Translations under genes and position numbers: made by a program
Shown: positions 1 through 64,000 of the stretch, one piece after another
Layout: the number at the start of each line of letters is the position of its first letter
Position numbering within the stretch: the first letter of the stretch is position 1
Notes under the pieces: generated by a model
The model's input: the letters and a program-made list of their open reading frames with translations, nothing else
What the model was told of the DNA's origin: nothing
The model's database searches: none
IMG/VR virus record: IMGVR_UViG_3300036770_007539
Location: 237,008-301,007 of that record
DNA length: 64,000 nucleotides
Direction: 5' to 3' (one strand)

Positions 1-403
1 CTTTTAAGGCTTCTAATGCTGGCTGATACCTTTTCTTGTTTAGAAATTGTAAATAAGCCTTAGCGCCTTCTATTGGGCTGTCCCAGTGCTGGAAAAATGT
101 TTGGGGGTGGTATGGTTCAAACCAATGAGTTTTACCATTTAAAATCTCATTGCATTTATATGACGTATATGTAACTCCTGGTTTTCTTTTAATATTCCCA
201 AAATTATTGTTATAAATAAACTTTCCTCTACCTACCTCTAAAGAGGTATGACACCACAAAATACATAATTGTTCTTTTGTTATTTCTTGATTATATAATT
301 CTTTCCAAGCCTGCCTCAGATAAAAAGCTAGCTCATTTTCATTTAAAGATGTGATGACGGCATCTCTGAATAAAGGATCGTTGGGTCTGGTAGAATGGTC
401 CAT
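1..403 (-). CDS. Putative glucosaminidase/lysozyme-like hydrolase, 3'-truncated by the window edge
   Basis: Hand-translated open frame from ATG 403 (MDHSTRPND...TSLEVGRGK..NNNFGNIK..EGAKAYLQFLNKKRY); not in the ORF track; start uncertain. Confidence 0.45.
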   Translation of the reverse strand, partial: MDHSTRPNDPLFRDAVITSLNENELAFYLRQAWKELYNQEITKEQLCILWCHTSLEVGRGKFIYNNNFGNIKRKPGVTYTSYKCNEILNGKTHWFEPYHPQTFFQHWDSPIEGAKAYLQFLNKKRYQPALEALK

Positions 404-486
404 AAGGTCCTCATAATAAAAAACTCCTGAAAAAAGTTTCCTTCTTTCAAGAGTTTGTTAGATAATTATATTTCAAATTATGCAAA

Positions 487-1317
487 CTAATTCATTATTT
501 TAATCCAAACATCTTTAAATTTGTTTAAATATTTTTCTTGCAGCAAAGAATTAAATCCTAATTCTGAGAATTTGACAGATAGTTTTTCTAAATCAAAAAC
601 TCCTTCTTTAACTTTCCAGTCGTTTGAATCAGAGTCTTTAATTGTAACAAAATTAATCAGAATCATATTCCTTTGATAGATTGAAAGCTCTTCTTCATTT
701 AGAAGATCTACGAAATTTTCTTTTATAACAGTTTTCTCTGCTTTCTTTTCGCCCATGATTCCGGGAATATTATCAGCTGTGTCTCCTTTGAGAGATTTAA
801 ATCTTACATAGTCGTAAGTTGGTGCTTCCATGAATTTTTTAGAAAAAGGATTGTAAATTTGAACGTTTAATTCTTTTTCTTGCAAGAGTTGCAGGTAGTC
901 AGAATCATTGCTAATGACAATATTTTCATGTTCTTTATTTTTTCTAACTAAAGTATTAATAACATCATCGCATTCATATTTGGCATGGCTAATTACTGTC
1001 ATGGGTAAATGATCTAAAATCTCATAAATTTTATATTTATTTTCGCGGAATAAATCTCTAACTTCTTGTTGAGCCGCTGTTTTAACAATTCGATTAGCCT
1101 TATAAGAAGCTAATAACTGATATCTGAATTCAGGATGACCCTCCAAAACAAAATAAACTTTGTCAGGACTGAATTGTTCCACTGTGGCTTTTAAATTTCT
1201 AATGAAATTAAAAGTCATAGCAAAGCTATCATCGGCATCTGATTTGCTTTTGCCAAATTTAATATTGGCACGCCACATGGCATTCATGCCATCAAAATAT
1301 AAAATTTTCACATTCAC
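487..1317 (-). CDS. 5'-3' exonuclease / flap endonuclease (T4 RNase H or PolA N-terminal-like)
   Basis: YFDG, YECDDVI, SNDSDYLQL, GDTADNIPG motifs. Confidence 0.9.
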   Translation of the reverse strand: MNVKILYFDGMNAMWRANIKFGKSKSDADDSFAMTFNFIRNLKATVEQFSPDKVYFVLEGHPEFRYQLLASYKANRIVKTAAQQEVRDLFRENKYKIYEILDHLPMTVISHAKYECDDVINTLVRKNKEHENIVISNDSDYLQLLQEKELNVQIYNPFSKKFMEAPTYDYVRFKSLKGDTADNIPGIMGEKKAEKTVIKENFVDLLNEEELSIYQRNMILINFVTIKDSDSNDWKVKEGVFDLEKLSVKFSELGFNSLLQEKYLNKFKDVWIKIMN

Positions 1318-1318
1318 C

Positions 1319-2245
1319 TCAAAGAGTAATATTAAAATCTTTTACAGCTTTATGAATTGCAAGATTTTTCATTTTGAATTCAAATTCAATATCTAGCTTC
1401 TCTTCATTGTTTAATTTTCTTTGAAGCTCTGGAATGTAGTGAACATAATCAGAATGTTTTCTTCGATCTTTAAAGGATCCTTCTTTAAGCAAAGGATCTG
1501 TATTGCTTAAATGAGTTAATGCTTTTACTTGCCATGTCTTCATAGATTTCTCTAGCCCTTCATCAATGCTCATGCCTCCATCGTTAAAGACGTGATGGTG
1601 GCTATCGAAGCAAATAGGAACGCCTGTTTCTTCAAAACATTGATATAAGTCATTGACATTATAGCAAAGCTCGTCATTTTCTAACGTTAACCTGTTTTTA
1701 ACATTTTCTGGTAGCTTTTTAATGCTATCAATTAAAGTTGTTAGCTGATCCCTTGTTCCGCCATGAATGTTAATTGCATAAAACGGACTCTGTTCTAGTT
1801 CCATAGAGTCAAAAATCCAGGCATGGTGTTCTAAAATTTTAATGCTTTTTCCAATAATGTCGTTTGTTTTAGACGAGATTACGCAAAATTGATCAGGATG
1901 ACAGGTAACTCGAACGTTTGATTCTTTGAGCTTTTTGCCAATCATCTTTAGTTTGTTATTAATCAAATTATTGTTAATTAACAAATGACTCACCAAGTCA
2001 TACAAAGGAAACAAATTAGAAGACAACCTAAAAACTTTGAATCCTTCTTTGATAACTTCATTTAAAGTCATAGAAAGATTATCCAAATTTGACATCCAAG
2101 TTTGGATTATTTGTTCTTCTGAGTATTTACCTTCATTGAATCTTCCAAATTGAAGATTTTTTTCTTCCATGGCATTGAAATATTCAATGATTCCATTTCT
2201 CTTCTCTTTTGATTTTAAATATTGACAGCACAAACCTATTGACAT
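1319..2245 (-). CDS. uvsE: UV damage endonuclease (UVDE)
   Basis: FRLSSNLFP, HPDQF, INIHGG, RLTLENDE, DSHHH, HSDY motifs. Confidence 0.9.
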   Translation of the reverse strand: MSIGLCCQYLKSKEKRNGIIEYFNAMEEKNLQFGRFNEGKYSEEQIIQTWMSNLDNLSMTLNEVIKEGFKVFRLSSNLFPLYDLVSHLLINNNLINNKLKMIGKKLKESNVRVTCHPDQFCVISSKTNDIIGKSIKILEHHAWIFDSMELEQSPFYAINIHGGTRDQLTTLIDSIKKLPENVKNRLTLENDELCYNVNDLYQCFEETGVPICFDSHHHVFNDGGMSIDEGLEKSMKTWQVKALTHLSNTDPLLKEGSFKDRRKHSDYVHYIPELQRKLNNEEKLDIEFEFKMKNLAIHKAVKDFNITL

Positions 2246-2793
2246 TGTTCGCCGAACCCTTCCAAGTCTATGACTTTGATCTTTAAAGAAGCATCACGCA
2301 TGATGTTTGCGTACCATAAGTCAATGTGCTTATAAGTAAACTCAGATAAAAATTGCCAGAAGCTATTTATTCTTTGAGTTTTAGTTTTGTGTATTTTAAA
2401 TGGTTTTTCTTCTGTTATGAATCGATGATAGCGGTCGCAGTTATATTCTATTTCATTCATTTCATATTTTTTCAATGGTAATAATTTTTCTCCGACATAC
2501 CAAAGAAATTTACCATCTAATATTTCGCCAAAATCATAAATATCCATGATATGTAAAGGCTTATTATTCTTTACATATTCACAAATTTCAAAAAAGTTAT
2601 TTTTATTTACTCTTGGATCTAAATTAATTTTAATAATTTTGTCATCATCATATTCGTAGATAATTCCTTCTGATCCGTATCCAATTCTGGATTTAATTTT
2701 ATTTTTATTTATTTTGCTGGGAAGTAATTGAAATATCTCTTCATCTTTCAATTCTTCGAATGTCAAATCATAAAATGCTTCTGTTATCCCCAT
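2236..2793 (-). CDS. Protein kinase-like fold protein
   Basis: IGYGSEGIIY glycine loop, IIK, HIDLWYAN catalytic loop, VIDLE. Confidence 0.6.
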   Translation of the reverse strand: MGITEAFYDLTFEELKDEEIFQLLPSKINKNKIKSRIGYGSEGIIYEYDDDKIIKINLDPRVNKNNFFEICEYVKNNKPLHIMDIYDFGEILDGKFLWYVGEKLLPLKKYEMNEIEYNCDRYHRFITEEKPFKIHKTKTQRINSFWQFLSEFTYKHIDLWYANIMRDASLKIKVIDLEGFGEQCQ

Positions 2794-3130
2794 AAATACA
2801 CAATTTGTCCCAAGTTAAATTTACTACACGGTATGTGATGCCATGTGGACCAATTTTATTGTGCAACACATGTGCCATCCCTAGCTTAACAAAGATATTT
2901 ACATCTGTCAAGCTTCTGTTAAAATTATCTTGATAAGAGCGAATTACTAAAATTCTTTTATTTAATTTCTTATTATCTTCAATGTATGAGGCGTAGCCAT
3001 CAATGGAAGAATCAAAAGTATATCCATCAATGATTTCATCAATAAACAATTGCTTAACCAACATGTTTTTAACATTATCGGTTAAGTCATTATTTACTAC
3101 GATAATTGCTGATGGGTAAAGACCACCCAT
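2768..3130 (-). CDS. Hypothetical protein
   Basis: 120 aa ORF tiled with its neighbours. Confidence 0.6.
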   Translation of the reverse strand: MGGLYPSAIIVVNNDLTDNVKNMLVKQLFIDEIIDGYTFDSSIDGYASYIEDNKKLNKRILVIRSYQDNFNRSLTDVNIFVKLGMAHVLHNKIGPHGITYRVVNLTWDKLCIYGDNRSIL

Positions 3131-3900
3131 CAGCTCTCTTCCTCAAAGTCCTCATCTTCCTCTTCCTCTTCCTCTTCCTCTTCCTCTTCCTCTTCTAGCT
3201 TATTCATTAAATTAAGAAGATTAACTTCGTTTTCATCATCAGAACTGTCAGCTAACTTTTTAAAAGTCGAATCATGAATATTTAACATTTTTAAATTTGA
3301 CTCTTGAAACTTTGCAGTTCTCAGCAAGGACAAATACAAATCATCAACTTCTTTATCAGAAACATAATTCATGTCGTCTGAAGAATTAACGTCTTGAGTG
3401 TCTTCAACGTCTCCGCCATCTTCATCGCTTGAATCGTCCATGCCTTGATTATATGAAGCATCATTAGCGTCATCTTCGATTTTATCATCTTCTTTTTCTT
3501 TATTTTCTTTTCTATGACGCCTTTTGGGAAGCATTTTAACTTCTCCCAAATCATCAACTGAGACATGTTGCTCAACTCCATCTACAATATAGCCAACATC
3601 GCCAGAATCATAAAATATAGCATCTGAAGCATTCGTTAAATCCATATGTTGGATTGTCTTATGGAACTTCATCATGTCTTTTCTAGCTGCATTTACTTGG
3701 CTTCTGGTTTTTTCTAAAGCAGCATTAATTTTGCTTGCTTGAGATTCCAAGTCATTTAAAGCCGCCTTGAGTCTACTGTAATTTTTTTTAGCTTTTTCTA
3801 AAGACGAAACTACTTTTTTTCTGCCAGTTTTTTCTTTAGCAGCTAATTTTTCAATAGCGGTAGCAAATTCTTCTGATGCTGAATGAATTTCTTTTATCAT
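3130..3900 (-). CDS. Coiled-coil protein with acidic tail and poly-Glu C-terminus
   Basis: Heptad-rich N-terminal half, Asp-rich middle, terminal Glu run. Confidence 0.7.
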   Translation of the reverse strand: MIKEIHSASEEFATAIEKLAAKEKTGRKKVVSSLEKAKKNYSRLKAALNDLESQASKINAALEKTRSQVNAARKDMMKFHKTIQHMDLTNASDAIFYDSGDVGYIVDGVEQHVSVDDLGEVKMLPKRRHRKENKEKEDDKIEDDANDASYNQGMDDSSDEDGGDVEDTQDVNSSDDMNYVSDKEVDDLYLSLLRTAKFQESNLKMLNIHDSTFKKLADSSDDENEVNLLNLMNKLEEEEEEEEEEEEEDEDFEEES

Positions 3901-3921
3901 GTCATTATGTTTTATTATTGA

Positions 3922-4647
3922 TTAATAATGTAGGTTTTTCTTATTTGCCCAGTATACATTTGCTTTTAATAAATTGTCATAAGTTCCAGCGTCTTGCCAA
4001 TATCCATTTAACATGGAGTGCTTTAATTGATTCTTATTTAGATACAAATTCAATACATCTGTAATTTCCAGCTGGTTTCTGTGAGAAGGAGATACTTCAT
4101 TTATCAGAGAGGACAATTGCTCATCAAACAAATATAATCCGGTAACGGCAAATTGACTTCCTGGATTGCTTGGTTTTTCAATAATTTCTAATATATTTCC
4201 ATTTGAATCAAAAGATGGGCAGCCAAAATTCTCAGGATCGGGAACTTCTTTTAAGAAGATTTTAGCTCCCTGAGAGAAGTCATTTACATCTTGATAAATA
4301 CTTGCGTCGGTGGTGTTGTCTCCAAGAATTACCGCCACTTGGCTGTCTTTGATAAAACTATCAGCTGCCTTAATGGCATCAGCAATACCACCGTCAGCTT
4401 TATCTTGATAGAAAAAAGACAGACTATTCAATCCAAAATCTTTTCCATTATTTAAAACTCTAATAAAATTACCAGCAAAAGGACCTGATACTACAATTCC
4501 AATATCTTTTACTCCTGCACTGACCAAAGTTTCTAGGGGATAGAAGATCATTGGCTTATCATAAATAGGTAAAAGATGCTTATTATTGGATTGGGTTAAT
4601 AGTCCAAGTCTCGTACCTAGTCCACCAGCTACAATTAAACCTTTCAT
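3922..4647 (-). CDS. Sugar-1-phosphate nucleotidyltransferase (RmlA/RfbA-like)
   Basis: GLIVAGGLGTRL, KHLLPIYDKPMI, ILGDN, EKP, LEITD, WQDAGT. Confidence 0.9.
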   Translation of the reverse strand: MKGLIVAGGLGTRLGLLTQSNNKHLLPIYDKPMIFYPLETLVSAGVKDIGIVVSGPFAGNFIRVLNNGKDFGLNSLSFFYQDKADGGIADAIKAADSFIKDSQVAVILGDNTTDASIYQDVNDFSQGAKIFLKEVPDPENFGCPSFDSNGNILEIIEKPSNPGSQFAVTGLYLFDEQLSSLINEVSPSHRNQLEITDVLNLYLNKNQLKHSMLNGYWQDAGTYDNLLKANVYWANKKNLHY

Positions 4648-4660
4648 ATTTTTCTCAATC

Positions 4661-4912
4661 TCAGTTTAGTTTCATCATTTCTTTATTAATGGATTCGTTA
4701 ATTACGACATCTTCAATCTCTGAATCAATTAAATATTCTTTATAATATTGATTGAAATTTAAATTTAAATATTCTACTTCTTCCGCTGATAATTTTTTCA
4801 TTCTGCTACTTAATAGTAATGATTCTGTTTTAATTAGAAAATCTGGATAGCCATTGTCTTTCATTAGTTTAAATCGGCACATGCTTCGAATAGTTAAATT
4901 TAAATTTTCCAT
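4661..4912 (-). CDS. Hypothetical protein
   Basis: 83 aa, tightly packed ORF. Confidence 0.55.
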   Translation of the reverse strand: MENLNLTIRSMCRFKLMKDNGYPDFLIKTESLLLSSRMKKLSAEEVEYLNLNFNQYYKEYLIDSEIEDVVINESINKEMMKLN

Positions 4913-4913
4913 T

Positions 4914-5261
4914 TTATGATAAATCCTTTGGGTTTTTTGTTGAGGGCTCTAGCCATGATGATGATTTTAATAATTCATCATGACCAATTACTGTTTTTGC
5001 ATTTTGCCAAAAGTCCTTGGATACTTCTAAAAAGTCTTCCAGCGACATCCCTAATTCAATAGCGCAGTTGGCTGATAATGACAATAACACATTAAATATT
5101 GATATCGTGCTGTCATAATTATATTTTTTTTCATAACTTGAACCAACTTTATCTATTACTTCTAAAAATTTCTCCGCAAGAAGTTGATTGAATTCTTCAT
5201 GAATTTTTTCTATTTCTTCTTCGGACATTTTTGTTTTTTTATAAGTTTTTTTCTTAGTCAA
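4914..5261 (-). CDS. Hypothetical protein
   Basis: 115 aa, tightly packed ORF. Confidence 0.55.
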   Translation of the reverse strand: MTKKKTYKKTKMSEEEIEKIHEEFNQLLAEKFLEVIDKVGSSYEKKYNYDSTISIFNVLLSLSANCAIELGMSLEDFLEVSKDFWQNAKTVIGHDELLKSSSWLEPSTKNPKDLS

Positions 5262-5935
5262 AATATTTTCCTTTTTAATTTTTTACAAAGTCTATAAATT
5301 CCTATTTCAGTTTTGGCGTCCGTTAAATAACCAGAGAGAATATGATTCAAAGCATCTTCTATTGATATTTTAAATGTTTGAGTATGTTTTTCTAATGGAT
5401 GACCGTCACCAATAACTGGAACTTTATTTTCATTTTTTATCTCTATATCTAAAAAGAATAGCCTTTCCCCACCTGTACCTGAGAAAACTCTTTTTCCGAG
5501 AAATGACATTTCATCGGGATTTACAACCAAGCCTGTTTCTTCTTTTAATTCTCTGGCAGCTGCCATCTTATAGCCTTTTACCAGTTGTTTAGATTCTTCT
5601 GGCTCCACAGCTCCTGCTGGCAATTCCCAAGTATTTCCAATTCCTACTTCTTCTGGAAAAGCCAAGTAATCTCCCGAACAAAAATCTTTTGTGGGTCGAA
5701 AGCAGCTTGTTAAATAAATGTGAGGTTCAGTCTCCAAGCTATAAGGTACAATAACTACTGCATCTAGAAACTTATTAAGTGCAAGGTCTAGCTCAAACTC
5801 CTCTGATACTTCTTGCGGATCTGTGTCGTATCGAATTACACCTTTTGTTTTCCAGATTTCATGCCATCCAGAATGAATAATTTTATAATCACTTAATTCT
5901 AATTTATGTTGTATGTGTGGTAATTTACAAGTCAT
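5258..5935 (-). CDS. Nudix hydrolase (ADP-ribose pyrophosphatase-like)
   Basis: WELPAG...ARELKEETGL Nudix box; DAKTEIG; start couples to the Fpg stop via ATGA. Confidence 0.8.
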   Translation of the reverse strand: MTCKLPHIQHKLELSDYKIIHSGWHEIWKTKGVIRYDTDPQEVSEEFELDLALNKFLDAVVIVPYSLETEPHIYLTSCFRPTKDFCSGDYLAFPEEVGIGNTWELPAGAVEPEESKQLVKGYKMAAARELKEETGLVVNPDEMSFLGKRVFSGTGGERLFFLDIEIKNENKVPVIGDGHPLEKHTQTFKISIEDALNHILSGYLTDAKTEIGIYRLCKKLKRKIF

Positions 5936-6759
5936 TTTTGTATCTCCGGGCACCACCAAGTGGTTCTTTTGTCCAATGTTTCTTCTTTGAGAATTTTCAT
6001 ATTATCGATTTGATTTTTACCATAAACTTTCAGGAAATTTTCAAAACCACCTTCTGCACCATTTGCATCTTTATAAGTCATTAAAGAAGCTCCCTGGAGA
6101 TTATAACTTTCTTTTAAAACATTTTCAATAGATTCTTTTAAAAGTTCTAGTTCATTATCAGATAGAGATAAGCCCGTTCGATGAGGGCTTAATTTTGCTC
6201 TGAACAAAGCTTCAGCTTTGACATAATTTCCAACCCCAGAAATATTCTTTTGATTCATCAAAATTTCTGGCAAAGTTTTGTCTTGTTTGATTTTCTTGTT
6301 AAAATCTTCTTGAGATGGAGGCGAATTTAACATGTCAGGTCCAATGGAGTTTAATTTTTCTTGCAATTCTTTTTCAGTCACTCGTTTAATTGTTCCGAAG
6401 TGCCTAGTATCATTAAAATAAATAATTTCTCGAATATTTATTCCTGGTTCAAAAGGCAATGATAAATGAATTCCAACTCCACTGTGTTTGCTTGGATTAA
6501 ACTGCCAAGCCCCGCTCATTCCTAGAGTAGAAATCAGGTTAGTCGAATCAGATAATTTCCAATATATAAACTTGCCCTTACAATTAATCGCTTTAATAAT
6601 TGGATATTGGCAATTGTTTAATTCTTCTTGAAATTTTGATAAAGAAATATCGGGTTTAGTTTTGAATCTGCCTCCGATTAGATCTAGTTTAATTATTTTT
6701 GAATTTTCGATCTTTTTAATTTGATCGACAATAGTTCTTACTTCAGCGCCTTCAGGCAT
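5932..6759 (-). CDS. mutM: Fpg/Nei family DNA glycosylase/AP lyase
   Basis: N-terminal PEGAEV, GKFIYW, LGMSG, FNDTRHFG, H2TH motif LMNQKNISGVGNYVKAEALF. Confidence 0.9.
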   Translation of the reverse strand: MPEGAEVRTIVDQIKKIENSKIIKLDLIGGRFKTKPDISLSKFQEELNNCQYPIIKAINCKGKFIYWKLSDSTNLISTLGMSGAWQFNPSKHSGVGIHLSLPFEPGINIREIIYFNDTRHFGTIKRVTEKELQEKLNSIGPDMLNSPPSQEDFNKKIKQDKTLPEILMNQKNISGVGNYVKAEALFRAKLSPHRTGLSLSDNELELLKESIENVLKESYNLQGASLMTYKDANGAEGGFENFLKVYGKNQIDNMKILKEETLDKRTTWWCPEIQK

Positions 6760-6782
6760 TGCATATCTTCCTTTAATTCAAA

Positions 6783-7082
6783 TCAAGAAATGTTATTAAT
6801 TTTTTTCTTATTTTGTAAAAATGTAAGAGATTCAAGATCGTCTGTTTTGTTTAATACTTTTTTCTGTTGCTCTCTTAATGCAACTTCAATTTCGCAGCTA
6901 ATTAATTTAGGATACAAATCCAATACGTCTTGGGCATTAAAATTCCCTGGACCCATTAAATCTTCCAAAATGACTTTGCAAGTTTTCAATGTTTCATAGC
7001 AAAGAGAGGCGCCTTCTTTTGCATAAATTAAGTAATCGGTCTTCTTTTCTAATTCAACTAATCTATCTTTAAATGACGACAT
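6783..7082 (-). CDS. Hypothetical protein
   Basis: 99 aa ORF. Confidence 0.55.
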   Translation of the reverse strand: MSSFKDRLVELEKKTDYLIYAKEGASLCYETLKTCKVILEDLMGPGNFNAQDVLDLYPKLISCEIEVALREQQKKVLNKTDDLESLTFLQNKKKINNIS

Positions 7083-7090
7083 AATTCTCC

Positions 7091-7306
7091 TTAACTGTTT
7101 TTACATGACCAACATTTGAAATGTGGTTTAAGTTCCGCATAAGGATAAAACTCAAAACAACTTTGACAAGTCGCCCCTGTAACTTGGCAAGTATCAAATA
7201 CAGGCAATTTAACAGAAAAATCAAACTCTAATTGTTGATTAGAGTTTTGATTTTTAAGTTTATTAATCATTTTTTCTTGTAAAATTTCTATATCTTTATC
7301 AATCAT
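7091..7306 (-). CDS. Small Cys-rich (putative Zn-binding) protein
   Basis: CQVTGATCQSC and CWSC. Confidence 0.5.
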   Translation of the reverse strand: MIDKDIEILQEKMINKLKNQNSNQQLEFDFSVKLPVFDTCQVTGATCQSCFEFYPYAELKPHFKCWSCKNS

Positions 7307-7751
7307 TTTTTCTCTTTTTATATGAATAAGTGTCTCCGCTTATATGATTTGAAACTTCTATATATTTTACATCTGTTACAGCCGAAATGCTGTAAATTGT
7401 TTCAGGATATATTTCATAAGCGTCGTCTGGGAGTAATTTTATAGTATGCGATGAATTGCCTTTTTCTACAAAAAGATCCATTCTACCTGAGATTATGAAA
7501 AAAGTTTTTATGGTATTTTTATGAAACTTTTTAGTTAAAATAGTTCTTCTTTTCAAGAAGATATTTTTAGCTATATATAATCTATTGTTTGTCCAGCGGC
7601 TTTCTTCGCCCCACAAGAACTTTTCTTTTTTTATTGAAATTTTTTTTGTTATTATTTTGTTTTGGTTCAAATAATGAACATATATCTTTACAAGATAAAG
7701 ATAGCTAAAAATTCCAAATAAAAAAAAAAAAATACCACTCAGCCCAGCCAA
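7299..7751 (-). CDS. Membrane-anchored degenerate cupin
   Basis: Hydrophobic N-terminus; WGEE..W, FFIISG, L.PDDAYEIYP, YIEVS cupin pattern lacking most metal-binding His. Confidence 0.55.
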   Translation of the reverse strand: MAGLSGIFFFLFGIFSYLYLVKIYVHYLNQNKIITKKISIKKEKFLWGEESRWTNNRLYIAKNIFLKRRTILTKKFHKNTIKTFFIISGRMDLFVEKGNSSHTIKLLPDDAYEIYPETIYSISAVTDVKYIEVSNHISGDTYSYKKRKND

Positions 7752-7778
7752 ATCCGCTCATAACAATATACTTAAAAT

Positions 7779-8072
7779 TTAGTTAATATCTTCTTTAACT
7801 GAATTATCTTTTAAAAGTTTTTCAACATAAATTCCGGCAGAATCAATCATTTCTGATAATTTATTTTTGTATTTGTATTTTTTTTCTAGTTCTTTTATTG
7901 CTTCTCTACACCAGAAATCATTGTGAGCTAAAATCATCAATTCTTCCGAAGAGAGCTTTCTCTTAGATTTATTTTCAAAATAAGCTCTAATATGGTTCGA
8001 AAGTTTCTCTGTTTGCTCTGCACAATCATCTTCTTCTTTGACTAAATATTTAAATTCAGAACTGTTAAACAT
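7779..8072 (-). CDS. Hypothetical protein
   Basis: 97 aa ORF. Confidence 0.55.
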   Translation of the reverse strand: MFNSSEFKYLVKEEDDCAEQTEKLSNHIRAYFENKSKRKLSSEELMILAHNDFWCREAIKELEKKYKYKNKLSEMIDSAGIYVEKLLKDNSVKEDIN

Positions 8073-8144
8073 ATGCTCTCCTTCTTGGCAAAGTTTGTTT
8101 AATTATCAGGCGTGAATTGTTTTTGTCAAGTTGTTATTTTTGAT

Positions 8145-8414
8145 TTAAGTGAATTCTTTAACCAATTCCATTGCTATTTGGCAAAATTTTTCCATAGAAT
8201 CTTCTAATTTTTCGCCAGAAGATTCTAAAAAAATTTTACCGTAACTTCCACAAACAACAAATTTATTATTTTTTTTAGTAAACTTTAACTTAAAACCTTT
8301 TTGTTTTAATTCAAAATATTTTTCCATTTTTTCCGAAAAAGCATCAGGTAAATTCTTTCCAAGAAATTGACCCAACGAACGAGTCGGTGCCACCGCCAAA
8401 TTTTTGTACTGCAA
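8145..8414 (-). CDS. Hypothetical protein (true start may be downstream)
   Basis: 89 aa ORF overlapping the next one. Confidence 0.45.
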   Translation of the reverse strand: MQYKNLAVAPTRSLGQFLGKNLPDAFSEKMEKYFELKQKGFKLKFTKKNNKFVVCGSYGKIFLESSGEKLEDSMEKFCQIAMELVKEFT

Positions 8415-8571
8415 GCACTAACTGGTCGGATATTTCAACTGCTCCAGTTCCTTCATTAATAAATAATAAAGATTCATTATCGATAATGTTTATTAAAATG
8501 TCCGGTTGTACCGAAAAAGAATTAGAAGAAACTAAAACCTTTTCAAAAAAGAATCTATCTCTTCGGCTCAT
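8344..8571 (-). pseudogene. Truncated paralog of the N-terminal domain of 11377..13158
   Basis: MSRRDRFFFEK..PD..II....LLFINE....VEIS aligns with MARKERFLFQK..PD..II....LLFINE....VEIS, then diverges. Confidence 0.5.
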
Positions 8572-8596
8572 AAAACCTTTATAATAAAATTATATC

Positions 8597-9040
8597 TCAC
8601 TGTTGAAACCAGCGATAAGTAACTCCCAGCATCACATTGCTGGCGCCTGTATTTTCATAAGTTATTTTAATGCATACCCCTTCTGGAATAATTAAAACGG
8701 CAGAAGTGGTAATTTCGTGCAAATGATCCCAAGGCGCAATGTATAAATCTTCAACATACTCGCCTACTATACTGTCAAGCCCTCTTCCTAAAACGTTATT
8801 TTTATCCACAATTGATAGAGAAAATTTATCTCCTAAATTTGGAGTTTTGACCCAATAACATAATCCTTGGAGTCGAACAGAAGAGCTAATCATCTTTTCA
8901 TGTATTGAAGTTCCTGGCGTACACGTATATAGTTCACCAATAAATCTTGGGTTAATTTCGGTGTAAGCATAAGGAGATTGTGCAATAATTGGAGTTCCAT
9001 CACTGGTTTTTGGATTTCCCCCTGAAATAAATCCACTCAT
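8597..9040 (-). CDS. Putative virion structural protein
   Basis: 147 aa beta-rich ORF in a coupled cluster. Confidence 0.5.
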   Translation of the reverse strand: MSGFISGGNPKTSDGTPIIAQSPYAYTEINPRFIGELYTCTPGTSIHEKMISSSVRLQGLCYWVKTPNLGDKFSLSIVDKNNVLGRGLDSIVGEYVEDLYIAPWDHLHEITTSAVLIIPEGVCIKITYENTGASNVMLGVTYRWFQQ

Positions 9041-9666
9041 ACTGACTCCTTATATCCGCGAGCAATGCATCGAAAAGTATTTATAGAAGTTAAATTATCT
9101 CTAATAGTAATCTTTAAAGAATCGCTTCCTCCAGAGGTAAGAACTACAGGCTTGTCAAAATTAATGTCAAAATGAATATAGTCTTCTGTAGAACTCACTG
9201 AGTTAATTAAGTTTGTGAAAGAGTCTGCATATTTCAAAAAATCACCTAAAAATCTAATAGGCTCATTTGAAATGTCTACTGTTTCTCCGGATTGAACAGT
9301 TTGTATAAGAATTCCATTAGTTAATGGCGTTCCGCCGCCTGTAGCGGTTCCAAATCTTCGAAAATCAGCAGTGTTTATTTCTAAGCTGGCATCTTCTAAA
9401 AATATTCTGATTCCATTAATCCATTGAGTAAATCCCGGAATAGAAACAATATTAAAAGTCACATTAGTTACCGATCCGTTAACATTCATATCAGGCGAAA
9501 TGCCGTTTACTAAATATTCTCTTAGCTGTCTTAAATTGGACAAATCAGGCGATGGAACTCCTTTAGAAGTTTCTGGCAACAACTGCACTCTAAGAGCATT
9601 GTTTTCAGTTACTGCAACTGCTCTATTGGTTCCAGTTCCATCAATAATTACTGATTTTAAGCTCAT
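9037..9666 (-). CDS. Putative virion structural protein
   Basis: 209 aa; N-terminal IIDGTGT motif shared with the next two ORFs. Confidence 0.5.
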   Translation of the reverse strand: MSLKSVIIDGTGTNRAVAVTENNALRVQLLPETSKGVPSPDLSNLRQLREYLVNGISPDMNVNGSVTNVTFNIVSIPGFTQWINGIRIFLEDASLEINTADFRRFGTATGGGTPLTNGILIQTVQSGETVDISNEPIRFLGDFLKYADSFTNLINSVSSTEDYIHFDINFDKPVVLTSGGSDSLKITIRDNLTSINTFRCIARGYKESV

Positions 9667-9675
9667 AAATTAACC

Positions 9676-10263
9676 TCATGCAAAATACGCACAAATTAAA
9701 TTCAAAGATACGTCTGCATTGGCTCCAACAGGTGTAAAAGTTACGGCAATTGTATCAGAAGTTCCTAAAACCAAAGCGCCTTGAAGAACTAGTTCATTAA
9801 AGCCAGCTGAAACATAGCCCAAAGATATTTCATTTCCTGCAGAAGATCCTACTGTTTGACCTGATGCATTTGCCCTATAAGCAACCCCAGAGAATCCCTT
9901 GCTGCTAGGAACATATAACTGTATTGGAGTTACAGCCGTTCCGCCAGATAATACTGTTCCGCCAGTAGTTTTTCTCCAAAGTTTCCAAACGCCCGCCGTA
10001 GTGCTACCAGCTGAAATTCCACCAACCGATAGCGGAAACAAGCCGTCATTTCTAACCCACAAAACTCCAGATTCTGTACCGGCTACCAAGCCAGTAATAA
10101 GACCTGTAGCAGAGTTTACAGCGGTATTTATTGTAAAAGCATCCTGTCTTTCTGCTGATGCCAATGCAATTGAGGGGATTGATTCTGCTTGTACTTTTAA
10201 TTTGTTTTTCGAAGTAACTGCAGCTAAATACCCTTGACCCGTTCCATCTTCAATTTTTGACAT
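9676..10263 (-). CDS. Putative virion structural protein
   Basis: 195 aa, Gly/Ser/Thr-rich; IEDGTGQGYLAAV. Confidence 0.5.
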   Translation of the reverse strand: MSKIEDGTGQGYLAAVTSKNKLKVQAESIPSIALASAERQDAFTINTAVNSATGLITGLVAGTESGVLWVRNDGLFPLSVGGISAGSTTAGVWKLWRKTTGGTVLSGGTAVTPIQLYVPSSKGFSGVAYRANASGQTVGSSAGNEISLGYVSAGFNELVLQGALVLGTSDTIAVTFTPVGANADVSLNLICAYFA

Positions 10264-10277
10264 ATTAATCCCTTGAT

Positions 10278-10862
10278 TTAAGCCACATTAACATAACCGG
10301 AAAAACCGGTATATGCATTAATTGTTTGAGCGCCATTAGCTGTGATAGTTACTAATAGGCTTTGTCCTCTTGGAATAGTTAGGTCTACTTCGCCAAATAC
10401 TCTTGTTGAGGCTGTTTGAGTTTGAAATAATAGTGGTGAAGAAGGCGGCGTTGCAAGCAAAGGCGTACCAGAATCTTGCTTCTTTGCATCAAATGCAAAA
10501 GATCTTCCTTCTCCAATTCGTCTGTTTTGAGGTGTAATGGCGACTCCCCCTGATACAGCGCTTGGATTTGCCCAAACTTTTAATAAAGCATTTTCAGTAG
10601 GTGCTCCACCAGCCACTCCAAGACCAATAAACCAGGCAGATATAAGAACATCATATGGCTCATTGTTTTTAAAATAAAATAATGGAGTTTGGGTTCCAAT
10701 AGTAATAGATACAAATTCTGTATTTAAATTAAAACCTAAGCCTTTAGCGCTTGCTTCTTCAAAAGTGGTTTGATTAACCGCTGAAGTAACTAATCTATTG
10801 TTATTATCAACGGAAGCCAGAAATCCTCTGCCTTTTCCGTCTTGAATAAAACTATTATTCAT
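10278..10862 (-). CDS. Putative virion structural protein
   Basis: 194 aa; IQDGKGRGFLASV; paralog-like to 9676..10263. Confidence 0.5.
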   Translation of the reverse strand: MNNSFIQDGKGRGFLASVDNNNRLVTSAVNQTTFEEASAKGLGFNLNTEFVSITIGTQTPLFYFKNNEPYDVLISAWFIGLGVAGGAPTENALLKVWANPSAVSGGVAITPQNRRIGEGRSFAFDAKKQDSGTPLLATPPSSPLLFQTQTASTRVFGEVDLTIPRGQSLLVTITANGAQTINAYTGFSGYVNVA

Positions 10863-11380
10863 AATGGGTCCTTTTCACCTGTAATTGATTCGAGCTGTCT
10901 ACGTATTAATGTTAATTCAGATAGCATTTGACTCATTAACATTGTTAATTGCCTGGATTCTACCGATAAAGAATTGGTATTATTTATCTCGGCAGAAGAT
11001 AATTTTGCACCACTTCCATCTGAAATTTTTACATTCAAAGTTTCTGGAAATTTTTTTCTAAAAATAGAAGCTGTTACTCCAGCGACAGATGTTCCTGATA
11101 ATGCCCAGTGAACTTTTACCGTTGGACTTTTGTTTAAATTTAAAATAATTACCTGAGCCACAGGCTCATTAATTGTAACAGATGATATTGCCTCTCCTAT
11201 GAGAGTATTTTCATCTGCTGGATCGACTTCAGATAAACTAAATGTTATAGAAGACCCTGAAGTTACTGGACCTGCAATATTATATACCAATCCTACTTCT
11301 GAGAATGAACCGGCTCTAAAAATAAAAGAACCATCAGAAGTAATGGTTTGATTATTTAATACAATTTCTGCGTCGCTCAT
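10859..11380 (-). CDS. Putative virion structural protein
   Basis: Beta-rich with a C-terminal coiled segment; ATGA-coupled. Confidence 0.5.
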   Translation of the reverse strand: MSDAEIVLNNQTITSDGSFIFRAGSFSEVGLVYNIAGPVTSGSSITFSLSEVDPADENTLIGEAISSVTINEPVAQVIILNLNKSPTVKVHWALSGTSVAGVTASIFRKKFPETLNVKISDGSGAKLSSAEINNTNSLSVESRQLTMLMSQMLSELTLIRRQLESITGEKDPL

Positions 11381-13158
11381 CTTATCTCCGACCAAGTTAA
11401 ATCAGCTTCGACATTGGTTCTGCCCACTGCCTCATTAACAGCTACAACAGTTAACGTATCAGCAACATTTGTTCCAGTTCCAGAAAAACCAGCAGTTCTG
11501 ATGATTCTGCCTTGAATATTAAAGAATTTAGAAATATCTATGTCTTGATGTCCTGAGTCTTCGGGTATAAACCCATGATAAATTAATTCCCCTCCAGAAT
11601 AAGAAGTTGCTGATTCATCGTACTCGACACCAGATTTAGAATTAACAGAATTCCAACTGCTGCCCGTTAAAGTTGCACCATAAATTAATTTAAAAGATAT
11701 TTTATATCCTTCCGTGCTAGCAGATAATAACTTTGGAAGAATCAACATTCTATTTGTGACTCCATTAAATGTAGCCTTGGGTCGAATTGATAATACGGGA
11801 ATTTCTGTTAAACCAACTAATTTTGGAACACTAGAATCAATAGCATGGATCCATTCAAAAGGTTCTTGCTGTTGCCCTTGAGCAGCTACACGAGCACAAA
11901 TTAATTTTACAGATCCTGCTGATGAAGCTGCCGTATTAGTAACTCGAACTTGAATTGGTAATGTGGCGGTCTTCATGTATGGAGCCGTTAAAGTGTTGGC
12001 ATGTTTTACTTCATGAACTAAAACTCCATCAACTGAATATCTTGTTGTTCCAACCCCAAACCATTGAAGTTCTATTTGGAAAATATTTCCCTTACTTAAA
12101 TCCAATGTTATTCCGCTAGGACCGCTACCATTCAAAGGATCAATATTCCAGGCGCTTTGATTATAAGTGGTTTCTACCGGAGCGCCTGAAGTACTGCTTC
12201 TTTCTACAATGGAAAAAGTTGTGCCTGATAATCTGAAAAATAACCCATCTTGATCATCAAAGTAGCCCCACTCCCTAACTTGATTAACTTGCCCGGTATC
12301 CGAATTAATAATAGACATATCAACTAATTGAGTATAGCTTGATTGATACTTGTAATATGTATTGGTTCTTATTTCAGAAGTGGAACCTGATGCACTTGTG
12401 ACTTCAACTTTTATAGCCGACTCTGCAGCTTCGTGAGTGGCAGCGCCTCCAGTAGAAGTTTTAATATCCCAATAACGAGAATCTAATTCATATTTGCTAG
12501 TTAAATCCGCAAATGTGTATAATTGTGCAACTTTTAATTCTTGTGATAAAGTGGCTTTGACTGGAGTGTTATTAGAGTCAAATAATTGAATCGGCTGTTT
12601 GGTCGTTCCAGTAGGATCGACCCTTAAAGGATTGCTTGAAGTTCCTGTTTCAACAGAGCCTCCAGATGCACTGGCTCTAAGCATGCTGCCAATAACATAT
12701 TCATTTCCAACACCAGTATTTGCATCAAAGACTCTGGCGCTTTGCATGTTGGAGCCATCATTGAATCCTGAAGCAGTTCCATTTTCAGGAAATGGAAAAT
12801 CGAAAGGATCGGTTGATGTGTAACCATCGCCACTGCCGCCGCCACCAGTGGATTGAGCAAAGTTATATATTGACGCATCATTTTGAATAAGGATAGTGGC
12901 TGATACACCAGCTACTAGTCTAAACCAAATTTTATTAATGTTTGAATAATTAACTAATAAACTCTTGATTCCTAAAGTAGAATTTAATTCACCATGTACA
13001 TTAGTTCCATCGAAAGAAATTTCAACGATAGCATTGCTTTCGTTAATAAATAATAAAGAATTATATTCAATAATATCAAAGACTACATCAGGCTCTACGT
13101 CAAAAGTAGAGCTTAATATAGTAAATTTTTGAAATAAAAAACGCTCTTTTCGTGCCAA
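11377..13158 (-). CDS. Large putative virion/tail protein with a lectin-like beta-sandwich region
   Basis: 593 aa, TTG start; REWGYFDDQDGLFF, QWFGVG motifs. Confidence 0.55.
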   Translation of the reverse strand: MARKERFLFQKFTILSSTFDVEPDVVFDIIEYNSLLFINESNAIVEISFDGTNVHGELNSTLGIKSLLVNYSNINKIWFRLVAGVSATILIQNDASIYNFAQSTGGGGSGDGYTSTDPFDFPFPENGTASGFNDGSNMQSARVFDANTGVGNEYVIGSMLRASASGGSVETGTSSNPLRVDPTGTTKQPIQLFDSNNTPVKATLSQELKVAQLYTFADLTSKYELDSRYWDIKTSTGGAATHEAAESAIKVEVTSASGSTSEIRTNTYYKYQSSYTQLVDMSIINSDTGQVNQVREWGYFDDQDGLFFRLSGTTFSIVERSSTSGAPVETTYNQSAWNIDPLNGSGPSGITLDLSKGNIFQIELQWFGVGTTRYSVDGVLVHEVKHANTLTAPYMKTATLPIQVRVTNTAASSAGSVKLICARVAAQGQQQEPFEWIHAIDSSVPKLVGLTEIPVLSIRPKATFNGVTNRMLILPKLLSASTEGYKISFKLIYGATLTGSSWNSVNSKSGVEYDESATSYSGGELIYHGFIPEDSGHQDIDISKFFNIQGRIIRTAGFSGTGTNVADTLTVVAVNEAVGRTNVEADLTWSEIR

Positions 13159-13382
13159 AGTTTTCCCCTACTTATATAATACCATTTAAATAGTTTAATT
13201 ATTTAATTATTTAATAATTTAAAAACATCAAAAAGTAAAAAGGCTACAGCAAAATCACTGCAACCTTTTTAAATGAAGGTGAAGAAACTGGAATTTTTCA
13301 AATAAAAAACGCTCTTTTCTGGTGGTCATATGCCCTCTTGTTATTATGGCGTTTAAATGATATTATTTTAAAAAATAAAGAA

Positions 13383-13404
13383 ACCGCAGCTATTACACTG
13401 CGGT
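13383..13404. terminator. Rho-independent terminator, possibly bidirectional
   Basis: ACCGCAG/CTGCGGT stem, flanked by A and T tracts. Confidence 0.6.
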
Positions 13405-13432
13405 CTCTTTATTTTTTTTTTGATGTAAAATA

Positions 13433-14905
13433 TCAGGTTATATCGAAGTAAATGTTAATAGTATTAGTACCATCATTTAATACTGCATAATAACTACCAG
13501 CAGTTAAACTTTCATCGGGCACTAAAGTTACAGATCCTCCTGTTACAGTACCGCTATCAATTAAAACATCAGGAGAAGCATCTAAGTATAGTTGCCAGCT
13601 ACCTTCGCCAGAAACAGTGATTTCTGTAGGCTCTTCAACTAAATTATATTGTGTTTCTGATGTGATTTGATATACAACGCCATTGATTGTAATAGTTACG
13701 AAACCAGAACCATCGGCAATCAATTCAGTTACTCTAGCATCGCCACTGGCGGAACCATCACCCCAAAGAGCGTGAACTTCTCCAGTGTATCCTGCAGGAA
13801 GTTCATAATAATCAAAAGATCCAAGCTTAACGGTAAAGCTGTTGGTACTAGCAGCTGAACCAAATTTAATAAACATTGGACGATTTGAGTTGTTGTAGAT
13901 AATTGCGCCTTCACGATCATTATTTGCAGCTAACAATGTAATATCGCTAGCGGAAACTGCGTGAGTGGTTACAATTGCTGAGTTAGCTTTGGACTCATTA
14001 ACTTGAAGAGCACCGTTGCTATCGAGTTTAAAGATTTGAACATTGGTTCCGTCCCAACCACCTGAGAGAAGTGGGAATCCTACTGGAGCAGAACCTGCTG
14101 CAGCAGCGCCGACCATAATTAAACGACCTTGGTCATCAGAGAGAACGTCTCTGGTAACGTCGCTGCTATCTGATGCACCAATTCTAACAGGGCTCCCTGC
14201 AATGGCAACGCCTTTAGCAGCGGCGCCAACATAAATTAAACGACCAGCTGTATCGGTTAAAACATCAGTGGTATCATAACCGTCAGAACCACCTAAGCGC
14301 ACTGGAGCACCAGCGACTGCACTTCCAGCGTCTCCAGCTCCAACACTAACTAAACGTCCAGCCGCATCTGCCAAAACATCAATGGCATCTGTGGAGTTTT
14401 TAGCAGCTATTCTGACTGGTGCTCCTGCTAAAGCAATCCCTGAATCAGCTGCTCCAGCAATGATAAGTTTGCCAGTGGAATCTGACAAGAGGTCTCTAGT
14501 GTCGGTACCATCAGAAGCTCCTAATCTTACAGGGTTTCCCACTGTAGCAGAACCGGAAGCTCCAAGACCGCCTACACTTGCAAGAAGTTCAGAAGCATCG
14601 TCTTGAACAATTGAAAGGTCTGTTGGGAAGTTATCGATGTCGATATGTCCCATAATTTTGAGTTCATCGCCATCACCTGCAGCGCCTTGGGTAGAAAGTA
14701 ACCCACCTGCAGGAGCGCCAGAAGTTCCAGCGCCTACAGCTAACTGGCGGCTATTTTCATCAAGTGAAATATAATGAGTATTTGTTCCATCAGAGCCAGC
14801 AAGTAGAATTGCAGCACTTTGTGCTGGTAATGAACTTCCGTCTTTAACAACGGCTTCATAGCCATCACTATTGAAGACGGTTGCAGTAGGAGAAGTTAAA
14901 GCCAT
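13433..14905 (-). CDS. Repeat-containing fibre/adhesin paralog 1
   Basis: Tandem ~39 aa GA..G.A.AGAPVR.G.SD..D.L.D..GRL repeats. Confidence 0.65.
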   Translation of the reverse strand: MALTSPTATVFNSDGYEAVVKDGSSLPAQSAAILLAGSDGTNTHYISLDENSRQLAVGAGTSGAPAGGLLSTQGAAGDGDELKIMGHIDIDNFPTDLSIVQDDASELLASVGGLGASGSATVGNPVRLGASDGTDTRDLLSDSTGKLIIAGAADSGIALAGAPVRIAAKNSTDAIDVLADAAGRLVSVGAGDAGSAVAGAPVRLGGSDGYDTTDVLTDTAGRLIYVGAAAKGVAIAGSPVRIGASDSSDVTRDVLSDDQGRLIMVGAAAAGSAPVGFPLLSGGWDGTNVQIFKLDSNGALQVNESKANSAIVTTHAVSASDITLLAANNDREGAIIYNNSNRPMFIKFGSAASTNSFTVKLGSFDYYELPAGYTGEVHALWGDGSASGDARVTELIADGSGFVTITINGVVYQITSETQYNLVEEPTEITVSGEGSWQLYLDASPDVLIDSGTVTGGSVTLVPDESLTAGSYYAVLNDGTNTINIYFDIT

Positions 14906-15149
14906 AGTTATCCTATAAAAAAAGTAAAATTTTAACGTTTTTGTTTGTGTTTAACTTGCTCTTAACTTTTTTCTGTCTATAGATATACGATAATATTGCA
15001 AAAATATAAGTAAATGGTAATAAAAAATTAAAACCATTCAAATATTATTAAATCGTAAAATTGAACAAAAAAACAAAAGGCTGAGGATCTTGCGACCCCC
15101 AGCCTTTCAGGTTTTATTTACGGATTATTGGTCATATTGGTGGAGGGAA

Positions 15150-17327
15150 TCACACGCCGCCGCCTCCGCCGCCGCCACCGCCACCGTTAAGCTCCCAAAA
15201 TACCAACCTAAAGGTGACACCGCTAGCTACCACAATCCAATGGTATTGGATTGTGGGAACACTACCAAATGGTGTTACAAATGTCGAAGCCGTAGAATGT
15301 GTGGATCCCTTGCTCTCGTATAGAGCTATGTCTAGCTCTGCTAGGTCTACAGGCATTCCACCGCCAACTGCCGACCCTTCTGGTGCCGGACCACCCGGGT
15401 ATGTGTTGTAGAAAATGTTTCCTGTGGATTGGAAGCTGCTATTCGAAGAGTATACTGTCAAATGCTGGGATGCAAATGTGGAAGATATGCTGCCAGGTGT
15501 CCCGGTATTATTACCATCGGAACTAACCTCATATACTCCGTCTTCTGCAACTGTGACTGTATTGGTATTGGTTACAGGACCTTCGAGCGTCCACGTCACA
15601 TCGTCATATGTTAATGTCACTGCACCCCCGCCGCCGCCGCCACCCCCGCCGCCGCCGCCAACAACATCCACAATGAGTCTGAGATCTCCCGTAGAATCTG
15701 AGCTATTGTAGAATGTGGCTTCGATGAGGTACCATTCTCCTGCAGTGATGTCTCCTGAGCCAACTTCTACAAGTGAGTTCTCAAAGACATCGTAGCTTCC
15801 GCTTCCACCATCGTCGTCATCAGCGACCAAGATGTTGGATCCTGTGTAGGAACTTCCCTCAAACAGATAGATGTAGTTGTCCTCGGACTGTACTTCATCC
15901 GTCTGTACACCGAGTCGTATACGGAGCGTTTCTCCTGGTTCAAGAGTAGGTGCTTGGAACTTGAAGTACTTCCCGTAGATCGTTTCTCCCATGTCTACGC
16001 TTCTATACTGCGCCACTACACTGGTGTCTACAGTGAAGTCATAAACTGTTCCATCGGTCAAGACCAGAGTGGGGTTAGCTGCGGTTCCTGATGCGCCACC
16101 GCCACCACCGCCGCCACCGCCACCACCGCCAGGGGCAAGTTCGGTTACTCTGGCAGATCCTGCAGCAGCTGCATCACCCCAGATGCCAGAAATTTCTCCA
16201 GTGAAACCTGCTGGTACAATATATTGAGCTTGTGGGGCAAGTCTAGCAGTAAAACTAGAAGTGCTTGCAGAAGCACCCAATTTTACATAGAGGAATTTAT
16301 TTGAGTCATTAAATACAATTGCGCCTTCACGAGCAGCATTAGAAGCTAATAAGCTTGCGCTACTTGTGGTTGCTGCTGTCTCATAGAGAGTAGCTTCGGA
16401 AGCTTTAACTTCGCTAACTTGTAGCGCCCCATTAGCGTCAAGTCTGAAGATTTGAACGTTAGTTCCATCCCAACCACCGGCAAGAACAGGATTTCCAGAA
16501 GGCGCAGAATCATCAGCTGCTGCACCTACCATAATTAAGCGACCCTGATCATCAGAGAGAATATCACGAGTGACATCCCCTGCATCAGAAGCTCCTAATC
16601 TAACAGGGCTTCCTACGATTGCATCTCCATTGTTTGCTGCACCGGATACAAGTAAACGACCAGCTGAATCCGTTAGAATATCAGTTGTATCCGTGCTGTC
16701 TGATCCGCCCATTCGTAATGGAGCACCTGCAACTGCATCTCCGGCTGAAGCAGCGCCTACATTAATTAAACGACCAGCGGCATCAGCAAGGACATTGATA
16801 GCATTAGTGCCATCGGAAGCTCCGACACGAACTGGAGCCCCAGCTAATGCATCGCCGCTTGATGCAGCACCAACAACAAGCAATCTACCAGAAGAATCTG
16901 ATAACAAGTCAAGAGTTGTTCCATCTGCTTCATTTTTAAGTCCAAGACGAACCGGATTACCAACGAGAGCTGCGCCAGAAGCGCCGAGACCGCCTACGCT
17001 GGCAAGAAGTTCGGAAGCATCATCTTGAACGATAGAGAGATCTGTTGGAAAGTTATCGATGTCGATATGACCCATAACTTTGATTTCATCACCATCGCCA
17101 GCAGCGCCTTGCATGCTAACAACATCGCCAGAAGGTGAGCCAGAAGTACCTGCACCGACGATTAATTCACGACCAGAAGAGTCAAGTGTAATGTATTGAC
17201 TGTTAGTTCCATCAGAGCCTGCTAGCAAAAGAGCTGCGCTATTTTCTGATAATGCTAAACCATTTTTTGTAGATATATCATAACCGTCTTGATTAAACAA
17301 GACTTGAGTTGGAGATTTAAGAGGCAT
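15150..17327 (-). CDS. Repeat-containing fibre/adhesin paralog 2 with poly-Gly linkers and a PPC-like domain
   Basis: Same repeats; three poly-Gly tracts; DNYIYL..ADDDDGGSG..G.WYLIEAT pattern. Confidence 0.65.
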   Translation of the reverse strand: MPLKSPTQVLFNQDGYDISTKNGLALSENSAALLLAGSDGTNSQYITLDSSGRELIVGAGTSGSPSGDVVSMQGAAGDGDEIKVMGHIDIDNFPTDLSIVQDDASELLASVGGLGASGAALVGNPVRLGLKNEADGTTLDLLSDSSGRLLVVGAASSGDALAGAPVRVGASDGTNAINVLADAAGRLINVGAASAGDAVAGAPLRMGGSDSTDTTDILTDSAGRLLVSGAANNGDAIVGSPVRLGASDAGDVTRDILSDDQGRLIMVGAAADDSAPSGNPVLAGGWDGTNVQIFRLDANGALQVSEVKASEATLYETAATTSSASLLASNAAREGAIVFNDSNKFLYVKLGASASTSSFTARLAPQAQYIVPAGFTGEISGIWGDAAAAGSARVTELAPGGGGGGGGGGGGASGTAANPTLVLTDGTVYDFTVDTSVVAQYRSVDMGETIYGKYFKFQAPTLEPGETLRIRLGVQTDEVQSEDNYIYLFEGSSYTGSNILVADDDDGGSGSYDVFENSLVEVGSGDITAGEWYLIEATFYNSSDSTGDLRLIVDVVGGGGGGGGGGGGAVTLTYDDVTWTLEGPVTNTNTVTVAEDGVYEVSSDGNNTGTPGSISSTFASQHLTVYSSNSSFQSTGNIFYNTYPGGPAPEGSAVGGGMPVDLAELDIALYESKGSTHSTASTFVTPFGSVPTIQYHWIVVASGVTFRLVFWELNGGGGGGGGGGV

Positions 17328-17473
17328 GTTTTTCCTATAGGTTAAAGTAAATAAATGTAATTGTTCTTGCCTTTACTTTCTCTTGCTCTCTTTGTTGTAA
17401 ATTTAAAGTTTATTATTATCCGGATTTAAAACTTTAAATTTACATTTTATATATATGCATTATTATTATAAAA

Positions 17474-17509
17474 AAAACGCTGCGCAGAATTTCTTCTGTG
17501 CAGCGTTTT
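17474..17509 (-). terminator. Rho-independent terminator
   Basis: 14-bp stem followed by a U tract on the minus strand. Confidence 0.7.
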
Positions 17510-17558
17510 CAGCCTAGAAAACTATTTAACTTTAACGAAGTTAAACAGTTTTTGTTTA

Positions 17559-18752
17559 TCAGGCTTCGAGTTCGGTGCAGCGTGCTGCGCCAGAAGCGGC
17601 AGCGTCGTCCCAAACACCGTGGATTGAGCCGGTGAAGCCGGAGGGGATTTCGAAGTAACCCATTGCGCCAACTTTGACTGAGAAGCTTGCTGTTGATGCA
17701 GCGCCACCGAGTTTGAGGTAGAGAGGACGGTTTGAATCGTTATAGATCATGCCGCCTTCACGGTCTGCGTTTGAAGCAAGGAATTCAGCAGAGGTTGTTG
17801 AGCAAGAAGAGCTTGAAACGGCTGCTGTTGCTGGTTTGACTTCGTTGATTTGAAGTGCGCCGTTGCTGTCGAGTTTGAAGGTTTGAACGTTGGTGCCGTC
17901 CCAGCCTGCCATGAGGACAGGGTTGCCGGAAGGAGCAGAGCCAGCAGCTGCTGCGCCTACCATGATCAAGCGACCTTGGTCGTCAGAGAGGATGTCACGG
18001 GTTACATCTGAAGAGTCAGATGCGCCGATACGTACTGGTGAACCAGAAACGGCTGCGCCGTCAGCTGCTGCACCGGAGATGAGGAGACGACCATCTGCAT
18101 CGGTGAGGATGTCGGTGGTGTCGGTTCCGTCAGAACCGCCCATGCGAACAGGGGCGCCTGCAACGGCGGAGCCTGCATCAGCAGCGCCGACCATTACGAG
18201 ACGACCAGCTGCATCAGCGAGTACGTCGATTGCATTGGTGCCATCAGAAGCGCCGATGCGGACAGGTGCGCCAGCGAGTGCTGCACCGGAGTCAGCAGCG
18301 CCAACGACGAGAAGGCGACCAGCAGAGTCAGAGAGGAGGTCACGGGTGTTGGTGCCGTCAGATGCGCCAATGCGAACTGGGTTGCCGACGAGGGCTGCAC
18401 CAGAAGCGCCGAGACCGCCTACGCTGGCAAGAAGTTCGGAAGCATCATCTTGAACGACGGAGAAGTCTGTTGGGAAGTTGTCAACGTCAACGTGACCCAT
18501 GACTTTGAGTTCGTCGCCGGTACCAGCAGTACCTTGGATGGAGAGAACTCCACCAGCTGGTGAACCTGCGGTGCCTGCGCCGACTACAAGTTGACGACCA
18601 TCAGAGTCGAGAGAAATGTAGTGGGTATCGGTACCATCAGAACCTGCAATGAGAAGTGCTGCACTGTTTTCTGCGAGTGCAAGACCATCTTTGACTGCAA
18701 TTTCATAACCATCAGAGTTAAAAAGAACGGAAACAGGTGATTCTAAAGCCAT
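17559..18752 (-). CDS. Repeat-containing fibre/adhesin paralog 3 (core only)
   Basis: Same N-terminus and repeats; ends right after the shared C-terminal domain. Confidence 0.65.
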   Translation of the reverse strand: MALESPVSVLFNSDGYEIAVKDGLALAENSAALLIAGSDGTDTHYISLDSDGRQLVVGAGTAGSPAGGVLSIQGTAGTGDELKVMGHVDVDNFPTDFSVVQDDASELLASVGGLGASGAALVGNPVRIGASDGTNTRDLLSDSAGRLLVVGAADSGAALAGAPVRIGASDGTNAIDVLADAAGRLVMVGAADAGSAVAGAPVRMGGSDGTDTTDILTDADGRLLISGAAADGAAVSGSPVRIGASDSSDVTRDILSDDQGRLIMVGAAAAGSAPSGNPVLMAGWDGTNVQTFKLDSNGALQINEVKPATAAVSSSSCSTTSAEFLASNADREGGMIYNDSNRPLYLKLGGAASTASFSVKVGAMGYFEIPSGFTGSIHGVWDDAAASGAARCTELEA

Positions 18753-19068
18753 TTTTTATCCTATAAATTTAGTTAGTTTTACTTACCGGTTAGTAGTTAA
18801 CTTAATTTGCCCAACATTGGGCGTCTTGCAGTTTGAAATGTCTTACGATATTTTTAATATCAAATAGATACAGAAAATATCCCATGTCAAAAAAATTTTT
18901 GCTATTTTGTCACATTGACAGTTTAATTCCTAATATTTTGTTAATGATATAGTTAGATTTAAGTCTAAGTTTATTGTCATTGATAATTGTTGTAATTGTC
19001 GTGCGAAATTAATCTTTCTTAATTATATACAACAAAATGTATAGAAATTTGATTAGTCAAAAAATTTT

Positions 19069-19743
19069 TTAATATTTAGTAATGCTTCTGGTTCTAGTTG
19101 TTTCTACAACGCCCGAATAAGTAATAGTATCTGTAACTGTAGCTAGTACTGTGCTTCCATCTGTAGCATATGACATCCACGTTACTTCAGATACTGTTCT
19201 ATTTGGATTATAAGTTAATACTTTTTCAACAATCTTTTGGCTTTTATCATTGGATGTCCACCAAACAATATTTGTGGGAAATACATTGCCTAATGGTAAA
19301 GTTTCTTTATATGCGCCTGTGGCAAAGCCTTCATATGGACCACGATCTGCTAAATGTATTAATCTTCTTAATGCATCATGGTCTACCCATTCAGGAGCTT
19401 CGCCAGGACCTTTTGCTTGTAAGAAATATCCATCAGGTCCGGGTGGTAAATTGACCCAATCATTTCCATCATAATATAAAGTAGAGCCATACGTTGCGCC
19501 AGGAACGTGAATGGTTGTAGTATTAATTGGCTCCCAAGATAAATTGTCATCGGTTCTACGATACAATACGTTAATGTCACTTCTCCAGAAAATTTCTCCT
19601 GGATAAGTTGGTGCCTCAGGAAAAGCTACGCCCGATGGCATTCCAAGAACGCCACCACATTCACGATCAAATTGCAATACCCCGGTTATTGTTCTATCCG
19701 AGGAATCGTTGATCTGTATCTGGGCTACTACTAATCCGGACAT
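19069..19743 (-). CDS. Putative tail fibre/virion protein
   Basis: GSTLYYDGNDWVNLPPGPDGYFL fibre-like motif. Confidence 0.5.
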   Translation of the reverse strand: MSGLVVAQIQINDSSDRTITGVLQFDRECGGVLGMPSGVAFPEAPTYPGEIFWRSDINVLYRRTDDNLSWEPINTTTIHVPGATYGSTLYYDGNDWVNLPPGPDGYFLQAKGPGEAPEWVDHDALRRLIHLADRGPYEGFATGAYKETLPLGNVFPTNIVWWTSNDKSQKIVEKVLTYNPNRTVSEVTWMSYATDGSTVLATVTDTITYSGVVETTRTRSITKY

Positions 19744-19883
19744 AAGCGACTACGATTATATATTATTATTGTATTTGACTACATTGTCATACAATGAGTT
19801 GGAACCAATTAAATTCATTATATTTTTTTCAAATATTTTTTTGTATTCTCCATTAAAAACAAAAAAATTACCGAAAGATAAAA

Positions 19884-20303
19884 TCATTTATCCTCCTGTA
19901 ATTTTCTTTGGTTGTCGATGTAATCTTTTAAAGCGTCAATGGTAACATTGCCGCTTGTTGCCAAAAAATATGAAGGAGACCAAAAATTATCTCCCCATAA
20001 TTTATCCTTTAAAAATTCTTTGTATTTTTCACGAATAGCTCGTGAAGTTCTACCTTTGAGTAAATTTATATACTTAGTAATATCTAAAGTGGGCTTAGCT
20101 CTAAAAATAATATAAAGGTGATCTTCTCCGCATTCTTGTTCTACTATCTCTACGTCAAATTCGCTGGAAACTTTTTGAGCAATAGATTTTAAATCAAGAA
20201 TAATATCGTCCTGAACAAAAACTTTTTGACGGTATTTGACTACCGTCACAAAGTGATAGCACAGTGAATACACTGAGTTGTTGTTTTTGTCGGTTCGATA
20301 CAT
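19884..20303 (-). mobile_element. tnpA: IS200/IS605 family Y1 transposase, possibly inactive
   Basis: YHFVTVVKYR, EDHL, LKGRTSR, FWSPSYF, YIDNQ; the HUH motif reads H-L-Y. Confidence 0.9.
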
Positions 20304-20427
20304 TTTTAGCCTACTGAATATTATATCGAACTATTAGCCATCATCAAAAAAAACTAAAAGTATTATAATCTCTAATGAAAAAAGAAAAAAGCCATGTATA
20401 ATGATGGCTTGTTAATGATAAATTGAT

Positions 20428-21150
20428 TTAAGTTTTGACGCTGGTAATGGATACGATCTTATTTCCTAAATATCCGAATGTTTCGGTCAAGGTATTAACT
20501 GGAGCACCAGCTGCATTATATTGAATAATGTGAACTGAAGAAACTTGAGTGTGACAAGGATTAATATTATAAGATAATTGGTACTCCCTTATTTTCTTAT
20601 TCATAGTATTGTCAGTATAAATCGTATAGTTCATTACCTTATTAGCATTGTAAGTAACTAAACTGTACCCATCTTCAGCTATGTGATGGGTTAATGTATC
20701 TAGGTTTTCGTGAGTGGCTTCGCTAATCCCAACGCTATTAATAGCAATTTCTTTGATTGCATCTTGAAGATTTCTAGAAGTAATAGAAGTCATTCCAGTA
20801 GGATCGAATCCTATGAATTTGGCTCCTGGAGGATGCATAAAATGCATTTCGCCAAAAGAAACTTCTTCTACATCTTCTGCTACGCTAAATGAATAGTCAT
20901 TTAATATTTCTTTAACAGTATAATATCCGTCTGCATCTTCTGCATTATAGATGCAAACTCTATCCCCAACTTGAACGGGGTCGTCAATACTTCTTAAAAA
21001 GAAATCAGTGGTAACAATTTTATTACCACTGACCAAAGAAGAAACAATATGTACGATGGAACCGCTGGCATAGACTAAATAACCGTCAGAAGATAACTCT
21101 TCACGGCTTAAAAAGTCTAGATCATGAAAATCTTCTTTTCTAAGTGCCAT
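20428..21150 (-). CDS. Putative virion protein
   Basis: 240 aa ORF in the structural cluster. Confidence 0.5.
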   Translation of the reverse strand: MALRKEDFHDLDFLSREELSSDGYLVYASGSIVHIVSSLVSGNKIVTTDFFLRSIDDPVQVGDRVCIYNAEDADGYYTVKEILNDYSFSVAEDVEEVSFGEMHFMHPPGAKFIGFDPTGMTSITSRNLQDAIKEIAINSVGISEATHENLDTLTHHIAEDGYSLVTYNANKVMNYTIYTDNTMNKKIREYQLSYNINPCHTQVSSVHIIQYNAAGAPVNTLTETFGYLGNKIVSITSVKT

Positions 21151-21174
21151 CGAAACTTATGTTAAAAAATTAAC

Positions 21175-21564
21175 TTAAATCTTAGTTTTTTTCTTTTCTT
21201 TCGTCGCCTTTACCTCTTTCATGCTTTCTTCTTGTTCTTTAAAGCCCTTTAATTCTTCCATTTCCTGGGCTCTTCTTTCTTCATCTAACTTATTTCTTTC
21301 GCTTTGTATAATCAAAGCATTGATAACATTATAAATTATGCTGCTCATAGATGAAAATGCTTGAGCTTGTCCTTCGGCAATAGCAGCTTGCTTTTTTAAA
21401 TTTTCCGCAGTTGTTAAACAATTTTGTTTATTTTTCTCCGCATCATTCATCATTTGGATTAAAGAAGCTTCAAAAAAGTCTTTTTGAGAAGGATTAATTA
21501 ATCCAACAGCAATTGCATCCATCAATCTTTTTCGTAATTTTACTAGATCGTCTGCGTAACTCAT
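21175..21564 (-). CDS. Coiled-coil hypothetical protein
   Basis: 129 aa, helical. Confidence 0.55.
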   Translation of the reverse strand: MSYADDLVKLRKRLMDAIAVGLINPSQKDFFEASLIQMMNDAEKNKQNCLTTAENLKKQAAIAEGQAQAFSSMSSIIYNVINALIIQSERNKLDEERRAQEMEELKGFKEQEESMKEVKATKEKKKTKI

Positions 21565-21776
21565 GTCTTTCCTTTATTTTGTTTAGCTACGTAATTGGCA
21601 ACCGTTAAACATAACTCGCAATAAACTCCATTCATTCCTTTGCCTTTGACAGAAAAAAATCTAGTTGGAATTCTTTCATTTCCGACAAGAAACGACTCAG
21701 GCGGAACATGCCCTGAGTCGCACTTGTTATTTAATGGATTTTCTACTTGTTTAATGTTTAAATCGGGCTTCATCAC
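21561..21776 (-). CDS. Small putative Zn-binding protein
   Basis: CDSGH and CELC. Confidence 0.5.
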   Translation of the reverse strand: MMKPDLNIKQVENPLNNKCDSGHVPPESFLVGNERIPTRFFSVKGKGMNGVYCELCLTVANYVAKQNKGKT

Positions 21777-21787
21777 CTATCTATATA

Positions 21788-23281
21788 TCATTGATAGATA
21801 AGATAGTTGATGTGATCATTCGTATTAATTCTAAAATAAAAAGTTACTTCTGTTGTGCTAGTTTCTTGATATTCATTTCCACCAGAAACAGGACCAGGAT
21901 CTCTTAGCAATCCTCTAGCAAATACCAACATGTTCTGACCATTGTTTGAAGTATCTAAGGTATAAGATGCTCCACCAGGAATTGTATGTGCAGTTCCAGC
22001 ATTGAAACCAGCAGAAACTCTTTCAATGATCCTTACGAAGTTAGCAGATTCTAAAGCCGTAGATAATGCTTGCAATGAAGCTGTAATGCTTTCTCCGCTG
22101 GTTAATAATGAACCGGTATAAGTTCTATCACCAATTTGCTCATTCAATACATTTAAAGCTTCTACAATGGATGGAGTCGCATCTGGCAGATCACTAAATG
22201 GATAATAATTCCCAGTGTTTGTTAATAGTGAATTAAGATCCGAAGAGCCGCTACCCGCCCCAATTAGAGTGTAAATGTCTTCAATGGCTTGTTTATCATC
22301 GTTGACATCACCAACTAAACCATTAACTAACAAAACACGTAAGGCATTTTCATCCATACTGTGCAACGATTGTCTATAAGGATAAATTGCATGAATGTTA
22401 GTGGGCTGATCTCCGTCCCAAGTATAAGGAACTGAAAAAGAAATTGGTGCGCCTGTTGGAACAGCTCTAAATTCAAGCTCAACGCTGTCAGGTGACATTC
22501 CGGAACCAGCTCTAACTCTTCCGAAAATGCGATAACCATCTTCTGCGCCGCCGACTGCAATTAATTCGTTTTCTAAATCAGAATACAATTCAACATAAGT
22601 TGACTCCCAGTTACCGGAATCATAACCATCCCAAATTGGAACGCCGGTAATGTCAACTGAATCAGCATGTTTTAAATTACCAACATCGGTCAAGGTAACA
22701 AATGTATCGCCCATGCCAACAGAAATATTCTCAAATTTTCTATTGGTAACAATGGCTTTTGCATCGGTGGTGTGTCCAGCAATGTTGGCTAAGTTAGCAG
22801 CTACAGTGGCGCTGGTATCTTCGGGACGTACATAGGTTGGAATAGCTGCATGATAGCTAACGCCTTTAATAGCTTCACGATCTGTACGAATAAAATTAAT
22901 ATCGTCTTCGAGAGAATATGGATTTCTTTCTTCCCAAGAAATTGAACCGCTGTTTGCATCAGGAAATACTGCAGTTGCATTAACAAATTCTATTTCTGTA
23001 GCAGATAGAACATCTGTAATTAAAAAGGTACCGTTGTTGCCAGGATCATCTGCATCAGTTATGGTAATAAATCTACCAATAGCAGAGGCTGTCATACCAG
23101 TTACGCCGCTAATCGATACAACTCCAGCATTGACTGCATCGACGCTTAGCGTTGCGCCTGACTGACCTGTTACAGGAGCGCCTAAAGAATTGGGCTCGTC
23201 AGATAAATTGGCATTGGCATTTTTAATTAAAGATCCGGCAATATCTAGTGCTTGATCAAGCGCATTTTTACGATAGCTCAT
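21788..23281 (-). CDS. Putative virion/tail structural protein
   Basis: 497 aa, beta-rich. Confidence 0.55.
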   Translation of the reverse strand: MSYRKNALDQALDIAGSLIKNANANLSDEPNSLGAPVTGQSGATLSVDAVNAGVVSISGVTGMTASAIGRFITITDADDPGNNGTFLITDVLSATEIEFVNATAVFPDANSGSISWEERNPYSLEDDINFIRTDREAIKGVSYHAAIPTYVRPEDTSATVAANLANIAGHTTDAKAIVTNRKFENISVGMGDTFVTLTDVGNLKHADSVDITGVPIWDGYDSGNWESTYVELYSDLENELIAVGGAEDGYRIFGRVRAGSGMSPDSVELEFRAVPTGAPISFSVPYTWDGDQPTNIHAIYPYRQSLHSMDENALRVLLVNGLVGDVNDDKQAIEDIYTLIGAGSGSSDLNSLLTNTGNYYPFSDLPDATPSIVEALNVLNEQIGDRTYTGSLLTSGESITASLQALSTALESANFVRIIERVSAGFNAGTAHTIPGGASYTLDTSNNGQNMLVFARGLLRDPGPVSGGNEYQETSTTEVTFYFRINTNDHINYLIYQ

Positions 23282-23354
23282 TGTTTCCTTTTAAAAACAG
23301 TTACATTAAGATGCAAAATTATTAATTGCTTAAACTCTTGATATATTAAAATAT

Positions 23355-24629
23355 ATGCTGATTTCAATTTTTACACCCACAAATAATACCTCTTGGCTTC
23401 TCGAAGCTTGGCAATCCCTGCAAAATCAGTCTCAAGAATTTGAATGGTTGATTGGTTTAAACAACGGAGCTGATGCTTCCATTATTCCCAATGATCCTCG
23501 GATTCGTCAAATAACTCTTGGAGAATGGAAAGGAGTTGGAGATGCCAAGCTTCGATTATGTTGTGAAGCCAAAGGAGAAGTAGTATTAGAATTAGACCAT
23601 GATGATATTTTAGCTGATGGAGCTTTGGCTAAAGTAGCAGAAGCTTTTGTCAATCCAGAAGTTGGTTTTGTTTATTCCGATACGGCAGAGTGGCTCGATG
23701 CTACAGGAGAGCCCTTTACTTATTCAGAAGCTTATGGTTGGAAAAGCTATCCTTGTGAAATTCAAGGAAGAAAGTTACAAGCCACTGCATCAAAACCAGC
23801 AACGGCTAGAAATATGTGTCAGATTCTTAATGCTCCCAATCATTTAAGAGCTTGGAGAAAAAGCGTTTATGATGCAGTTGGTGGACATGATGCCTCTTTA
23901 CAAGTAGCTGATGATTTTGATTTAATGTGCAGAACTTATTTAGTTACTAAGTTTTATCATATCAAAGAAGCTTTGTATGGTTATCGTCGAAGAGCAGATG
24001 GAGCCAATACTTGGATTTTGCATAATAAAGAAATTCAAAGACTTTGTGGGCAAGGAGCAGACCTAACTATTCCTGCGGAAGGTCAAGCTATGCCATTAAG
24101 AGATAAATATCTTCATAAGTTAGTTGAAAGAGAATGTCAATTAAATAATTTAAAGATGGTAGATATTGGCGGGGGAATTTTTGGAGCACCAGGCTGGACT
24201 ACTTTAGACGTTTCAGGTAAGCCAGATGTTCAATGGGATGTTTTTGGAACCAAGAAATTACCGTTTGAAGATAATTCTATTGGAGCTTTTAGAGCATTTG
24301 ATTTTCTGGAGCATGGTGAGAATTTGGATGCATTTTGGTTGATGGATGAAATTTATCGTTGTTTAGTTCCTGGAGGATGGTTTTTATCTTATACGCCTCA
24401 TGCGCAAGGAATTGGGGCAACGTGTGATCCATCTCATCGATCTCAGTGGGATGAACGAAGGTTTTTGTATTGGTGCTCTGAGCAATTGAGACCATTTTTA
24501 CTTTCGGCTTATCCTGAGGCTAAGGCTAAATTTCAAGCAGTAAGATTATATAAGGAGACAAGAATAATGGGACCTTCACCTTGGAGGTTTGAGGTCCCAT
24601 ATCTTATAGCTGATTTGATGAAAGTTTAG
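23355..24629 (+). CDS. GT2 glycosyltransferase fused to a class I SAM methyltransferase-like domain
   Basis: ISIFTPT, LELDHDD, HLRAW, ADDFDL; C-terminal VDIGGG, FDFLEH, LVPGG, DPSH. Confidence 0.85.
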   Translation: MLISIFTPTNNTSWLLEAWQSLQNQSQEFEWLIGLNNGADASIIPNDPRIRQITLGEWKGVGDAKLRLCCEAKGEVVLELDHDDILADGALAKVAEAFVNPEVGFVYSDTAEWLDATGEPFTYSEAYGWKSYPCEIQGRKLQATASKPATARNMCQILNAPNHLRAWRKSVYDAVGGHDASLQVADDFDLMCRTYLVTKFYHIKEALYGYRRRADGANTWILHNKEIQRLCGQGADLTIPAEGQAMPLRDKYLHKLVERECQLNNLKMVDIGGGIFGAPGWTTLDVSGKPDVQWDVFGTKKLPFEDNSIGAFRAFDFLEHGENLDAFWLMDEIYRCLVPGGWFLSYTPHAQGIGATCDPSHRSQWDERRFLYWCSEQLRPFLLSAYPEAKAKFQAVRLYKETRIMGPSPWRFEVPYLIADLMKV

Positions 24630-24631
24630 AT

Positions 24632-25561
24632 TTATTCAGTTATATCGCTGGGCGTTACTGAATATTTTTTCCAAGTTAACGGGGAAGTAGATGAGCAAAC
24701 ATAAATACCACTATCAGCGTAAACTGTTTGTCCTACAACTGCATCTCCTGGTAAGTCTGCAAATCCGCTGGCATTTGGAAAAGCTGAAGTGGGTGGTGTG
24801 AAATTGCTGGTGTAACGTGCTAAGCCTTTGGTGATCCTAAATTCATCGAGATAGCCATTCAAGAAGCCAGTGGGAGAATTCCAGCTTTCAGAACCGATTG
24901 ACCAATAGGATGCTCCGTTTGTGACCGAAGCTGCCGTGGCGCTGTCTCCAGCCTGTGTTCCATTCCAAAAAATCATTACGTTGCTACCACTTTTTACAAC
25001 TGCAAAATGATACCAAGTATCGACAAGTATCGTAGGAACTGTTCGAACAATACCACCAGGAGTACTATTCAAACTAAGTATAAGAGATGTCGATGAATTA
25101 ATCCCAAATCCAATGTCAGCAATACTTCCTGCGTTGTATTTGTTGACAATTACTTGATAGGATACGGTGTTGAGCCTTACCCATCCTTCAATGGTTAAAT
25201 CTCCGCTTCCGAAATCTGTGTCAGAAGATGCAGGAAATGTTAGGTAATCTCCGCTTCCATCGAAGGCAGCTGAAGCTCCACCGAATTTGCTTTGTGCCGT
25301 GCTAATTTTAGCATTTCCATATGCTGTAATCGTTTTTGGTGAGTATGATTTATCTGTGAACGTCGTGCTGTTATTAGCTCCGTCCATATGAAGGAGGAGT
25401 GAAACAGTTGGGTCTCCTATAACTGCATAAGATGATCCTGCCGCATTTGATCCGGCAATGCCTGTTGCGCCTTGAGCCCCCTGAGGACCTTGAATGCTTT
25501 GACCTTGTGGACCTTGGGCTCCCTGAGCCCCTTGTGGTCCTGCTACGTTTAAATTTAACAT
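24632..25561 (-). CDS. LamG/ConA-like fibre tip protein with a very short collagen segment
   Basis: LLLHMDG, KFGGASAAFDG, DLTIEGW, WYHFAVV, GYLDEFRITKG.ARY. Confidence 0.8.
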   Translation of the reverse strand: MLNLNVAGPQGAQGAQGPQGQSIQGPQGAQGATGIAGSNAAGSSYAVIGDPTVSLLLHMDGANNSTTFTDKSYSPKTITAYGNAKISTAQSKFGGASAAFDGSGDYLTFPASSDTDFGSGDLTIEGWVRLNTVSYQVIVNKYNAGSIADIGFGINSSTSLILSLNSTPGGIVRTVPTILVDTWYHFAVVKSGSNVMIFWNGTQAGDSATAASVTNGASYWSIGSESWNSPTGFLNGYLDEFRITKGLARYTSNFTPPTSAFPNASGFADLPGDAVVGQTVYADSGIYVCSSTSPLTWKKYSVTPSDITE

Positions 25562-25694
25562 TAATATCTCCTGAGATTGTTAATTGTTTAATCTTAATAC
25601 TAAAAAATATCAAGGTAAAAAACTTACCTTGATATTTTTCTTTATATTAGTATATGATTTTATTGGTAATTTTAAAGCGCCTCATTAACTAAAA

Positions 25695-27785
25695 TCAAGT
25701 TGGAACTATTGCATACTTTTTCCAAGCAACAGGGGACTCACCAGAACAAATAAACACGCCTTGATTAGTGTGAACAATGTCACCAGCTTTTGGACTAACA
25801 GGCAATGAAGCTGTGCCATCTTCTGTTGCAAATGCTTCTGTTGGCGGTGTAAAATTGCTAGTATAGCGAGCTGTGTGGCTAATTCTAAACTCGTCCATGT
25901 AGCCATTAAGGAAAAGGTTAGGTCCGCTTATTCTATCACATCCAATAGTAATGTGAATGCCAGAATTTTTAGGATTAGATGCCGCAGCGCCCCCATATTG
26001 AGTTCCATTCCAATATATTCTTAATTCTCCGCTTGAATTTCTAACTACTGCAATATGATGCCATGTTTCAGCAGTTATTGAGGGAATTGTAACAGGATGA
26101 GTAAATGTGGTAAATCCTCCAGGATGCCAAGCCCAAGTAATTTGAGTTGCGCTATCTATGTAAAGACCATAATCATAAGTAATGTTATGATTATGCTTTC
26201 CTATAATACACATTTGCGTATTTGGAACTGATGGAAAATACAACCATGTCTCTATGGTAAATTCTTTGTTGCCAAGAGCGAATTCATCACTGGGGTTGTA
26301 ATATATAAAAGAATCAGTGCCATTAAAATAACCACTGGAGACTCCAAATTTTTTAATGGCTGTACTTAATTTGGCACCACCTGATACAGTTGGAGTGATT
26401 GGACTAGAAGAGCTGTCAAGAAATGTTGTACTATTATTGTCGCCATTCATATGCAATAAGAGCATGGTCGAAGAGCCCGACACTGGCGTCAATTCCATAT
26501 AAGTATTTGCACTGTTTCCAGCGACTCCTTGCACGCCTTGAGGTCCTTGCGATCCGCCATATTCTCCTTTAAAGCCTTGACTTCCTTGGACTCCTTGGGC
26601 TCCTTGAGTTCCTTGAAAACCTTGATTGCCCTGAGTGCCTTGAGGTCCTTGAACTGCTAAACCTTGAAATCCTTGATTTCCTTGAGATCCTTGATTTCCT
26701 TGGCTTCCTTGGTCCCCTTGTACGCCTTGGGTACCTTGAAGACCCTGCGACCCTTGATGACCTTGCGACCCTTGAAAACCAATAAATCCATCAAAGCCTT
26801 GATGACCTTGAAGTCCTCGGTTTCCTTGAAAGCCTTCATTGCCTTGAAAGCCTTGAGGACCTTGGGGTCCTTGGGGACCTTGAGAACCTATCGGTCCTTG
26901 TGGTCCGGGTATTCCTTGAAAACCTTGAGTGCCTTGATCTCCCGTATGTCCTGGATATCCTTGATATCCTCTGTGTGGTCCAGGATGACCTTGATGACCT
27001 ACAACCGATCCTTGAACGCCTCTGTCTCCGCCATAGTTAGAATAACCTTGAGGACCTTGAACTCCTTGTATCCCTTGAGGACCGCCTGGAATTCCTTGAA
27101 ATCCTTGATGTCCCTGTGAACCCTGCGGACCTTGTGGACCAGGACCACCTTGAGGTCCTTGAGCCCCAGAAGATCCAGAATGTCCCGCAGGACCATTTGA
27201 GCCTTGAGGACCTTGATGACCTAAATGCCCATCCGGTCCTTGAAATCCTTGGACTCCAACAATATCTCCTTGAACTCCACGATTTCCTTGAACGCCTTGA
27301 ATTCCTCGATTCCCATCTAATCCTTGATGCCCTTGAAATCCTTGAAATCCAGTCTCGCCTTTCACGCTTAAGAAAATTGAATATTCTTTGCCTGCAACTA
27401 AACTTCCATCAGAGCCAGAAATATTAGCCGAAACGATAACTGCATATCCGCTTCCGGTAGAATATACTGAAGAAACATCAGTAACTGTTCCTACTCGATA
27501 TTTGCTATCATCATCCAATTGAACCAAGGAAAGTTTTAAATCTTGTGTTTCTAGCAATGATTTAAAACCAGCTAACAATACAGTTACATCATTGGATTCA
27601 TTGTTAATGACGTTAATTGCTAACTGTAAAGAGCTGCCTTGTTGAAAATATTTGGCATATCCATCTAATGGATTAACATCTTCTGCATTGTTGGATGGCG
27701 CTACTTTCCATTTAGAAACGCCTTTTAAATTAGATCCGCTGTTTCCTTGAGAACCTTTTGGAGCTGTGATATTTAAATGAATCAT
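25695..27785 (-). CDS. Collagen-like fibre with LamG domain
   Basis: Long G-X-Q triplet run; C-terminal LamG motifs. Confidence 0.85.
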   Translation of the reverse strand: MIHLNITAPKGSQGNSGSNLKGVSKWKVAPSNNAEDVNPLDGYAKYFQQGSSLQLAINVINNESNDVTVLLAGFKSLLETQDLKLSLVQLDDDSKYRVGTVTDVSSVYSTGSGYAVIVSANISGSDGSLVAGKEYSIFLSVKGETGFQGFQGHQGLDGNRGIQGVQGNRGVQGDIVGVQGFQGPDGHLGHQGPQGSNGPAGHSGSSGAQGPQGGPGPQGPQGSQGHQGFQGIPGGPQGIQGVQGPQGYSNYGGDRGVQGSVVGHQGHPGPHRGYQGYPGHTGDQGTQGFQGIPGPQGPIGSQGPQGPQGPQGFQGNEGFQGNRGLQGHQGFDGFIGFQGSQGHQGSQGLQGTQGVQGDQGSQGNQGSQGNQGFQGLAVQGPQGTQGNQGFQGTQGAQGVQGSQGFKGEYGGSQGPQGVQGVAGNSANTYMELTPVSGSSTMLLLHMNGDNNSTTFLDSSSSPITPTVSGGAKLSTAIKKFGVSSGYFNGTDSFIYYNPSDEFALGNKEFTIETWLYFPSVPNTQMCIIGKHNHNITYDYGLYIDSATQITWAWHPGGFTTFTHPVTIPSITAETWHHIAVVRNSSGELRIYWNGTQYGGAAASNPKNSGIHITIGCDRISGPNLFLNGYMDEFRISHTARYTSNFTPPTEAFATEDGTASLPVSPKAGDIVHTNQGVFICSGESPVAWKKYAIVPT

Positions 27786-27800
27786 ATTTTCTCCAAATTA

Positions 27801-29921
27801 TCAAGGATAGATGGTTACAGGTGTAGATGAATATTTTTTCCAAGTTGCAGGAGATGTTGCTGAACATACATAAAATCCATCTCCAGAGTAAACAATTTGA
27901 CCCAACGTTGGATTAGCTGGCAAGTAAGAAGCAGCATCTGCATTTGCAAATGCACTCGTTGAGGGTGTAAAGTTTCCTGTGTATCTGGCAATTCCTTTAC
28001 TGATACGAATTTCATCAATATATCCATTTACATACCAGCGAGGGGAGTTAGGTCTATCTGCGCCAACTCCTAAAGTAGAAACTGAGTTTGTTGTGGCGGT
28101 CACAAATGAATCACCTGCTTGAGTTCCATTCCAATAAATAGCATATGTTCCAGAGTTTTTTACAACAGCAAAGTGATACCATGCCCCAGTTGTTATTGCT
28201 GGAATTTCTCTGTAATAGAAAGCTCCATTTGTATAAAAATGTACATAATTGGCTCTGTCAATAGAGAATAACCAGTCTGCAGCAATGCCGCTATTATGCT
28301 TAGTAACAACGGTCATTGTAGTAGCATCGGACCAGCCCGCCCCTCCAGCAGCTCCAACTGAACTAAGATTTACCCATCCTTCTATGGTAAAATCACCGCT
28401 GCTCAAATCAAAATCTGAAGAATAAGGTATGTTTAAGTATCCGGAACCATTAAAACTTCCGCTGGCGCTGCCAAATTTACTGGTTGCTGTGCTAATTTTG
28501 GCAGTTCCGTTAGCTGCGGGAATCTTGGTGGTATAAGAGTTATCTGTAAATGTAGTACTTTCATTTGCTCCATCCATATGCAAAAGCAATGAAACTGTTG
28601 AATCACCTAAATCGGTATAACTAGCGTTTACTCCATTTCCAGGTCCAGCTGCCCCTTGGACTCCTTGTGGTCCTTGTGGTCCGGTAGTATCGCCTTGTAC
28701 ACCTTGCGTTCCTTGCGTTCCTTGGAATCCTTGAACGCCTTGAGTTCCCTGTGTTCCTTGCGTTCCTTGAGCGCCTTGCACAGATGAGCCTTGAACGCCT
28801 TGTGCTCCTTGAGTACCTTGAAAGCCCTGCGCTCCTTGAACGCCTTGAGTTCCTTGAGTTCCTTGAAAGCCTTGGGTTCCTTGAACACCTTGCGTTCCTT
28901 GGGCTCCAACGAATCCTGGCTCGCCTTGGAATCCTTGGTTTCCTTGAACGCCTTGAGAGCCTTGAACGCCTTGAGGTCCTGGGTATCCTCTAACTCCAGT
29001 GCTGCCCGTTGGACCAGTAGCTCCTTGAGGTCCGCCATACATGCCTTGATGACCTTGTGGACCTTGTGCTCCTTGCACTCCTTGATAACCTTGAGGTCCA
29101 CCAGCAGCGCCTTGAACGCCTTGGGGTCCTTGAGGTCCTGCATAGCCTTGGGGTCCTTGTGGAGCTTGAGGTCCCATTGCTCCTACAGGACCAGGGAATC
29201 CTTGCGGTCCTTGGGGATTTCCTTGATGACCTTGGGGTCCTTGGACGCCTTGGAATCCTTGAGGACCGCCAAATAATCCTTGAGGACCTTGAGCACCCTG
29301 ACTTCCTTGAACGCCCTGTCCTCCGACTACTCCTTGATAACCTTGAGGACCTTGAGCGCCTTGTACACCTTGGACTCCTTGAGGACCACCGGAGGCGCCT
29401 TGATGACCTTGCAAACCTTGAGGTCCTTGATAACCATCAACTCCTTGTACTCCTTGGCTGCCTTGAACGCCTTGTGCTCCGGTATCACCACGGACATTGA
29501 TTAATATAGAATATTCTTTTCCTTCGGTAAATTCTCCAGAAGCATTCAAAATAAGGCTGGCAATAATGGCGGCATTTCCTGATCCCACAGGATAAGGATA
29601 CACACTGGAAATAGCACTAATTAATCCAGATTTATAAATGCTAGGGTCATCATTTTGAATAACGGTAACGATTAAACCTTCAGATTGTAATAAGGTTTTA
29701 GAGCTAGTTAAGAACTCTAATACGCTGCTAGAACTGCTGTTAATTTCGTTGATTGCAAATTGTAAAGAAGGACCATCTTGGAAAAATTTAAAATATCCAT
29801 CGACAGGATAAACATCTGAATTATTTATAGCGGCAGACATTCGCCATTTAGAGTTGCCCAGTAAATTAGAACCGCTAATTCCTTGAACTCCTTGAGGTCC
29901 GCTGATGTTTAATTGTATCAT
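27801..29921 (-). CDS. Collagen-like fibre with LamG domain
   Basis: Long G-X-Q triplet run; C-terminal LamG motifs. Confidence 0.85.
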   Translation of the reverse strand: MIQLNISGPQGVQGISGSNLLGNSKWRMSAAINNSDVYPVDGYFKFFQDGPSLQFAINEINSSSSSVLEFLTSSKTLLQSEGLIVTVIQNDDPSIYKSGLISAISSVYPYPVGSGNAAIIASLILNASGEFTEGKEYSILINVRGDTGAQGVQGSQGVQGVDGYQGPQGLQGHQGASGGPQGVQGVQGAQGPQGYQGVVGGQGVQGSQGAQGPQGLFGGPQGFQGVQGPQGHQGNPQGPQGFPGPVGAMGPQAPQGPQGYAGPQGPQGVQGAAGGPQGYQGVQGAQGPQGHQGMYGGPQGATGPTGSTGVRGYPGPQGVQGSQGVQGNQGFQGEPGFVGAQGTQGVQGTQGFQGTQGTQGVQGAQGFQGTQGAQGVQGSSVQGAQGTQGTQGTQGVQGFQGTQGTQGVQGDTTGPQGPQGVQGAAGPGNGVNASYTDLGDSTVSLLLHMDGANESTTFTDNSYTTKIPAANGTAKISTATSKFGSASGSFNGSGYLNIPYSSDFDLSSGDFTIEGWVNLSSVGAAGGAGWSDATTMTVVTKHNSGIAADWLFSIDRANYVHFYTNGAFYYREIPAITTGAWYHFAVVKNSGTYAIYWNGTQAGDSFVTATTNSVSTLGVGADRPNSPRWYVNGYIDEIRISKGIARYTGNFTPSTSAFANADAASYLPANPTLGQIVYSGDGFYVCSATSPATWKKYSSTPVTIYP

Positions 29922-30007
29922 CTAATTCTCCAAAACAAGTTAAATAAATAAACTTACAAGTTTATCTTCATCTGCCCATCTTTATTTATATCTGTTTATT
30001 GAATAAT

Positions 30008-30475
30008 TTAATAACTTAACTCCACTTCCAATACCCCCACCGCCCTCAACCTCTCCATAACTAAATTGTCCATCTTGTAACAATGCAACCTCTCCCTGTC
30101 ACTATAATATACCTCCCCACGCCTCATATACAACATCATGTCATCGTAATCTAAATAATAATACTCATCATCCACCACCCTCTTCTCTACCTCTATCCCC
30201 AAATCCCCCAACTTGTTCACCCACTCCAATGCCACATCCCATAACAACATCTCCACCCTCCCCACCATACTTATATCTTTAACCCTCCAAATCTTTCCCA
30301 CTCCCATATCCTCCGACTCCATCAATAAATATCCAATCTCCTTGGTCTTTCCCCGTACACATATCCTCACCTCTCCATCTCTAGAAAAAAGTTTAACCTT
30401 ATACCCGTTGGGCAACTTCACCAAACGGTCTTTGAGCCCGTCTAAGTTGCGTATAAAAGTCATACCTATATGCAA
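30008..30475 (-). CDS. Hypothetical protein (possibly acetyltransferase-like)
   Basis: 155 aa; composition distorted by skew. Confidence 0.45.
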   Translation of the reverse strand: MHIGMTFIRNLDGLKDRLVKLPNGYKVKLFSRDGEVRICVRGKTKEIGYLLMESEDMGVGKIWRVKDISMVGRVEMLLWDVALEWVNKLGDLGIEVEKRVVDDEYYYLDYDDMMLYMRRGEVYYSDRERLHCYKMDNLVMERLRAVGVLEVELSY

Positions 30476-30628
30476 TTTTAATCGTAAATTTTCCCAAACT
30501 TAAATAATTAATTTAATCTTTTTCTCGTCGCCCTAAAAATTAAAATCTTCCGAGTAAACCTTGCCACCCAATATAAATCGATCCAAAATCGGAGTGCTAT
30601 CTTTCCGCTAAATTTAATATCATTTTTT

Positions 30629-31243
30629 TCAATAAATAAATTTTCTAATTTTATTTAATCCAATTCCCATTACCTTGGATAATACCTCCACCTCCGCTAA
30701 ACATTCTCGCTCTTGACCACCCACCAAATCCGCCCCAGACCAATCCTTTAATACATCCTTTAAATCAGGAATGAAAAATCCATAACCCTCCAAATCTTCC
30801 ACCAATAATTCATCCACCCCAATCAATTCCACATCCCCTTCCCCTAAATCCCGAATGTCCCGAATCTCATTATCAATCATATACCCAGCAATCTTTTCCA
30901 CATCCTCCGATGAAAAACAAGGATGATCCATTATCTCTCGGAAAAATCCATACCCCTTATCAAAAAACTCCGCCCGAGATATAAATTCCTCATATAACTC
31001 CTCATCATAATTCATCTTCTCTAAATAATATCTTCTTAAATCTTCCTCCGAACTCATTCCCAGTTCAGGTCCGTTCCATAATACCAAAATCCGAGAATAT
31101 CCAACAGCTACCCCCAATAACTCCCCAATGTCAAATCCAATAAATCCCTCATACTCAGGTTGAACATCCACAATAATTAATTTCCCTCCCCCAACCACCT
31201 GAGCAAACTTATCTACCAACTTCCTTATTTCCTTAACATCCAT
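30629..31243 (-). CDS. Hypothetical protein, cysteine hydrolase/isochorismatase-like N-terminus
   Basis: LIIVDVQPEY; GG..ECL.EV. Confidence 0.5.
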   Translation of the reverse strand: MDVKEIRKLVDKFAQVVGGGKLIIVDVQPEYEGFIGFDIGELLGVAVGYSRILVLWNGPELGMSSEEDLRRYYLEKMNYDEELYEEFISRAEFFDKGYGFFREIMDHPCFSSEDVEKIAGYMIDNEIRDIRDLGEGDVELIGVDELLVEDLEGYGFFIPDLKDVLKDWSGADLVGGQERECLAEVEVLSKVMGIGLNKIRKFIY

Positions 31244-31283
31244 ACCTCAATATCCTACCATTACCATATTTTCATATATTACC

Positions 31284-31667
31284 ATGATCCCCCTCAATTA
31301 TCAACTCCAAGCCCTAGGCGCCATTAATCAAGTCTTCCTCAAAATCCTCCCCCACTCTCCCCATGACCCCACCCCAGCCTGGATCTACCTCACCCTCCAT
31401 CCCAATAACTCCTGGATCCTCACCGCCTCCTCCTCCAATCTCCCTCTCCTAACCCAACTCTTCGAAATTGCCCTGGAACTTCCCTCCACCATCAATTCCA
31501 ACGGTATCTCGCCCTCCAATTTCATCCCTCCTTGGGAAATCCCCCTATGGGAATCCCTCCAAGAAAGATCCGATCTCTCCCATCACCCCTTCAAAAAAGA
31601 TTCAACCCACTTATTCCAAGATTTAAAAAATAATGACCGAATCTGCCTTAAAGATTATCACTTCTGA
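31284..31667 (+). CDS. Hypothetical protein
   Basis: 127 aa, fills the gap between minus-strand genes; Pro/Leu/Ser-rich because of skew. Confidence 0.4.
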   Translation: MIPLNYQLQALGAINQVFLKILPHSPHDPTPAWIYLTLHPNNSWILTASSSNLPLLTQLFEIALELPSTINSNGISPSNFIPPWEIPLWESLQERSDLSHHPFKKDSTHLFQDLKNNDRICLKDYHF

Positions 31668-31682
31668 ATCCTCATCCCAACC

Positions 31683-32306
31683 TCATCCCAACCTCTTCTT
31701 CAATCCACCAATCAATCCCCCCAAGGTCCGATCCACCCATACCGTCGTCCCACAATACGTATCCTCAAAATGTATCTCCTCGTAATTCCCAGGTACCTCC
31801 ACTACCTCATACCCATATGTCCCCCTCTTCACCCTCCTACCATCCCTCGTACTGTCATGCCCCACAATTACCCCAGCCCGACCCATTACCAGATTCACAA
31901 TATCTCCCCGATTGCAAATCCCCGGATCCACAAAAATTAAATCCCACCCACCCCCTACCCCATCCACGATCTCCCGTAACTCACCCATATGCCCCCGCTC
32001 CTCAATCGGATATCCCCCAACCCTCGCCTCCTCATGCGCCCGACGTATCCCCTCCCCAGCTTCCACATAAACACCCCTCCAGTTCCTACCAACATACCTC
32101 TCCCTGCTCCTCTCATACCACCCCCTATTAAATTCCCCCAAGGAAATCTCCACAGACATTACCTCCCCACTATGATCCAATAAATACTCCGTCCCATCCC
32201 CTATCCCAAATTCCAATAACCGTCCCACCTTATATTCCCTAAACACTATCTCCAGATAATGATGCCAGTCCTGCGCTACCCCAAATCCATAATCCCTCTT
32301 TTTCAT
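31683..32306 (-). CDS. Class I SAM methyltransferase-like protein
   Basis: LLEFGIG, VMSVE, WDLIFVD, VIVGHD. Confidence 0.65.
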   Translation of the reverse strand: MKKRDYGFGVAQDWHHYLEIVFREYKVGRLLEFGIGDGTEYLLDHSGEVMSVEISLGEFNRGWYERSRERYVGRNWRGVYVEAGEGIRRAHEEARVGGYPIEERGHMGELREIVDGVGGGWDLIFVDPGICNRGDIVNLVMGRAGVIVGHDSTRDGRRVKRGTYGYEVVEVPGNYEEIHFEDTYCGTTVWVDRTLGGLIGGLKKRLG

Positions 32307-32823
32307 TCATTTCTCCTAAAAGTTATTTTCTATCTCTTATATCTCTTAATTACTATGTTTCTAAAATGACCATATGTGACCATATAATAATTTGTTCCAA
32401 GAAATTTTTATCAAAAAGTCCTGAATTAAAGGATCCACTTTTTACCACTTAAAACCACTTTTTACCATTTTTAACTAATTAAAATCAACCCCAAAGAAAT
32501 TATCTTATAAATAAAAGATAACACAAGGAAATGTAATGGTGGGAAGTAGTGGGAAAAGAAAAAGATGTCAAAAATAGAAAATGAAAAGACTGACGGATAG
32601 AAAAGACATAGAGAGAAGTGGGATAGATGGGATAGAAGCGGGAACAGAGAGAAGAGGAATTGGATAGAAAGGGAAACAAAGAAGATAGAAGATGGATAGG
32701 AAATGGATAGAAGTGGGAACAGGTGGGTGATAGAATACGGATAGAAGGTGAATAGAATACAGATAGAAGAGGGAACAGGCGGGGTAGAAAGGGGATGGAA
32801 GGGGAGAGGATATGGATAGAAAG

Positions 32824-32987
32824 GGATAGAATACGGATGGAATATGGATGGAATATGGGTAGAATATGGGTAGAATACGGATAGAATACGGATAGGAGTG
32901 GGATAGAATACGGATAGGAGTGGGATAGAAGTGGGATGGAATACGGATAGAAAGGAATGGAAGTGGGATAGGAGTGGGATAGAAAGA
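32824..32987 (+). repeat. About 15 tandem copies of an 11-bp unit GGATAGAATAC/GGATAGGAGTG
   Basis: Units read directly; degenerate GGATAG copies extend left to about 32590. Confidence 0.9.
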
Positions 32988-33116
32988 GGAGAGGATTGGT
33001 GGGAGTTGGTGCCAGAAGTAAATAAGAGCCATAAGTACGTTTACCCTGCTCGGGCGTCCGCTTCGACACGCCTGTCATCCCCCTCCATCGCTACCTGCCC
33101 CCTTTTGCCCCATTTC

Positions 33117-33258
33117 TTGACAATCTCTGGTTTGTTGCTATATATATGGTGTGACGACGAGACGAGACGAAACGAAACGCATCGCGAAACGATGCGAAAC
33201 GGAACGAATCGGCTCACGAACGACGCACGCTTGACAAGTGCCGGATCGGCGCTAGGAT
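33117..33258 (+). promoter_or_regulatory. Tandem sigma70-like promoters, unit 1
   Basis: TTGACA 33117-N16-TATATA; TTGACA 33231-N16-TAGGAT. Confidence 0.75.
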
Positions 33259-33340
33259 AGTGGTGTGGCGGATCGTCACGCCGTTGCCGGACGGATTCCG
33301 GTATCTCCCATGGGGGCAACGCCCCCGGAAAGGATCTCCC

Positions 33341-33634
33341 GTGTCAAAGGGAGCGATCCGTAGGAGAGCCCGTCGCTACAGGGAGCACGGGCTCTCCTTC
33401 ATCGTGCGCGTTCGGCTGGCGAAAGCCGCCGAACGCGCGATGAGCGACGAGGGCGGTCTCCGCGCCCTCGGCGCGGAGATGATCACGCATCGCACGTACA
33501 CAATGTGTACGTGCGATGCGTGCGACGAGTGGATCGCCGAGTGGAAGCTCGGCGATTTCACCATCAAAACCGACAGCGGATACATCGTATCCGCTGTCAA
33601 AAACCAACCCGTGCTCCCCTCTTCGGAGGGTTGA
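33341..33634 (+). CDS. Hypothetical protein
   Basis: AAAGGA RBS and GTG start; stop lies inside a repeat hairpin. Confidence 0.55.
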   Translation: MSKGAIRRRARRYREHGLSFIVRVRLAKAAERAMSDEGGLRALGAEMITHRTYTMCTCDACDEWIAEWKLGDFTIKTDSGYIVSAVKNQPVLPSSEG

Positions 33635-33642
33635 GCGCGGGT

Positions 33643-33701
33643 TGCGTCGCCAAGGTCCGCTTTCGAGCGGAGGGGGTTCGATTCCCCCGCGACGCACTAC
33701 C
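33643..33701 (+). ncRNA. Anticodon-less tRNA-like element 1
   Basis: TGCGTCGC/GCGACGCA stem; T-arm GGGGG-TTCGATT-CCCCC. Confidence 0.7.
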
Positions 33702-33761
33702 GCGCCAGACGGATTCTGGTGTTTCTCGAATGGGGGACATATGTCCCCGGAGGATAAGAGC

Positions 33762-34496
33762 ATGATGAAAAAGTACAATATTGCCGCGAAGTCCGCTCCC
33801 GCTCCCGCCCCCGCCGCCGCCCCCGTCGCCGCCGCCGTCCTCGCCGCCCCGGAGAACCCGGGCGTGTGGTTCGACCTCCACATCACGCGATTCAAAGAGG
33901 TGGGTTGCTCGGCTCGGGGCAACTTCGCGATGGTGCCGTCGGGCACCGTCGCGATCCTAGGGGCGAGCGACTACGAAGTCGGAGACGCCCTTTTGTCATA
34001 CGACTTCGATCGGGAGGGGCACACGCCCCTCAGCACCGCCCTCTCGCTCCGCATCTGGGCGGACCACACGTGGTGGGGAAAGGAATACCTCAAAGGCTGG
34101 GGCGCCGCCGCCCGCCGAAAGGCGGAGCGGATCTTGAACGACCTCGCGACGCCCGGTGGTAGCGACGAGGAGGACTACCCGGCATGGGTAGCTGCTGCAA
34201 AGCAGTATACTCTCTACTGCTTCCCCCCGTTCGACTTGTATCAGCGTATTCTTGTTGTGGAGTCTGACAGGTGCGGGTTCATAACCGCCCGCGTCGACGA
34301 GCAGCATCCGGATGAGAGCAAGCCCATGCACGGGGGCTGGCTGGTGCTTGCCCTTGCTCGAACGCAAGACCTGCCATCCAAGACCCGCCAAGCATGGGAG
34401 ATGTGCTCCCCGCTGTGGAGGGCGAGAGCCCTCGAATACATCCGTATGGTTGGATTTAAGGTTACGCCAGGAAGTTTCCTGGCTGATCTGGTCTGA
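33762..34496 (+). CDS. Hypothetical protein with an Ala/Pro-rich N-terminal linker
   Basis: RBS and ATG after a structured leader; 244 aa. Confidence 0.65.
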   Translation: MMKKYNIAAKSAPAPAPAAAPVAAAVLAAPENPGVWFDLHITRFKEVGCSARGNFAMVPSGTVAILGASDYEVGDALLSYDFDREGHTPLSTALSLRIWADHTWWGKEYLKGWGAAARRKAERILNDLATPGGSDEEDYPAWVAAAKQYTLYCFPPFDLYQRILVVESDRCGFITARVDEQHPDESKPMHGGWLVLALARTQDLPSKTRQAWEMCSPLWRARALEYIRMVGFKVTPGSFLADLV

Positions 34497-34538
34497 CCTG
34501 TCTCCCCCGCGCTCCCCTTCGGGGTCGAGCGCGGGGGC

Positions 34539-34611
34539 GTGCATCGCTTTGGAGTCTCGTTCCCCCGCAAGGGGGAACGAGGAGGGGGTTCGATTCCCTC
34601 ACGATGCACCA
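34539..34611 (+). ncRNA. Anticodon-less tRNA-like element 2
   Basis: GTGCATCG/CGATGCAC stem; TTCGATT T-loop; ends ACCA. Confidence 0.75.
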
Positions 34612-34898
34612 TGAGGAACATTCGTTCCTCCCGTTGTCGGACGGATTCCGGCTTCTCGTTGGGGCGCTCGCGCCGCCGAGCGGGAGGCGTTCCGCGCTTC
34701 CCTTCGCGGCGATGAGCGCCGTGAGGGGAATCGCGGTCGCCGCCTCGGCGACCGCGACGTCATCTGACCCATCTGCCCCTGGCTCCCCTCGCAAGAGGGT
34801 CGAGCCGGGGGCATCACCCCGAGGAACATTCGTTCCTCACCCTGACCGGAGGGTGTCCGGTGCTTCCAAGGGGATGAATGTCCCCGGAAAGGATTCTG

Positions 34899-35111
34899 AT
34901 GACCATCGGCGAGGCGGTCGACCGCCTCGTCTCGGAGGGGTACAACCCCGACCGAGACGACCTCCCCGCATGGGCAAAGGGGAAGGGGTTCCGACAGGAA
35001 CTCCGGACCCTCCCCTGCGGGGAGGAGTGCTGCGGGCAAGGGTACGCCCTTGTCCGCGGCAACGACGACGAGGAGGAGGAGCGGTTCATTCCGCTTCCTC
35101 CTCTCTTCTGA
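34899..35111 (+). CDS. Hypothetical protein with CGEECCG motif (paralog of 40796..41086)
   Basis: AAAGGA RBS; shared motif. Confidence 0.6.
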   Translation: MTIGEAVDRLVSEGYNPDRDDLPAWAKGKGFRQELRTLPCGEECCGQGYALVRGNDDEEEERFIPLPPLF

Positions 35112-35163
35112 GACTCGCCCCTGGCTCCCCTCGCAAGAGGGTCGAGCCGGGGGCATTTTTTCT

Positions 35164-35408
35164 GCGCTACATTGGCTATTTGGAGATCTAGTGTATTCGA
35201 AGCCGTACTATAAGAAATATTCTTCTTTCAATGACTTCTTTTTCTTTTCTCTTTTCCAAGAAAGAGGGGGGAGGGGGAGTCAATGAAAAAAAATCTTCTT
35301 TACAAGAGGCTTTACCTTTCTTTTTAGAGATCATGTTTCTTCGAAGCCAGTGCAGGTCTGACATTTCTAATCAATCGTTCGTTTTATTACTCTCTTGATA
35401 GCTAGGGC
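35164..35408. repeat. AT-rich spacer element 1
   Basis: GCGCTACATTGGCT ... AGCCAGTGCAG ... GCTAGGGC. Confidence 0.75.
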
Positions 35409-35433
35409 ATATTGTCGTGTTTGCGTGCGTAAC

Positions 35434-35535
35434 TTGACAAGTGATGGATCGTTGCTAGTATGTAGGGTGTGAGATGAACGCAAACGAGACAACGCAAGCG
35501 CGCTTGATTGACAAGCGGTGCAGCGGTGCTAGTAT
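35434..35535 (+). promoter_or_regulatory. Tandem sigma70-like promoters, unit 2
   Basis: TTGACA 35434-N16-TAGTAT; TTGACA 35508-N16-TAGTAT. Confidence 0.8.
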
Positions 35536-35819
35536 GCGGTCATCGAAGATTCGACGCAGCATAGGGGCGTCGAGACGAGCCGCCGTTAGCGGTGCTCTAA
35601 CAGAGCAGTCACGGGCTAGCCCGTGAATCGAGCCGGGCGATTCCCGGTGGTGAGCAAGGGATCTTGCGGCTTTGCCGGTTGAAGCCGCAAGATCCCTTGC
35701 CCTTGATAATCTGTGGAAGCTGTGCATAATGGTGTGCATGGCTTTGGGGGTCAATCCCCGCTTTGCCGGAGAGTGTCCGGTAACGTCCAAGGGGACGCAT
35801 GTCCCCGGAAAGGACTTTC

Positions 35820-36185
35820 TTGAACCTCCAAAAGAGGATCGAGGAAGTGGACCAGGCGCTCGCGCGTCTGGTCCAGAGCGAGATCGTCGTCGCGCAGGTA
35901 GTGCTCGACGATCTGATCTACCTCCACCGCCCCGCCAGCCGTCAGCACGTCTTGCGACAGCGGGCGGATCGCCTACTCCAGGATCGGGACTGGCGAGTCC
36001 AGCCGATCCTGGAGCGGCGCGAGCGACTGGAGCGCCTTCGCGGGCTGCTCGTCGCTCGCGCCGCACGCGCCGCAGGTCGCGACACCTGCGGCTACTGTGG
36101 GTGGGACAACGGTCCCATCGACCCCGCCACAGGTCGCGGTCTCAGCCGTCAAGGCTGGGATTGCGGCTATTGCGGGGGGAACTAA
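35820..36185 (+). CDS. Coiled-coil protein with a C-terminal Zn finger
   Basis: CGYCGWD..CGYC; TTG start after AAAGGA. Confidence 0.6.
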   Translation: MNLQKRIEEVDQALARLVQSEIVVAQVVLDDLIYLHRPASRQHVLRQRADRLLQDRDWRVQPILERRERLERLRGLLVARAARAAGRDTCGYCGWDNGPIDPATGRGLSRQGWDCGYCGGN

Positions 36186-36243
36186 CCCTTCTCTCCGCAT
36201 CGTTTCCTCCGCGCTCCCCTTCGGGGTCGAGCGCGGGGGAGGC

Positions 36244-36312
36244 TGCATCTTCTCGCTTGGAGGCGAGCGCCCCTTGCGGGGCGGACGGGTTCGATTCCCG
36301 TAGGATGTACCA
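36244..36312 (+). ncRNA. Anticodon-less tRNA-like element 3 (four-arm)
   Basis: TGCATCTT/AGGATGTA; GG-containing D-like loop; 4-nt-loop middle arm; ACGGG-TTCGATT-CCCGT; ends ACCA. Confidence 0.75.
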
Positions 36313-36380
36313 TGAGAGCTTGTCTCTCCCGCGTCGGACGGATTCCGATTGTCTGCGATCGAGAAAGGAGGACTGTCCAC

Positions 36381-36722
36381 ATGGCACAGTACCTCGGAAA
36401 CGCCTTCTCGCTCGGTATGCTCGATTGTCTCACGGCGGAAACGCCTGTGAGCGTCGAGTGTGCCGCCTTCACGCTCGACGAGGCACGCGCCTACGTCGAG
36501 CACAACCGCCCGACCTCGACGGTCGGGCACCTCGACACGGCGGAACTCTTCTCCGCCATGTTGGGGTCTTCCGTGGAGATGCGCCGCGTCTCCACGTCTC
36601 TGATCGGCGGGGATGAGATCCTCGTCGGTCAATACAACGGTCCGCGTCTTCCGGAGGGGGCGAAGAGCCTCCCCGAGGGCGCCAAGGTCCGCTGGATTCT
36701 GGCGCGCATCGTCGCGCGCTGA
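36381..36722 (+). CDS. acrIII-1: DUF1874 / AcrIII-1-like viral ring nuclease (anti-CRISPR type III)
   Basis: YLGNAFS, TLDEAR, STVGHLDTAELFSAMLG, EMRR, GDEIL, RLPEG match the STIV B116 / SIRV1 gp29 / YddF pattern. Confidence 0.8.
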   Translation: MAQYLGNAFSLGMLDCLTAETPVSVECAAFTLDEARAYVEHNRPTSTVGHLDTAELFSAMLGSSVEMRRVSTSLIGGDEILVGQYNGPRLPEGAKSLPEGAKVRWILARIVAR

Positions 36723-36881
36723 GGGTCCACACTCGCCCCTGGTTCCCCGCAAGGGTTGAGCCGGGGGCGTCCCTTCGGGGGAATATCTTTGGAAACTGCC
36801 TGCAAGTTCTGGCTTGTGGGCAGCTTCGAGGGATTGTCCCTTGACCGTAGCTAGGCGGACACCTAGCATCAGGAGGGTCAC

Positions 36882-37106
36882 ATGACTCTTCAAGAAGCAA
36901 TCCGAGAGGTCCGAGACCTTTCGGGAATCCCGGAGGAGCAGCTGCTCCGGGATTGGAACGAGAAGAAGTGCCAGTCTATGGACTGGCACTTCGACACCGA
37001 GACGGTCGAAGACCGTCTCGGAGAGTTGGTGACGTACTTCTACGTGGAAATCATCCCCGAAGGGGATGGTTTCCGCGTCAGGTCTCGAAAAGAGACCTGG
37101 CGATGA
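36882..37106 (+). CDS. Hypothetical protein
   Basis: AGGAGG RBS; 74 aa. Confidence 0.6.
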   Translation: MTLQEAIREVRDLSGIPEEQLLRDWNEKKCQSMDWHFDTETVEDRLGELVTYFYVEIIPEGDGFRVRSRKETWR

Positions 37107-37413
37107 GCCTCGCCCCCGCGTTCCCCTTCGGGGTCGAGCGCGGGGGCACTCGCGGGTTGAGCCGAAAGGTTCCCCGCTCTGACTTCAGGTGGCTCCGACG
37201 CTGATAACGGCGCGGGTTTGATACCCGCTGGAGGACACAGAACATCCTCCTAGCGAAAAGCCGCAGCGGGGAGTGCTTCCGATTCGGGTTACGGTGCAGG
37301 TTTGAGTCCTGCTCTCCCGCGTCACGGGGGTCGGTTGAGACGCCGCCGAACGGAAGCAACGCCTGATTGCAACAACAATAAAGGGGGCGCATATCCCCCG
37401 GAAAGGATATGGT

Positions 37414-38127
37414 TTGAGGACCATCTGCATCGGCGACATCCACGGATGTATCGCCGAGTTTCAAAAGCTCGTGGAGGTTCTCGCGCCCACGAGCGAGGAT
37501 CGGATCGTCCTGTTGGGCGATCTGATCGACAAGGGTCCAAAAAGCGCAGAAGTGGTTCGCTTCGCCCGCGAGATCGGAGCGACCACCATTCAGGGCAACC
37601 ACGAGGAGAAGGCTCTTCGATGGTTTGCCCACGAGAAGACTCGGATCGCCACGGGGAAGGCGAATCCGATGAGCCCTCCCGAGCACAAGGTTCGGGAGTG
37701 GAACACGATCCCCGCCGATGATCGGGAGTGGCTGGCAGCTGCTCCCGTTTACACGGATCTCGGCTCCGGGTTCCTCGCCGTTCACGGCGGGATGCTGCCC
37801 GGGGTCAAGCCACAAGATCACAAGAAGGGAATCCCCCTCCGCCTGAGGTTCGTCAACGACAAGGGCAAGTTTCTGCCCCTCGACGACGACCACGGCGATC
37901 CTGAGGGAGGTATCCCCTGGTACCAGGTCTACGATGGGGAGCACTCCCTGGTGGTGGGTCACACGGTTCACAGCCTGGAGTATCCCCGAATGGATCGTAT
38001 CGGGGATCGGGTGATCTGGCACCTGGACACGGGTTGCGTTCATGGTGGTCGCCTGACGGCGCTCATCCTGGAGACGCAAGAAGTCGTCCAGGTACAAGCG
38101 TCCCAAGTCTACAAGGCGCGGGACTGA
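37414..38127 (+). CDS. Calcineurin-like metallophosphoesterase (ApaH/PrpE/Pnkp-phosphatase-like)
   Basis: GDIHG, GDLIDKG, GNHE, HGG, GHT, LDTGCVHGGRLTA. Confidence 0.9.
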   Translation: MRTICIGDIHGCIAEFQKLVEVLAPTSEDRIVLLGDLIDKGPKSAEVVRFAREIGATTIQGNHEEKALRWFAHEKTRIATGKANPMSPPEHKVREWNTIPADDREWLAAAPVYTDLGSGFLAVHGGMLPGVKPQDHKKGIPLRLRFVNDKGKFLPLDDDHGDPEGGIPWYQVYDGEHSLVVGHTVHSLEYPRMDRIGDRVIWHLDTGCVHGGRLTALILETQEVVQVQASQVYKARD

Positions 38128-38447
38128 GGCGATTGGATTGTTCCTGCGTTCCCCGCAAGGGTTGAGCGCAGGAACAAGTTTCAAGAAGAAAGGAAGAGGA
38201 AGTGGAAATCTGTATGGTTTCGGGTTTTCCGACTCCTTGCGGGTGTTTTGCCTGCCAGGAGTCGGTGGAGCAGGCGCGCGGTGGCAACTGCCACTGCAGC
38301 GCCTGCTGCAAGGTTCGCTTCGGAAACGAAGCGAACGAAGCGAACGAAGGTTGCCGATGGGAGGCGGTTCGACCGCCTCGTCCTCGGCAGTAGGAATCGC
38401 CCCATCGCGTTCCCCCTTGCGGGGTCGAGCGCGATGGGGATTTTTCT

Positions 38448-38683
38448 GCGCTACATTGGCTATATCTGAGATCTTGACATATTCGTTGCTGATGCAGAAT
38501 CTTTTTTTCTTCAATGATTTTTCTTTTTTCTTTTCTACGGGAGGGAGAAACAAGAGAATCAATGAGCTAAGATATTCTTCAAAAGAAACGACTTGTCATT
38601 TATCTTTTACGAGATCAAACACATTCGGAGCCGATGCAGCTCTGATTCGTTTATCAAACGTTTGTTTAGTTCTCAGCTAGGGC
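38448..38683. repeat. AT-rich spacer element 2
   Basis: GCGCTACATTGGCT ... AGCCGATGCAGC ... GCTAGGGC. Confidence 0.75.
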
Positions 38684-38717
38684 TAGGGTGTTCGTTTCTG
38701 CGTGAATCTGTGCAGCC

Positions 38718-38873
38718 TTGACAACGGGCGGATCGATGCTAGATTGTATGGTGTGAGAGAGAGCAACGAATCGAAACAAGCGAGCGAATGAGCGAACGCA
38801 TAAGCCGCGACGGTAGCGGTTAGCGGGTAGCGGATAGCGCGTAGCTTGACACGGTTGGATTCGCTGCTAGGCT
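38718..38873 (+). promoter_or_regulatory. Tandem sigma70-like promoters, unit 3
   Basis: TTGACA 38718-N16-TAGATT; TTGACA 38846-N16-TAGGCT. Confidence 0.75.
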
Positions 38874-38894
38874 TTCTCATAGAAGGGAGGTTAC

Positions 38895-39200
38895 ATGCAA
38901 CAGATTTGTGGAAGATGCTCCGGAAGGGAGAGTCATTCCTGTTGCCCTGATTGCAGGGGAAAGGGCTGGCTTTCCCGCGCGGACGTTCGCGTTCTTCGCT
39001 TGAAGCAGGCGGCATTCTGTTTGCTTCACGAGAAGGCGCGCGAGCATTGGCTCACGCTGAGTGAGCCGCGTCCGCGCCAGGAGTCCTTCGTGCTGGACTA
39101 CGTGTTCAAGCACGAGCAATGGTACTTCGAGACGATCGTCTCGAAGTTTACCCCGGAGCAGAAGCGCACGCTTCTGCGTCGGTTCCCCTGCAATCCCTGA
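38895..39200 (+). CDS. Hypothetical protein with a DnaJ-type Zn motif
   Basis: CGRCSGR..CPDCRGKG. Confidence 0.6.
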   Translation: MQQICGRCSGRESHSCCPDCRGKGWLSRADVRVLRLKQAAFCLLHEKAREHWLTLSEPRPRQESFVLDYVFKHEQWYFETIVSKFTPEQKRTLLRRFPCNP

Positions 39201-39307
39201 ACCGGGTAGAGCGAGCCCTCGCAAGGGGGCTCGTTCCCTACAACCGGATCTGGATCGTGATTGATCTAGGTTCGATTATAGGGATTACCCCTATTGAAAG
39301 GAGGAGC

Positions 39308-39445
39308 ATGAAGTTTCTGGAAAAGCTCTCGAATCGATTGCCCTACGTCGTTCAAGAGTCCCCGCTCGACCCGATCACTTGGATCTTTGCGGTCCCTTTG
39401 CTGGTCCTTTACGGGATTGGCTACATTGTCGGGGGATTGACGTGA
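39308..39445 (+). CDS. Small membrane peptide
   Basis: GAGGAG RBS; hydrophobic C-terminal half. Confidence 0.5.
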   Translation: MKFLEKLSNRLPYVVQESPLDPITWIFAVPLLVLYGIGYIVGGLT

Positions 39446-39615
39446 AAGACGACTTCCTCGACGATATCATCGCAAAGATCGACTCTCTTCGCATCGAGGA
39501 GTGCGAGAGCGGGGCGATCATTCGCAAGCCGGAGGTGAGCGACTTCAAGCGTCCCTCCCTTCTACCCAAGATCATCAACATGCGATCCTTGCTGGTCGAT
39601 TCTAGCAAGTCGTGA
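39442..39615 (+). CDS. Hypothetical protein
   Basis: GTG start overlapping the upstream stop. Confidence 0.45.
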   Translation: MKDDFLDDIIAKIDSLRIEECESGAIIRKPEVSDFKRPSLLPKIINMRSLLVDSSKS

Positions 39616-39621
39616 ACGGCA

Positions 39622-39687
39622 GCATCCCCTCGTGTGGTTGCGAGCACCTGAAAAGGTGGACAGGTTCGATTCCTGTGGGATGCACTA
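39622..39687 (+). ncRNA. tRNA-like element 4 (compact cloverleaf)
   Basis: GCATCCC/GGGATGC; CTCG-TGTGGTTG-CGAG; CACC-TGAAAA-GGTG; ACAGG-TTCGATT-CCTGT; ends ACTA. Confidence 0.75.
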
Positions 39688-39747
39688 CCGCGTCGGACGG
39701 ATTCCGATATCTCTTGAATGGGGGCAAAGCTCCCGGAAGGATTCTTC

Positions 39748-40131
39748 ATGTCGAATGATGACCGTATCGAGCGATTTGCTCGCTCGATCGCCTTGAAGCT
39801 GTACAACGATTCATGGTCCGAGAACGACCTCAAGTACTTTCTCGTACCCCGCCCGCCGCCTGCGTGGGTGGTTTGCAATGTTGCAGCTTCCAATGCGTTC
39901 ATTAGAGGCGGCGAACCTCTGGATCGAGAGGGCATGATCGCTCTTGCTGGTGATTGTGCAAGGAAAATCTTTGCAATCTTCCAGGAGGAGATGTTCATAG
40001 ATTCGGAGGTGACTGTTCCATCTCCCCTCTACCAGCAGGAAGATATCGAGCAGGCGATCTTGACCATCCCTGCGAGGGTGGACGAGGCTCTCGAAGAAGC
40101 GAAGAAACCCCCGATTCGTGCCATCGCATGA
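39748..40131 (+). CDS. Hypothetical protein
   Basis: RBS after a structured leader. Confidence 0.6.
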   Translation: MSNDDRIERFARSIALKLYNDSWSENDLKYFLVPRPPPAWVVCNVAASNAFIRGGEPLDREGMIALAGDCARKIFAIFQEEMFIDSEVTVPSPLYQQEDIEQAILTIPARVDEALEEAKKPPIRAIA

Positions 40132-40293
40132 GTTTGGTGTGGTATCGTCCCTGGCTCCCCTCTTCGGAGGGTCAAGCCGGAGGCACCCCTTCGGGTGAAT
40201 ATCTTTGGAGCCTGCTTGCAAGTTTCTTGTAGGCAGGTTCGAGGGATTATCTCTCGACCGATACCGGACGGATATCCGGCAAAGGGAGACATC

Positions 40294-40629
40294 ATGTACG
40301 ATGATGATGTGCTCGAAGCTCTGCTGGTGCTCTTGACTGAGCATCAGCGGTTGGAGAGGCTTCTGAACGCTCAGAAGTCTCGTGGGATCGCCTTCGAATG
40401 CCTTCTCCGCCAGCAGAAAGCTGTCGAGAAGGCTCTCTTCTCTCGCACGATGCGGGGGAAGATTCGCCGCCAGCTCCGCGACGCCGCCGACAAGGCGGCA
40501 GTCGAGAAGATGCACGCAGCCGCCGCCAAGAAGCTGCGAGAGGCAGAAGCTGAGAAGCGTTGGGAGGCGGAGGAGCGAATGAAGCAAACGTGGCGAGAGC
40601 TTGGCGCGGTCGCCGCCAAATTTCCGTAG
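40294..40629 (+). CDS. Coiled-coil hypothetical protein
   Basis: GGGAG RBS; Glu/Lys/Arg/Ala-rich. Confidence 0.6.
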   Translation: MYDDDVLEALLVLLTEHQRLERLLNAQKSRGIAFECLLRQQKAVEKALFSRTMRGKIRRQLRDAADKAAVEKMHAAAAKKLREAEAEKRWEAEERMKQTWRELGAVAAKFP

Positions 40630-40795
40630 TGTTCTAGATCGAATCCGTCCCATCGCGTTCCCCTTCGGGGTGAGCGCGATGGGGCGACCCTTCATGGGAA
40701 TATCTTTGGAAGCTACCTGCAAGTTTCTTGCAGGTAGCTTCGAGGGATTGTCCCTTGATTGAAACCAGGCAAATACCTGGTCTTTTGGAGGCATC

Positions 40796-41086
40796 ATGGG
40801 CATCATCATCGAAGTTGTGAACCACCCCTCTGCTAACGAAAAAACAAAATGGTGGATGATTGAGACGTTGGAGAACGTCTTCAACATCTCCTTGACTGCT
40901 GAGGAGGATCGCCAGTTGGATATGGTGATGGAGAATTTGCCCGTGGGAGGTACGATTCGTATCTCTCACGACAGTCTTCCTGTGGAGTACTTACTTCACC
41001 GAGCGCAGGAACGAGACGTTCCTTACTCTTGCGGTGAGGAATGCTGCGGAATCGAATCCTACGAATGGGTTCGGTTGTTGACATGA
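40796..41086 (+). CDS. Hypothetical protein with CGEECCG motif
   Basis: GGAGG RBS; paralog of 34899..35111. Confidence 0.65.
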   Translation: MGIIIEVVNHPSANEKTKWWMIETLENVFNISLTAEEDRQLDMVMENLPVGGTIRISHDSLPVEYLLHRAQERDVPYSCGEECCGIESYEWVRLLT

Positions 41087-41206
41087 CTTGGGAGGATCTT
41101 GGGGGAGTGGCAACGTTGCTGCTCCTCTTTCTGATGGTTCTCTTTGCGTGAAGTCCTGTCCGGGGCGAGGTTGAGCCGAAAGGTTCCCTCGTTCCGGGTC
41201 TTTTCT

Positions 41207-41444
41207 GCGCTACACTGGCTATTTCTTTGGAGATCATGCATGTTCAGATTCTTTTTTGTAATCAAAATCTTTCAGTGTTTTTCCTTTTTCTTTTTTCACA
41301 ACATAAGAGAAATAAACAACAATGATAAATGTGGTTTCAATAAACGATTTCTAACGATCATTTCTTTTCAAAGAGACATGAATGTTCAGAGCCTATGCAG
41401 CCCTGATTGTGTTATCAAACGTTCGTTTAGTTCTTAGCTAGGGC
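41207..41444. repeat. AT-rich spacer element 3
   Basis: GCGCTACACTGGCT ... AGCCTATGCAGC ... GCTAGGGC. Confidence 0.75.
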
Positions 41445-41479
41445 ATAAAGCGCGTTAGATCGTGAATATAGGCGTGCGC

Positions 41480-41595
41480 TTGACAAGTAGCTGATCGTTG
41501 CTAGTATGTAGGGTGTGAGAGGGAGAGTGTGAACGGAAACGCTAGCAAGCGCGAACGGGCTAGCGGTTGACAACGGCTCGAGCGTGGTGTATACT
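41480..41595 (+). promoter_or_regulatory. Tandem sigma70-like promoters, unit 4
   Basis: TTGACA 41480-N16-TAGTAT; TTGACA 41567-N17-TATACT. Confidence 0.8.
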
Positions 41596-41615
41596 GCATC
41601 ACGGTAGGAGGAAGC

Positions 41616-41789
41616 ATGTACGTCATTCAGGTAGGCAGGGGACCCAAGGGTTCGTATCGTACCCGCTACACGTTCAGTGCGGAGGATTGGACCAAAGCAA
41701 GCTTCTACTACGCTTGCATCAATGTGGGGTACGGGTACAAGAAGCGCCTTGTGCGCGATGGCAAGGTGATCGCACGCTGCTACAGCTGA
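41616..41789 (+). CDS. 57 aa basic protein (MYVIQVGRGPKGSY...)
   Basis: AGGAGG RBS; hand-translated, below the ORF-track cutoff. Confidence 0.6.
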   Translation: MYVIQVGRGPKGSYRTRYTFSAEDWTKASFYYACINVGYGYKKRLVRDGKVIARCYS

Positions 41790-41803
41790 AAGGACAAGTG
41801 AGC

Positions 41804-41959
41804 ATGAAAGTAACGCCTGCAATCGTCAAGGCTCAGATTCGTGCGGCGAGGGCGCAAGCCTCTCGCCTGAAGAAGATGATTGCGCTGCTGGAGCAGCGCG
41901 ACCGCGCATACAGGCACTTGGAGGAGCTTGGTGATAGATTGGCTCACTTGAAGAAGTGA
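41804..41959 (+). CDS. Small coiled-coil protein
   Basis: AAGGA RBS. Confidence 0.5.
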   Translation: MKVTPAIVKAQIRAARAQASRLKKMIALLEQRDRAYRHLEELGDRLAHLKK

Positions 41960-42068
41960 GCCGGAATGGGCGAGCCCTTGCGGGCTCGTTCCCTGCAATC
42001 GGACCTGGATCGTCACTGATCTAGGTTCGACTCCAGGGAATCTTTCCTGGTCTTTCGGAGGTGTGTTT

Positions 42069-42530
42069 ATGGTCAAGGTCGTCATCATGCAAGGTGTCCC
42101 TGGTTCGGGCAAGTCGAGCTACGTCAAGTCGCTGCGACCCGTGGCGACGGTGGTCTGCTCGGCGGATACGTTCTTCGAGTCGTGGAGCCCGGAAACGGGT
42201 GCTACCTATAACTTCGACCCGTCCAAGCTCGGCGAGGCGCACGGCGAGTGCCTGTTGAGTTTCGTGGACGCCATGGAATATGCCAACCAAGACGGCGATA
42301 CGGTGGTGGTGGATAACACCAACACCACCGCCATGGAGATTGCACCCTACATGGCGCTCGCGAACGCCTACGGGTGCGAGGTTGAGATCGTGCGAGTCCA
42401 GTGCGACCCCGAGATCGCCGCTGCTCGCAACATTCACGGCGTTCCGCTGGCTTCGATCCGCCGCATGGCAGACAACATCGCGAACTTCCACGCCCCGCCA
42501 TTCTGGCGGTTCAAGCTGACGGAAGTGTGA
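42069..42530 (+). CDS. P-loop kinase (AAA_33 / polynucleotide kinase / N4BP2-like)
   Basis: GVPGSGKS Walker A; SADTFF; VVVDNTN; ARNIHGVP. Confidence 0.85.
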   Translation: MVKVVIMQGVPGSGKSSYVKSLRPVATVVCSADTFFESWSPETGATYNFDPSKLGEAHGECLLSFVDAMEYANQDGDTVVVDNTNTTAMEIAPYMALANAYGCEVEIVRVQCDPEIAAARNIHGVPLASIRRMADNIANFHAPPFWRFKLTEV

Positions 42531-42632
42531 ACTAGGACGGGCGAGCCTGCAAGGGCTCGCTCCCTGCAATCGGGATTCGATACGGATCGAATCTCGATTC
42601 TAGGGAATGTCCCCTAGCAACATGGAGGCTTT

Positions 42633-42890
42633 ATGCCCTTGTTCGTTTCTTTCGAGGATGACAACATCGACCCCACCTACGCCGACGCTTCCGACGCGGT
42701 GATCGTTTCTGCGCTGCACGATGCGGCGTTGGAAACCAATCCGTGTGTGGGTCGCGGAGTGCGGCATCGTGCTCCGGTCGCGCCTCGCACCGAAAAGGAG
42801 ATCATCGCCTTCGCCAAGGTGATGGGATGGCGAACGGAAGGATCGGGGAGTGATCTTGTGATCTACCCCGCTGTTTCCGAGGATGACTGA
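42633..42890 (+). CDS. Hypothetical protein (paralog of 47019..47270)
   Basis: MPLFVSF.D...DPTYA shared. Confidence 0.7.
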   Translation: MPLFVSFEDDNIDPTYADASDAVIVSALHDAALETNPCVGRGVRHRAPVAPRTEKEIIAFAKVMGWRTEGSGSDLVIYPAVSEDD

Positions 42891-42963
42891 TAGGACGGGC
42901 GAGCCCCTTGGCAACAAGGGGCTCGCATCTCTCGACACTCAATCCGAAACGTGAAAGGCTGAT

Positions 42964-43128
42964 GTGGATCCGAAAGAAAAAAAGCAATCTATGTTGGACC
43001 GAATGAACGCGAATAACGCGGAGATTCATCGGAAGATGAAAGAAGCTGCGGAGAAGAATGGGGAAATGGATTCCTCGCTGCGCGAGGCTATTCTCAAGAT
43101 CGGAGCAAAACCCTCTTCGGAGGGTTGA
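42964..43128 (+). CDS. 54 aa hypothetical protein
   Basis: Hand-translated; ends PSSEG inside a repeat hairpin. Confidence 0.45.
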   Translation: MDPKEKKQSMLDRMNANNAEIHRKMKEAAEKNGEMDSSLREAILKIGAKPSSEG

Positions 43129-43185
43129 GCGCGGGCACCAATCGCCGCAAGGTGCGGCGATGATCAAACGTGAAAGGCTGGAATA

Positions 43186-43443
43186 ATGTTCTCGTTGAAA
43201 AATGTTTCAGTTCAGCGGACATTCATCCTGATGATCGGGGATCGTATTCAAGGCGTCGCCAAAAGCGAGCAAGAACTACGCCCCATTGCTAAGGAGGCGT
43301 GGCGTCGGTACGGGGTCGCGCGCCCTCAATCTCCCGGAAAGGTTTTCGTGGTAGAAACCACGATTCCCTTTTTGAAGGGAATCGAATGGGTGGAGACTAC
43401 ACCACCGAAGTTCGTGTGCGATATCGACCTGGATAGTGATTGA
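43186..43443 (+). CDS. Hypothetical protein
   Basis: 85 aa ORF. Confidence 0.55.
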   Translation: MFSLKNVSVQRTFILMIGDRIQGVAKSEQELRPIAKEAWRRYGVARPQSPGKVFVVETTIPFLKGIEWVETTPPKFVCDIDLDSD

Positions 43444-43526
43444 TCCAGGTTCGATGAAGGAAGTTTGAACCACAATGAGAAGCGAGCCCTCGCAAGGGGG
43501 CTTGCTTCCTAGACAAAGGAAGCTCC

Positions 43527-43988
43527 ATGACGTTATCAAGAGATGTCATGATCGAAGCATACAACGATGCGGTGGCAGCAGCATACGGGGCAATCCGTTC
43601 GCGCTGCCCTGTAGAACTGGCTACCGCTGCCGATCTTCTCGCAAAAACTTCACCTTCGGAGGAATACTTCGATAATCACGCCATCACTCAGCACAAGACC
43701 TTGACGCATCACGTCGAGTTTTATCGTGCTCAAGAACGCGACGACGACTTTTTGAATGCTCTGTTCGACGAGTTTGCCGACAATCACGACATGGATCTCG
43801 ACGACGACGACGCAGCTAGTTTCGCTCGTAGTTGTGTAAACAACTACGGCTCGAGCTTTCTTGTTTATCAAGAGGCGCGAGGTTCGTTTCCTGGTGGCGA
43901 ATGTACGGCGGGGGGAATCGCCTCTGCCTGGAATATCATTCGCGATCAGATCAAGTTTGCAAAGAAGGAAAAGGAGGTATTGCCATGA
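43527..43988 (+). CDS. Hypothetical acidic protein
   Basis: AAGGAAG RBS; 153 aa. Confidence 0.6.
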   Translation: MTLSRDVMIEAYNDAVAAAYGAIRSRCPVELATAADLLAKTSPSEEYFDNHAITQHKTLTHHVEFYRAQERDDDFLNALFDEFADNHDMDLDDDDAASFARSCVNNYGSSFLVYQEARGSFPGGECTAGGIASAWNIIRDQIKFAKKEKEVLP

Positions 43989-44398
43989 ACAAGTACGCCA
44001 GCATCAAGGAATACGTCGAAGCTCTCTACCGAGAGGGCAACAATCAGGTTGCGGATACGTTGCAGCGTATCCGTTCGGGCGAGTCCAACGACGTTTCCGA
44101 GGTTTTCAAACCTACGGAAGCTCTCCGAAACGCAGGCTTCGAGGTAATGCCTCAAGAAGTCACCGATCCGGTCCTGGAAGCCTTCGGATTGCGCTCTTTC
44201 GGAGAGGGTGCTTTTGCGGTATACGACATGTATGGTCGAACCCCTTATCACAAGCTCTCCAGTGCGGAGATTCTGGAGCGTTTCCGTGCCAAGACGGTCA
44301 CGCATGAAGTCGATGTTCTTTGCGAGTTTCTTCGCTACTATCTCGAAGGCGTTTTTCGTCGCGCCATGTACGAAGGCGAGCACTATCAAAAGAAGTAA
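43985..44398 (+). CDS. Hypothetical protein
   Basis: AAGGAGG RBS; ATGA coupling. Confidence 0.65.
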   Translation: MNKYASIKEYVEALYREGNNQVADTLQRIRSGESNDVSEVFKPTEALRNAGFEVMPQEVTDPVLEAFGLRSFGEGAFAVYDMYGRTPYHKLSSAEILERFRAKTVTHEVDVLCEFLRYYLEGVFRRAMYEGEHYQKK

Positions 44399-44525
44399 CT
44401 GAATCGTAAGGGCGAGCCTCTTCGGGGGCTCGCTCCCTGCAATCGAATATTGACTCCCGGCATGTTCTGGGATACAGTCGATGTTCGATTCTAGGGAGTT
44501 TCCCCTAGTTTCTTCGGAGGAAAGC

Positions 44526-44735
44526 ATGCGTTGTTTCATGTATGGCGAAGTTCACACGATGGACGGCAAGCGCAAGATGGTGCGACGTTACTTCGACGGA
44601 TCGGGGAACGTCTACGCAGCTGCACTTCAAGAACTTTACAAGCGTAAAGACAAGGGTTCCCCTTGGAGAGGTGATGCAGTCAACGTCATCACTCCTTTGG
44701 GACAGAGGGTGATCGTCGAAGTTCCTCATCTGTAA
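44526..44735 (+). CDS. Hypothetical protein
   Basis: GGAGG RBS after a switch-like leader. Confidence 0.6.
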   Translation: MRCFMYGEVHTMDGKRKMVRRYFDGSGNVYAAALQELYKRKDKGSPWRGDAVNVITPLGQRVIVEVPHL

Positions 44736-44788
44736 CCAATCTCAACACCTGGAGCATGTGTCTAAACTGCTCCTTTCCAAAGGAGAAT

Positions 44789-44914
44789 ATGTCCAAACGC
44801 AAGAACTCCGATGAAGTTCTCGAAGCTCGAATCGCTCATCGTCTCGCCATGATTGCCGCTTTGGAGGCGGAAATCGCGGAACTTCGCAAGCAACAAGGAA
44901 AGGATAACCAATGA
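44789..44914 (+). CDS. 41 aa coiled-coil peptide
   Basis: AAAGGAG RBS; hand-translated. Confidence 0.5.
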   Translation: MSKRKNSDEVLEARIAHRLAMIAALEAEIAELRKQQGKDNQ

Positions 44915-45189
44915 CCGCTCGATCTGCTCGTCGACAGCACTCCAAGTATCTGCGTGAGATGGGTGTGCCCTTCATCATGCGCCAGAGTCTCGCCAAGACT
45001 CGCTACCAAGGATTGATGGATGACCATTACTTGAGTCGAAAAACTCAGCTGGTCACTACCTACTACGACAGCAACGGTTGCGATTGCTGTCCTCCTTCCA
45101 AGATTCAATATTGGGAGGTGGTGGTGCAGAAAAAGACCTATCGAATCCAAACGGAAGATGGTCGAATCCAATCTTGCCTCAAGTTCTGA
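44911..45189 (+). CDS. Hypothetical protein
   Basis: ATGA coupling; 92 aa. Confidence 0.55.
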   Translation: MTARSARRQHSKYLREMGVPFIMRQSLAKTRYQGLMDDHYLSRKTQLVTTYYDSNGCDCCPPSKIQYWEVVVQKKTYRIQTEDGRIQSCLKF

Positions 45190-45237
45190 GGCTTGGGGAC
45201 GCATCTGGGGCTGAACGGTCCTGGGTGCGTCCCCGAA

Positions 45238-45489
45238 GCGCTACATTGGCTCAACAGTGATCTTTGCATGTTCAGAACGTTCTTTATGCAAAAGCATCTT
45301 TTTTCTTTCAATGATTGCTATTTCTTCTTTCAAGTAACGACATGAATAATCAATGAATGACAAGTATCTTTCAAACAAAGAACTTTCAAATCATATATCT
45401 TTTCAACCAGATCTTTGTTCGTTCAGAGCCTATGCAGTCCTGACTTTTTCACTGGCTTTTTGACGGTTTTCGTCCCTTCTGGCTAGGGC
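45238..45489. repeat. AT-rich spacer element 4
   Basis: GCGCTACATTGGCT ... AGCCTATGCAGT ... GCTAGGGC. Confidence 0.75.
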
Positions 45490-45522
45490 TAGATCGCTTG
45501 TTTTCGCGCATATTCGCGCGCC

Positions 45523-45649
45523 TTGACAATCGGCGGATCGTTGCTAGTATGTAGGGTGTGAGAGAGAGCACGAACGAACGAATGAACGAACGAACGCTAG
45601 CACGACGCTAGCGCGATGCGTTTGACGCGGCTCGATTCGATGCTACGTT
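45523..45649 (+). promoter_or_regulatory. Tandem sigma70-like promoters, unit 5
   Basis: TTGACA 45523-N16-TAGTAT; TTGACG 45622-N16-TACGTT. Confidence 0.75.
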
Positions 45650-45683
45650 GCAAGTGTCGCCGATACATGGCGAGGGAGGCAAT

Positions 45684-46157
45684 ATGTGGATTGACCAGCG
45701 CGAGATCGACCGAGAGAACGAGAACTACAGCCTGGAGTCGCACCAGGAGGTAGTTCAGGAACAGGCTCGGAAAGAGATGATCGCGAGCTTGACCAAGCTC
45801 TGGGAGGAGACGGATCGCAAGATCGACGGCAAACGCGAAGCTCTCACGAGTGAGAGCTTCGACGAATACATCCGTCGGATCGCAGATGATAACGCCTATG
45901 AGAAGCGCGAAGCTCTCTCGGAGAAGCTCGGACGCAAACTCACCCGTGATGAGGAGCACGAAATCTTTCGCGAGGAGAAGGATAGCATCATTCAAAAGAT
46001 CAATGGCGAGATCGAGATCCTGGTCGCCAAGCTCGACATGATCGAAACGCAACTTCGCAGCCTGGGTGCTCGCAAGGCACGTCCTTACGAGCACTGGAAC
46101 GAGGAGGAGCACATCGTTCAGTATCTGGAAACCAGGAACGACAACCGCGACTACTGA
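45684..46157 (+). CDS. Acidic coiled-coil protein (paralog of 53676..54170)
   Basis: Shared LGAR..RPYEH.NE.E..YLE.R..NDR C-terminus. Confidence 0.7.
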   Translation: MWIDQREIDRENENYSLESHQEVVQEQARKEMIASLTKLWEETDRKIDGKREALTSESFDEYIRRIADDNAYEKREALSEKLGRKLTRDEEHEIFREEKDSIIQKINGEIEILVAKLDMIETQLRSLGARKARPYEHWNEEEHIVQYLETRNDNRDY

Positions 46158-46212
46158 ACCCAAGATCCCGGCTCGCCCTTCGGGGCGGGTCGGGTTCGAC
46201 AACGGAGGAATC

Positions 46213-46485
46213 ATGGAAAAGATTGCACGAGTGGTTGAGCACCCCGAAGCCCAAAAGTACGACCTGCGATGCAACTATCATCGGGGCGTCCTGGTGGACG
46301 TGCCTTCGGACAAGGTTCTGCGAGGGTACGATGGCGGTCTGTACGCCACCGTGGACGGTGAGTGGTACAGCGTTCATCCGTCCAATACTTCCAACCTGAT
46401 CGGAGCCCTGGGTATTCGATACCAGCTCCGAGAGGAAGGCTCGGAGGGAGACATGATCTCCTTCCTGCAAGCGCAAACCGACTGA
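46213..46485 (+). CDS. Hypothetical protein
   Basis: GGAGG RBS. Confidence 0.6.
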   Translation: MEKIARVVEHPEAQKYDLRCNYHRGVLVDVPSDKVLRGYDGGLYATVDGEWYSVHPSNTSNLIGALGIRYQLREEGSEGDMISFLQAQTD

Positions 46486-46587
46486 TCTGGACGGGCGAGC
46501 CCGCAAGGGCTCGCTCCCTGCAATCGGGATTCGATACGGATCGAATCTCGATTCTAGGGAATGTCCCCTAGCAACGGAGGTATTGTG

Positions 46588-46908
46588 ATGGGCAAACTGG
46601 CAGGATCGATGTGGAGGATCAATAAGTCGAGCATGGTGGTTCCCCTCCAGCCTGTCGAGGACGCGGATGCGTATTGGTTTGGCTATGCTGAACTTGACGA
46701 GGGAGACACGGTAATCATCCTCGGTGAACCGGTCCCCACGGTCGATTCAGACCCCGCTAAGAAGCACCACAGCTACGTCCCTGTCGAGTTTCGTAACGGT
46801 TACGCGCCTTTTTTCGGGTGGCGCAACGGTTATGTGTCCAACTACAAGGGTTACATGAACGCGACCTACTTCATCTGCGAATCTATCTGGATGGAGAGAG
46901 TAGGGTAA
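46588..46908 (+). CDS. Hypothetical protein (SH3-like?)
   Basis: GGAGG RBS after a switch-like leader. Confidence 0.55.
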   Translation: MGKLAGSMWRINKSSMVVPLQPVEDADAYWFGYAELDEGDTVIILGEPVPTVDSDPAKKHHSYVPVEFRNGYAPFFGWRNGYVSNYKGYMNATYFICESIWMERVG

Positions 46909-47018
46909 TATCCAGAACTAGGACGGGCGAGCCCGCAAGGGCTCGCTCCCTGCAATCGGGATTCGACACTTGTCGAGTTTCGATTCTAGGGAATGTCCCC
47001 TAGCACCAAGGAGGCTTT

Positions 47019-47270
47019 ATGCCGCTTTTCGTTTCTTTCCAGGATTCCAGCACCGATCCCACCTACGCGCTCGCCGATGATGTGGTCCTCGTCGAGAGCA
47101 GCGACGACGATGACAACAATCCTTGCGTCGGGCGCTCGGTTCGTCGCACCGCACCCGTCGCTCCGATGACGGCGGAAGAGATTCGCGCTTTCGCTATGGT
47201 CATGGGTTGGTCATGGGAGACGCACCGTGATGGGACACTGGTCCTATCTACGGGCGTCCAAGATATCTGA
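47019..47270 (+). CDS. Hypothetical protein (paralog of 42633..42890)
   Basis: Same leader and N-terminus. Confidence 0.7.
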   Translation: MPLFVSFQDSSTDPTYALADDVVLVESSDDDDNNPCVGRSVRRTAPVAPMTAEEIRAFAMVMGWSWETHRDGTLVLSTGVQDI

Positions 47271-47389
47271 TAGGAAGGGCGAGCCCTCGCAAGGGGGCTC
47301 GCTCCCTGCAATCGAACCTTGATGCCGAAAACATCGGAGCTATGTCAAGGTTCGATTCTAGGGATGTCCCTAGTGTTACGGAGGTTTCC

Positions 47390-47848
47390 ATGAACGACGA
47401 TTATCTGCACGTCAACCAGTTCAGCTTCAACTTCCGCCAGAATCAGTACGAGATCCTGGAACTCAAGGGTGTCAACATCTACGAAGATAGGACCATCTGG
47501 TGCTCTCATGCCGATGATGGGGAAGGCTGGGATGTATTCATCTGCTACCAGCCCGAAGATGACGACAATACTGGGACCATCAATCCTAGCCATCTCAACA
47601 AGTCTTGGGCTAAGAAGTTCAAGACTGAGATGCAAGAAGATCAGGACGGTGAACCCGCTCCTTGGAACATGGGCAGGAATCTGAGCATGAGCGAGGTTCA
47701 AAGCATGGTTCGCTACTTCAGGCGAAAGATACTGGTGGGTGTCCTTCGGCAGAAACGCGACCGTGAACTCGGTTACTGTGACGAGGATCTCAACCGAGAA
47801 AAGTGGTCCAACTACTGGATCGGCGAAGGCTATACCGAATACTACTGA
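47390..47848 (+). CDS. Hypothetical protein (paralog of 52511..52957)
   Basis: Shared GEGWDVFI.Y.PEDDD, SWAKKFKTEMQEDQDG, MVRYFRR. Confidence 0.75.
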   Translation: MNDDYLHVNQFSFNFRQNQYEILELKGVNIYEDRTIWCSHADDGEGWDVFICYQPEDDDNTGTINPSHLNKSWAKKFKTEMQEDQDGEPAPWNMGRNLSMSEVQSMVRYFRRKILVGVLRQKRDRELGYCDEDLNREKWSNYWIGEGYTEYY

Positions 47849-47902
47849 AACAACGCACCTGGGCATGTGTCTAAACTGCCCTTTTCTTGAAAGGAGAATG
47901 TC

Positions 47903-48193
47903 ATGAACAATGATTTTCGTGCTTCCATTCTTGCCGCTCGTGAAGATTGGCGCATATCCAATCTGATCAAAGCAATCCAGTCTCATCTGGACGGTGAGGA
48001 AATCTATCTTCCCCGATTCGAGGAAGATCAGCAGGGCGGTCATTTCGTGCTCTCGGAATGGATCAAGATCCCTGCTTCCCGAATCATGAGAATATTGGGA
48101 GTCGACCATCCCCGCGATTTGGGATGGGGGCGTGATGGTGAACCACCGACTCCGAATCCTTCGGCAATTCCTTTCAAAGGAGAATGTCAATGA
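47903..48193 (+). CDS. Hypothetical protein
   Basis: AAAGGAG RBS. Confidence 0.6.
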   Translation: MNNDFRASILAAREDWRISNLIKAIQSHLDGEEIYLPRFEEDQQGGHFVLSEWIKIPASRIMRILGVDHPRDLGWGRDGEPPTPNPSAIPFKGECQ

Positions 48194-48390
48194 ACGTGAA
48201 TGAGTTTCTGAAAGAGGCATTGGAGCCGCAACCTCAAATGCGCAAGGGGCAGCATTTCATCAATCGTCTTACGGTGGTGAAGCCCTGGCTATCTTACAAG
48301 CTCCAGCAGACAGGCTTGGATCCATACTACGTTGACAGCAAGCTGCCTGCTGCAATCCAATACACCGTAGAAAACTGGGATCTCTTCTAA
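48190..48390 (+). CDS. Hypothetical protein
   Basis: AAAGGAG RBS; ATGA coupling. Confidence 0.6.
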   Translation: MNVNEFLKEALEPQPQMRKGQHFINRLTVVKPWLSYKLQQTGLDPYYVDSKLPAAIQYTVENWDLF

Positions 48391-48400
48391 AAGAGATACC

Positions 48401-48461
48401 GCATCGACTGGTCCGCACCCGCAAGGGTGCGGAGGAGGTTCGATTCCTCCACGATGCACTA
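48401..48461 (+). ncRNA. Anticodon-less tRNA-like element 5
   Basis: GCATCG/CGATGC; CTGGT linker; GCAA hairpin; GGAGG-TTCGATT-CCTCC; ends ACTA. Confidence 0.75.
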
Positions 48462-48513
48462 AGCACACAAGCTGTTGCATTGGGCAATTGCAAGTGCTTT
48501 CGTGAGGTGAGTC

Positions 48514-48891
48514 ATGGATTTCGTTCTTTCCCGCAAGACTGGCAGCGACATGTACGGATTCTGCCCCCTTTTCCAGTCTTTGGTCATCGGGAATCTGCGC
48601 GTCTCCATCCAAGCGAGTCGAACCCACTTCTCCTCTCCCCAAGCAGACTTCTCCAACTCGGACTTGTATTCTGAGTTCGAAGTGGCGCTGCTGACGCTCC
48701 GAGATGGCAAGTGGTTTCATCCGGAGAAGGACAAGCGGTTCGCTCAAACCGAATGGGCAAAGTACTACTGGAAAGACTACGATGACGTAGCTGCTTACGT
48801 ACCGCGTCATCTGGTGGCGCAAATGATAACTGACCTGCGCTTGGATGCGGCTTCAAGGCGAAAGCGTATGAAGCCGATTGCCAAGAAGTGA
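48514..48891 (+). CDS. Hypothetical protein
   Basis: GAGGTG RBS; 125 aa. Confidence 0.65.
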   Translation: MDFVLSRKTGSDMYGFCPLFQSLVIGNLRVSIQASRTHFSSPQADFSNSDLYSEFEVALLTLRDGKWFHPEKDKRFAQTEWAKYYWKDYDDVAAYVPRHLVAQMITDLRLDAASRRKRMKPIAKK

Positions 48892-48956
48892 CCGCACAGC
48901 CTCTCGGCTCGCCCTTCGGGGCGGGTCGGGAGGCTTTTTTTTTTGCGAAGAAGTAG

Positions 48957-49210
48957 AGCGGCTTCGCCGCTCCAATGTTTCTATCAATTTCTTTTTTTCA
49001 AAGCCATATTCATTTCAATTTCAAAAACAAATCATTTCTTTGAAATCTATTCAGATTCAATTACAAGATACTTTGATTTCAAACAGTATCTTTGATCATC
49101 TTATTCCATACAATGTTTTTCCATTCTTTTCTAACAAAGCCAATGTAGCGCTGACATTCCGTCAATGGTTTTTGTCCCGTTTTTTGCCTTTTACCCCTTC
49201 GGGCTAGGGC
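48957..49210. repeat. AT-rich spacer element 5 (variant)
   Basis: GAGCGGC-TTC-GCCGCTC CAATG ... AGCCAATGTAGCGC ... GCTAGGGC. Confidence 0.7.
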
Positions 49211-49234
49211 AGAATACGTCTAAACGCACGCGAT

Positions 49235-49360
49235 TTGACAAGCGCAAGATCGTTGCTAGTATGTAGGGTGTGAGAACGAATGCGAACACGCAAACGCTCT
49301 CGTCGAGAGTAGCACGGCGCGATTGACAATGTTTGACAATCGCGGATTCGTGGCTACAAT
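49235..49360 (+). promoter_or_regulatory. Tandem sigma70-like promoters, unit 6
   Basis: TTGACA 49235-N16-TAGTAT; TTGACA 49333-N16-TACAAT. Confidence 0.8.
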
Positions 49361-49397
49361 ACAGATGCGGCAATCAAGCCGCGTTTCGGAGGTTGTC

Positions 49398-49853
49398 ATG
49401 TCCAACACGTTCAAGATCGATCCCTCGTTCCTCGTCAAGTTCGTTTCCTCCGTCGTGGATGCTGCGAACAAGCGGATTCCGGTCAAGGATCTGGCTGGAA
49501 TCCTGCAAAGGCTCGACAGCGATCAGGGGCGCGTGGCTGCGTCGTTCGACGCCGACGATCTGGAAAAGGTGATCGTCGGCACGGTCAACAACCTGCACGG
49601 ATTCGACATTCGTGCGGGTCGTTCGGGTGGCGTCGGGCGCGTGGAGATGTTCAAGGGTGGAGCATCCGACGAGCCGAGCGGTGTCGCCGCGCAGATCGCG
49701 GCACGTCTGCGTGAATACTGCAAGGCGGCTGGAAAGCCCTTGGAGATCCCCGAGTCCCGGCGGATCGTCAACGCTTACCTGAACGATCTGATCTTGCAGC
49801 AGGCACCGGGCAATCTGACGGCGGAGGATCTGCTGTCTCGATACGGCGGCTGA
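49398..49853 (+). CDS. Promoter-proximal protein (paralog of 51807..52232)
   Basis: Shared VDAAN.R.PV, RAGRSGGVGR, FKGG, NAYL. Confidence 0.75.
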   Translation: MSNTFKIDPSFLVKFVSSVVDAANKRIPVKDLAGILQRLDSDQGRVAASFDADDLEKVIVGTVNNLHGFDIRAGRSGGVGRVEMFKGGASDEPSGVAAQIAARLREYCKAAGKPLEIPESRRIVNAYLNDLILQQAPGNLTAEDLLSRYGG

Positions 49854-49982
49854 TCGGGTGAGGGAGCGAGCCTTTAGGGGCTCGCTCCCTGTAACCGAGG
49901 GTTGACACCGAAAACATCGGATCTATGTCAATCTTCGGTTACAGGGAGCAATTCCGCTATCCTGTATTCTGGGAGTGTTTGC

Positions 49983-50243
49983 ATGAGAATGCATGAGATT
50001 CTGGCACCGATCCGCGCGCACGCACGTCTCGCTCCGCTGGATCGTCTGTCCGTGGATGGTGCGAAGATCCTCGCCGACATGGTGTACGCCATGCGTGGCG
50101 CGGATCGTCGCTGTCAAGAGCACGCGGCGGATTGTCTCGCGGCTCTGCGTCCGCGTCTCTACGATCTCTGGGACGTGGCTCGCGCTGTCGAGCCGTGTCC
50201 AGAGTGGCTGAAGCCACTGGCGGAGTACGGTCCTCGACACTGA
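49983..50243 (+). CDS. Hypothetical protein
   Basis: GGGAG RBS after a switch-like leader. Confidence 0.55.
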   Translation: MRMHEILAPIRAHARLAPLDRLSVDGAKILADMVYAMRGADRRCQEHAADCLAALRPRLYDLWDVARAVEPCPEWLKPLAEYGPRH

Positions 50244-50316
50244 AACAAGGGCGGGGAACGAGCCCGAATGGGCTCGTTCCCCGCCTGTCTCTCATCTCAA
50301 ACCTGGAGGTTTTCAC

Positions 50317-50655
50317 ATGCGTATGCACCCCACTACTGCCATTCTCGTGACCCTCAACACCTTCGCCCGCGAATACGTCGAGTATTACGGAGGGGTGAAT
50401 CACCTGCTGGACGTTCCTGTTCTCGCGGAACAGGGGCGTGCGCTGGAGGCGGTCATCACCGCCATCTACAAGGGAATCGTCGATGGCAGTATCCCTGCCA
50501 ACGAGCGCACACGTCAAAGCGCGCAACAGTGGAGCGAGGGGTTGATTACCCTTCCAGAATCTCTGGCATTCCTGATCTCTGAGATGAAGCCGCCGAAAGG
50601 CATTCCCCTTCACGGTGAACGCTTGGCGGTCATTCTTGGAGGCTTCTTGCCTTAG
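50317..50655 (+). CDS. Hypothetical protein
   Basis: GGAGG RBS. Confidence 0.6.
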   Translation: MRMHPTTAILVTLNTFAREYVEYYGGVNHLLDVPVLAEQGRALEAVITAIYKGIVDGSIPANERTRQSAQQWSEGLITLPESLAFLISEMKPPKGIPLHGERLAVILGGFLP

Positions 50656-50802
50656 TCATCGACACGAGAGCGAGCCCTCGCAAGGGGCTCGCTCCCTGCA
50701 ATCGAACCTTGACGAGCACTTGTTGCTGTGATAACGTCAAGGTTCGATTCTAGGGGATTGACAATTCTGTGTGAGCTAACCTTTCCCTCAAAGGAGGTAT
50801 CA

Positions 50803-51237
50803 ATGAACATCGAAATCGACCCGATCAGCATGGCTCTCATCAAGAACCCTCGTGCCGTTGCCAAGGCGATGGTGGTCCTGTTTTCTTTCCAGACAGCTAA
50901 GGAGAGAAGCACGGGCATCACCAGGGAATCCAACGGCAAGGGCTTCTCTTCTTACGACGATAAGAAGTGCAGCCGCTACGCACGATGGATCCTCCGCATA
51001 AGTAACAACGCCTCTGACGAGGAGGTGCGGACCAAAATCCGCAACTACCTGACGCACGGTCATCAACCCAACAACCGTGACCTGACCGGTACTCATCTGG
51101 ATGACGCTCGTATGCGCTCTCTCAAGTACGTCGGTCAGCTGAAGCGGTATGCTGACAGCAAGAAGGCTGCCAGCGCGGCGGTCACTGCACCGGTCACGGC
51201 TCCTACGGAGGCGAATGATGCAGCTGACGATTCTTGA
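50803..51237 (+). CDS. Hypothetical protein
   Basis: AAGGAGG RBS. Confidence 0.65.
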   Translation: MNIEIDPISMALIKNPRAVAKAMVVLFSFQTAKERSTGITRESNGKGFSSYDDKKCSRYARWILRISNNASDEEVRTKIRNYLTHGHQPNNRDLTGTHLDDARMRSLKYVGQLKRYADSKKAASAAVTAPVTAPTEANDAADDS

Positions 51238-51293
51238 CTATCTGATCCGTAGCAATGCGGATTGTGTAGTCCAGCAAGCTTGGAAGTGAAAGT

Positions 51294-51333
51294 GAGCGAG
51301 TCCCTGGCAACGGGGGCTCGCTCCTTTTTTTTG
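51294..51333 (+). terminator. Rho-independent terminator
   Basis: GAGCGAG..CTCGCTC stem followed by a T tract. Confidence 0.7.
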
Positions 51334-51344
51334 TGGATTTTTCA

Positions 51345-51600
51345 GCGCTAGGGCGGCTTTGCCGCCCCAATGAGATCAATGTTTGGAGCCCGATCTATTC
51401 CAATGCCCTATTTCTATTCCAACAATGCTTCTATATTCTTCTATCTATCTCTCTTTGCTTCTTTCAATTCATTCTTACAATGAACTTAAACAATCTCTTC
51501 AATGATCAATGTTTGGAGCCAATGTAGGTTTTCCATTGTTTTGGGTGATTTTTAATCTCAGAATTGGTGATTTCCCGAAAAAATGCTTTTTAGCTAGGGC
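51345..51600. repeat. AT-rich spacer element 6 (variant)
   Basis: GGGCGGC-TTT-GCCGCCC CAATG; several CAATG boxes; AGCCAATGTAG; GCTAGGGC. Confidence 0.7.
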
Positions 51601-51624
51601 ATGTTGCGCGTATGGGCGCACGAT

Positions 51625-51652
51625 TTGACAAGCGGGGGATCGTTGCTAGTAT
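51625..51652 (+). promoter_or_regulatory. Sigma70-like promoter, unit 7
   Basis: TTGACA-N16-TAGTAT. Confidence 0.8.
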
Positions 51653-51806
51653 GCAAGGTGTGAGAGAGACGCTAACCGATACGCGATAACGCGATAGGGC
51701 AACGATACGCATTTTCGCGTGTTTATGTTGGCGTGGGCTGAAGCTAGGATTAAGCGATGGTTGCTTAATGCGTGTTTCAGTGGTTGTTTGTTATTCGAGG
51801 TGTATC

Positions 51807-52232
51807 ATGTTCAAGTTCGATTTTTCCGCCGTCCACAACGCTGTTGTTTCGCTCGTCGATGCTGCAAACCACCGCGTTCCGGTGGAGGGGCTTTCCAAGG
51901 ATTTGAAGGTTGCGGGATTCGATCTGGGTGAGGACGCGGACGTGGTTATCCGCGCAATTTGCGCGGCGTCTACGGTCGTGGATTTGCGGGCGGGTCGTTC
52001 TGGCGGCGTTGGTCGAAAGGAGTGGTTTAAGGGCGGGGCTAATCCTGAGCCTACGGGTGTGGGTGCAAAGATCGCCAAATCCATTCGTGAAACCGCTGGA
52101 ATTTCTCTTCCCAAGGGTGATGAGCGTTCGGCTTCTCTGGCAATTGCGAACGCATATCTGGAGGCATTGGCGACTGGAAAATGCGATCCAATGCCGCTGG
52201 CGGAGGTAATCAAGAAGTTCGGCAAGAGCTGA
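51807..52232 (+). CDS. Promoter-proximal protein (paralog of 49398..49853)
   Basis: Shared motifs as listed for 49398..49853. Confidence 0.75.
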   Translation: MFKFDFSAVHNAVVSLVDAANHRVPVEGLSKDLKVAGFDLGEDADVVIRAICAASTVVDLRAGRSGGVGRKEWFKGGANPEPTGVGAKIAKSIRETAGISLPKGDERSASLAIANAYLEALATGKCDPMPLAEVIKKFGKS

Positions 52233-52510
52233 AAAGCCAAGGGTTTGCGGTAATCCCATAAAACCGCTCATAGCTTGCCAACTAGAGTCCTTTCCATTAA
52301 CGTAAGTGGCGGATACGTCCTGTTTTTGGTGTAAATGGTCGCTCTATTATTAGAGTAGTTGGCGCACCTGGGTAAGTGTATAAACTGCCTTTTTCCGGCG
52401 AGGCGATTACCTATCAAATCGTCGGAACCAAAACTAAAAAGTTAGAATAACTGGGCTGGCTATTTTTATAATAGCTGGTCTTAGATACTCTCGACAAAAG
52501 AGGAAAAGTC

Positions 52511-52957
52511 ATGAAACAAATTTTGGACGTTGAGGATTTCACCTTTTCTCTCGAGCCGGATCGGTATGAGATTCTGAGTCTAAAAGGTGCAAATCTCTAC
52601 GAAGATCGAAACATCTGGCTTGAAAAAGCGGAAAATGGGGAAGGTTGGGATGTATTCATTACTTACCGACCGGAAGATGACGATAACCGTGGCAGCTACA
52701 ATCCTGTGGGATTGAATCGATCCTGGGCTAAAAAGTTCAAGACTGAAATGCAGGAAGATCAGGATGGTGAGGTTAAACCCTGGAATATGGGCAGTAATCT
52801 GACCACGGATGAAGTTAAGGGAATGGTTCGATATTTCCGCCGAACGGCATTGGTGGGGATATTGCGAGCCAAGCGGGATCGTGAGTGTTACGGTGAGGAT
52901 TTGGAAAAGGAGAAGTGGGACAATTACTGGGCGGGTGAGGGATATTCTGGGTATTGA
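52511..52957 (+). CDS. Hypothetical protein (paralog of 47390..47848)
   Basis: Long shared blocks. Confidence 0.75.
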   Translation: MKQILDVEDFTFSLEPDRYEILSLKGANLYEDRNIWLEKAENGEGWDVFITYRPEDDDNRGSYNPVGLNRSWAKKFKTEMQEDQDGEVKPWNMGSNLTTDEVKGMVRYFRRTALVGILRAKRDRECYGEDLEKEKWDNYWAGEGYSGY

Positions 52958-53083
52958 GGGTAAACACCTGGGTAAGTGTTAAAACTGCCTTTTTCCCTAG
53001 GATGCGATTACCTATCAATTCCTAGGGACCAAACAATCAGAAAAACCAATAACTGAGTGTTTTTCGGAACAAGGAGAAATCAA

Positions 53084-53395
53084 ATGACCTTGCATTATCT
53101 CATGGCGGAATATGTTGATTCTCAATCGTACATGCACAATAACAGCGAAGTTATTGGTGGTCCTGGGTATAAGGAAAAGCAAAAGAGGCATTTGCGAGCC
53201 TGCAAAAAGCTCCAGGAATACGTCATGAACAATCTTCCCGCTGAAGATAACTTCAGCATTTACAATGGGGAAACCGAGGAGCGTCTAGTTTCTTTAATTA
53301 AGGAAACTGGGGAAGAACTATTTTACTCGAACGCTTCATGCGGCACGCGAATCTGTAGGGATAAGTTTGGGTTGGTTTATGTATTCGGCGTGTAA
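53084..53395 (+). CDS. Hypothetical protein
   Basis: AAGGAG RBS. Confidence 0.6.
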   Translation: MTLHYLMAEYVDSQSYMHNNSEVIGGPGYKEKQKRHLRACKKLQEYVMNNLPAEDNFSIYNGETEERLVSLIKETGEELFYSNASCGTRICRDKFGLVYVFGV

Positions 53396-53410
53396 TAGAA
53401 GGAGAGAATC

Positions 53411-53566
53411 ATGAACGAACGTGTTAGGTTGATTCGTCGAAAGCTCATTGATTACACTTCGGAATCCGAGGAATTCAAGGATTTCTATTTGGTGATTGAG
53501 GGTCAAAAGCTGACATTCAGCAGAGCCGGTGAGACGATCGAAATCAACATCGAAGAAAAGAGTTGA
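53411..53566 (+). CDS. 51 aa protein (paralog of 54441..54611)
   Basis: MNE.V.L...QKLT...E.IEINI.EKS; hand-translated. Confidence 0.6.
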   Translation: MNERVRLIRRKLIDYTSESEEFKDFYLVIEGQKLTFSRAGETIEINIEEKS

Positions 53567-53675
53567 AGTTTACACCTGGACAAGTGGATAAACTGTCTTT
53601 TCCTAATGGTGAGATTACCTATCAATCCATTAGGACCAAACAATCAGAAAAACCAATAACTGAGAGGTTATCATC

Positions 53676-54170
53676 ATGGCAATGGCAAATGTTCGTGGTT
53701 ATGTGGTTGAGTCCGAAGATTCTGATAACGAGGATTCGGATCGCGAGGATTCGGATAACGAGATCAAGGCAGAAATCCGAAGGGAAATGATTGCCAAGCT
53801 CGCGAGGGAATGGAATCAAATCAATAACCGAATCGAAATCGAAAGTTTCGATGATGAGCTTCAAGGTCAAAGGGCGGATTATCATGCCGAAATGGCAGAT
53901 GAATACGTCCAAAACTGTCTTTATGGGCTTTTCAAGGAAAAGCCCAATGTAACTCCAGAGGAAAAGGCGGCTTTCATTGAAAAAGCCCAAAACGAATATT
54001 ACAAGAAAGTTTCCCAAGAGGAAAACAAGATTTATCTGCAGAAGCAGGTAATCGAGGAGCTTTTGGGAAATTTGGGTGCTCGAATGATGCGTCCTTATGA
54101 GCATCATAACGAGATGGAGGGTTATTACCGATATATGGAAAACCGATACAACAATGATCGGGATTGGTAA
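53676..54170 (+). CDS. Acidic coiled-coil protein (paralog of 45684..46157)
   Basis: Shared C-terminus. Confidence 0.7.
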   Translation: MAMANVRGYVVESEDSDNEDSDREDSDNEIKAEIRREMIAKLAREWNQINNRIEIESFDDELQGQRADYHAEMADEYVQNCLYGLFKEKPNVTPEEKAAFIEKAQNEYYKKVSQEENKIYLQKQVIEELLGNLGARMMRPYEHHNEMEGYYRYMENRYNNDRDW

Positions 54171-54234
54171 TAACTGAACAAACACCTAGGGTAAGTGTAT
54201 AAACTGCCCTTTTCCTAAAGGTTGGAGGTGCGAT

Positions 54235-54426
54235 ATGGGTTACGACATGAATCTCGGAAACATAAACTTCGAGAATATGGTAAAGCGAACGGCTCAAATG
54301 CTTTCCTTTGAGGTTTCCGTGGAGGATATTCGCGAAGCCCTAATCGCAGAAGGTTGCACGGAGGAGCAAGCGTATTTTGTTTATATTGCGGCAAAGTTGC
54401 TTCTTCGCGAGCCTGCAAACCCTTGA
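54235..54426 (+). CDS. Hypothetical protein
   Basis: GGAGG RBS. Confidence 0.6.
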   Translation: MGYDMNLGNINFENMVKRTAQMLSFEVSVEDIREALIAEGCTEEQAYFVYIAAKLLLREPANP

Positions 54427-54440
54427 AATAGGAGGAAATC

Positions 54441-54611
54441 ATGAATGAAAAGGTCAAACTTCTTCTCGAGAAAATCGTAGATTTCGTTACCTTGGAATCC
54501 GAGGATTTCGAGGACTACGACCTAATATGGGATAACCAAAAGGAACTTCAAAAGCTGACATTAATCGGTGCCAGCGAGAAGATCGAAATCAACATCCAAG
54601 AAAAGAGTTGA
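54441..54611 (+). CDS. 56 aa protein (paralog of 53411..53566)
   Basis: AGGAGG RBS; hand-translated. Confidence 0.6.
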   Translation: MNEKVKLLLEKIVDFVTLESEDFEDYDLIWDNQKELQKLTLIGASEKIEINIQEKS

Positions 54612-54698
54612 GGTTTACACCTAGGGTAAGTGTATAAACTACCCTTGTATAAACTGCCCTTTTCTTCATAAACCTTTCAAAGCAGAGGAAAAAAAGTC

Positions 54699-54974
54699 AT
54701 GAAGATCAGTTTTTGTCATCCCAGGAGCGCACACAAAACTGTTTACTTTTTTTTCGGTCGCCACAATGTTAGGGCTGGCTTTACAGTAAAGGATTCTAAC
54801 GGTTATCTGCCAATGATCCACTTTGGTTTCAATGAAAAAAGCGGGGATATTCGCTTGGGTGTGAGCTTTCAAAGTTACTTGATTTTGAAAGAGCGATTAC
54901 CCGTCTTGGCAGATGGAATCATGAAAGTTCAGAACAAGGCGAGAAAGTTGATTGATACTCGCTGGAAAGATTGA
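54699..54974 (+). CDS. Hypothetical protein
   Basis: 91 aa ORF. Confidence 0.55.
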   Translation: MKISFCHPRSAHKTVYFFFGRHNVRAGFTVKDSNGYLPMIHFGFNEKSGDIRLGVSFQSYLILKERLPVLADGIMKVQNKARKLIDTRWKD

Positions 54975-55025
54975 TCAGCTAAAAGCTGAAGTTTGACACC
55001 TAAGCATGTGTATAAACTGCTTTAC

Positions 55026-55098
55026 GGGTCCATAACTCAATTGGTAGAGTAGCTGGCTTTTAACCAGTTTGTTGGCAGTTCGACCCTGCCTGGACCCA
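55026..55098 (+). tRNA. trnK: tRNA-Lys(UUU)
   Basis: GGGTCCA/TGGACCC acceptor; anticodon loop CTTTTAA; GGCAG-TTCGACC-CTGCC. Confidence 0.9.
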
Positions 55099-55246
55099 CA
55101 AAGAAAAAGACAAATCTAAAAGAGGAAAACATGAAAATCCTGGTATTGAACGATTCTGCGGAGGAGATTCTTTTGGCATTGAAGCCATAGATTGAAAACA
55201 CGGTTACATGCACAAGTAACTTCCTCAAACATTTGAGGGATGGAAA

Positions 55247-55966
55247 ATGAAAGCAAGAATCCTAAGTGACCTACATTTTGAGTTTTCTCAAGACCAAGGA
55301 AAGGATTTTATTGCCAATCAAAACGATTCGGACTATGATCTTTTGATTTTGGCAGGCGATATTGCTCCTGTAGGAATCTTGCTGTCTGTTTTCCAGAAGT
55401 TTCGGAAAGCGGCTGGCAATCGACCTATTGTATTCGTTCCCGGCAATCATGAATATTATCATTCCAGCTTGGAAGAAGCTAACAATATCTTCTCTCAGCT
55501 TGATGAGATTCATGTTTTGAACGGAAATGTTGTCAATATCGGGGATGTGCGAATTGTGGGAACTACCTTGTGGTTTCCTCATTCTGGAATGATGCAAGCC
55601 TCTGATTATCAAATCAATGATTTCCATAAGATTTCTGATTTGAATCAGTGGCTAAATCACCGATCTAGGTGGGAGGCTAACTTCCTAAATCAAAACATCC
55701 AAGAGAATGACATAGTGGTAACTCATTATCTGCCTTGTTATGACTCGGTGGATGATAAGTTCAAGAACAGCAATCTCAACAAATACTTTGTTCATAACGT
55801 AAAGCCTTTGGTTGAGGATTGCGGAGTTAAACTTTGGGTTCATGGTCATACCCATTCTTCTGTGGATTACACTTTGGGTTCTACCAGGGTGGTTTGTAAT
55901 CCCTGTGGATATCCTGGGCATGATTTGAATCTGAACTTTAACAACCGCCTAACCATTGATCTTTAA
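55247..55966 (+). CDS. Calcineurin-like metallophosphoesterase
   Basis: LSDLHFE, LAGDI, VPGNHEYY, VTHYLP, WVHGHTH, VVCNP.GY. Confidence 0.9.
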   Translation: MKARILSDLHFEFSQDQGKDFIANQNDSDYDLLILAGDIAPVGILLSVFQKFRKAAGNRPIVFVPGNHEYYHSSLEEANNIFSQLDEIHVLNGNVVNIGDVRIVGTTLWFPHSGMMQASDYQINDFHKISDLNQWLNHRSRWEANFLNQNIQENDIVVTHYLPCYDSVDDKFKNSNLNKYFVHNVKPLVEDCGVKLWVHGHTHSSVDYTLGSTRVVCNPCGYPGHDLNLNFNNRLTIDL

Positions 55967-56062
55967 TGACATGGTGGCAATGTCTTAGGTTCCCACTTAT
56001 CCTATAAAAGTGGAAGTTTCTCCTATTACCCAAAACACACCCATTAACAAACAAAGGTAAAT

Positions 56063-56482
56063 ATGAACAAAGCAGCTTCTTTGTACGATTCGGCAGCAAA
56101 CCTTATTTCCGCCAAAGCCGTTTATTGGCTTAATAACCATCGTTTGCAACTCCTGAATCTTAAGAATAGCGAAATTACCCGACGTTTGAGCAGTTACAAT
56201 ATGGGTTGGATTTCGGCTATCTCGATTCTCGAGCATTTTAGCTTTCTTCAATCCTTGGACGAAGAATTCATGAATCATCGGGAATATCAAATTCTGTGTG
56301 ATTCCTGGTTTGCTTCTCATGATGCAGCTTTGGTTGAATGGGCAAAGATGGAATTTGAGCAATTGGCTCAAGTTGCAAAGGAAGATATGGAGGGAATTAC
56401 TAAAGACTCAATTTCCCCCCGAGCCGCACAACAGCTTTTTGATACAGTTCGCATCAGAAACTTTAAGGGTCTGGCTGCGTAA
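56063..56482 (+). CDS. Hypothetical protein
   Basis: 139 aa ORF. Confidence 0.6.
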   Translation: MNKAASLYDSAANLISAKAVYWLNNHRLQLLNLKNSEITRRLSSYNMGWISAISILEHFSFLQSLDEEFMNHREYQILCDSWFASHDAALVEWAKMEFEQLAQVAKEDMEGITKDSISPRAAQQLFDTVRIRNFKGLAA

Positions 56483-56546
56483 AGGTAAAGATTCACCTGG
56501 GCATGTGGATAAACTGCCCTTTCCCCCAACATAAAAACGAGGCTTT

Positions 56547-56726
56547 ATGAACAACGATTCTACTCAGTTTCAGTTTACTTGCTGTGATTCTTGTTTTCAG
56601 AAGTCTGTTTGTACCGTTCATTATTACAACGGTATTCCTGTAATTGCTACCTGCAAAACCTGCGATCTTCGTGCCTTCCAAAATAAGGCTTCTCAGCAAA
56701 TCAATCAATGGCTAATCGGTAAGTAA
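56547..56726 (+). CDS. 59 aa Cys-rich protein
   Basis: CCDSC..C..CKTC; hand-translated. Confidence 0.5.
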   Translation: MNNDSTQFQFTCCDSCFQKSVCTVHYYNGIPVIATCKTCDLRAFQNKASQQINQWLIGK

Positions 56727-56736
56727 AGATAAAACC

Positions 56737-56922
56737 ATGCGTAATTACCAAGAATCCCTCAATCGTTTGATTTGTGACATGACTTCTCTAAAGCGCGTTT
56801 ATGAGTGTACGCATCCAAAGACAAATGATACTTTTGTGGAATTGGTGGAGGATAACGTAACCACTCGATATCGTTGGGATATTGAAGATGGGTTTATATC
56901 TTGCGGCGAAGTTTTATTTTGA
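56737..56922 (+). CDS. Hypothetical protein
   Basis: 61 aa ORF. Confidence 0.5.
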   Translation: MRNYQESLNRLICDMTSLKRVYECTHPKTNDTFVELVEDNVTTRYRWDIEDGFISCGEVLF

Positions 56923-56934
56923 AGGTTGAAGGGC

Positions 56935-56962
56935 TTGACAAGAAAATTTCCCGTGTTATGTT
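56935..56962 (+). promoter_or_regulatory. Sigma70-like promoter
   Basis: TTGACA-N16-TATGTT with extended TG. Confidence 0.7.
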
Positions 56963-57080
56963 AGCTTGGTTGGCGGATATCCCTAAACCGCCCGTTTAAT
57001 ATCAAAAGCCTACAAGAAGGATATTAAATGTAAATTTGACTTGTGGGCAGACCTGGGTAAGTCTAAAACTGCCCTTTAAT

Positions 57081-57164
57081 GTCGCTGTGGTGGAATCGGC
57101 AGACACGATTGACTCAAAATCAATTGATAGTAATATCGTATCAGTTCAAGTCTGATCAGCGACA
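57081..57164 (+). tRNA. trnL: tRNA-Leu(CAA)
   Basis: GTCGCTG/CAGCGAC; ATTGA-CTCAAAA-TCAAT; long variable arm; TTCAAGT T-loop. Confidence 0.9.
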
Positions 57165-57200
57165 CAAATTCTCAAGTAACCCAATCCAAAGGATAAAGCA

Positions 57201-57377
57201 ATGAATTCCGATAATAAACAAGCCCTGAAAAACCTCAACGAAGGCGAGGAGATTGTTATCGAGGGAAAAACCTATACTCTGTTCCATAATGAATATGGAA
57301 ACCGAGAGTATAAGGTTTCCCCTCATGCGCCAAAGTGTTATGATAAGGATTGCTACTGGACAGCTAATCCTTTCTGA
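57201..57377 (+). CDS. 58 aa hypothetical protein
   Basis: AAAGGA RBS; hand-translated. Confidence 0.5.
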   Translation: MNSDNKQALKNLNEGEEIVIEGKTYTLFHNEYGNREYKVSPHAPKCYDKDCYWTANPF

Positions 57378-57503
57378 TAATATTTAAGGTTGACCGTTTC
57401 CTCCATGAAAAACGGCAGCGGTTTCCGGTAATCCCTTAGGTATTAAAACCGGGTATTGTAAATCCAAGCCAAATCTTTAACTCCAAGATAAAGGCAAAGA
57501 CAA

Positions 57504-57698
57504 ATGAGCAGCTATTCCATTGTTATCGGGCGTTTCGAGTTTGGGGATTCCGAGATGTTTTCGGTAATCCAAACCAATAATATTGAGGAGCTTTCTCCTG
57601 TGGATCGGGATAATCCGCACTTTGGTAAATGGGTGGATATGGTTTATACCACCTTTTCAAAGGGGCGGCTTTTCCATGATGAGAAAAATGGTTCTTAA
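57504..57698 (+). CDS. Hypothetical protein
   Basis: 64 aa ORF. Confidence 0.45.
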   Translation: MSSYSIVIGRFEFGDSEMFSVIQTNNIEELSPVDRDNPHFGKWVDMVYTTFSKGRLFHDEKNGS

Positions 57699-58083
57699 TG
57701 GTCGCAGCCGTCATTATCAGGATTTAGATATGACTGAAAAAGAAATTCAAGATCGAATCAATGTGATTAAAAATTTAGCTGCTGAATATCAAGGATATCA
57801 AGAGCAGAATAAAAGTTATAAAAGTTTAGCCGGTGAATATAAATGGAATGATTTGGATCTTCCTCCAAGGAAAAAGTTATCTTTTACTACTATCAATGGA
57901 ATTGACTTTTACATGGTAGGTCGTAATTCCAGTCAAGATTTTTATCTTGGATTAGATTCAAAAGGAAATTATTGGATTCGTTCTTTGGAAGTAGATTCTT
58001 ATAACGAAGATGGCGAACCTGAATATAAAGAGGATATTCACCAAGTAGATAATTTGGAATATGCTTATTTAGGTCATCTATGA
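57676..58083 (+). CDS. Hypothetical protein (start uncertain)
   Basis: Long open frame. Confidence 0.55.
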   Translation: MMRKMVLNGRSRHYQDLDMTEKEIQDRINVIKNLAAEYQGYQEQNKSYKSLAGEYKWNDLDLPPRKKLSFTTINGIDFYMVGRNSSQDFYLGLDSKGNYWIRSLEVDSYNEDGEPEYKEDIHQVDNLEYAYLGHL

Positions 58084-58370
58084 AGATTGAGCTTATAGAA
58101 ATCAAAGATAATCCTGATGGTTCTGCCCAATATATTTTTGAGGTAGATGAGGAACCAGGATTAGTCTAAAAACAAAGGGTTGGGTGGACTCCTGGAAAAC
58201 ACCTTTTGTAATATAAGTGGGTGTCTTTACCTAATACTTTGGTCGGTATTATGGCAGGGCAAGATTTAGATAGACGACCAACTATCTAAATTAAAGGTTC
58301 GACGCCTTTTATTAGCGAGAGCTAATACGCAATAAAGGCACGCACTTATATTACAAACAAATTCGAGGAG

Positions 58371-58604
58371 ATGATTATGTTCAATGTTGACTGGAGCGGT
58401 GCGGTTCCTATTTCTGAAGTTACCCGAAACGAGTGGGCAAAGGAGCTTATCAATAAGCTCCAGGAAAATCCCGAAATGGAATATACTTATATTCTTGGCG
58501 GTGAAAGCATTGTCTTTGCCGCAAAAAGCGGAGATCGAATCCAAGTTTTCGATTGCAAGCTAGTTCGACGGGGAGAAACTTCCCTGGAACCTACCGAGGA
58601 GTAA
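58371..58604 (+). CDS. Hypothetical protein
   Basis: GAGGAG RBS. Confidence 0.6.
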   Translation: MIMFNVDWSGAVPISEVTRNEWAKELINKLQENPEMEYTYILGGESIVFAAKSGDRIQVFDCKLVRRGETSLEPTEE

Positions 58605-58801
58605 ATCCTGAAAAATCCGTGCCAGTTAGCTACTGGCTAGTTAGGACCAACCTAATGAATGAAATGGGGTAGCTCCCATAAAAAAGGGATGTTAACCGAG
58701 TCTATTCGGTGAGCCATAACCGCTGGCTTTGAGTTATTTCAACGGATCGCGTAGGGCGTCCCGAGAAATAACAGCGGTTACTTTTATAAAGGGAGAAAAT
58801 C

Positions 58802-59011
58802 ATGATTAAGCACGCCGTTGAAGGTTCGGAAAACGTATTCGAGGAATGTAATGCGATTCCGGTTCGAGTATTGTTTTCTCCTGGTGGACCTACGGGCGAA
58901 CCTACTTATTATCTAATGCAAGATGATAAGATGATGATTATCTCCCAAAGTATGTTGAAGGCTATTGTGGAGAAAAGCGTGATGGAGGAATCTTATTCTG
59001 AGGAAATTTAG
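58802..59011 (+). CDS. Hypothetical protein
   Basis: GGGAG RBS. Confidence 0.55.
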   Translation: MIKHAVEGSENVFEECNAIPVRVLFSPGGPTGEPTYYLMQDDKMMIISQSMLKAIVEKSVMEESYSEEI

Positions 59012-59039
59012 AGGTGGGAAAAGAAAGTTGTAACGGGGG

Positions 59040-59068
59040 TTGACGGGGAAAAGAAAGAGTGTTATAGT
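59040..59068 (+). promoter_or_regulatory. Sigma70-like promoter upstream of tRNA-Leu(UAA)
   Basis: TTGACG-N17-TATAGT. Confidence 0.7.
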
Positions 59069-59105
59069 AGTGGTGTGAATGAGAGAATAGATTAGCTTAA
59101 TATAT

Positions 59106-59397
59106 GCCTAGGTAGCCCAAAGGCAGGAGGCAGGGGACTTAAAAAATTGAGTGCTCCTTGGGAAACTAAGGAAGTAGAACTGCTCAAATTCGGTGAAACT
59201 CTCTGAAAGGAGACAATACCGAGCCAAGCAAATCGAAAGATTTGAAGGTGTAGAGACTAGACGGGCAGGGTCTAAGGCAATAATCAAATTGCTATGATCA
59301 AGGTATAGTCCAGACCACAACTCAAGAAATTGAGCCTGGTGTGAATCAGGGTGGTAAGAAAATCCCTACAGTGTGGGTTCGAATCCCACCCTAGGCA
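59106..59397 (+). tRNA. trnL: tRNA-Leu(UAA), split: exon 1 59106-59140, exon 2 59359-59397
   Basis: GCCTAGG/CCTAGGC acceptor; spliced anticodon arm GGGGA-CTTAAAA-TCCCT; GTGGG-TTCGAAT-CCCAC. Confidence 0.9.
59141..59358 (+). ncRNA. Group I intron (IC3-like, 218 nt, no ORF) in the tRNA-Leu(UAA) anticodon
   Basis: P AAATTCGGTGAAAC, Q AATACCGAGCC, R AGAGACTAGA, S AAGGTATAGTCC; terminal G; inserted after U34. Confidence 0.9.
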
Positions 59398-59504
59398 CTA
59401 ATGTAGGATAAAGTAGTAAAGTAATAAAGGCGCTGGTTATGATGAAAAATCAAATTAGCGCCTTTATTCTTAGCATCAAGTTTGTCTGAAAAGGAGTTAA
59501 TACC

Positions 59505-59678
59505 ATGCGTAAGTATCTCACCAAGGTTCAAGTTCTGTCTCTTTTCCGAGAATTCGATAACTCCCCCAAAGGTGATATTGTCTGGAAACGTGAAGCCTGG
59601 AATAACTTTACCGATTATCTTTGCAAGGATGGACAAATTTCATCCCAACAATATGATAATTGGACCAATCCGTTCTGA
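59505..59678 (+). CDS. 57 aa hypothetical protein
   Basis: AAGGAG RBS; hand-translated MRKYLTK...WTNPF. Confidence 0.6.
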   Translation: MRKYLTKVQVLSLFREFDNSPKGDIVWKREAWNNFTDYLCKDGQISSQQYDNWTNPF

Positions 59679-59728
59679 CCAATAATTCCTCAAATTCCAT
59701 CTCGTTAGTTTTAGAGAAAGAGGATATC

Positions 59729-60193
59729 ATGGAAATCTGTAGCAATTGCAACGGTGAAGGTTATGAATACTTCGTGGAGGATTTCCGAGAGTTTCGAGAT
59801 GCCTGTTATCATTGTGGTACAACCGGAATGATTGACGATAATAAGGCATACCATGATAAAATCCAAAAGGTTGCCGTATTTCTAGCCCAATGCGAAGTTG
59901 AGGATTATCGAAAAGCGGTGGATTCCAATCCTGATGGAGAAGGTTGGGATTTTCGAGCAGCCGAATCTATGATGAGCGGTTGGGAACTGTACCAATCTTG
60001 TGTTTATAATTATGCTGAGGAGTATCATCATCTCTTGACAAAGATGGATCTTGAAGGTCAAGATTTGCTGATTGCTTGGCATAATCAAGTCTTATACAAT
60101 CTTTGCAGAAATCCGCCTGCTGTTAACTTTGTTCCTAGGGTTACTTATCAGCCAGATTTGTATCAGGTTGATAGTGATGAAATTCCGTTCTGA
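59729..60193 (+). CDS. Protein with an N-terminal DnaJ-type Zn finger
   Basis: CSNCNGEG..CYHCGTTG. Confidence 0.65.
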   Translation: MEICSNCNGEGYEYFVEDFREFRDACYHCGTTGMIDDNKAYHDKIQKVAVFLAQCEVEDYRKAVDSNPDGEGWDFRAAESMMSGWELYQSCVYNYAEEYHHLLTKMDLEGQDLLIAWHNQVLYNLCRNPPAVNFVPRVTYQPDLYQVDSDEIPF

Positions 60194-60206
60194 GAGGGAT
60201 ATTAAA

Positions 60207-60428
60207 ATGCGAAAGAACATTCAGGCTGCTTATTCTGCCGCTATCAATGGTAAGAGCTATTCCACTAAGAATGGTTCTCTTTCGGTAAAAGAGGGGATTA
60301 TCCGTAGTTATGCTATGGAAATCGGTCGATTAATCAATGGAAATGAGATTGAGGTGACTTCCGAAAAAGCTCCAAGTAAGACCACGGCTTGTCATATCAA
60401 GGGTTTGCGATTTCTGGCAGATAGATAA
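60207..60428 (+). CDS. Hypothetical protein
   Basis: GAGGG RBS. Confidence 0.55.
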   Translation: MRKNIQAAYSAAINGKSYSTKNGSLSVKEGIIRSYAMEIGRLINGNEIEVTSEKAPSKTTACHIKGLRFLADR

Positions 60429-60440
60429 GAAAGAGGCAAC

Positions 60441-60698
60441 ATGAATTTTCTCGAGTCTTTTACTAAGATTGTAGCTTCGCTGGAAGCCAGCCAAAAGGAT
60501 CTTAATGACTTGATTGAAATTCGGTCAAGTTATCAAAAGATGCTAAACCATCTTTCTAAAAAGACACCTACTCCCGAAGTTCAAACCCAAATCCAAAAAA
60601 TCTCTCGAGATTTACAATACGCAAACAAACTGATAGCTAAATGTCAAACCGCTATCAAGTTATTTTCCCAAGCTCTTAGCTCTCCAAATCCCAACTAA
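60441..60698 (+). CDS. Helical protein (paralog of 61427..61681)
   Basis: IVA.LE..Q.DLN.L ... LSS.NPN shared. Confidence 0.6.
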   Translation: MNFLESFTKIVASLEASQKDLNDLIEIRSSYQKMLNHLSKKTPTPEVQTQIQKISRDLQYANKLIAKCQTAIKLFSQALSSPNPN

Positions 60699-60701
60699 CT
60701 T

Positions 60702-60745
60702 AAAAGGGGAAGGTTTCCTTAACTGGAAACCTTCCCCTTTTTTTT
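60702..60745 (+). terminator. Rho-independent terminator
   Basis: 17-bp perfect stem followed by a T tract. Confidence 0.8.
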
Positions 60746-61336
60746 GTTCATTATTTAATTATAATAATATAATTAACAATCTCTATTTCAATGTTTTAAA
60801 AAGCAGCCGCCCTAGATATTCTAATATTATATTTACTAGCTTTTTGCTTTTTCTTTTAATTCTTCGCCAGCCATTTCTCATTGCCCTGGGTTTTTTCCAA
60901 TGTCTTTTCATTCTTAGCCCGGTTTAATTACTAAATAACTTATCCATACAAGCGATTAATTGTTTATGATTGTTTATACAGTTATCTTTGAAGGAAATCC
61001 TGGCAAGAAGATAGCACCAGATATTAATTTGACAAGAATCAAATAGCTATAGATAGAAGATTGGGGAATTAATGTAAGTAAGGGTGGCAAAGATAACAAT
61101 AGCGGAAGGGCTACGGCGGCAAATTCTAAGATTATATTTACTAGATAACTTCTTATTATTAAATTACTGGTTCAATTTCATTTCTTATTACCCTTATTAC
61201 TCTTTTCTTTTTCCTTTGCTAGAGGGATTTTCCAAGCATAATTACATTAACATACGCTTGTTTGGTTCCATATATATACTATATAATATAGTGATTAAGA
61301 TTTGCGTGTGTGTGGATACTTTCTGGTAAATGGGGG

Positions 61337-61365
61337 TTGACGATTTAAATGATCGTGGTTAAGTT
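61337..61365 (+). promoter_or_regulatory. Sigma70-like promoter
   Basis: TTGACG-N17-TAAGTT. Confidence 0.6.
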
Positions 61366-61426
61366 ATCTGAGGGTGGGTAGAACAATTAAGGAAAGTTAG
61401 TTATTCCTGCAATTGGAGAGGCAAAT

Positions 61427-61681
61427 ATGAACATTGATATCTTTAATGAGATTGTTGCTGATATGGAATTGGCTCAATCGGATTTAAATCTTCTTTATGC
61501 TGCTCAAAATGATGCCATTGATCAATTGGCTAAACTTGCTATGAAAGCCATTTCAAACGAGCGTTATATTCTTGCGGTAGAAAAGATTGAAAGTCAGCTT
61601 TTGGAAATTGAGGATCTTATTTATGATTCTCGGATGACCATTCAATTGGCTATTAAGGTTCTTTCCTCCAATCCTAACTGA
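61427..61681 (+). CDS. Helical protein (paralog of 60441..60698)
   Basis: Shared motifs as listed for 60441..60698. Confidence 0.6.
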   Translation: MNIDIFNEIVADMELAQSDLNLLYAAQNDAIDQLAKLAMKAISNERYILAVEKIESQLLEIEDLIYDSRMTIQLAIKVLSSNPN

Positions 61682-61694
61682 AAGAAATATCACC

Positions 61695-62321
61695 ATGAAT
61701 TCTATTCTTCGAGCTACCAATAATCTCAAGCCTTTTCTGAATCAAATTGTGGGTTATGTTCGGGTGAATAAAAGTTATATTCATCATAAGAATACTTTTG
61801 AGACTGCGGCATGGTGGGAAGATTCCGAAATTCAAACCGGGATTTATCCTTTGGTTTTGAAGCAAAGCTATTTGGCTCCTTATTCTTTGATCCTATCTAG
61901 TATTTTTTCTGCTAAGGTGACAGATTGTCATTTTGGTAGTTCTCATGATAAGAATCGAATTGGTGGGGATCGAGAGATCCATGTAAATTTTGATATTGTA
62001 GATTGTATCAATAAGACGGGTTATATTTCTGGCGAAGAAAAGGATTTTGTAGTTCATCCTTTTCTGTGGGAAGGATTTATTGAGTCTGCCCGAATTGAAT
62101 TGGAAGAATGTGTTAAGGGTATGAATCAGTCTTATCAAGATTATCATTTTAAGGGAGATGGTAATTATAATGGTAATCTTTCTATGCTGGGTTATTATGC
62201 TCGAAATATCGAGGCATTGACTAAGGCAATTGATGAAATGAAGCGGGTAAAAGATAAGTTTGATAACGCTACGGAATATATGGCTAAGATTTATTCCGAA
62301 AATACTTCTTGGGCAGCTTAA
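61695..62321 (+). CDS. Hypothetical protein
   Basis: 208 aa ORF. Confidence 0.65.
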   Translation: MNSILRATNNLKPFLNQIVGYVRVNKSYIHHKNTFETAAWWEDSEIQTGIYPLVLKQSYLAPYSLILSSIFSAKVTDCHFGSSHDKNRIGGDREIHVNFDIVDCINKTGYISGEEKDFVVHPFLWEGFIESARIELEECVKGMNQSYQDYHFKGDGNYNGNLSMLGYYARNIEALTKAIDEMKRVKDKFDNATEYMAKIYSENTSWAA

Positions 62322-62343
62322 TCTTAATTAACTTAACTGAAAG

Positions 62344-62365
62344 AGCCCCTTTATTGGGGCTTTTT
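62344..62365 (+). terminator. Rho-independent terminator
   Basis: AGCCCC/GGGGCT stem followed by a T tract. Confidence 0.7.
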
Positions 62366-62427
62366 CTTTGGTGGATCTTTAACGATCCAATTCTCGAGAT
62401 ATGGCAAAAAGAAGTTATTTTGAGGTG

Positions 62428-62455
62428 TTGACACATAAAAGTTCGTGGTTATGTT
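62428..62455 (+). promoter_or_regulatory. Sigma70-like promoter
   Basis: TTGACA-N16-TATGTT. Confidence 0.7.
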
Positions 62456-62462
62456 AGGGTAG

Positions 62463-62660
62463 GTGGGAGAAGCAAAGATAAAAAAAGCTGAGAATATCAT
62501 GGATAAGCAAATCAAGGATTATGAAACCTGTGGAGTTTGTGGATATGATCATTCTTATGATTTTCCTGTTCTTTCGGAAGAACAACTTTTGGAAGCGGAA
62601 GCTCAACATCTCGAGTTTGAATATCAATGTTTGAATGACTTTGATTATCCTGGACCTTGA
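62463..62660 (+). CDS. Small acidic protein with CxxC
   Basis: CGVCGYDH; start may be 62499. Confidence 0.5.
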   Translation: MGEAKIKKAENIMDKQIKDYETCGVCGYDHSYDFPVLSEEQLLEAEAQHLEFEYQCLNDFDYPGP

Positions 62661-62684
62661 GTAAATTTTAGAATCGAGGTATTT

Positions 62685-63188
62685 ATGAGCAACGATATGA
62701 CCAAAATCAATCATCTTGTGATTCAAACCGCTGAATATTTGGGTTCTGTCCCAAGCGATGATGATAGTTTTGATGCAAAAATCAAAGTCACGGGTACATT
62801 TAATGGTATCAAGTTTGAAGTATTTGATACCATTGCTGTAGCTTTGAAGCAAGATTTGTATGGCAGATTTTACATGAAAGATTATGAAAGTCATTTCATT
62901 GAGGGAAATGGCGATAATTATCAAATCTTTCTTGATGGTAAGGAAGATACTGCTGACAATTATACTTTGGATTTGTCTTTTAAGGACAAGCTAGATTCTT
63001 TTTTGGATTATATTGGTTGGGATAACGGAAGCGATAAATTGCAAAAGGCTTTGATTCCTTTGAAGAGTCAAATTCTTGAAGTAGAGGAAAATTATTTTTC
63101 TGAATCTATCGGTGATTATCTTGATTCGGAAAAAGAATCCAGAGATCCGCTCGGATATCGTGGGCTTAGCCAATCTGATTTTATCTGA
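62685..63188 (+). CDS. Hypothetical acidic protein
   Basis: GAGGT RBS; 167 aa. Confidence 0.65.
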   Translation: MSNDMTKINHLVIQTAEYLGSVPSDDDSFDAKIKVTGTFNGIKFEVFDTIAVALKQDLYGRFYMKDYESHFIEGNGDNYQIFLDGKEDTADNYTLDLSFKDKLDSFLDYIGWDNGSDKLQKALIPLKSQILEVEENYFSESIGDYLDSEKESRDPLGYRGLSQSDFI

Positions 63189-63218
63189 GGATTTTCGGCT
63201 GGAGAGGAAAAAGCAATT

Positions 63219-63599
63219 ATGAAACGCACTATTGAAATGGAAGATACTTTGGAGTCTCGTGTTAATTCTGCTATTGAGCAGGTTCGCGAGCATTTTCAAT
63301 CTTATCTGAAGGACAATAATTGTACGGAATGTCCTGATGTTTCAGATTTGAATTATTCTGGGGAGGTTCATGAAATTGTAGATAGTTGCGTTCCGGTGTA
63401 TACCAAGGAAATTAAAGATACTTGGTATTTGCATCAAGACGAGCTAACTGAGGCTTATGAGAATTCTGGAATGGGCGATAATTCTTTTGATAATGGGGGA
63501 ATGGTAGCTATTTATTGTTATATTGAGCAAAAGGTTTACGAATGGTTTGATGAGAATTCCGAGGAGATTTTCGAGAATTTCAAGAAGGATCAAGGATAA
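63219..63599 (+). CDS. Hypothetical acidic protein
   Basis: 126 aa, Asp/Glu-rich. Confidence 0.65.
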   Translation: MKRTIEMEDTLESRVNSAIEQVREHFQSYLKDNNCTECPDVSDLNYSGEVHEIVDSCVPVYTKEIKDTWYLHQDELTEAYENSGMGDNSFDNGGMVAIYCYIEQKVYEWFDENSEEIFENFKKDQG

Positions 63600-63603
63600 G
63601 AAT

Positions 63604-63807
63604 ATGCTAAGCACTACCAAGAAGTTTTTTATGCTTGTGGATAATGAGGGAATTGATGCTGTCACAAATTCTTGGAATGACATGAGGGATTATTGTTCGG
63701 AAACTGGCAAAACTGGCAAAGTTTATGTGGTAGAAAATAAGATTCCTTTTGGGGGCAAGGTAGAGGATATTACAACTGTCACTAATTTCTTTGGTGATAT
63801 TAAGTGA
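63604..63807 (+). CDS. Hypothetical protein
   Basis: 67 aa ORF. Confidence 0.5.
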   Translation: MLSTTKKFFMLVDNEGIDAVTNSWNDMRDYCSETGKTGKVYVVENKIPFGGKVEDITTVTNFFGDIK

Positions 63808-64000
63808 TTTGAACAGATGGTTAAGGTTAAACATCTATGGCGAAATCTTTGGCATTTTCTCAGAGGAGTTAATGTGGAGAATTATCGAGGGATTTGTCAA
63901 AGGTGCGGTCAAACCGGACAAGTTCATATTTCGGAAGTGAAGTGTCTCAGGCATAAGTGAATGAAAAAGAGAAATGCGCCATTGGGGGTGGCGCATTTTA

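What the first reader, a model, noticed from the sequence alone, without database searches (positions are those of the whole stretch)
33117..51652. Seven serial early-promoter units, mostly tandem pairs with a 16-bp spacer and an AACG-rich linker
Seen: P1 = TTGACA-N16-TAGTAT followed by GTAGGGTGTGAGA or a close variant at 33117, 35434, 38718, 41480, 45523, 49235 and 51625, spaced about 2.3-4 kb apart. Six have a second promoter 74-128 bp downstream, separated by AACG/GAACG repeats. The spacer is 16 bp in nearly all copies, against the usual 17. Known: SPO1, T5 and T4 host-takeover regions use repeated strong promoters. Inference: the short P1-to-P2 transcript may be a small RNA or protein sponge, and the 16-bp spacing may make firing sensitive to supercoiling or a phage factor.
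Basis: partly seen in the sequence, partly recalled or inferred. Interest (0 to 1): 0.6.

Follow-up and report, generated by a model that had tools for sequence, protein, structure and literature searches.

The report
Repeated tandem early-promoter cassettes in phage
Seven nearly identical strong bacterial-type promoters, six of them doubled, head seven operons of small unknown genes in a strangely GC-rich block of an uncultured 300-kb phage; they are most likely its immediate-early "takeover" switches, a known kind of device in an unusual form.

Summary
Seven + strand promoter units stand at the stated places. Six have a second promoter 74-128 bp downstream. Twelve of the 13 promoters have a 16-bp spacer, and the linkers are T-poor and ACG-rich. 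The window is the last 64 kb of a 301-kb jumbo-phage contig that encodes a sigma factor; no RNA polymerase gene was found in it.

Each unit is a composite cassette: terminator hairpin, about 280 bp of AT-rich spacer with conserved boxes, P1, linker, P2. Each cassette heads an operon of small, mostly ORFan genes. Relatives from other metagenomes keep the same design, and one relative's P1 core is better conserved than the gene next to it.

Best reading: host-polymerase early promoters of a host-takeover-like region. The closest known kinds are the T4-type PeSL cassettes, the SPO1 takeover module and the T7 A1-A3 promoters.

No terminator lies between P1 and P2, and linker sequence is not conserved. 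The 16-bp spacer is common among this phage's promoter-like sites and is 17 bp in more distant relatives.

No RNA data exist, so promoter activity and timing are inferred.

The surroundings are odder than the promoters: a 52-62% GC block in a 32% GC genome, no GGCC site anywhere, tRNA-like intercistronic elements, and an extreme-skew block with an 11-bp repeat array.

The parts
33117..33144 (+). U1 P1: TTGACA-N16-TATATA, then TATGGTGTGA (variant copy)
33231..33258 (+). U1 P2: TTGACA-N16-TAGGAT, 114 bp after P1; first gene starts at 33341 (GTG)
35434..35474 (+). U2 P1 core: -35, 16-bp spacer, TGC-TAGTAT, conserved start region
35508..35535 (+). U2 P2: TTGACA-N16-TAGTAT, 74 bp after P1. A possible third site lies at 35703-35730. 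A 278-nt highly structured leader runs to the gene at 35820.
38718..38758 (+). U3 P1 core (-10 TAGATT)
38846..38873 (+). U3 P2: TTGACA-N16-TAGGCT, 128 bp after P1; the gene starts at 38895
41480..41520 (+). U4 P1 core
41567..41595 (+). U4 P2: TTGACA-N17-TATACT, 87 bp after P1; the gene starts at 41616
45523..45563 (+). U5 P1 core
45622..45649 (+). U5 P2: TTGACG-N16-TACGTT, 99 bp after P1; the gene starts at 45684
49235..49275 (+). U6 P1 core
49333..49360 (+). U6 P2: TTGACA-N16-TACAAT, 98 bp after P1; the gene starts at 49398
51625..51665 (+). U7 P1 core (start region GCAAGGTGTGAGA). No P2. The gene at 51807 is a paralog of the U6 first gene.
35117..35164 (+). End of operon 1: nested GC hairpin plus T-run
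   Evidence: family D14
38400..38447 (+). End of operon 2: hairpin plus T-run
   Evidence: family D11
41160..41206 (+). End of operon 3: hairpin plus T-run
45195..45234 (+). End of operon 4: hairpin without a T-run
48898..48944 (+). End of operon 5: 17-pair hairpin plus T9
51294..51331 (+). End of operon 6: 13-pair hairpin plus T8
35157..35433 (+). U2 spacer (38% GC). Left box at 35164, its inverted copy at 35345, GCTAGGGC box at 35401, CAATG motifs.
38441..38717 (+). U3 spacer; boxes at 38448, 38629 and 38676
41201..41479 (+). U4 spacer; boxes at 41207, 41390 and 41437
45237..45522 (+). U5 spacer; boxes at 45238, 45427 and 45482
48936..49234 (+). U6 spacer; right box at 49138, GCTAGGGC at 49203
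51324..51624 (+). U7 spacer; direct repeats at 51374 and 51503, right box at 51517, GCTAGGGC at 51347 and 51593, eight CAATG

Best explanation
The seven units are promoters read by the host RNA polymerase, of the housekeeping-sigma type with an extended -10. They start seven early operons holding about 45 small, mostly ORFan genes in a jumbo phage in which no polymerase gene was found. Each unit is a composite regulatory cassette. A terminator hairpin closes the operon before it. About 280 bp of AT-rich spacer with conserved boxes insulates the units. P1 carries a perfect -35, TG-n-TAGTAT and a purine-rich start region. A T-poor linker of 46-100 bp follows. P2 then sits 74-128 bp from P1, about far enough for both to be occupied at once (an inference from the known size of a polymerase footprint). 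P1 transcripts carry a leader of about 100-350 nt that reads through P2. P2 transcripts start 14-31 nt before the first start codon in four units. Two strong starts per operon raise and perhaps diversify early expression. The near-identity of the P1 copies comes from selection on a strong promoter, plus homogenisation among cassettes or a shared factor. Shown here: the sequence architecture, its statistics and its conservation in relatives. Inferred: promoter activity, start sites, early timing, double occupancy.
For: The motifs are far above chance and all on the coding strand. Across the whole phage, promoter-like sites are biased 49 to 12 for the + strand and cluster in this region and at the contig start. 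Every unit lies after a hairpin, with a T-run in five of six, and before a Shine-Dalgarno-led gene. Tandem placement has p about 3e-9. The 41-bp P1 core is 86% alike between units, against 32-54% for its flanks, with a variable 6-nt island inside it. Relatives from other samples keep the design: terminator, AT-rich spacer, P1 with TGCTAG and a 16-bp spacer, ACGA-rich linker, then P2 at 88 or 118 bp (L019 and L020). Others have 2 to 6 tandem promoters about 80 bp apart (L015; L018 and L021 read by eye from the printed sequence). The L020 P1 core is 92% like window unit 3, while the adjacent gene is 70% alike in DNA and 67% in protein. The phage encodes a sigma factor with regions 2, 3 and 4, behind a site of the same type. 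No multisubunit polymerase was found, and the single-subunit search was uninformative. Gene content is typical of early regions: a phosphatase, a P-loop kinase, and otherwise ORFans.
Against: There are no RNA data of any kind, so no start site or timing is shown. The host is unknown. The -10 matches TATAAT at only 4 of 6 positions. The stretch from -36 to -60 is GC-rich, so there is no classical UP element next to the -35. The invariant 28-bp block (3' half of the spacer to about +7) and the GCTAGGGC box go beyond what a housekeeping sigma needs. The phage's own sigma could in principle read such sites.
Confidence: 0.72

Rival explanations
1. One reading: the P1-to-P2 interval is made as a discrete short RNA that acts as a small RNA or as a sponge for a protein, through its AACG repeats.
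For: Linkers are enriched in short ACG-containing repeats and poor in U. The same style of linker recurs in relatives L018, L019 and L021. Some P1-P2 stretches fold somewhat better than shuffles (z from -1.0 to -3.1).
Against: The scan found no + strand terminator in any P1-P2 interval. Linker sequence is only 32-39% alike between units and has no shared structure. No Rfam family matches there. Lengths vary from 74 to 128 nt. The folded stretches include the P2 promoter itself.
Confidence: 0.07
2. P1 is not a plain host promoter but a factor-dependent one. The invariant 28-bp block and the upstream GCTAGGGC box would be read by the phage sigma or bound by a phage regulator that switches all seven operons together. 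P2 would be the constitutive host promoter.
For: Conservation extends over the 3' half of the spacer and about 13 nt past the -10. GCTAGGGC occurs 8 times in 301 kb, 7 of them in these spacers. It sits 24-25 or 33-35 bp before the -35, two classes one helical turn apart. Copies within one genome share start-region variants that differ between genomes (TGTGAGA here, TGTCGGA in L019 and L020). The phage has a sigma factor. The first gene of U6 and U7, conserved in relatives, has a helix-helix-helix-hairpin N-terminal half.
Against: The -35 and -10 are consensus housekeeping elements, and P1 and P2 share spacing and the TGC-TA-type -10. The fold search gave only weak, non-significant winged-helix-like hits. 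Homogenisation by recombination would also explain genome-specific variants.
Confidence: 0.25
3. The near-identity mainly reflects recombination between cassettes (concerted evolution and modular shuffling, as shown for T4-type PeSLs), not function-specific constraint on every base.
For: Copies are more alike within a genome than between orthologous cassettes of relatives. Gene order differs between the window and L015 or L019, with breakpoints at repeated intergenic elements. Many repeat families fill the intergenic spaces. The PeSL precedent is in PMC2839356 and PMC4122927.
Against: A 6-nt variable island sits inside the otherwise invariant core, and the flanks are strongly diverged; simple conversion tracts would not leave that pattern. 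The laid contigs gave only ambiguous cross-mapping joints. This reading complements the best explanation rather than replacing it.
Confidence: 0.4
4. The GC-rich block with its promoters is foreign: an assembly chimera, a recent import, or a mobile element or satellite sitting in the phage.
For: The block is 52-62% GC against 32% for the genome. Its CpG-containing tetranucleotide usage differs from the bulk of the genome.
Against: GGCC is absent from the whole 301 kb (about 420 expected), including the block (60-112 expected), and from all five relative contigs. Paralogs and repeat families link the block to the lower-GC DNA after it. GC3 declines gradually rather than in a step. Contigs of a second subsurface run (X2) tile nearly all of the laid stretch, 33050-38950, with no differences. 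Relatives show the same alternation of GC-rich genes and AT-rich spacers. No integrase or replication gene was seen among the proteins scanned.
Confidence: 0.03

Closest known systems
PeSL (promoter-early stem-loop) cassettes of T4-type phages (PMC2839356, PMC4122927)
   Same: Composite motif of a strong sigma-70-like early promoter plus a terminator stem-loop, with AT-rich DNA upstream. It is repeated many times among ORFan genes in plastic regions. Relatives differ in gene order at such repeats.
   Different: Here the cassette is 320-450 bp, not tens of bp, and there is one per operon rather than one per gene. It has two promoters in tandem, extra conserved boxes and a 28-bp invariant block. 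The phage is not T4-like (its large terminase is gpA-type). Recombination at the cassettes is not shown.
SPO1 host-takeover module (Stewart et al. 1998, as cited in PMC6873191)
   Same: A cluster of some two dozen small genes in several short operons with predicted host-type promoters. The phage relies on host polymerase and on phage sigma factors for later classes.
   Different: The strength of the SPO1 promoters and the module's place in the terminal redundancy are from my own knowledge. Here the contig ends are not defined. SPO1 promoters are not near-identical copies in tandem pairs. There is no protein homology to the SPO1 genes (one search found nothing).
T7 early region: tandem promoters A1, A2, A3 and RNase III sites (established knowledge, not tested here)
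   Same: Several strong host promoters about 100-130 bp apart at the head of an early polycistronic unit. Long intercistronic hairpins lie between genes. Here a 21-pair helix family shows 8 covarying pairs.
   Different: T7 has one such head, and this phage has seven. Cleavage of the hairpins is not shown. tRNA-like elements are not part of the T7 design.
Bacterial rRNA operon promoters P1-P2 (established knowledge)
   Same: A tandem pair about 100-120 bp apart, a 16-bp spacer, a G-rich stretch after the -10, AT-rich DNA further upstream, and tRNA-like and long-helix processing signals downstream.
   Different: There is no UP element adjacent to the -35 (that stretch is GC-rich). No boxA-like antitermination motif was seen by eye, and none was formally searched for. 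The products are mRNAs.
Halovirus HF2 intergenic repeats that carry promoters (PMC8707807)
   Same: Repeated intergenic sequences with blocks conserved beyond the basal promoter. They are unique to those sites in the genome, and the authors interpret them as sites of virus-encoded regulation.
   Different: HF2 is an archaeal virus with TATA/BRE promoters. Its repeats serve middle and late genes and are not tandem pairs.

Membership tests
Housekeeping-sigma (sigma-70/sigma-A) promoter | A -35 hexamer close to TTGACA and a -10 hexamer TAnnnT, 16-18 bp apart | tested here: met
   All 13 sites qualify. The -35 is perfect in 12 of them. Spacers are 16 bp (12 sites) or 17 bp (1 site)..
Housekeeping-sigma (sigma-70/sigma-A) promoter | Extended -10 (TG one base before the hexamer) where the -10 is imperfect | tested here: met
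   TGC precedes the -10 in all seven P1 and in three P2.
Housekeeping-sigma (sigma-70/sigma-A) promoter | Transcription starts 6-8 nt after the -10 with host holoenzyme | not testable with these tools
   No RNA run holds the sequence.
Phage early / host-takeover region | Cluster of small, mostly unknown genes in short operons bounded by host-type promoters and terminators | tested here: met
   About 45 genes in 7 operons. Pfam and PHROGs name only a phosphatase, a kinase, a B116-like protein and one PHROG of unknown function..
Phage early / host-takeover region | The phage depends on host polymerase and redirects it later | tested here: met
   A sigma factor gene is present. No multisubunit polymerase was found. 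The single-subunit search was uninformative because its controls were silent. The contig may be only 71% complete..
Phage early / host-takeover region | Expressed in the first minutes of infection | not testable with these tools
   No transcriptome exists and the phage is uncultured.
PeSL-type mobile regulatory cassette | Promoter and terminator stem-loop joined in one repeated intergenic motif with AT-rich upstream DNA | tested here: met
   Alignment A1; terminators; spacers are 35-39% GC.
PeSL-type mobile regulatory cassette | Recombination between copies produces indels, swaps or mini-circles | tested here: inconclusive
   Gene order and content differ from L015 and L019 at repeated elements. 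The joints in laid contigs are short cross-mappings between paralogous units.
PeSL-type mobile regulatory cassette | Found in T4-type myoviruses | tested here: not met
   The terminase is gpA-type, with at most 25% identity to any cultured phage. It is therefore filed as 'works like', not as a member.
Small regulatory or sponge RNA | A discrete transcript with its own 3' end | tested here: not met
   No + strand terminator-like site lies in any P1-P2 interval.
Small regulatory or sponge RNA | Conserved sequence or structure among copies and relatives | tested here: not met
   Linkers are 32-39% alike. Only composition and short ACG repeats recur.
rRNA-operon-type P1-P2 promoter pair | A-T-rich UP element directly upstream of the -35 | tested here: not met
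   The stretch from -36 to -60 is GC-rich in all units; the AT-rich DNA begins about 90 bp upstream.

The most novel reading that the evidence does not exclude
The block is a self-contained, host-mimicking immediate-early island built like a stable-RNA operon. Its parts would be rrn-style tandem promoters with 16-bp spacers, host-like GC-rich codons (GC3 up to 0.8, against about 0.3 in later genes), tRNA-like minihelices and long covarying helices that recruit RNase P/Z and RNase III to cut the polycistronic RNAs, and a shared operator (the 28-bp block plus the GCTAGGGC box) that lets one phage factor switch all seven operons together.
Probability: 0.15. Interest if true: 0.75.

Novelty: new variant of a known kind. 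Interest (0 to 1): 0.5.

Why it matters
Early regions decide whether an infection succeeds, yet for uncultured jumbo phages they are almost unannotated. This locus gives a clean, repeated and comparatively supported early-promoter signature. That signature can be used to mark early operons in this lineage and to look for the host. It also extends the PeSL idea, in which promoter-terminator cassettes act as units of regulation and possibly of gene shuffling, to a phage unrelated to T4. It comes with three features that can be tested at the bench: tandem P1/P2 starts that give two leader forms, tRNA-like punctuation of mRNAs, and a 20-30 point GC difference between early and late genes of one genome.

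Tried and rejected
- Exact-pattern scans for the P1 core found nothing in IMG/VR, JGI metagenome contigs or GTDB genomes. So it is not a copied host promoter in any held genome.
- A protein-pattern scan of IMG/VR found no relative.
- Three homolog contigs could not be read because no DNA was held for them.
- No RNA run holds the stretch. The single read-laying run gave only fragmented DNA contigs, and its joints are cross-mappings between paralogous units.
- Rfam finds nothing in the promoter units. Its only hits in the block are weak tRNA-like ones.
- A k-mer search for a distinct late-promoter motif upstream of + strand genes between 55 and 232 kb of the genome gave nothing clear. The target of the phage sigma therefore remains unknown.
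- Fold search on the U6/U7 first-gene family gave no significant match.
- Host inference from the phosphatase gave only 31-37% identity to Myxococcaceae genes, which is too weak to use.
- The 14-nt inverted boxes that bracket the spacers were checked as RNA pairing. The changes between units are not compensatory, so a conserved long-range RNA stem is not supported (by eye).
- A MITE reading was rejected because the DNA outside the boxes is conserved too.

Full report
WHERE THE WINDOW LIES

The window is the last 64 kb (237008-301007) of a 301-kb linear IMG/VR virus record that CheckV rates 71% complete. The record carries a DnaE-type polymerase, a type I topoisomerase, a gpA-type large terminase and collagen-like fibre genes. 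No cultured phage has a terminase more than about 25% identical. Four runs of one subsurface-metagenome study hold the sequence. Two freshwater studies hold short contigs that are mostly 90-99% alike. No run on record as RNA holds it.

THE OBSERVATION

- The pattern TTGACA-N15-18-TAGTAT occurs six times, all on the + strand, against 0.02 expected.
- Alignment adds the variants at 38718 (TAGATT) and 33117 (TATATA, one base shorter before GGTGTGA).
- The motif after the -10 follows six copies.
- Second promoters lie 114, 74, 128, 87, 99 and 98 bp downstream in units 1-6. Unit 7 has none.
- Six of the eight other promoter-like matches in the 19-kb block fall in those short intervals (p about 3e-9).
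- Twelve of the 13 promoters have a 16-bp spacer.
- All P1 and three P2 have TG one base before the -10, which makes them extended -10 promoters.
- Linkers hold 9-17% T and carry short ACG-containing repeats. AACG is roughly ten times denser than in the block in four of six linkers.

Alignment of the seven units and repeat finding show a composite cassette. Its parts, in order:

1. A GC hairpin closes the preceding operon. It has a T-run in five of six cases.
2. A 14-nt box follows directly after it in units 2-5.
3. About 280 bp of DNA at 35-39% GC comes next. CAATG is eight times enriched there in one orientation.
4. An inverted copy of the first box lies 181-189 bp after it.
5. A GCTAGGGC box follows. 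Seven of its eight copies in 301 kb lie in these spacers. It sits 24-25 or 33-35 bp before the -35, two distance classes one helical turn apart.
6. Then come P1, the linker and P2.

Within P1, the -35 and a 28-bp block (from the 3' half of the spacer to about +7) are nearly invariant, while six spacer bases between them vary freely. The 41-bp core is 86% alike between units, against 32-54% for everything around it.

WHAT THE UNITS DRIVE

Each unit is followed by Shine-Dalgarno-led genes on the + strand, about 45 genes in seven operons. Pfam and PHROGs recognise only a metallophosphatase, a P-loop kinase, a B116-like protein and one PHROG of unknown function.

P2 would start 14-31 nt before the first start codon in units 3-6. 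P1 would add a leader of 100-140 nt. In unit 2 both promoters precede a 278-nt leader that folds far better than shuffles (z = -6.8).

No + strand terminator-like site lies between any P1 and P2. P1 transcripts should therefore read through P2.

The phage encodes a sigma factor with regions 2, 3 and 4, itself behind a TTGACA-N16 site. No multisubunit RNA polymerase was found. The single-subunit search was uninformative because its controls were silent.

Promoter-like sites of this type are biased 49 to 12 for the + strand over the whole record. They cluster from window position 33 kb to the contig end and in the first 50 kb of the contig. Spacers are 16 bp in 19 of these sites and 17 bp in 16.

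RELATIVES

Homologs of two gene families from the block led to five contigs from other samples.

- L019 holds two cassettes 1.6 kb apart. Each has a terminator, an AT-rich spacer with the same boxes, P1 (TTGACA-N16-TGCTAGAnT), an ACGA-rich linker, and P2 at 88 or 118 bp. L020 holds one such cassette, with P2 at 118 bp.
- The L020 P1 core is 92% like window unit 3. The gene next to it is 70% alike in DNA and 67% in protein.
- The more distant L015 alternates GC-rich genes with AT-rich spacers, followed by two to six tandem promoters about 80 bp apart with 17-bp spacers. L018 and L021 show a similar spacer and, read by eye from the printed sequence, two tandem sites with T-poor linkers between them.

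So the tandem design, the TAG-type -10 and the style of linker are conserved. The 16-bp spacing is a trait of the closer lineage only.

Copies within one genome share start-region variants that differ between genomes. This points to homogenisation among cassettes, or to co-evolution with a factor.

Gene order differs between the window and L015 or L019, with breakpoints at repeated intergenic elements.

MOST LIKELY MECHANISM

These are host-polymerase promoters of an immediate-early, takeover-type region, built as terminator-spacer-promoter cassettes. Two strong starts per operon raise early expression and give two leader forms.

The minimum P1-P2 distance of 74 bp is about one polymerase footprint, so both could be occupied at once (inference). 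The purine-rich start region resembles the start region of phage T5 promoter N25, which favours promoter escape. That resemblance is from memory and is a lead, not a test.

The role of the T-poor linker is open. It cannot hold many start or stop codons, A/U-rich RNase E sites or U-runs. It could also be a binding platform.

COMPARISON WITH KNOWN SYSTEMS

- The closest described kind is the PeSL cassette of T4-type phages. It joins a strong sigma-70-like promoter to a terminator stem-loop with AT-rich DNA upstream, is repeated among ORFans, and mediates shuffling (PMC2839356, PMC4122927).
- The SPO1 host-takeover module has 26 small genes in several operons with predicted promoters (PMC6873191).
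- The T7 A1-A3 head with RNase III sites and the rrn P1-P2 pairs resemble it in function. Both comparisons rest on established knowledge and were not tested here.
- Halovirus HF2 shows that virus intergenic repeats can carry promoters with extra regulatory blocks (PMC8707807).

This locus is not a member of the PeSL family in the strict sense. It has a different phage type, a much larger unit, one cassette per operon and tandem promoters. I file it as a new variant of that kind.

The small-RNA or sponge idea lacks a 3' end, conserved sequence and conserved structure. The 16-bp spacer is common among this phage's promoter-like sites and is not kept in distant relatives with the same design. Sensitivity to supercoiling or to a factor stays untested.

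IS THE GC-RICH BLOCK FOREIGN?

No. GGCC is absent from all 301 kb (about 420 expected), including the block (60-112 expected), and from all five relative contigs. Paralogs (66% and 44% identity) and repeat families tie the block to the lower-GC DNA that follows it. GC3 falls gradually from about 0.8 to 0.35 along the direction of transcription.

LIMITS

All functional statements rest on sequence, statistics and comparison. No transcript, host or protein-binding data exist.

Noticed in passing
window 33100-52300 (genome 270-289 kb): The block is 52-62% GC in a 32% GC genome. GC3 of + strand genes falls from about 0.8 (33-37 kb) to about 0.35 at the window end. CpG-containing tetranucleotides are depleted in the bulk of the genome but not in the block. 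Relatives keep the alternation of GC-rich genes and AT-rich spacers. The cause is unknown. Ideas: codon matching to a GC-rich host before phage tRNAs act, or evasion of silencers that bind AT-rich DNA.
   Followed up: partly
whole genome G000; L015, L018-L021: GGCC occurs zero times in 301 kb (about 420 expected) and zero times in all five relative contigs. GAGCTC occurs once against 39 expected. This is a lineage-wide restriction-avoidance signature and a possible clue to the host.
   Followed up: partly
window 29950-32310: The + strand holds only 7% G but 36% C (skew -0.6 to -0.75), although the block carries ORFs on both strands, so the bias follows the DNA strand rather than the sense strand. 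It is the only such block in the genome. The 207-aa protein groups with hypothetical proteins of tailed phages.
   Followed up: partly
window 32311-33010: A 250-bp AT-rich centre (26% GC, with 10-bp CCACTTTTTA repeats) is followed by about 25-40 tandem 11-bp units (GATAGAAnnGG; + strand 4% C, skew +0.8). The array ends 100 bp before unit 1. The skew changes sign here, which looks like an origin, a centromere-like iteron array or an R-loop-prone zone.
   Followed up: partly
window 33644-33698, 34541-34610, 36245-36311, 39622-39686, 48401-48460: Five intercistronic tRNA-like minihelices. Each has a 6-7-bp acceptor stem, one or two tetraloop hairpins in place of the D and anticodon arms, a canonical T arm, discriminator A, then CCA or CUA. 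Compensatory changes occur in both stems, and Rfam gives weak tRNA-Sec and mascRNA hits. They are probably RNase P/Z processing signals. The acceptor and T arm recall tRNA-Arg, from memory only.
   Followed up: partly
window 39205-39310, 41965-42071, 42536-42635, 44410-44528, 46490-46590, 46922-47021, 47278-47392, 50668-50805; L015, L018: A family of intercistronic elements about 100 nt long. Each has a terminator-like hairpin without a U-run, then a 21-pair helix with 8 covarying pairs, then the Shine-Dalgarno sequence. Relatives conserve it. It resembles the RNase III sites of the T7 early region.
   Followed up: partly
window 35542-35819: The 278-nt leader after unit 2 P2 is a string of stable hairpins (z = -6.8), including a 20-pair perfect hairpin, with a further promoter-like site at 35703-35730. 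It may be a non-coding RNA or a regulatory leader.
   Followed up: partly
window 49398-49853 and 51807-52232; L015 7672-8139; L018-L021: The first gene after units 6 and 7 belongs to a family that in every relative follows a long spacer with promoters (six in a row in L015). It has an invariant RAGRxGGxG motif. The model (pLDDT 77) has a helix-helix-helix-hairpin N-terminal half, with only weak winged-helix-like fold hits.
   Followed up: partly
window 43172-43455 vs L015 2634-2916: A 284-bp stretch covering an 85-aa gene is 95% identical to the distant relative, while neighbouring shared genes are 67-82% identical. This suggests recent exchange or a strongly constrained element.
   Followed up: no
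window 55026-55099, 57081-57165, 59131-59336; genome 30-39 kb: Only five tRNA genes were found in 301 kb (Lys-UUU, Leu-CAA, Gln-UUG, Ser-GGA, Thr-GGU), plus a group I intron at 59131-59336. Three of the tRNAs read A/U-ending codon families, which fits an AT-rich phage in a host of higher GC.
   Followed up: no
L021 1813-1990 and L018 1-110: The AT-rich spacer of these relatives is built of tandem 13-bp units (ATTCATAAATATC type). This is another periodic array just upstream of tandem promoters, like the 11-bp array before window unit 1.
   Followed up: no

What the first reader, a model, noticed from the sequence alone, without database searches (positions are those of the whole stretch)
33287..40279. 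Conserved CGGAT-loop hairpin followed by an RBS-adjacent hairpin in gene leaders
Seen: 5-bp stems with loop CGGAT at 33287 (CCGGA/TCCGG), 33705 (CCAGA/TCTGG), 34637, 36334 and 39693, and loop CGGATA at 40264. Loop variants occur at 34846, 35766 and 36851. The stem covaries while the loop is fixed. Several are followed by GGGG-N4-7-CCCC directly before GAAAGGA and the start codon. Inference: a protein-binding loop for translational control or 5'-end protection of processed mRNA. The GGA in the loop recalls CsrA/RsmA sites.
Basis: partly seen in the sequence, partly recalled or inferred. Interest (0 to 1): 0.6.

Follow-up and report, generated by a model that had tools for sequence, protein, structure and literature searches.

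The report
Conserved leader hairpin in phage early operons
A small RNA hairpin with a conserved CGGA loop sits at a fixed distance before many early genes of an uncultivated giant phage, next to tRNA-like elements; together they look like cut-and-control signals for single genes, but no RNA data exist to prove it.

Summary
Five + strand hairpins with a 5-bp stem and a CGGAU loop lie at 33287, 33705, 34637, 36334 and 39693. Five positional homologues carry other loops: GGGUG, GAGUG, CGGACA, CGGAUA and CAAAUA. All sit in gene leaders of the first three sigma70-type operons of a 52-63% GC island. The island lies inside a 33% GC, 301-kb metagenomic jumbo phage. Chance predicts 0.3 such hairpins; 6 are seen.

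- **Structure:** with relatives from other metagenomes, all six stem pairs show compensatory changes (98.7% paired). The G·U pairs fit only + strand RNA. The loop is the best-conserved part.
- **Geometry:** the hairpin ends 38-42 nt before the start codon when a GGGG/CCCC hairpin abuts the Shine-Dalgarno. It ends 14-15 nt before it otherwise.
- **Context:** upstream lies a pseudo-tRNA (acceptor and T arm, no anticodon loop) or a long helix, after a 3' hairpin without a U-tract.

Best reading: an RNA operator and 5'-proximal hairpin of modular intercistronic cassettes in "punctuated" early mRNAs. The loop is probably read by a protein. A CsrA-type reader fits only partly. The function is inferred, not shown. 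No RNA data exist and the host is unknown.

The parts
33287..33301 (+). Leader hairpin CCGGA-CGGAU-UCCGG before g1 (33341-33634). It lies about 22 nt after the predicted start of transcription from promoter 33231-33258.
33705..33719 (+). Leader hairpin CCAGA-CGGAU-UCUGG before g2 (33762-34496). It starts 8 nt after the discriminator of pseudo-tRNA 33644-33699.
34637..34651 (+). Leader hairpin UCGGA-CGGAU-UCCGG (U·G pair). It is followed by a cassette with a GGGAGG Shine-Dalgarno but no start codon at the usual distance.
34846..34860 (+). Positional homologue CCGGA-GGGUG-UCCGG before g3 (34899-35111).
35766..35780 (+). Positional homologue CCGGA-GAGUG-UCCGG before g4 (35820-36185).
36334..36348 (+). 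Leader hairpin UCGGA-CGGAU-UCCGA before g5 (36381-36722, STIV_B116-like). It is identical in relatives L045:110 and L047:2713.
36850..36867 (+). A2-type hairpin GCUAGG-CGGACA-CCUAGC, 4 nt before the Shine-Dalgarno of g6 (36882-37106).
39693..39707 (+). Leader hairpin UCGGA-CGGAU-UCCGA before g11 (39748-40131). It starts 8 nt after the discriminator of pseudo-tRNA 39622-39687.
40264..40279 (+). A2-type hairpin CCGGA-CGGAUA-UCCGG, 2 nt before the Shine-Dalgarno of g12 (40294-40629).
40764..40781 (+). A2-type positional homologue ACCAGG-CAAAUA-CCUGGU before g13 (40796-41086). Its loop has no GGA.
33312..33334 (+). RBS-adjacent hairpin GGGGGC-AAC-GCCCCC, directly followed by the Shine-Dalgarno GGAAAGGA (g1).
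33733..33754 (+). RBS-adjacent hairpin GGGGAC-AUAU-GUCCCC plus Shine-Dalgarno GGAGGA (g2).
34870..34893 (+). RBS-adjacent hairpin GGGGAU-GAAU-GUCCCC plus Shine-Dalgarno GGAAAGGA (g3).
35791..35814 (+). RBS-adjacent hairpin GGGGAC-GCAU-GUCCCC plus Shine-Dalgarno GGAAAGGA (g4).
37383..37407 (+). RBS-adjacent hairpin GGGGG...CCCCC plus Shine-Dalgarno GGAAAGGA before g7 (phosphoesterase, 37414-38127). There is no CGGAU hairpin upstream.
39720..39741 (+). RBS-adjacent hairpin GGGGGC-AAA-GCUCCC plus Shine-Dalgarno GGAAGGA (g11).
33644..33699 (+). Pseudo-tRNA: 7-bp acceptor stem, one UUCG hairpin, T arm GGGGG-UUCGAUU-CCCCC, tail A-CUA.
34541..34611 (+). Pseudo-tRNA: acceptor stem, 12-bp GCAA hairpin, T arm, tail A-CCA.
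36245..36312 (+). Pseudo-tRNA cloverleaf: D-like arm, UUGC tetraloop in place of the anticodon loop, T arm, tail A-CCA. Orthologues in L045 and L047.
39622..39687 (+). Pseudo-tRNA cloverleaf: D-like arm, 4-bp arm with a 6-nt loop, T arm, tail A-CUA.
48401..48461 (+). Fifth pseudo-tRNA of the family. It is not followed by a CGGAU hairpin.
34504..34537 (+). Example of the GC hairpin next to the stop codon (…GCUC-CCC-UUCG-GGG-UC-GAGC…) without a U-tract. Paralogues at 33608-33641, 34774-34813, 36205-36240, 36735-36768, 37112-37147, 38138-38177 and 40646-40686.
35117..35160 (+). The same hairpin type followed by a U-tract: the intrinsic terminator at the end of operon 1. A like one lies at 38400-38447.
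36769..36846 (+). A2 upstream structure: a small hairpin, a long irregular helix, and the 7-bp hairpin CGAGGGA-UUG-UCCCUUG. Paralogues at about 40184-40259 and 40688-40760, and two in L047.
33231..33258 (+). Sigma70-type promoter of operon 1 (TTGACA-16-TAGGAT). Near-identical promoters at 35434, 35508, 38718, 41480, 45523, 49235 and 51625.

Best explanation
**Proposed role.** The CGGAY-loop hairpin is a cis-acting RNA element of modular intercistronic 'expression cassettes'. These cassettes belong to the GC-rich, host-RNA-polymerase-type early operons of an uncultivated jumbo phage.

**Cassette layout.**
1. Stop codon.
2. A stable GC hairpin without a U-tract.
3. A putative processing element. 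This is either a pseudo-tRNA that keeps only the acceptor and T arm, or a long irregular helix.
4. The CGGAY hairpin.
5. Optionally a G4/C4 hairpin abutting the Shine-Dalgarno.
6. The start codon.

**Proposed mechanism.**
- The polycistronic RNA is cut at the processing element. Candidates are RNase P with RNase Z/BN at pseudo-tRNAs, and RNase III at long helices.
- The CGGAY hairpin then becomes the 5'-proximal structure of the downstream cistron.
- There it acts as an operator. Its exposed, conserved CGGA loop, held at a fixed distance from the start codon, is bound by a protein. That protein could be a host CsrA-type factor or an unidentified phage factor.
- Binding would set translation and/or stability of about ten early cistrons together.

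**Shown:** the hairpin, its covariation, its strand, its fixed geometry and its neighbours.

**Inferred:** the cleavage, the binding and the effect on expression.
For: - **Enrichment and strand:** 6 observed against 0.3 expected, and none on the - strand.
- **Covariation:** over 13 hairpins, including relatives L045 and L047, all 6 stem pairs carry compensatory changes. 98.7% of cells are paired, against 19-50% when the partner is slid. 0 of 500 shuffles reach the observed score. G·U pairs occur at three stem positions (10-27, 11-26 and 12-25), mostly at the outermost pair, and would be C·A on the other strand.
- **Unbiased sampling of the A2 copies:** the five A2 copies were picked by position, downstream of the conserved CGAGGGA-hairpin, not by their stems. 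They have five different stems.
- **Loop conservation:** the loop is 100% identical among the five window paralogues. Flanks are 40-53% identical.
- **Loop type:** purely structural hairpins of the island use stable tetraloops (GCAA 28x, GAAA 13x, UUCG 9x). CGGAU is the commonest loop that is not a tetraloop.
- **Fixed distance to the start codon:** 38-42 nt in five A1 leaders, 32 nt in g5, and 14-15 nt in the three window A2 leaders. It is 16-17 nt in the two L047 copies, counted from the sequences.
- **Upstream pseudo-tRNAs:** their acceptor and T stems are intact and covary. Their tails are A-CCA or A-CUA, like the CCA-less true tRNAs of the phage. They give weak tRNA-Sec and mascRNA hits.
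- **Transcription signals:** promoters and U-tract terminators occur only at operon ends, so the internal modules are not transcription units.
- **Orthologous conservation:** the hairpin and the 10 nt before it are unchanged in L045, while the protein downstream is 82% identical.
- **Independent sample:** a freshwater relative (run X5) keeps the hairpin with a one-sided A-to-G change that preserves pairing. It then switches to another leader type.
Against: - There is no RNA evidence. All runs that hold the locus are DNA.
- Thermodynamics is weak. Folding z-scores of leaders range from -0.1 to -2.4. In two contexts (34610-34665 and 36311-36385) the MFE fold competes with the hairpin.
- Three of ten window positional homologues have loops without GGA (GGGUG, GAGUG, CAAAUA). 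Loop reading therefore cannot be uniform.
- In the two A-CUA cases the hairpin would lie 8 nt from a predicted RNase Z cut. That is farther than classic 5'-terminal stabilisers tolerate (textbook knowledge, not tested here).
- No candidate binding protein was identified. The phage record has no CsrA, RegA, RegB or RNase III.
- Only a few close relatives exist. The paralogues share descent, so the shuffle statistics overstate independence.
Confidence: 0.45

Rival explanations
1. CsrA/RsmA-type control. The host's CsrA dimer bridges the ACGGAU in the hairpin and the GGA of the Shine-Dalgarno. This would repress translation, or the abundant early leaders would titrate CsrA. This is a specific form of the best explanation.
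For: - GGA is exposed in the loop in 10 of 13 hairpins.
- ACGGA is present in A1 and in two A2 copies.
- A second GGA or ACGGAGG-type Shine-Dalgarno lies 2-29 nt downstream.
- Published framework: A(N)GGAX in hairpin loops with a site at the RBS, and cooperative binding of the dimer (PMC4005645).
Against: - The loop is a pentaloop and the A is paired. It is not the ANGGAX hexaloop.
- Three homologues lack GGA.
- The phage record has no CsrA.
- The host is unknown and may lack CsrA. A control cyanobacterium did not ring.
- Repression of a phage's own early genes needs a rationale.
Confidence: 0.2
2. A purely structural element. It would be a 5' stabiliser or insulator that shields the processed 5' end and keeps the ribosome-binding site free of upstream pairing. 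The loop would be conserved only by descent.
For: - It lies directly after the putative processing elements and before the Shine-Dalgarno.
- Every leader type of the island has a hairpin next to the Shine-Dalgarno.
- The loops differ in 3 of 10 copies.
Against: - The loop is more conserved than the stems and far more than the flanks.
- The island uses stable tetraloops wherever only stability seems to matter.
- There is an 8-nt single-stranded lead in two cases.
Confidence: 0.25
3. A recombination module. The repeated leaders would be PeSL-like mobile regulatory cassettes whose main role is to promote gene shuffling. The hairpin itself would have no separate RNA function.
For: - The modules are repeated in front of small ORFan genes.
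- In run X5 a contig follows the window up to the hairpin's end and then continues with another leader type. Contig joints occur at the modules.
- PeSLs are described in PMC2839356 and PMC4122927.
Against: - Compensatory changes and G·U pairs point to selection on an RNA fold.
- The per-gene modules carry no promoter.
- The fixed distance to the start codon is not needed for recombination.
Confidence: 0.07
4. A boxB-like antitermination site. It would be read by an arginine-rich N-like protein. The candidate is g1, whose N-terminus reads KGAIRRRARRYREHG, and this would let RNA polymerase pass the internal GC hairpins.
For: - The shape is a 5-bp stem with a pentaloop.
- The first copy lies between the first promoter and g1, whose N-terminus is arginine-rich.
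- Each gene is followed by a strong hairpin.
Against: - The loop is not GNRA-like.
- There are up to four copies per operon, locked to start codons rather than to terminators.
- The internal hairpins lack U-tracts.
- g1 has no homologue anywhere and matches no N family.
Confidence: 0.03

Closest known systems
CsrA/RsmE binding hairpins (hcnA leader, RsmZ stem-loops; B. subtilis hag leader, from memory)
   Same: A GGA is presented in a short hairpin loop upstream of a GGA-containing Shine-Dalgarno. There are several copies per transcript.
   Different: - The loop is a pentaloop CGGAU or hexaloop CGGAYA, not ANGGAX.
- The A sits in the closing pair.
- Some copies lack GGA.
- No CsrA partner is known.
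- The context is a phage early operon.
Translational operators next to the Shine-Dalgarno (T4 gp43 operator, E. coli thrS operator; textbook knowledge)
   Same: A short hairpin with a sequence-specific loop lies at a fixed distance 5' of the ribosome-binding site. The same signal could be shared by several mRNAs, as with T4 RegA targets.
   Different: - No repressor has been identified.
- The element is repeated before about ten unrelated small genes.
- The element is coupled to putative processing signals.
tRNA punctuation, plant-mitochondrial t-elements and mascRNA (textbook knowledge; weak Rfam RF01684 and tRNA-Sec hits)
   Same: tRNA-like structures embedded between coding regions of a polycistronic RNA. 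They keep the acceptor/T-arm half that RNase P and RNase Z recognise.
   Different: - This is a phage of bacteria.
- The elements are pseudo-tRNAs with tetraloops in place of anticodon loops.
- Cleavage is not shown.
- They are followed by a dedicated conserved hairpin.
T7 early-region RNase III sites (textbook knowledge)
   Same: Structured intercistronic elements in a host-polymerase early operon. A stable hairpin is left at the 3' end of the upstream message.
   Different: - The candidates here are pseudo-tRNAs and about 20-30-bp irregular helices.
- No RNase III gene is present in the phage record.
- Cleavage is untested.
PeSL cassettes of T4-type phages (PMC2839356, PMC4122927)
   Same: - Repeated regulatory cassettes flank small variable early ORFs.
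- Mosaic joints occur at the cassettes.
- The operon boundaries here are terminator-plus-promoter composites.
   Different: - The per-gene modules have no promoter and carry RNA-level covariation.
- T4-type membership of this phage is not established. There is no Gp23 match.
Lambda nut boxB
   Same: A 5-bp stem with a pentaloop. The first copy lies in the leader of the first gene after an early promoter.
   Different: - The loop is not GNRA-like.
- There are many copies per operon, tied to start codons.
- No boxA or N homologue was found.

Membership tests
CsrA/RsmA target site | GGA exposed in a hairpin loop or single strand | tested here: met
   10 of 13 aligned hairpins have GGA in the loop. 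Three do not (GGGUG, GAGUG, CAAAUA).
CsrA/RsmA target site | High-affinity form: an ANGGAX hexaloop directly on a stem (PMC4005645) | tested here: not met
   The loops are CGGAU (5 nt) or CGGAYA (6 nt). The A of ACGGA is the closing A-U pair, or is absent.
CsrA/RsmA target site | A second GGA site overlapping the Shine-Dalgarno, within reach of the dimer | tested here: met
   Shine-Dalgarno GGAAAGGA, GGAGGA or AGGAGG lies 2-29 nt after the hairpin.
CsrA/RsmA target site | A CsrA-family protein is present in the system | tested here: inconclusive
   No PF02599 match in the 301-kb phage record, which is 71% complete. The host is unknown.
CsrA/RsmA target site | Binding and translational effect | not testable with these tools
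   Needs EMSA and reporter assays.
tRNA-like processing element (tRNA punctuation / t-element / mascRNA-like) | Acceptor stem stacked on a T arm with the canonical T loop | tested here: met
   Five elements have a 6-7-bp acceptor stem, a 5-bp T stem and loop UUCGAUU. The stems covary between copies.
tRNA-like processing element (tRNA punctuation / t-element / mascRNA-like) | Reaches the curated tRNA or mascRNA model thresholds | tested here: not met
   tRNA-Sec 23.7-26.8 bits (threshold 47). mascRNA 26.7 bits (threshold 42.5). ARAGORN does not call them.
tRNA-like processing element (tRNA punctuation / t-element / mascRNA-like) | Cleavage by RNase P or RNase Z | not testable with these tools
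   No RNA run holds the locus.
5'-terminal stabiliser hairpin (ompA type) | The hairpin lies within a few nucleotides of the mRNA 5' end | tested here: inconclusive
   The predicted ends leave 8 nt (33705, 39693) or a preceding extra hairpin (34637, 36334). The true ends are unknown.
Lambda N / boxB nut site | A GNRA-like pentaloop on a 5-bp stem | tested here: not met
   The 5-bp stem and pentaloop are met. The loop CGGAU is not GNRA-like.
Lambda N / boxB nut site | One site per operon upstream of terminators, with an N-family protein | tested here: not met
   Up to four copies per operon, locked to start codons. g1 is an ORFan without a family match.
PeSL (promoter-early stem-loop cassette) | A composite of a stem-loop terminator and an early promoter flanking variable ORFs | tested here: not met
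   Promoters occur only at the seven operon starts, not at the per-gene modules. The operon boundaries themselves are PeSL-like.
Intrinsic terminator / attenuator | A GC-rich stem followed by a U-tract | tested here: not met
   The tails are UAUCUC, UGUUUCUC or UUGUCUG, and the stem has only 5-6 bp. One weak consensus match at 34636.

The most novel reading that the evidence does not exclude
This phage lineage builds its early operons from self-contained RNA cassettes. Pseudo-tRNAs and long helices would punctuate the polycistronic transcript for host RNase P, RNase Z and RNase III. Each released cistron would then carry the same CGGA-loop operator at a fixed distance from its start codon. A dedicated regulator (host CsrA-type, or an unknown phage protein) would read that operator and so govern a whole set of unrelated ORFan genes together. 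This would be a bacterial-virus counterpart of mitochondrial tRNA punctuation, coupled to a shared translational operator.
Probability: 0.2. Interest if true: 0.8.

Novelty: new variant of a known kind. Interest (0 to 1): 0.55.

Why it matters
If the model holds, it shows how a giant phage expresses many unrelated small early genes. Each gene would get a portable RNA cassette that is cut out, stabilised and regulated on its own.

- It would extend tRNA-type punctuation of mRNAs to bacterial viruses.
- It would define a new shared operator hairpin.
- It would supply compact, natural insulator parts for synthetic operons.
- It makes testable why an AT-rich phage keeps a GC-rich, hairpin-laden early region.

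Tried and rejected
**Searches for relatives**
- DNA-pattern scans of viral contigs for T-loop plus GACGGATTC gave only unrelated phages and true tRNAs.
- A scan for the AT-rich operon repeat found nothing.
- A scan for the A2 hairpin gave 5 chance hits.
- Protein-guided locus searches found nothing in viral contigs. In metagenome contigs they only re-found L045 and L048.
- g1, g2 and g11 have no homologue in the large protein sets.
- More distant g5 homologues lie in unrelated, tightly packed phages without these leaders.
- A genome-contig scan for CCGCG-hairpin gave 86 hits in diverse GC-rich taxa. None had the leader context, so they are chance.

**Known families**
- Rfam has no family for the hairpin or the A2 structure.
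- The phage record has no CsrA, RegB, RegA or RNase III.
- It has no Gp23 match, so 'T4-like' rests only on one 31%-identical virion protein.

**Host**
- Inference from phosphatase, B116-like protein or intron-tRNA similarity gave no consistent taxon.
- Relatives cannot be drawn for a virus record.

**Reads**
- Only DNA contigs are available, so there are no RNA ends.

**Readings rejected**
- DNA palindrome or operator: the stems differ too much, and the G·U pairs fit one strand only.
- Intrinsic terminator: there is no U-tract.
- Decayed tRNA genes: the anticodon arms are replaced by stable tetraloop hairpins, and the acceptor and T arms stay intact.

No alternative genetic code was used.

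Full report
**Setting**

- The window is the last 64 kb of a 301,007-bp linear virus record, estimated 71% complete. The record averages about 33% GC.
- Window positions about 33,100-52,000 form an island of 52-63% GC.
- The island is flanked on both sides by AT-rich phage DNA. On the left are minus-strand virion and collagen-like fibre genes. On the right are tRNA-Lys, tRNA-Leu and a group I intron.
- All island genes read on the + strand. Their GC3 is 0.45-0.83, mostly at least 0.6. For the 18 genes tested (33341-42890), leave-one-out codon statistics are positive.
- Contigs of relatives from an independent assembly (L045, L046) show the same fall from 64% to 40% GC within one contig. The island is therefore a lineage feature and not an assembly chimera.
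- Four DNA runs of one subsurface study hold the locus. Two freshwater runs hold pieces that are 90-97% identical. No RNA run holds it.

**The observation**

- The island's + strand holds six hairpins with a 5-bp stem and a CGGAT loop. Five lie in leaders. One, at 50096, lies inside a gene.
- Dinucleotide shuffles give 0.3 on average and a maximum of 2. None occurs on the - strand.
- The named variants are positional homologues: 34846 GGGTG, 35766 GAGTG, 36851 CGGACA and 40264 CGGATA. I add 40765 CAAATA.
- The G4/C4 hairpin abutting the Shine-Dalgarno is present at 33312, 33733, 34870, 35791 and 39720. It also occurs at 37383 without an upstream CGGAT hairpin. Its inner pairs change compensatorily (GC:GC, AC:GU, AU:GU).

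**Is it an RNA structure?**

- I aligned 13 hairpins: ten from the window, L045:110, L047:2355 and L047:3215.
- All six stem pairs show changes on both sides. 98.7% of cells pair, against 19-50% when the 3' partner is slid. No shuffle out of 500 reaches the observed covariation.
- G·U pairs occur at three stem positions, mostly at the outermost pair, and would be mismatches on the other strand. The element is therefore read as + strand RNA, not as a DNA palindrome.
- The five A2-type copies were taken by position, downstream of a conserved 7-bp hairpin CGAGGGA-UUR-UCYCUYG. They have five different stems (CUAGG, CCGGA, CCAGG, CUGGA, CCAAG). This limits ascertainment bias.
- Thermodynamic support alone is modest (z from -0.1 to -2.4). 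In two contexts the MFE fold competes with the hairpin.

**Loop conservation**

- Among the five window paralogues the loop is 100% identical, the stems 77-83% and the 9-nt flanks 40-53%.
- Over 12 non-orthologous hairpins the first four loop bases are 73% identical, against 31-40% in the flanks.
- Hairpins of the island and its relatives that seem purely structural use stable tetraloops: GCAA 28x, GAAA 13x, UUCG 9x. CGGAU is the commonest loop that is not a tetraloop.
- This pattern argues for recognition of the loop.
- Three homologues (GGGUG, GAGUG, CAAAUA) show that recognition cannot be uniform.

**Anatomy around it**

- Sigma70-type promoters occur only at seven operon starts: 33231, 35434/35508, 38718, 41480/41567, 45523, 49235/49333 and 51625. 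They read TTGACA-16-TAGTAT, mostly with TG before the -10 hexamer.
- U-tract terminators occur only at operon ends.
- Inside operons each intergenic region is a module.
- In type A1 the order is as follows:
  1. A GC hairpin of the family …GCUC-CCC-UUCG-GGG-UC-GAGC… without a U-tract.
  2. A pseudo-tRNA.
  3. The CGGAU hairpin.
  4. The G4/C4 hairpin abutting the Shine-Dalgarno.
- The five pseudo-tRNAs lie at 33644, 34541, 36245, 39622 and 48401.
  - They keep a 6-7-bp acceptor stem and a 5-bp T stem with loop UUCGAUU, and both stems covary.
  - The anticodon arm is replaced by UUCG, GCAA or UUGC hairpins.
  - They end in A-CCA or A-CUA, like the CCA-less true tRNAs of this phage.
  - They score below the thresholds of tRNA-Sec and mascRNA models.
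- In type A2 a long irregular helix and a 7-bp hairpin precede the CGGAYA hairpin.
- Distances are fixed. The hairpin ends 38-42 nt before the start codon in five A1 leaders, 32 nt in g5, and 14-15 nt in the window's A2 leaders. It ends 16-17 nt before it in L047, counted from the sequences.
- In two cases the hairpin begins 8 nt after the pseudo-tRNA discriminator. In two others an extra small hairpin intervenes.
- In several A1 leaders the MFE fold pairs a UCC/UCUC/GUCC run before the G4/C4 hairpin with part of the Shine-Dalgarno. This is noted and not pursued.

**Relatives**

- The g5 protein (STIV_B116-like) gave relatives.
- L045 (82% identical protein) and L047/L048 (89%) keep the pseudo-tRNA and an identical hairpin, with the 10 nt before it also unchanged. 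The downstream leader has diverged.
- L046 (68%) lacks A1 and A2 but shares other leader types.
- In freshwater run X5 a contig follows the window through the hairpin. It carries a one-sided A-to-G change that keeps pairing, then continues with the g11-type leader. The modules are therefore mosaic joints.
- None of the differences listed for any run falls inside a hairpin, but that list is truncated.

**Mechanism**

- The best-supported reading is an RNA operator that is also the 5'-proximal hairpin of a processed cistron.
- The processing step is inferred from the pseudo-tRNAs and the long helices. RNase P and RNase Z/BN recognise the acceptor/T-arm half (textbook knowledge). The long helices resemble the RNase III sites of the T7 early region (textbook knowledge).
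  - GGA lies in the loop, ACGGA is present in most copies, and a second GGA lies in the Shine-Dalgarno.
  - The published high-affinity form is an ANGGAX hexaloop (PMC4005645), which these loops are not.
  - The phage record encodes no CsrA, and the host is unknown.
- A purely structural stabiliser or insulator remains a serious rival.
- A PeSL-like recombination role (PMC2839356, PMC4122927) may coexist, but it does not explain the RNA covariation or the fixed distance.
- A boxB/N-like reading is unlikely despite the arginine-rich N-terminus of g1.

**Novelty and verdict**

- No Rfam family covers the hairpin, its A2 companion or the pseudo-tRNA modules.
- No paper found with the terms tried describes them.
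- I rate it a new variant of known kinds: a leader operator or stabiliser hairpin, and tRNA-type punctuation. It is lineage-restricted, structurally well supported and functionally unproven.

No alternative genetic code was used.

Noticed in passing
window 59107-59397: A tRNA-Leu(UAA)-like gene appears to be split in its anticodon loop by a group I intron. Rfam Intron_gpI matches 59131-59336. The exon halves are GCCTAGG…ACTTAAAA and …GTGGGTTCGAATCCCACCCTAGGCA. ARAGORN does not call it.
   Followed up: partly
window 33100-52000 against the rest of G000: A 52-63% GC island (GC3 mostly 0.6-0.8) lies inside a 33% GC jumbo phage. Relatives L045 and L046 show the same 64% to 40% gradient. Paralogous genes sit at different GC: 47390-47848 against 52511-52957, and 49398-49853 against about 51800-52232.
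   Followed up: partly
window 39210-39300, 41970-42060, 42540-42625, 44405-44520, 46495-46580, 46920-47015, 47275-47385, 50665-50760; L045 and L046 leaders: Type B leader. It has a GC hairpin (GGGCGAGCCC-GCAA-GGGCTCGC), then CCCTRCAATC…GATTCTAGGG closing a 14-20-bp helix whose inner sequence differs completely between copies, then a short hairpin (CTAGGG…CCCTAG) that competes for the AGGGA strand, then ACGGAGG. It looks like an RNase III-type site with a processing-dependent refold.
   Followed up: partly
window 44745, 47850, 52370, 52965, 55000, 57050; L045 about 3680, 5535, 6180: Type C element CACCTGGGcAaGTGtnTAAACTGCCC. It has a 5-bp covarying stem and an 11-nt loop ending in TAAAC. It stands before genes and directly before the true tRNA genes, also in the AT-rich part.
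   Followed up: no
window 35155-35430, 38440-38715, 41200-41478, 45228-45520, 48940-49233, 51330-51622: About 250-nt AT-rich direct repeats. The first four copies begin with T-rich…GCGCTACAyTGGCT. Each lies between a U-tract terminator and a near-identical strong promoter. Downstream follow (ACGA/GCGA)n-like low-complexity runs and often a second promoter. These operon boundaries are PeSL-like.
   Followed up: partly
window 33362-33598 (inside g1); also 34731-34757, 36965-37021, 39124-39182, 45836-45861: Long perfect palindromes (10-19 bp arms) lie inside coding regions. g1 alone holds at least five, and the MFE is -242 kcal/mol for 379 nt. g1 still scores as coding but is an ORFan, so it might be partly or wholly a structured RNA.
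   Followed up: partly
window 34652-34790: A leader cassette (CGGAU hairpin, G-rich hairpin, GGGAGG) has no start codon at the usual distance. It is followed by very stable hairpins. It is either a degenerate cassette or a non-coding RNA.
   Followed up: no
window 35633-35647: A further hairpin of like shape, CCGGG-CGAUU-CCCGG, lies in the roughly 280-nt multi-hairpin leader of operon 2. It may be a diverged copy.
   Followed up: no
window 37414-38127 and 42069-42530: The island encodes a calcineurin-like phosphoesterase (NinI-like) and an AAA_33 kinase-like protein. Homologues of the kinase lie in L045 and L046. The pair recalls RNA end-healing enzymes.
   Followed up: no
window 25695-29921 (- strand): Two paralogous proteins of about 700 aa have collagen triple-helix repeats and a Laminin_G_3 domain. 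They are likely fibres.
   Followed up: no

What the first reader, a model, noticed from the sequence alone, without database searches (positions are those of the whole stretch)
33643..48461. Five intergenic anticodon-less tRNA mimics (mascRNA-like) punctuating phage early genes
Seen: elements at 33643, 34539, 36244, 39622 and 48401 each have a covarying acceptor-like stem (GCATC/GATGC core) and a GG-containing D-like linker or loop. They also have a variable middle hairpin with no valid anticodon loop and a 5-bp T-stem with invariant TTCGATT loop. Four end in ACCA or ACTA; copy 1 has CACTACC. Each sits between a stop codon and the next structured leader. Two weaker variants with TTTGATA and TTTGAGT loops lie at ~37190-37320. 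Known: RNase P and RNase Z recognise the acceptor/T-arm elbow, as in mitochondrial tRNA punctuation and MALAT1 mascRNA. Inference: the phage uses host tRNA-processing enzymes to cut polycistrons, or releases tRNA decoys against anticodon nucleases, RelA-type sensors or other tRNA-sensing defences.
Basis: partly seen in the sequence, partly recalled or inferred. Interest (0 to 1): 0.92.

Follow-up and report, generated by a model that had tools for sequence, protein, structure and literature searches.

The report
Anticodon-less tRNA mimics between phage genes
Five short RNA elements that copy only the top half of a tRNA sit between genes in the early operons of an uncultured 301-kb phage, and most likely let the host's tRNA-trimming enzymes cut the long messages into separate, hairpin-protected mRNAs, a trick known from plant mitochondria and a human long non-coding RNA (MALAT1) but not found described for phages.

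Summary
Five + strand elements (33644-33699, 34541-34611, 36245-36312, 39622-39687, 48401-48461) each have a 7-bp acceptor stem stacked on a 5-bp T stem. Each also has the universal T loop (TTCGATT, G53-C61), a GG-bearing D-like linker or arm, A73 followed by CCA (2 copies) or CTA (3 copies), and a tetraloop-capped middle hairpin in place of an anticodon arm. Six of the 12 acceptor and T pairs show compensatory changes. ARAGORN and Rfam call none of them a tRNA, Y RNA, tmRNA or mascRNA.

All five lie inside operons driven by sigma-70-type promoters. A hairpin ends 0-8 nt before G1, and the phage's standard leader hairpins follow the 3' end. The best reading is tRNA-like processing punctuation (a "t-element"): RNase P cuts at G1 and RNase Z or trimming acts after A73. 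This is inferred, not shown. A decoy against anticodon nucleases is disfavoured because there is no anticodon loop. A decoy for defences that target the acceptor end is not excluded.

The two "weak variants" near 37.2 kb are not supported as members. Related contigs lack the module, but an unrelated IMG/VR phage contig carries at least 8 mini tRNA-like elements between its genes. I rate it a new variant of a known kind.

The parts
33644..33699 (+). tRNA-like element c1 (56 nt). Acceptor GCGUCGC/GCGACGC, linker CAAGG, 6-bp hairpin with UUCG loop, T arm GGGGG-UUCGAUU-CCCCC, A73 at 33696, then CUA.
   Evidence: z -3.6; 65.7 bits
34541..34611 (+). tRNA-like element c2 (71 nt). Acceptor GCAUCG(C)/(A)CGAUGC, linker with UUUGGAG, 11-bp hairpin with GCAA loop, T arm with one G-U pair, A73 at 34608, then CCA.
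   Evidence: z -5.3; 69.6 bits
36245..36312 (+). tRNA-like element c3 (68 nt). Acceptor GCAUCUU/AGGAUGU (two G-U pairs), D-like hairpin with a GG loop, 6-bp hairpin with UUGC loop, T arm ACGGG/CCCGU, A73 at 36309, then CCA.
   Evidence: z -3.0; 73.2 bits
39622..39687 (+). tRNA-like element c4 (66 nt). Acceptor GCAUCCC/GGGAUGC, D-like hairpin with a GG loop, short hairpin with GAAA-type loop, T arm ACAGG/CCUGU, A73 at 39684, then CUA.
   Evidence: z -4.2; 75.7 bits
48401..48461 (+). tRNA-like element c5 (61 nt). Acceptor GCAUCG(A)/(A)CGAUGC, linker CUGG, 9-bp hairpin with GCAA loop, T arm GGAGG/CCUCC, A73 at 48458, then CUA.
   Evidence: z -5.9; 71.5 bits
33606..33643 (+). Strong two-tier hairpin ending at position -1 of c1 (-28 kcal/mol); it contains the upstream stop codon. 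Proposed protector of the 3' end of the upstream cistron.
   Evidence: (families D10, D14, D20)
34502..34539 (+). Hairpin of the same family ending 1-3 nt before c2 (-30 kcal/mol).
36202..36243 (+). Hairpin of the same family ending 1 nt before c3 (-34 kcal/mol).
39582..39613 (+). Weaker hairpin at the end of the upstream ORF, ending 8 nt before c4.
   Evidence: z -1.8
48380..48397 (+). Short hairpin spanning the upstream stop codon, ending 3 nt before c5 (weak).
   Evidence: z -1.3
33702..33754 (+). Leader after c1. A hairpin with CGGAU loop (stem CCAGA/UCUGG, which covaries with UCGGA/UCCGA of the other copies), then a GGGGAC..GUCCCC hairpin, then the Shine-Dalgarno sequence GGAGGA. The start codon is at 33762.
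34613..34652 (+). Leader after c2. An extra hairpin GAGGAAC..GUUCCUC directly after CCA, then the CGGAU-loop hairpin.
   Evidence: The same flanking modules without a tRNA-like element occur at 34775-34878.
36314..36373 (+). Leader after c3. An extra hairpin after CCA, the CGGAU-loop hairpin, and the Shine-Dalgarno sequence AAGGAGGA. The start codon of the B116-like gene is at 36381.
39692..39740 (+). Leader after c4. The CGGAU-loop hairpin, a GGGGGC..CUCCC hairpin and the Shine-Dalgarno sequence. The start codon is at 39748.
48461..48513 (+). Leader after c5. A different hairpin, then the Shine-Dalgarno sequence GAGGUGAG. The start codon is at 48514.
33231..33258 (+). Sigma-70-type promoter of the operon holding c1 and c2. 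Its primary transcript starts with the same CGGAU-hairpin leader (33286-33340).
35434..35535 (+). Two tandem promoters (TTGACA, 16 nt, TGnTAGTAT) of the operon holding c3.
38718..38745 (+). Promoter of the operon holding c4.
45523..45550 (+). Promoter of the operon holding c5.
48898..48935 (+). Intrinsic terminator (17-bp stem followed by a T run) that closes the operon one gene after c5.
37170..37320 (+). Two T-arm-like hairpins (loops UUUGAUA and UUUGAGU) inside a 290-nt structured spacer. They are possible degenerate relatives, not supported as members.

Best explanation
The five elements are cis-acting tRNA 'top-half' mimics, equivalent to t-elements. They are transcribed as part of polycistronic early mRNAs of a 301-kb uncultivated phage.

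Shown here:
- They keep the parts of a tRNA that end-processing enzymes read: a 7+5 bp coaxial acceptor/T stack, the canonical T loop, a GG partner for the elbow, and an A73 discriminator.
- They have replaced the anticodon arm by a stable tetraloop hairpin of arbitrary length.
- They lie inside operons.
- They are bracketed by hairpins.

Inferred:
- Host RNase P cuts immediately 5' of G1. The upstream cistron then ends in a strong hairpin with a 0-8 nt tail, which resists 3' exonucleases.
- In the CUA copies RNase Z cuts after A73. In the CCA copies a downstream endonucleolytic cut is followed by exonucleolytic trimming.
- The downstream cistron then begins with the same hairpin leader that the phage's primary transcripts carry.
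- A 53-68-nt tRNA-like RNA (G1 to A73) is released and probably receives or keeps CCA.

The net effect would be to uncouple the stability and expression of neighbouring early genes, as the RNase III sites do in the T7 early region.
For: - Anatomy and covariation.
- Strand: G-U pairs (c3 G1-U72 and U6-G67; c2 T stem) work only on the + strand, which is the transcribed strand.
- Inside operons: eight near-identical TTGACA-16-TGnTAGTAT promoters on the + strand and T-run terminators lie outside the elements.
- Free bottom half: the middle hairpin is 4-11 bp and the D arm is optional. RNase P, RNase Z and the CCA-adding enzyme use only the top half, so this fits them.
- The GGTTCGATTCC motif equals the GGTTCRANYCC motif used to find plant mitochondrial t-elements. 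Those are cut by RNase P and RNase Z and receive non-templated C or CCA (PMC1920247).
- A bacterial tRNA-like module with a 7-bp acceptor stem is cut by E. coli M1 RNA and gains CCA in vivo (PMC4201824).
- Flanking hairpins: -28 to -34 kcal/mol hairpins end 0-3 nt before G1 of c1-c3. Leader hairpins start 2-8 nt after the trailer. The same leader follows a promoter at 33286-33340.
- The module is optional within otherwise identical flanks (34775-34878 compared with c2).
- The phage's own tRNAs do not encode CCA, and one ends ACTA. This fits a host that uses RNase Z plus CCA addition.
- An unrelated phage contig repeats the design at least 8 times between co-oriented genes, with compensatory changes.
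Against: - There is no transcript or cleavage data, and the host is unknown.
- In c1 the upstream hairpin pairs right up to position -1, and in c3 up to -2. This could hinder RNase P, which prefers a single-stranded leader.
- Only 3 of 5 copies have U at -1, and only 2 of 5 have the RCCA motif that E. coli-type RNase P uses.
- Acceptor pairs 1-5 are nearly invariant in sequence. Pure shape recognition does not require that.
- Related contigs manage without the module.
- Only 5 of about 45 junctions carry it.
Confidence: 0.5

Rival explanations
1. The released (or embedded) top-half mimics are the functional product. They would act as small RNAs that titrate or distract a factor reading the acceptor stem, T arm and 3' tail. 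Candidates are defence effectors that cut or modify tRNA 3' ends, the CCA-adding enzyme, EF-Tu, or a phage protein. Processing would then be only their biogenesis.
For: - Acceptor pairs 1-5 plus A73 are almost invariant while everything else drifts. This suggests a partner that reads sequence.
- The elements sit among early genes that include an anti-CRISPR-type B116/DUF1874 homologue directly after c3.
- Defence nucleases exist that recognise only the acceptor stem, T arm and CCA tail. Cas12a3 still cleaves truncated tRNA substrates lacking the other arms (PMC12851939).
- Five copies in strongly promoted operons would give high dosage.
Against: - Three of five copies do not encode CCA.
- Relatives of the phage lack the module.
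- No partner has been identified.
- The invariant acceptor could reflect common descent or gene conversion.
Confidence: 0.2
2. They are structural spacers or recombination modules. Stable RNA and DNA repeats between cassettes of small genes would block Rho or exonucleases, or provide homology for shuffling genes. The promoter/stem-loop cassettes of T4-type phages do this (own knowledge, not re-read here). On this view there is no specific use of tRNA enzymes.
For: - The early region is built from at least three other repeated intergenic module families that also covary.
- The tRNA-like module is present or absent within identical flanks.
- The nearly identical upstream hairpins of c2 and c3 flank quite different tRNA-like bodies, indicating mosaic exchange.
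- Relatives have the same modular style built from other modules.
Against: A generic spacer or homology patch would not need any of the following, all of which are kept through compensatory changes:
- the universal T-loop sequence;
- the G53-C61 pair;
- a 7+5 bp stack;
- a GG elbow partner;
- an A discriminator.
A second, unrelated phage converged on the same geometry.
Confidence: 0.15
3. They are decayed tRNA genes, or tRNA-derived attP-type fragments, with no function of their own.
For: - They have weak similarity to tRNA-Sec models (19-27 bits).
- tRNA-like attP sites are known in viruses (PMC8707807).
- In the second phage, one copy is still called a tRNA by ARAGORN. This suggests descent from a tRNA gene.
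Against: - There are five copies with both halves of the acceptor stem, 96.6% pairing and six compensated pairs.
- The anticodon arm is replaced by stable UUCG- or GNRA-type hairpins, not eroded.
- None lies in the tRNA region (55-59 kb).
- All five are intergenic, co-oriented and framed by conserved modules.
- No integrase was seen among the ORFs scanned.
- Pseudo-tRNAs in phage tRNA arrays look different, because they keep 7-nt anticodon loops.
Confidence: 0.05
4. They act in translation, as ribosome- or factor-binding tRNA mimics that enhance or gate initiation of the downstream cistron.
For: - In four of five copies the distance to the next start codon is constant (52-68 nt).
- In c2 and c3 the CCA overlaps an AUG.
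Against: - There is no anticodon or messenger-like part.
- Each downstream gene has its own hairpin leader and a strong Shine-Dalgarno sequence.
- The ORFs that start at the CCAUG read through conserved non-coding hairpins and have wrong-frame amino-acid composition.
- The same leader works directly after a promoter without any tRNA-like element.
Confidence: 0.05

Closest known systems
t-elements of plant mitochondria (and the t-elements used in Haloferax to release RNAs)
   Same: Both are non-canonical tRNA-like folds with an intact acceptor stem and the conserved GGTTCRANYCC pseudouridine arm. Both are embedded in precursor transcripts next to mRNA ends. The known ones are cut by RNase P and RNase Z, and the excised element receives C or CCA (PMC1920247; PMC6546412).
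   Different: These are in a phage genome. They form a multi-copy paralogous family with a conserved acceptor sequence and a tetraloop-capped middle hairpin. They are framed by dedicated end-protecting hairpins. No cleavage data exist for them.
MALAT1 mascRNA / MEN-beta tRNA-like (Rfam RF01684)
   Same: c3 and c4 share the architecture: a 7-bp acceptor, a D-like hairpin directly abutting it, an anticodon-like stem with a short loop, and a 5-bp T arm. As with MALAT1, a stable structure lies immediately upstream of the RNase P site and would become the protected 3' end of the upstream RNA.
   Different: The Rfam score is 26.7 bits against a threshold of 42.5, and only c1 scores, so there is no homology. 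The setting is bacterial, not nuclear. The upstream protector is a hairpin rather than a triple helix. Both flanks are mRNAs.
tRNA-like domain of bacterial and phage Y RNAs (YrlA)
   Same: It is a bacterial tRNA mimic with T and D arms. The M. smegmatis version, with a 7-bp acceptor stem, is cut by RNase P and gains CCA (PMC4201824).
   Different: In YrlA the connectivity is permuted, a Ro60-binding helix is attached, and it lies next to rsr. None of this is seen here, and there is no Rfam Y RNA hit at E up to 10.
RNase III processing sites between the early genes of phage T7
   Same: The logic is the same. Host-promoter-driven early polycistrons are cut by a host RNase at structured intergenic sites, leaving hairpin-protected ends (own knowledge, not re-read here).
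   Different: The presumed enzyme (RNase P or RNase Z rather than RNase III) and the fold are different. The other long hairpin families of this window are closer in shape to T7-type sites.
tmRNA tRNA-like domain
   Same: It is a top-half mimic with an acceptor stem, a T arm and a D loop without a stem, like c1, c2 and c5.
   Different: These have no G3-U70, no messenger part and no pseudoknots. ARAGORN finds no tmRNA.

Membership tests
canonical tRNA (Rfam RF00005, ARAGORN) | Cloverleaf with a 5-bp anticodon stem and a 7-nt anticodon loop | tested here: not met
   The middle hairpins end in 4-6 nt loops (UUCG, GCAA, UUGC, GAAA-type) and their stems are 4-11 bp. ARAGORN calls none of them.
canonical tRNA (Rfam RF00005, ARAGORN) | Score at or above the curated threshold (29 bits) | tested here: not met
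   There is no match at gathering score. The best member of the tRNA clan is tRNA-Sec at 19.4-26.8 bits for four copies, with nothing of that kind for c2.
canonical tRNA (Rfam RF00005, ARAGORN) | 7-bp acceptor stem stacked on a 5-bp T stem, T loop T54-T55-C56-R57-A58, G53-C61 pair | tested here: met
   Met in all five copies.
t-element (tRNA-like processing signal) | Conserved pseudouridine-arm motif GGTTCRANYCC within a non-canonical tRNA-like fold that has an acceptor stem | tested here: met
   GGTTCGATTCC is present in all five copies. The definition comes from PMC1920247.
t-element (tRNA-like processing signal) | Lies within a longer precursor transcript, next to mRNA ends | tested here: inconclusive
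   The elements lie between cistrons, downstream of predicted promoters and upstream of predicted terminators. No transcript data are available.
t-element (tRNA-like processing signal) | Cleaved by RNase P at the 5' end and by RNase Z at the 3' end; excised RNA receives C or CCA | not testable with these tools
   This needs end mapping or in vitro cleavage.
mascRNA-menRNA (Rfam RF01684) | Score at or above the curated threshold (42.5 bits) | tested here: not met
   26.7 bits, E 0.09, for c1 only.
mascRNA-menRNA (Rfam RF01684) | Acceptor, D-like hairpin, short-looped anticodon-like hairpin and T arm, with no linker nucleotides | tested here: met
   Met for c3 and c4. c1, c2 and c5 have a linker instead of a D hairpin.
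bacterial Y RNA (YrlA type) | Match to an Rfam Y RNA model | tested here: not met
   No Y RNA family appears at E up to 10 in 33000-49000.
bacterial Y RNA (YrlA type) | Ro60-binding helix and tRNA-like domain with permuted connectivity | tested here: not met
   The folds have ordinary 5'-to-3' tRNA connectivity and no added helix.
bacterial Y RNA (YrlA type) | Neighbouring Ro60 (rsr) gene | tested here: inconclusive
   No TROVE/Ro60 domain was found among the roughly 50 ORFs scanned. Not every ORF was scanned.
tmRNA | G3-U70 alanine identity pair, tag-encoding messenger part, pseudoknots | tested here: not met
   Pair 3-70 is A-U or G-C. ARAGORN finds no tmRNA. The only tmRNA hit is an 11.9-bit fragment.
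tRNA-derived attP site | Single copy next to an integrase; only the 3' part of a host tRNA is needed | tested here: not met
   There are five copies with both acceptor strands and compensatory changes. No integrase was found among the scanned ORFs. Identity to a host tRNA was not tested because the host is unknown.

The most novel reading that the evidence does not exclude
Phages have a so far undescribed class of multi-copy, anticodon-less tRNA top-half RNAs. After excision by RNase P and RNase Z and CCA addition, these accumulate as decoys or sponges for host factors that read only the acceptor stem, T arm and 3' tail. Examples of such factors are immune effectors that cut or modify tRNA tails. 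The conserved GCAUC/GAUGC-A73 acceptor would be the bait. The class recurs in unrelated phages: this window, and IMG/VR contig 3300008110_000072 with at least 8 copies.
Probability: 0.15. Interest if true: 0.9.

Novelty: new variant of a known kind. Interest (0 to 1): 0.7.

Why it matters
tRNA-like processing signals are textbook for mitochondria and for MALAT1. In the searches made here I found no description of them as repeated intercistronic elements in phage operons.

If the model is right, a phage recruits the host's essential and hard-to-lose tRNA-maturation enzymes to sculpt its early transcriptome. It would thereby turn one promoter into several independently stable mRNAs.

A second, unrelated phage contig has the same design in at least 8 copies. 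This suggests a general strategy that tRNA finders and Rfam miss today.

The elements are compact (46-71 nt across the two phages) and defined by sequence. They could be tested directly with purified RNase P and RNase Z. They might also serve as portable insulators or RNA-release modules in bacterial synthetic biology, as t-elements already do in Haloferax.

Tried and rejected
1. Known RNA families. Rfam at gathering and at E up to 10, and ARAGORN, gave only sub-threshold tRNA-Sec, mascRNA and (on the reverse strand) Plastid-ycf2 similarity.

2. Reverse strand. The Plastid-ycf2 hits on the minus strand were rejected. G-U pairs would become A-C mismatches there, and the genes are on the + strand.

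3. Relatives by DNA.
- No match in GenBank phages, in near or distant mode.
- IMG/VR scans with the downstream 15-mer, the promoter and the type II motif returned only the source contig IMGVR_UViG_3300036770_007539, apart from scattered single hits of the 15-mer that look like chance matches.
- The T-arm-plus-acceptor pattern returned 78 loci. Of these, 66 were ordinary tRNAs and the rest were odd tRNAs in tRNA arrays with 7-nt anticodon loops.

4. Relatives by protein.
- The 244-aa gene between c1 and c2 is an ORFan among 5.8 billion proteins.
- Homologues of the phosphatase gave related early-region contigs L138-L148.
- The single metagenome scan gave L165, L151/L206 and L154.
- None of these has a significant hit to the model.
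- L151:2264-2328 is a degenerate copy (15 bits, two G-G mismatches in the acceptor) in a 5' UTR.

5. Host identification through the phosphatase in GTDB genomes gave only 31-37% matches in Myxococcaceae, which is uninformative.

6. The long ORFs that start at the CCAUG of c2 and c3 were rejected as genes.

7. The weak variants near 37.2 kb were rejected as members.

8. Types II and III intergenic modules were examined as possible tRNA mimics. Their TTCGATT is base-paired in a long hairpin, so they are not.

Full report
**What is there**

The window is part of IMG/VR contig IMGVR_UViG_3300036770_007539, which is 301,007 bp. Several long motifs of the window recur only in that contig. The phage has no close relative in GenBank. 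A virion protein is about 31% identical to proteins of cyanomyoviruses.

Positions 33-52 kb form an unusually G+C-rich block (50-63%, against about 32% at 1-14 kb). It consists of small + strand genes arranged in operons. Eight nearly identical promoters of the form TTGACA, 16 nt, TGnTAGTAT start these operons, and hairpin-plus-T-run terminators end them. The genes are mostly ORFans. Two exceptions are a STIV-B116/DUF1874 homologue at 36381-36722, whose family I recall (not checked here) includes the viral ring nucleases called AcrIII-1, and an ApaH-like metallophosphatase at 37414-38127. Calling the region 'early' is an inference from these features.

**The five elements**

Reading the sequence, a descriptor scan, single-sequence folding and an alignment all give the same picture at these coordinates:
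- c1: 33644-33699
- c2: 34541-34611
- c3: 36245-36312
- c4: 39622-39687
- c5: 48401-48461

Each element has these parts:
- A 7-bp acceptor stem. The 7-66 position is mismatched in c2 and c5.
- Either a 4-9 nt linker containing GG (c1, c2, c5) or a D-like hairpin with GG in its loop (c3, c4).
- One middle hairpin of 4-11 bp capped by UUCG, GCAA, UUGC, a GAAA-type loop or GCAA.
- A 5-bp T stem with the loop UUCGAUU, closed by G53-C61.
- The acceptor 3' strand with no spacer.
- A73, followed by CCA (c2, c3) or CUA (c1, c4, c5).

The fold z-scores are -3.0 to -5.9. On the 12 acceptor and T pairs, 96.6% of cells pair, against 32-58% when partners are slid by 1-3 columns. Six pairs carry changes on both sides, and no shuffle out of 500 reaches the covariation score. 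Three G-U pairs make the + strand the functional one.

A covariance model of the five finds only these five in the window (66-76 bits). The next hit, at 19 bits, is the 3' exon of a genuine tRNA. The five sequences are paralogues, so a formal covariation significance test is not possible. The shuffle test is known to be optimistic for related sequences.

**What they are not**

- ARAGORN finds only tRNA-Lys (55026) and tRNA-Leu (57081).
- Rfam at gathering score adds a group I intron, and none of the five elements.
- At E up to 10 the elements reach only 19-27 bits on tRNA-Sec, where the alignment deletes the D and anticodon arms. c1 reaches 26.7 bits on mascRNA (threshold 42.5). No Y RNA family appears, and tmRNA gives only an 11.9-bit fragment.
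- They are not eroded tRNAs. The top half is kept by compensatory change, while the bottom half has been rebuilt differently in each copy into very stable hairpins.
- Unusual tRNAs and pseudo-tRNAs that the model picks up in other phages' tRNA arrays keep 7-nt anticodon loops and sit among tRNA genes.
- The two 'weak variants' at 37170-37236 and 37267-37320 contain T-arm-like hairpins. They score 10.6 and 9.2 bits and fold no better than shuffles in one case. I do not count them.

**Context**

Every element lies inside an operon. It starts 6-59 nt after a stop codon. For four copies it ends 52-68 nt before the next start; for c2 the gap is 266 nt.

Upstream, c1-c3 have a conserved two-tier hairpin (-28 to -34 kcal/mol) that ends 0-3 nt before G1. 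c4 and c5 have weaker hairpins ending 8 and 3 nt before G1.

Downstream, c1-c4 are followed within a few nucleotides by a hairpin with the loop CGGAU, whose stem covaries (UCGGA/UCCGA against CCAGA/UCUGG). In c1 and c4 a G-rich hairpin then abuts the Shine-Dalgarno sequence. c2 and c3, the CCA copies, have one extra hairpin directly after the CCA.

The same leader occurs directly after the promoter at 33231. The same flanks occur without a tRNA-like element at 34775-34878. The tRNA-like unit is therefore an optional module in a modular intergenic architecture.

The other junctions carry two further covarying RNA families:
- Type II has 8 copies: a 12-bp hairpin followed by a long bulged hairpin.
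- Type III has 3 copies.
In these the TTCGATT string is base-paired, so they are not tRNA mimics.

**Mechanism**

What is conserved is exactly what the end-processing machinery reads: the 12-bp acceptor/T stack, the T loop, its GG partner and the discriminator. What those enzymes ignore is free to vary.

Three precedents support cleavage:
- Plant mitochondrial t-elements are found by the same GGTTCRANYCC motif. They direct RNase P and RNase Z cuts that create mRNA ends, and they receive non-templated C or CCA (PMC1920247).
- t-elements are used in Haloferax to release defined RNAs (PMC6546412).
- A bacterial tRNA-like module with a 7-bp acceptor stem is cut by M1 RNA and gains CCA in vivo (PMC4201824).

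I therefore propose the following:
- RNase P cuts at G1, leaving the upstream cistron with a 3' hairpin.
- RNase Z cuts after A73 in the CUA copies. CCA is an anti-determinant for RNase Z (own knowledge), so c2 and c3 would need a downstream cut plus trimming.
- The downstream cistron then starts with the standard hairpin leader.

The phage's own tRNAs lack an encoded CCA, and its intron-containing tRNA-Leu(UAA) ends ACTA like c1, c4 and c5. This fits a host that matures tRNAs by RNase Z and CCA addition.

All cleavage steps are inferred. Points against the model:
- A base-paired leader up to -1 or -2 in c1 and c3.
- Only 3 of 5 copies with U at -1.
- The unexplained near-invariance of acceptor pairs 1-5.

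**Rivals**

A role as decoys against anticodon nucleases is disfavoured, because there is no anticodon loop. A decoy or sponge for factors that read only the acceptor end is compatible with the conserved acceptor sequence and with the anti-defence neighbourhood. Such effectors exist: Cas12a3 recognises the acceptor stem, T arm and CCA tail and still cuts truncated tRNAs (PMC12851939).

A pure spacer or recombination-module role does not explain the maintained tRNA geometry. An attP-type origin (PMC8707807) does not fit five copies that each have both strands of the acceptor stem.

**Distribution**

The gene between c1 and c2 is an ORFan. Contigs that share the phosphatase (57-61% identity) or several early genes show the same style: small genes with repeated promoters and hairpins. 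L165 is an example, with up to 95% nucleotide identity over one gene. None of these contigs has a significant tRNA-like element. One contig (L151, identical to L206) keeps a degenerate copy in a 5' UTR. The module is therefore young or easily lost in this lineage.

A scan of IMG/VR for a GCAA hairpin next to a T arm mostly returned type II tRNAs. It also returned an unrelated, low-G+C phage contig, IMGVR_UViG_3300008110_000072 (65 kb; loci L216 and L266). That contig has seven complete copies plus one cut off at the locus end, so at least 8 copies of a 46-78-nt mini tRNA-like element.
- Each copy has a 7-bp acceptor, a short or long middle hairpin, and a T arm with the loop UUCGAUU or UUCGAAU.
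- Each is followed by a palindrome.
- The copies sit between co-oriented small genes.
- Compensatory changes occur in both stems.
- One copy is still called a tRNA by ARAGORN.
- There is no Rfam match.
A further single copy lies in another contig (L333). The design therefore recurs independently in phages.

**Verdict**

The elements are new members of the functional class of tRNA-like processing signals, in a setting (phage operons) that my literature searches did not find described. The mechanism is plausible and directly testable, but unproven.

Noticed in passing
L216 and L266 (IMGVR_UViG_3300008110_000072), e.g. L266 minus strand 2121-2066, 1428-1362, 1020-972, 353-306; L216 minus strand 6214-6169, 5739-5694, 3712-3635; L333:8840-8866: An unrelated low-G+C phage contig carries at least 8 mini tRNA-like elements without an anticodon. 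Each has acceptor UCCGGAG/CUCCGGA, a T arm, G73 and CAA, and is followed by a palindrome. They lie between co-oriented small genes. Compensatory variants occur, and one copy is still called tRNA-Phe(AAA) by ARAGORN. Rfam has no family for them.
   Followed up: partly
window 59106-59398 (+): A tRNA-Leu(UAA) gene interrupted in the anticodon loop by a group I intron (Rfam 59.9 bits at 59131-59336). This arrangement is typical of cyanobacteria and plastids. ARAGORN misses it. It ends with A73 followed by CTA.
   Followed up: partly
window 36381-36722 (+): The gene directly after element c3 matches Pfam STIV_B116-like/DUF1874 (26.3 bits against a cut-off of 26). By my recollection this family includes viral ring nucleases that act as type III anti-CRISPRs. 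A homologue (69% nucleotide identity) is in the related contig L165.
   Followed up: partly
window 39200-39307, 41950-42068, 42521-42632, 44400-44526, 46475-46584, 46907-47018, 47263-47389, 50660-50802 (+): Type II intergenic RNA family, 8 copies. A 12-bp GC hairpin is followed by a long bulged hairpin with six covarying pairs, which ends at the Shine-Dalgarno sequence. Some copies contain a TTGAC -35-like box. They may be RNase III-type processing sites or internal promoters. The motif also occurs in related metagenome contigs L151, L154, L165 and L206.
   Followed up: partly
window 36735-36881, 40145-40294, 40645-40795 (+): Type III intergenic RNA family, 3 copies. A hairpin, then a roughly 30-bp composite hairpin, then a CGGAUA-loop hairpin before the start codon. 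Seven pairs have double changes.
   Followed up: partly
window 32684-32984: About 24 tandem copies of an 11-nt unit (GATAGAATAGG; period close to one DNA helical turn) lie just upstream of the first early promoters. The 30-32 kb stretch before it has an extreme GC skew (-0.67).
   Followed up: no
window 1-64000: G+C content differs very sharply within one phage contig: about 32% at 1-14 kb, 42-47% at 14-30 kb, 50-63% at 32-52 kb, and about 40% after 52 kb. The high-G+C block coincides with the densely structured early operons.
   Followed up: no
window 37414-38127 (+): An ApaH-like metallophosphatase in the early region. It is the only early gene with many homologues (up to 71% identity in metagenomes) and was used to find relatives. 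A second metallophosphoesterase lies at 55247-55966, next to tRNA-Lys.
   Followed up: partly
window 24632-25561, 25695-27785, 27801-29921 (-): Three neighbouring genes have concanavalin-A-like lectin domains. Two of them have long collagen triple-helix repeats. They are probably fibres or receptor-binding proteins.
   Followed up: no
L151:2264-2328 (same sequence as L206:4011-4075): A degenerate homologue of the tRNA-like module: GCAA hairpin, perfect T arm, 3' GGGAUGC, but two G-G mismatches in the acceptor. It sits about 50 nt downstream of a -10 box, inside a larger multi-hairpin 5' UTR of a related metagenomic phage.
   Followed up: partly
window 34775-34814 and 35117-35156 (+): Two 100% identical 40-nt copies of the two-tier hairpin flank the 77-aa gene at 34878-35111, like the boundaries of a cassette.
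   Followed up: no
window 487-2245, 3922-4647, 5258-5959 (-): Genes for a 5'-3' exonuclease, a UvdE UV endonuclease, a sugar nucleotidyltransferase and a NUDIX hydrolase lie in the low-G+C part.
   Followed up: no
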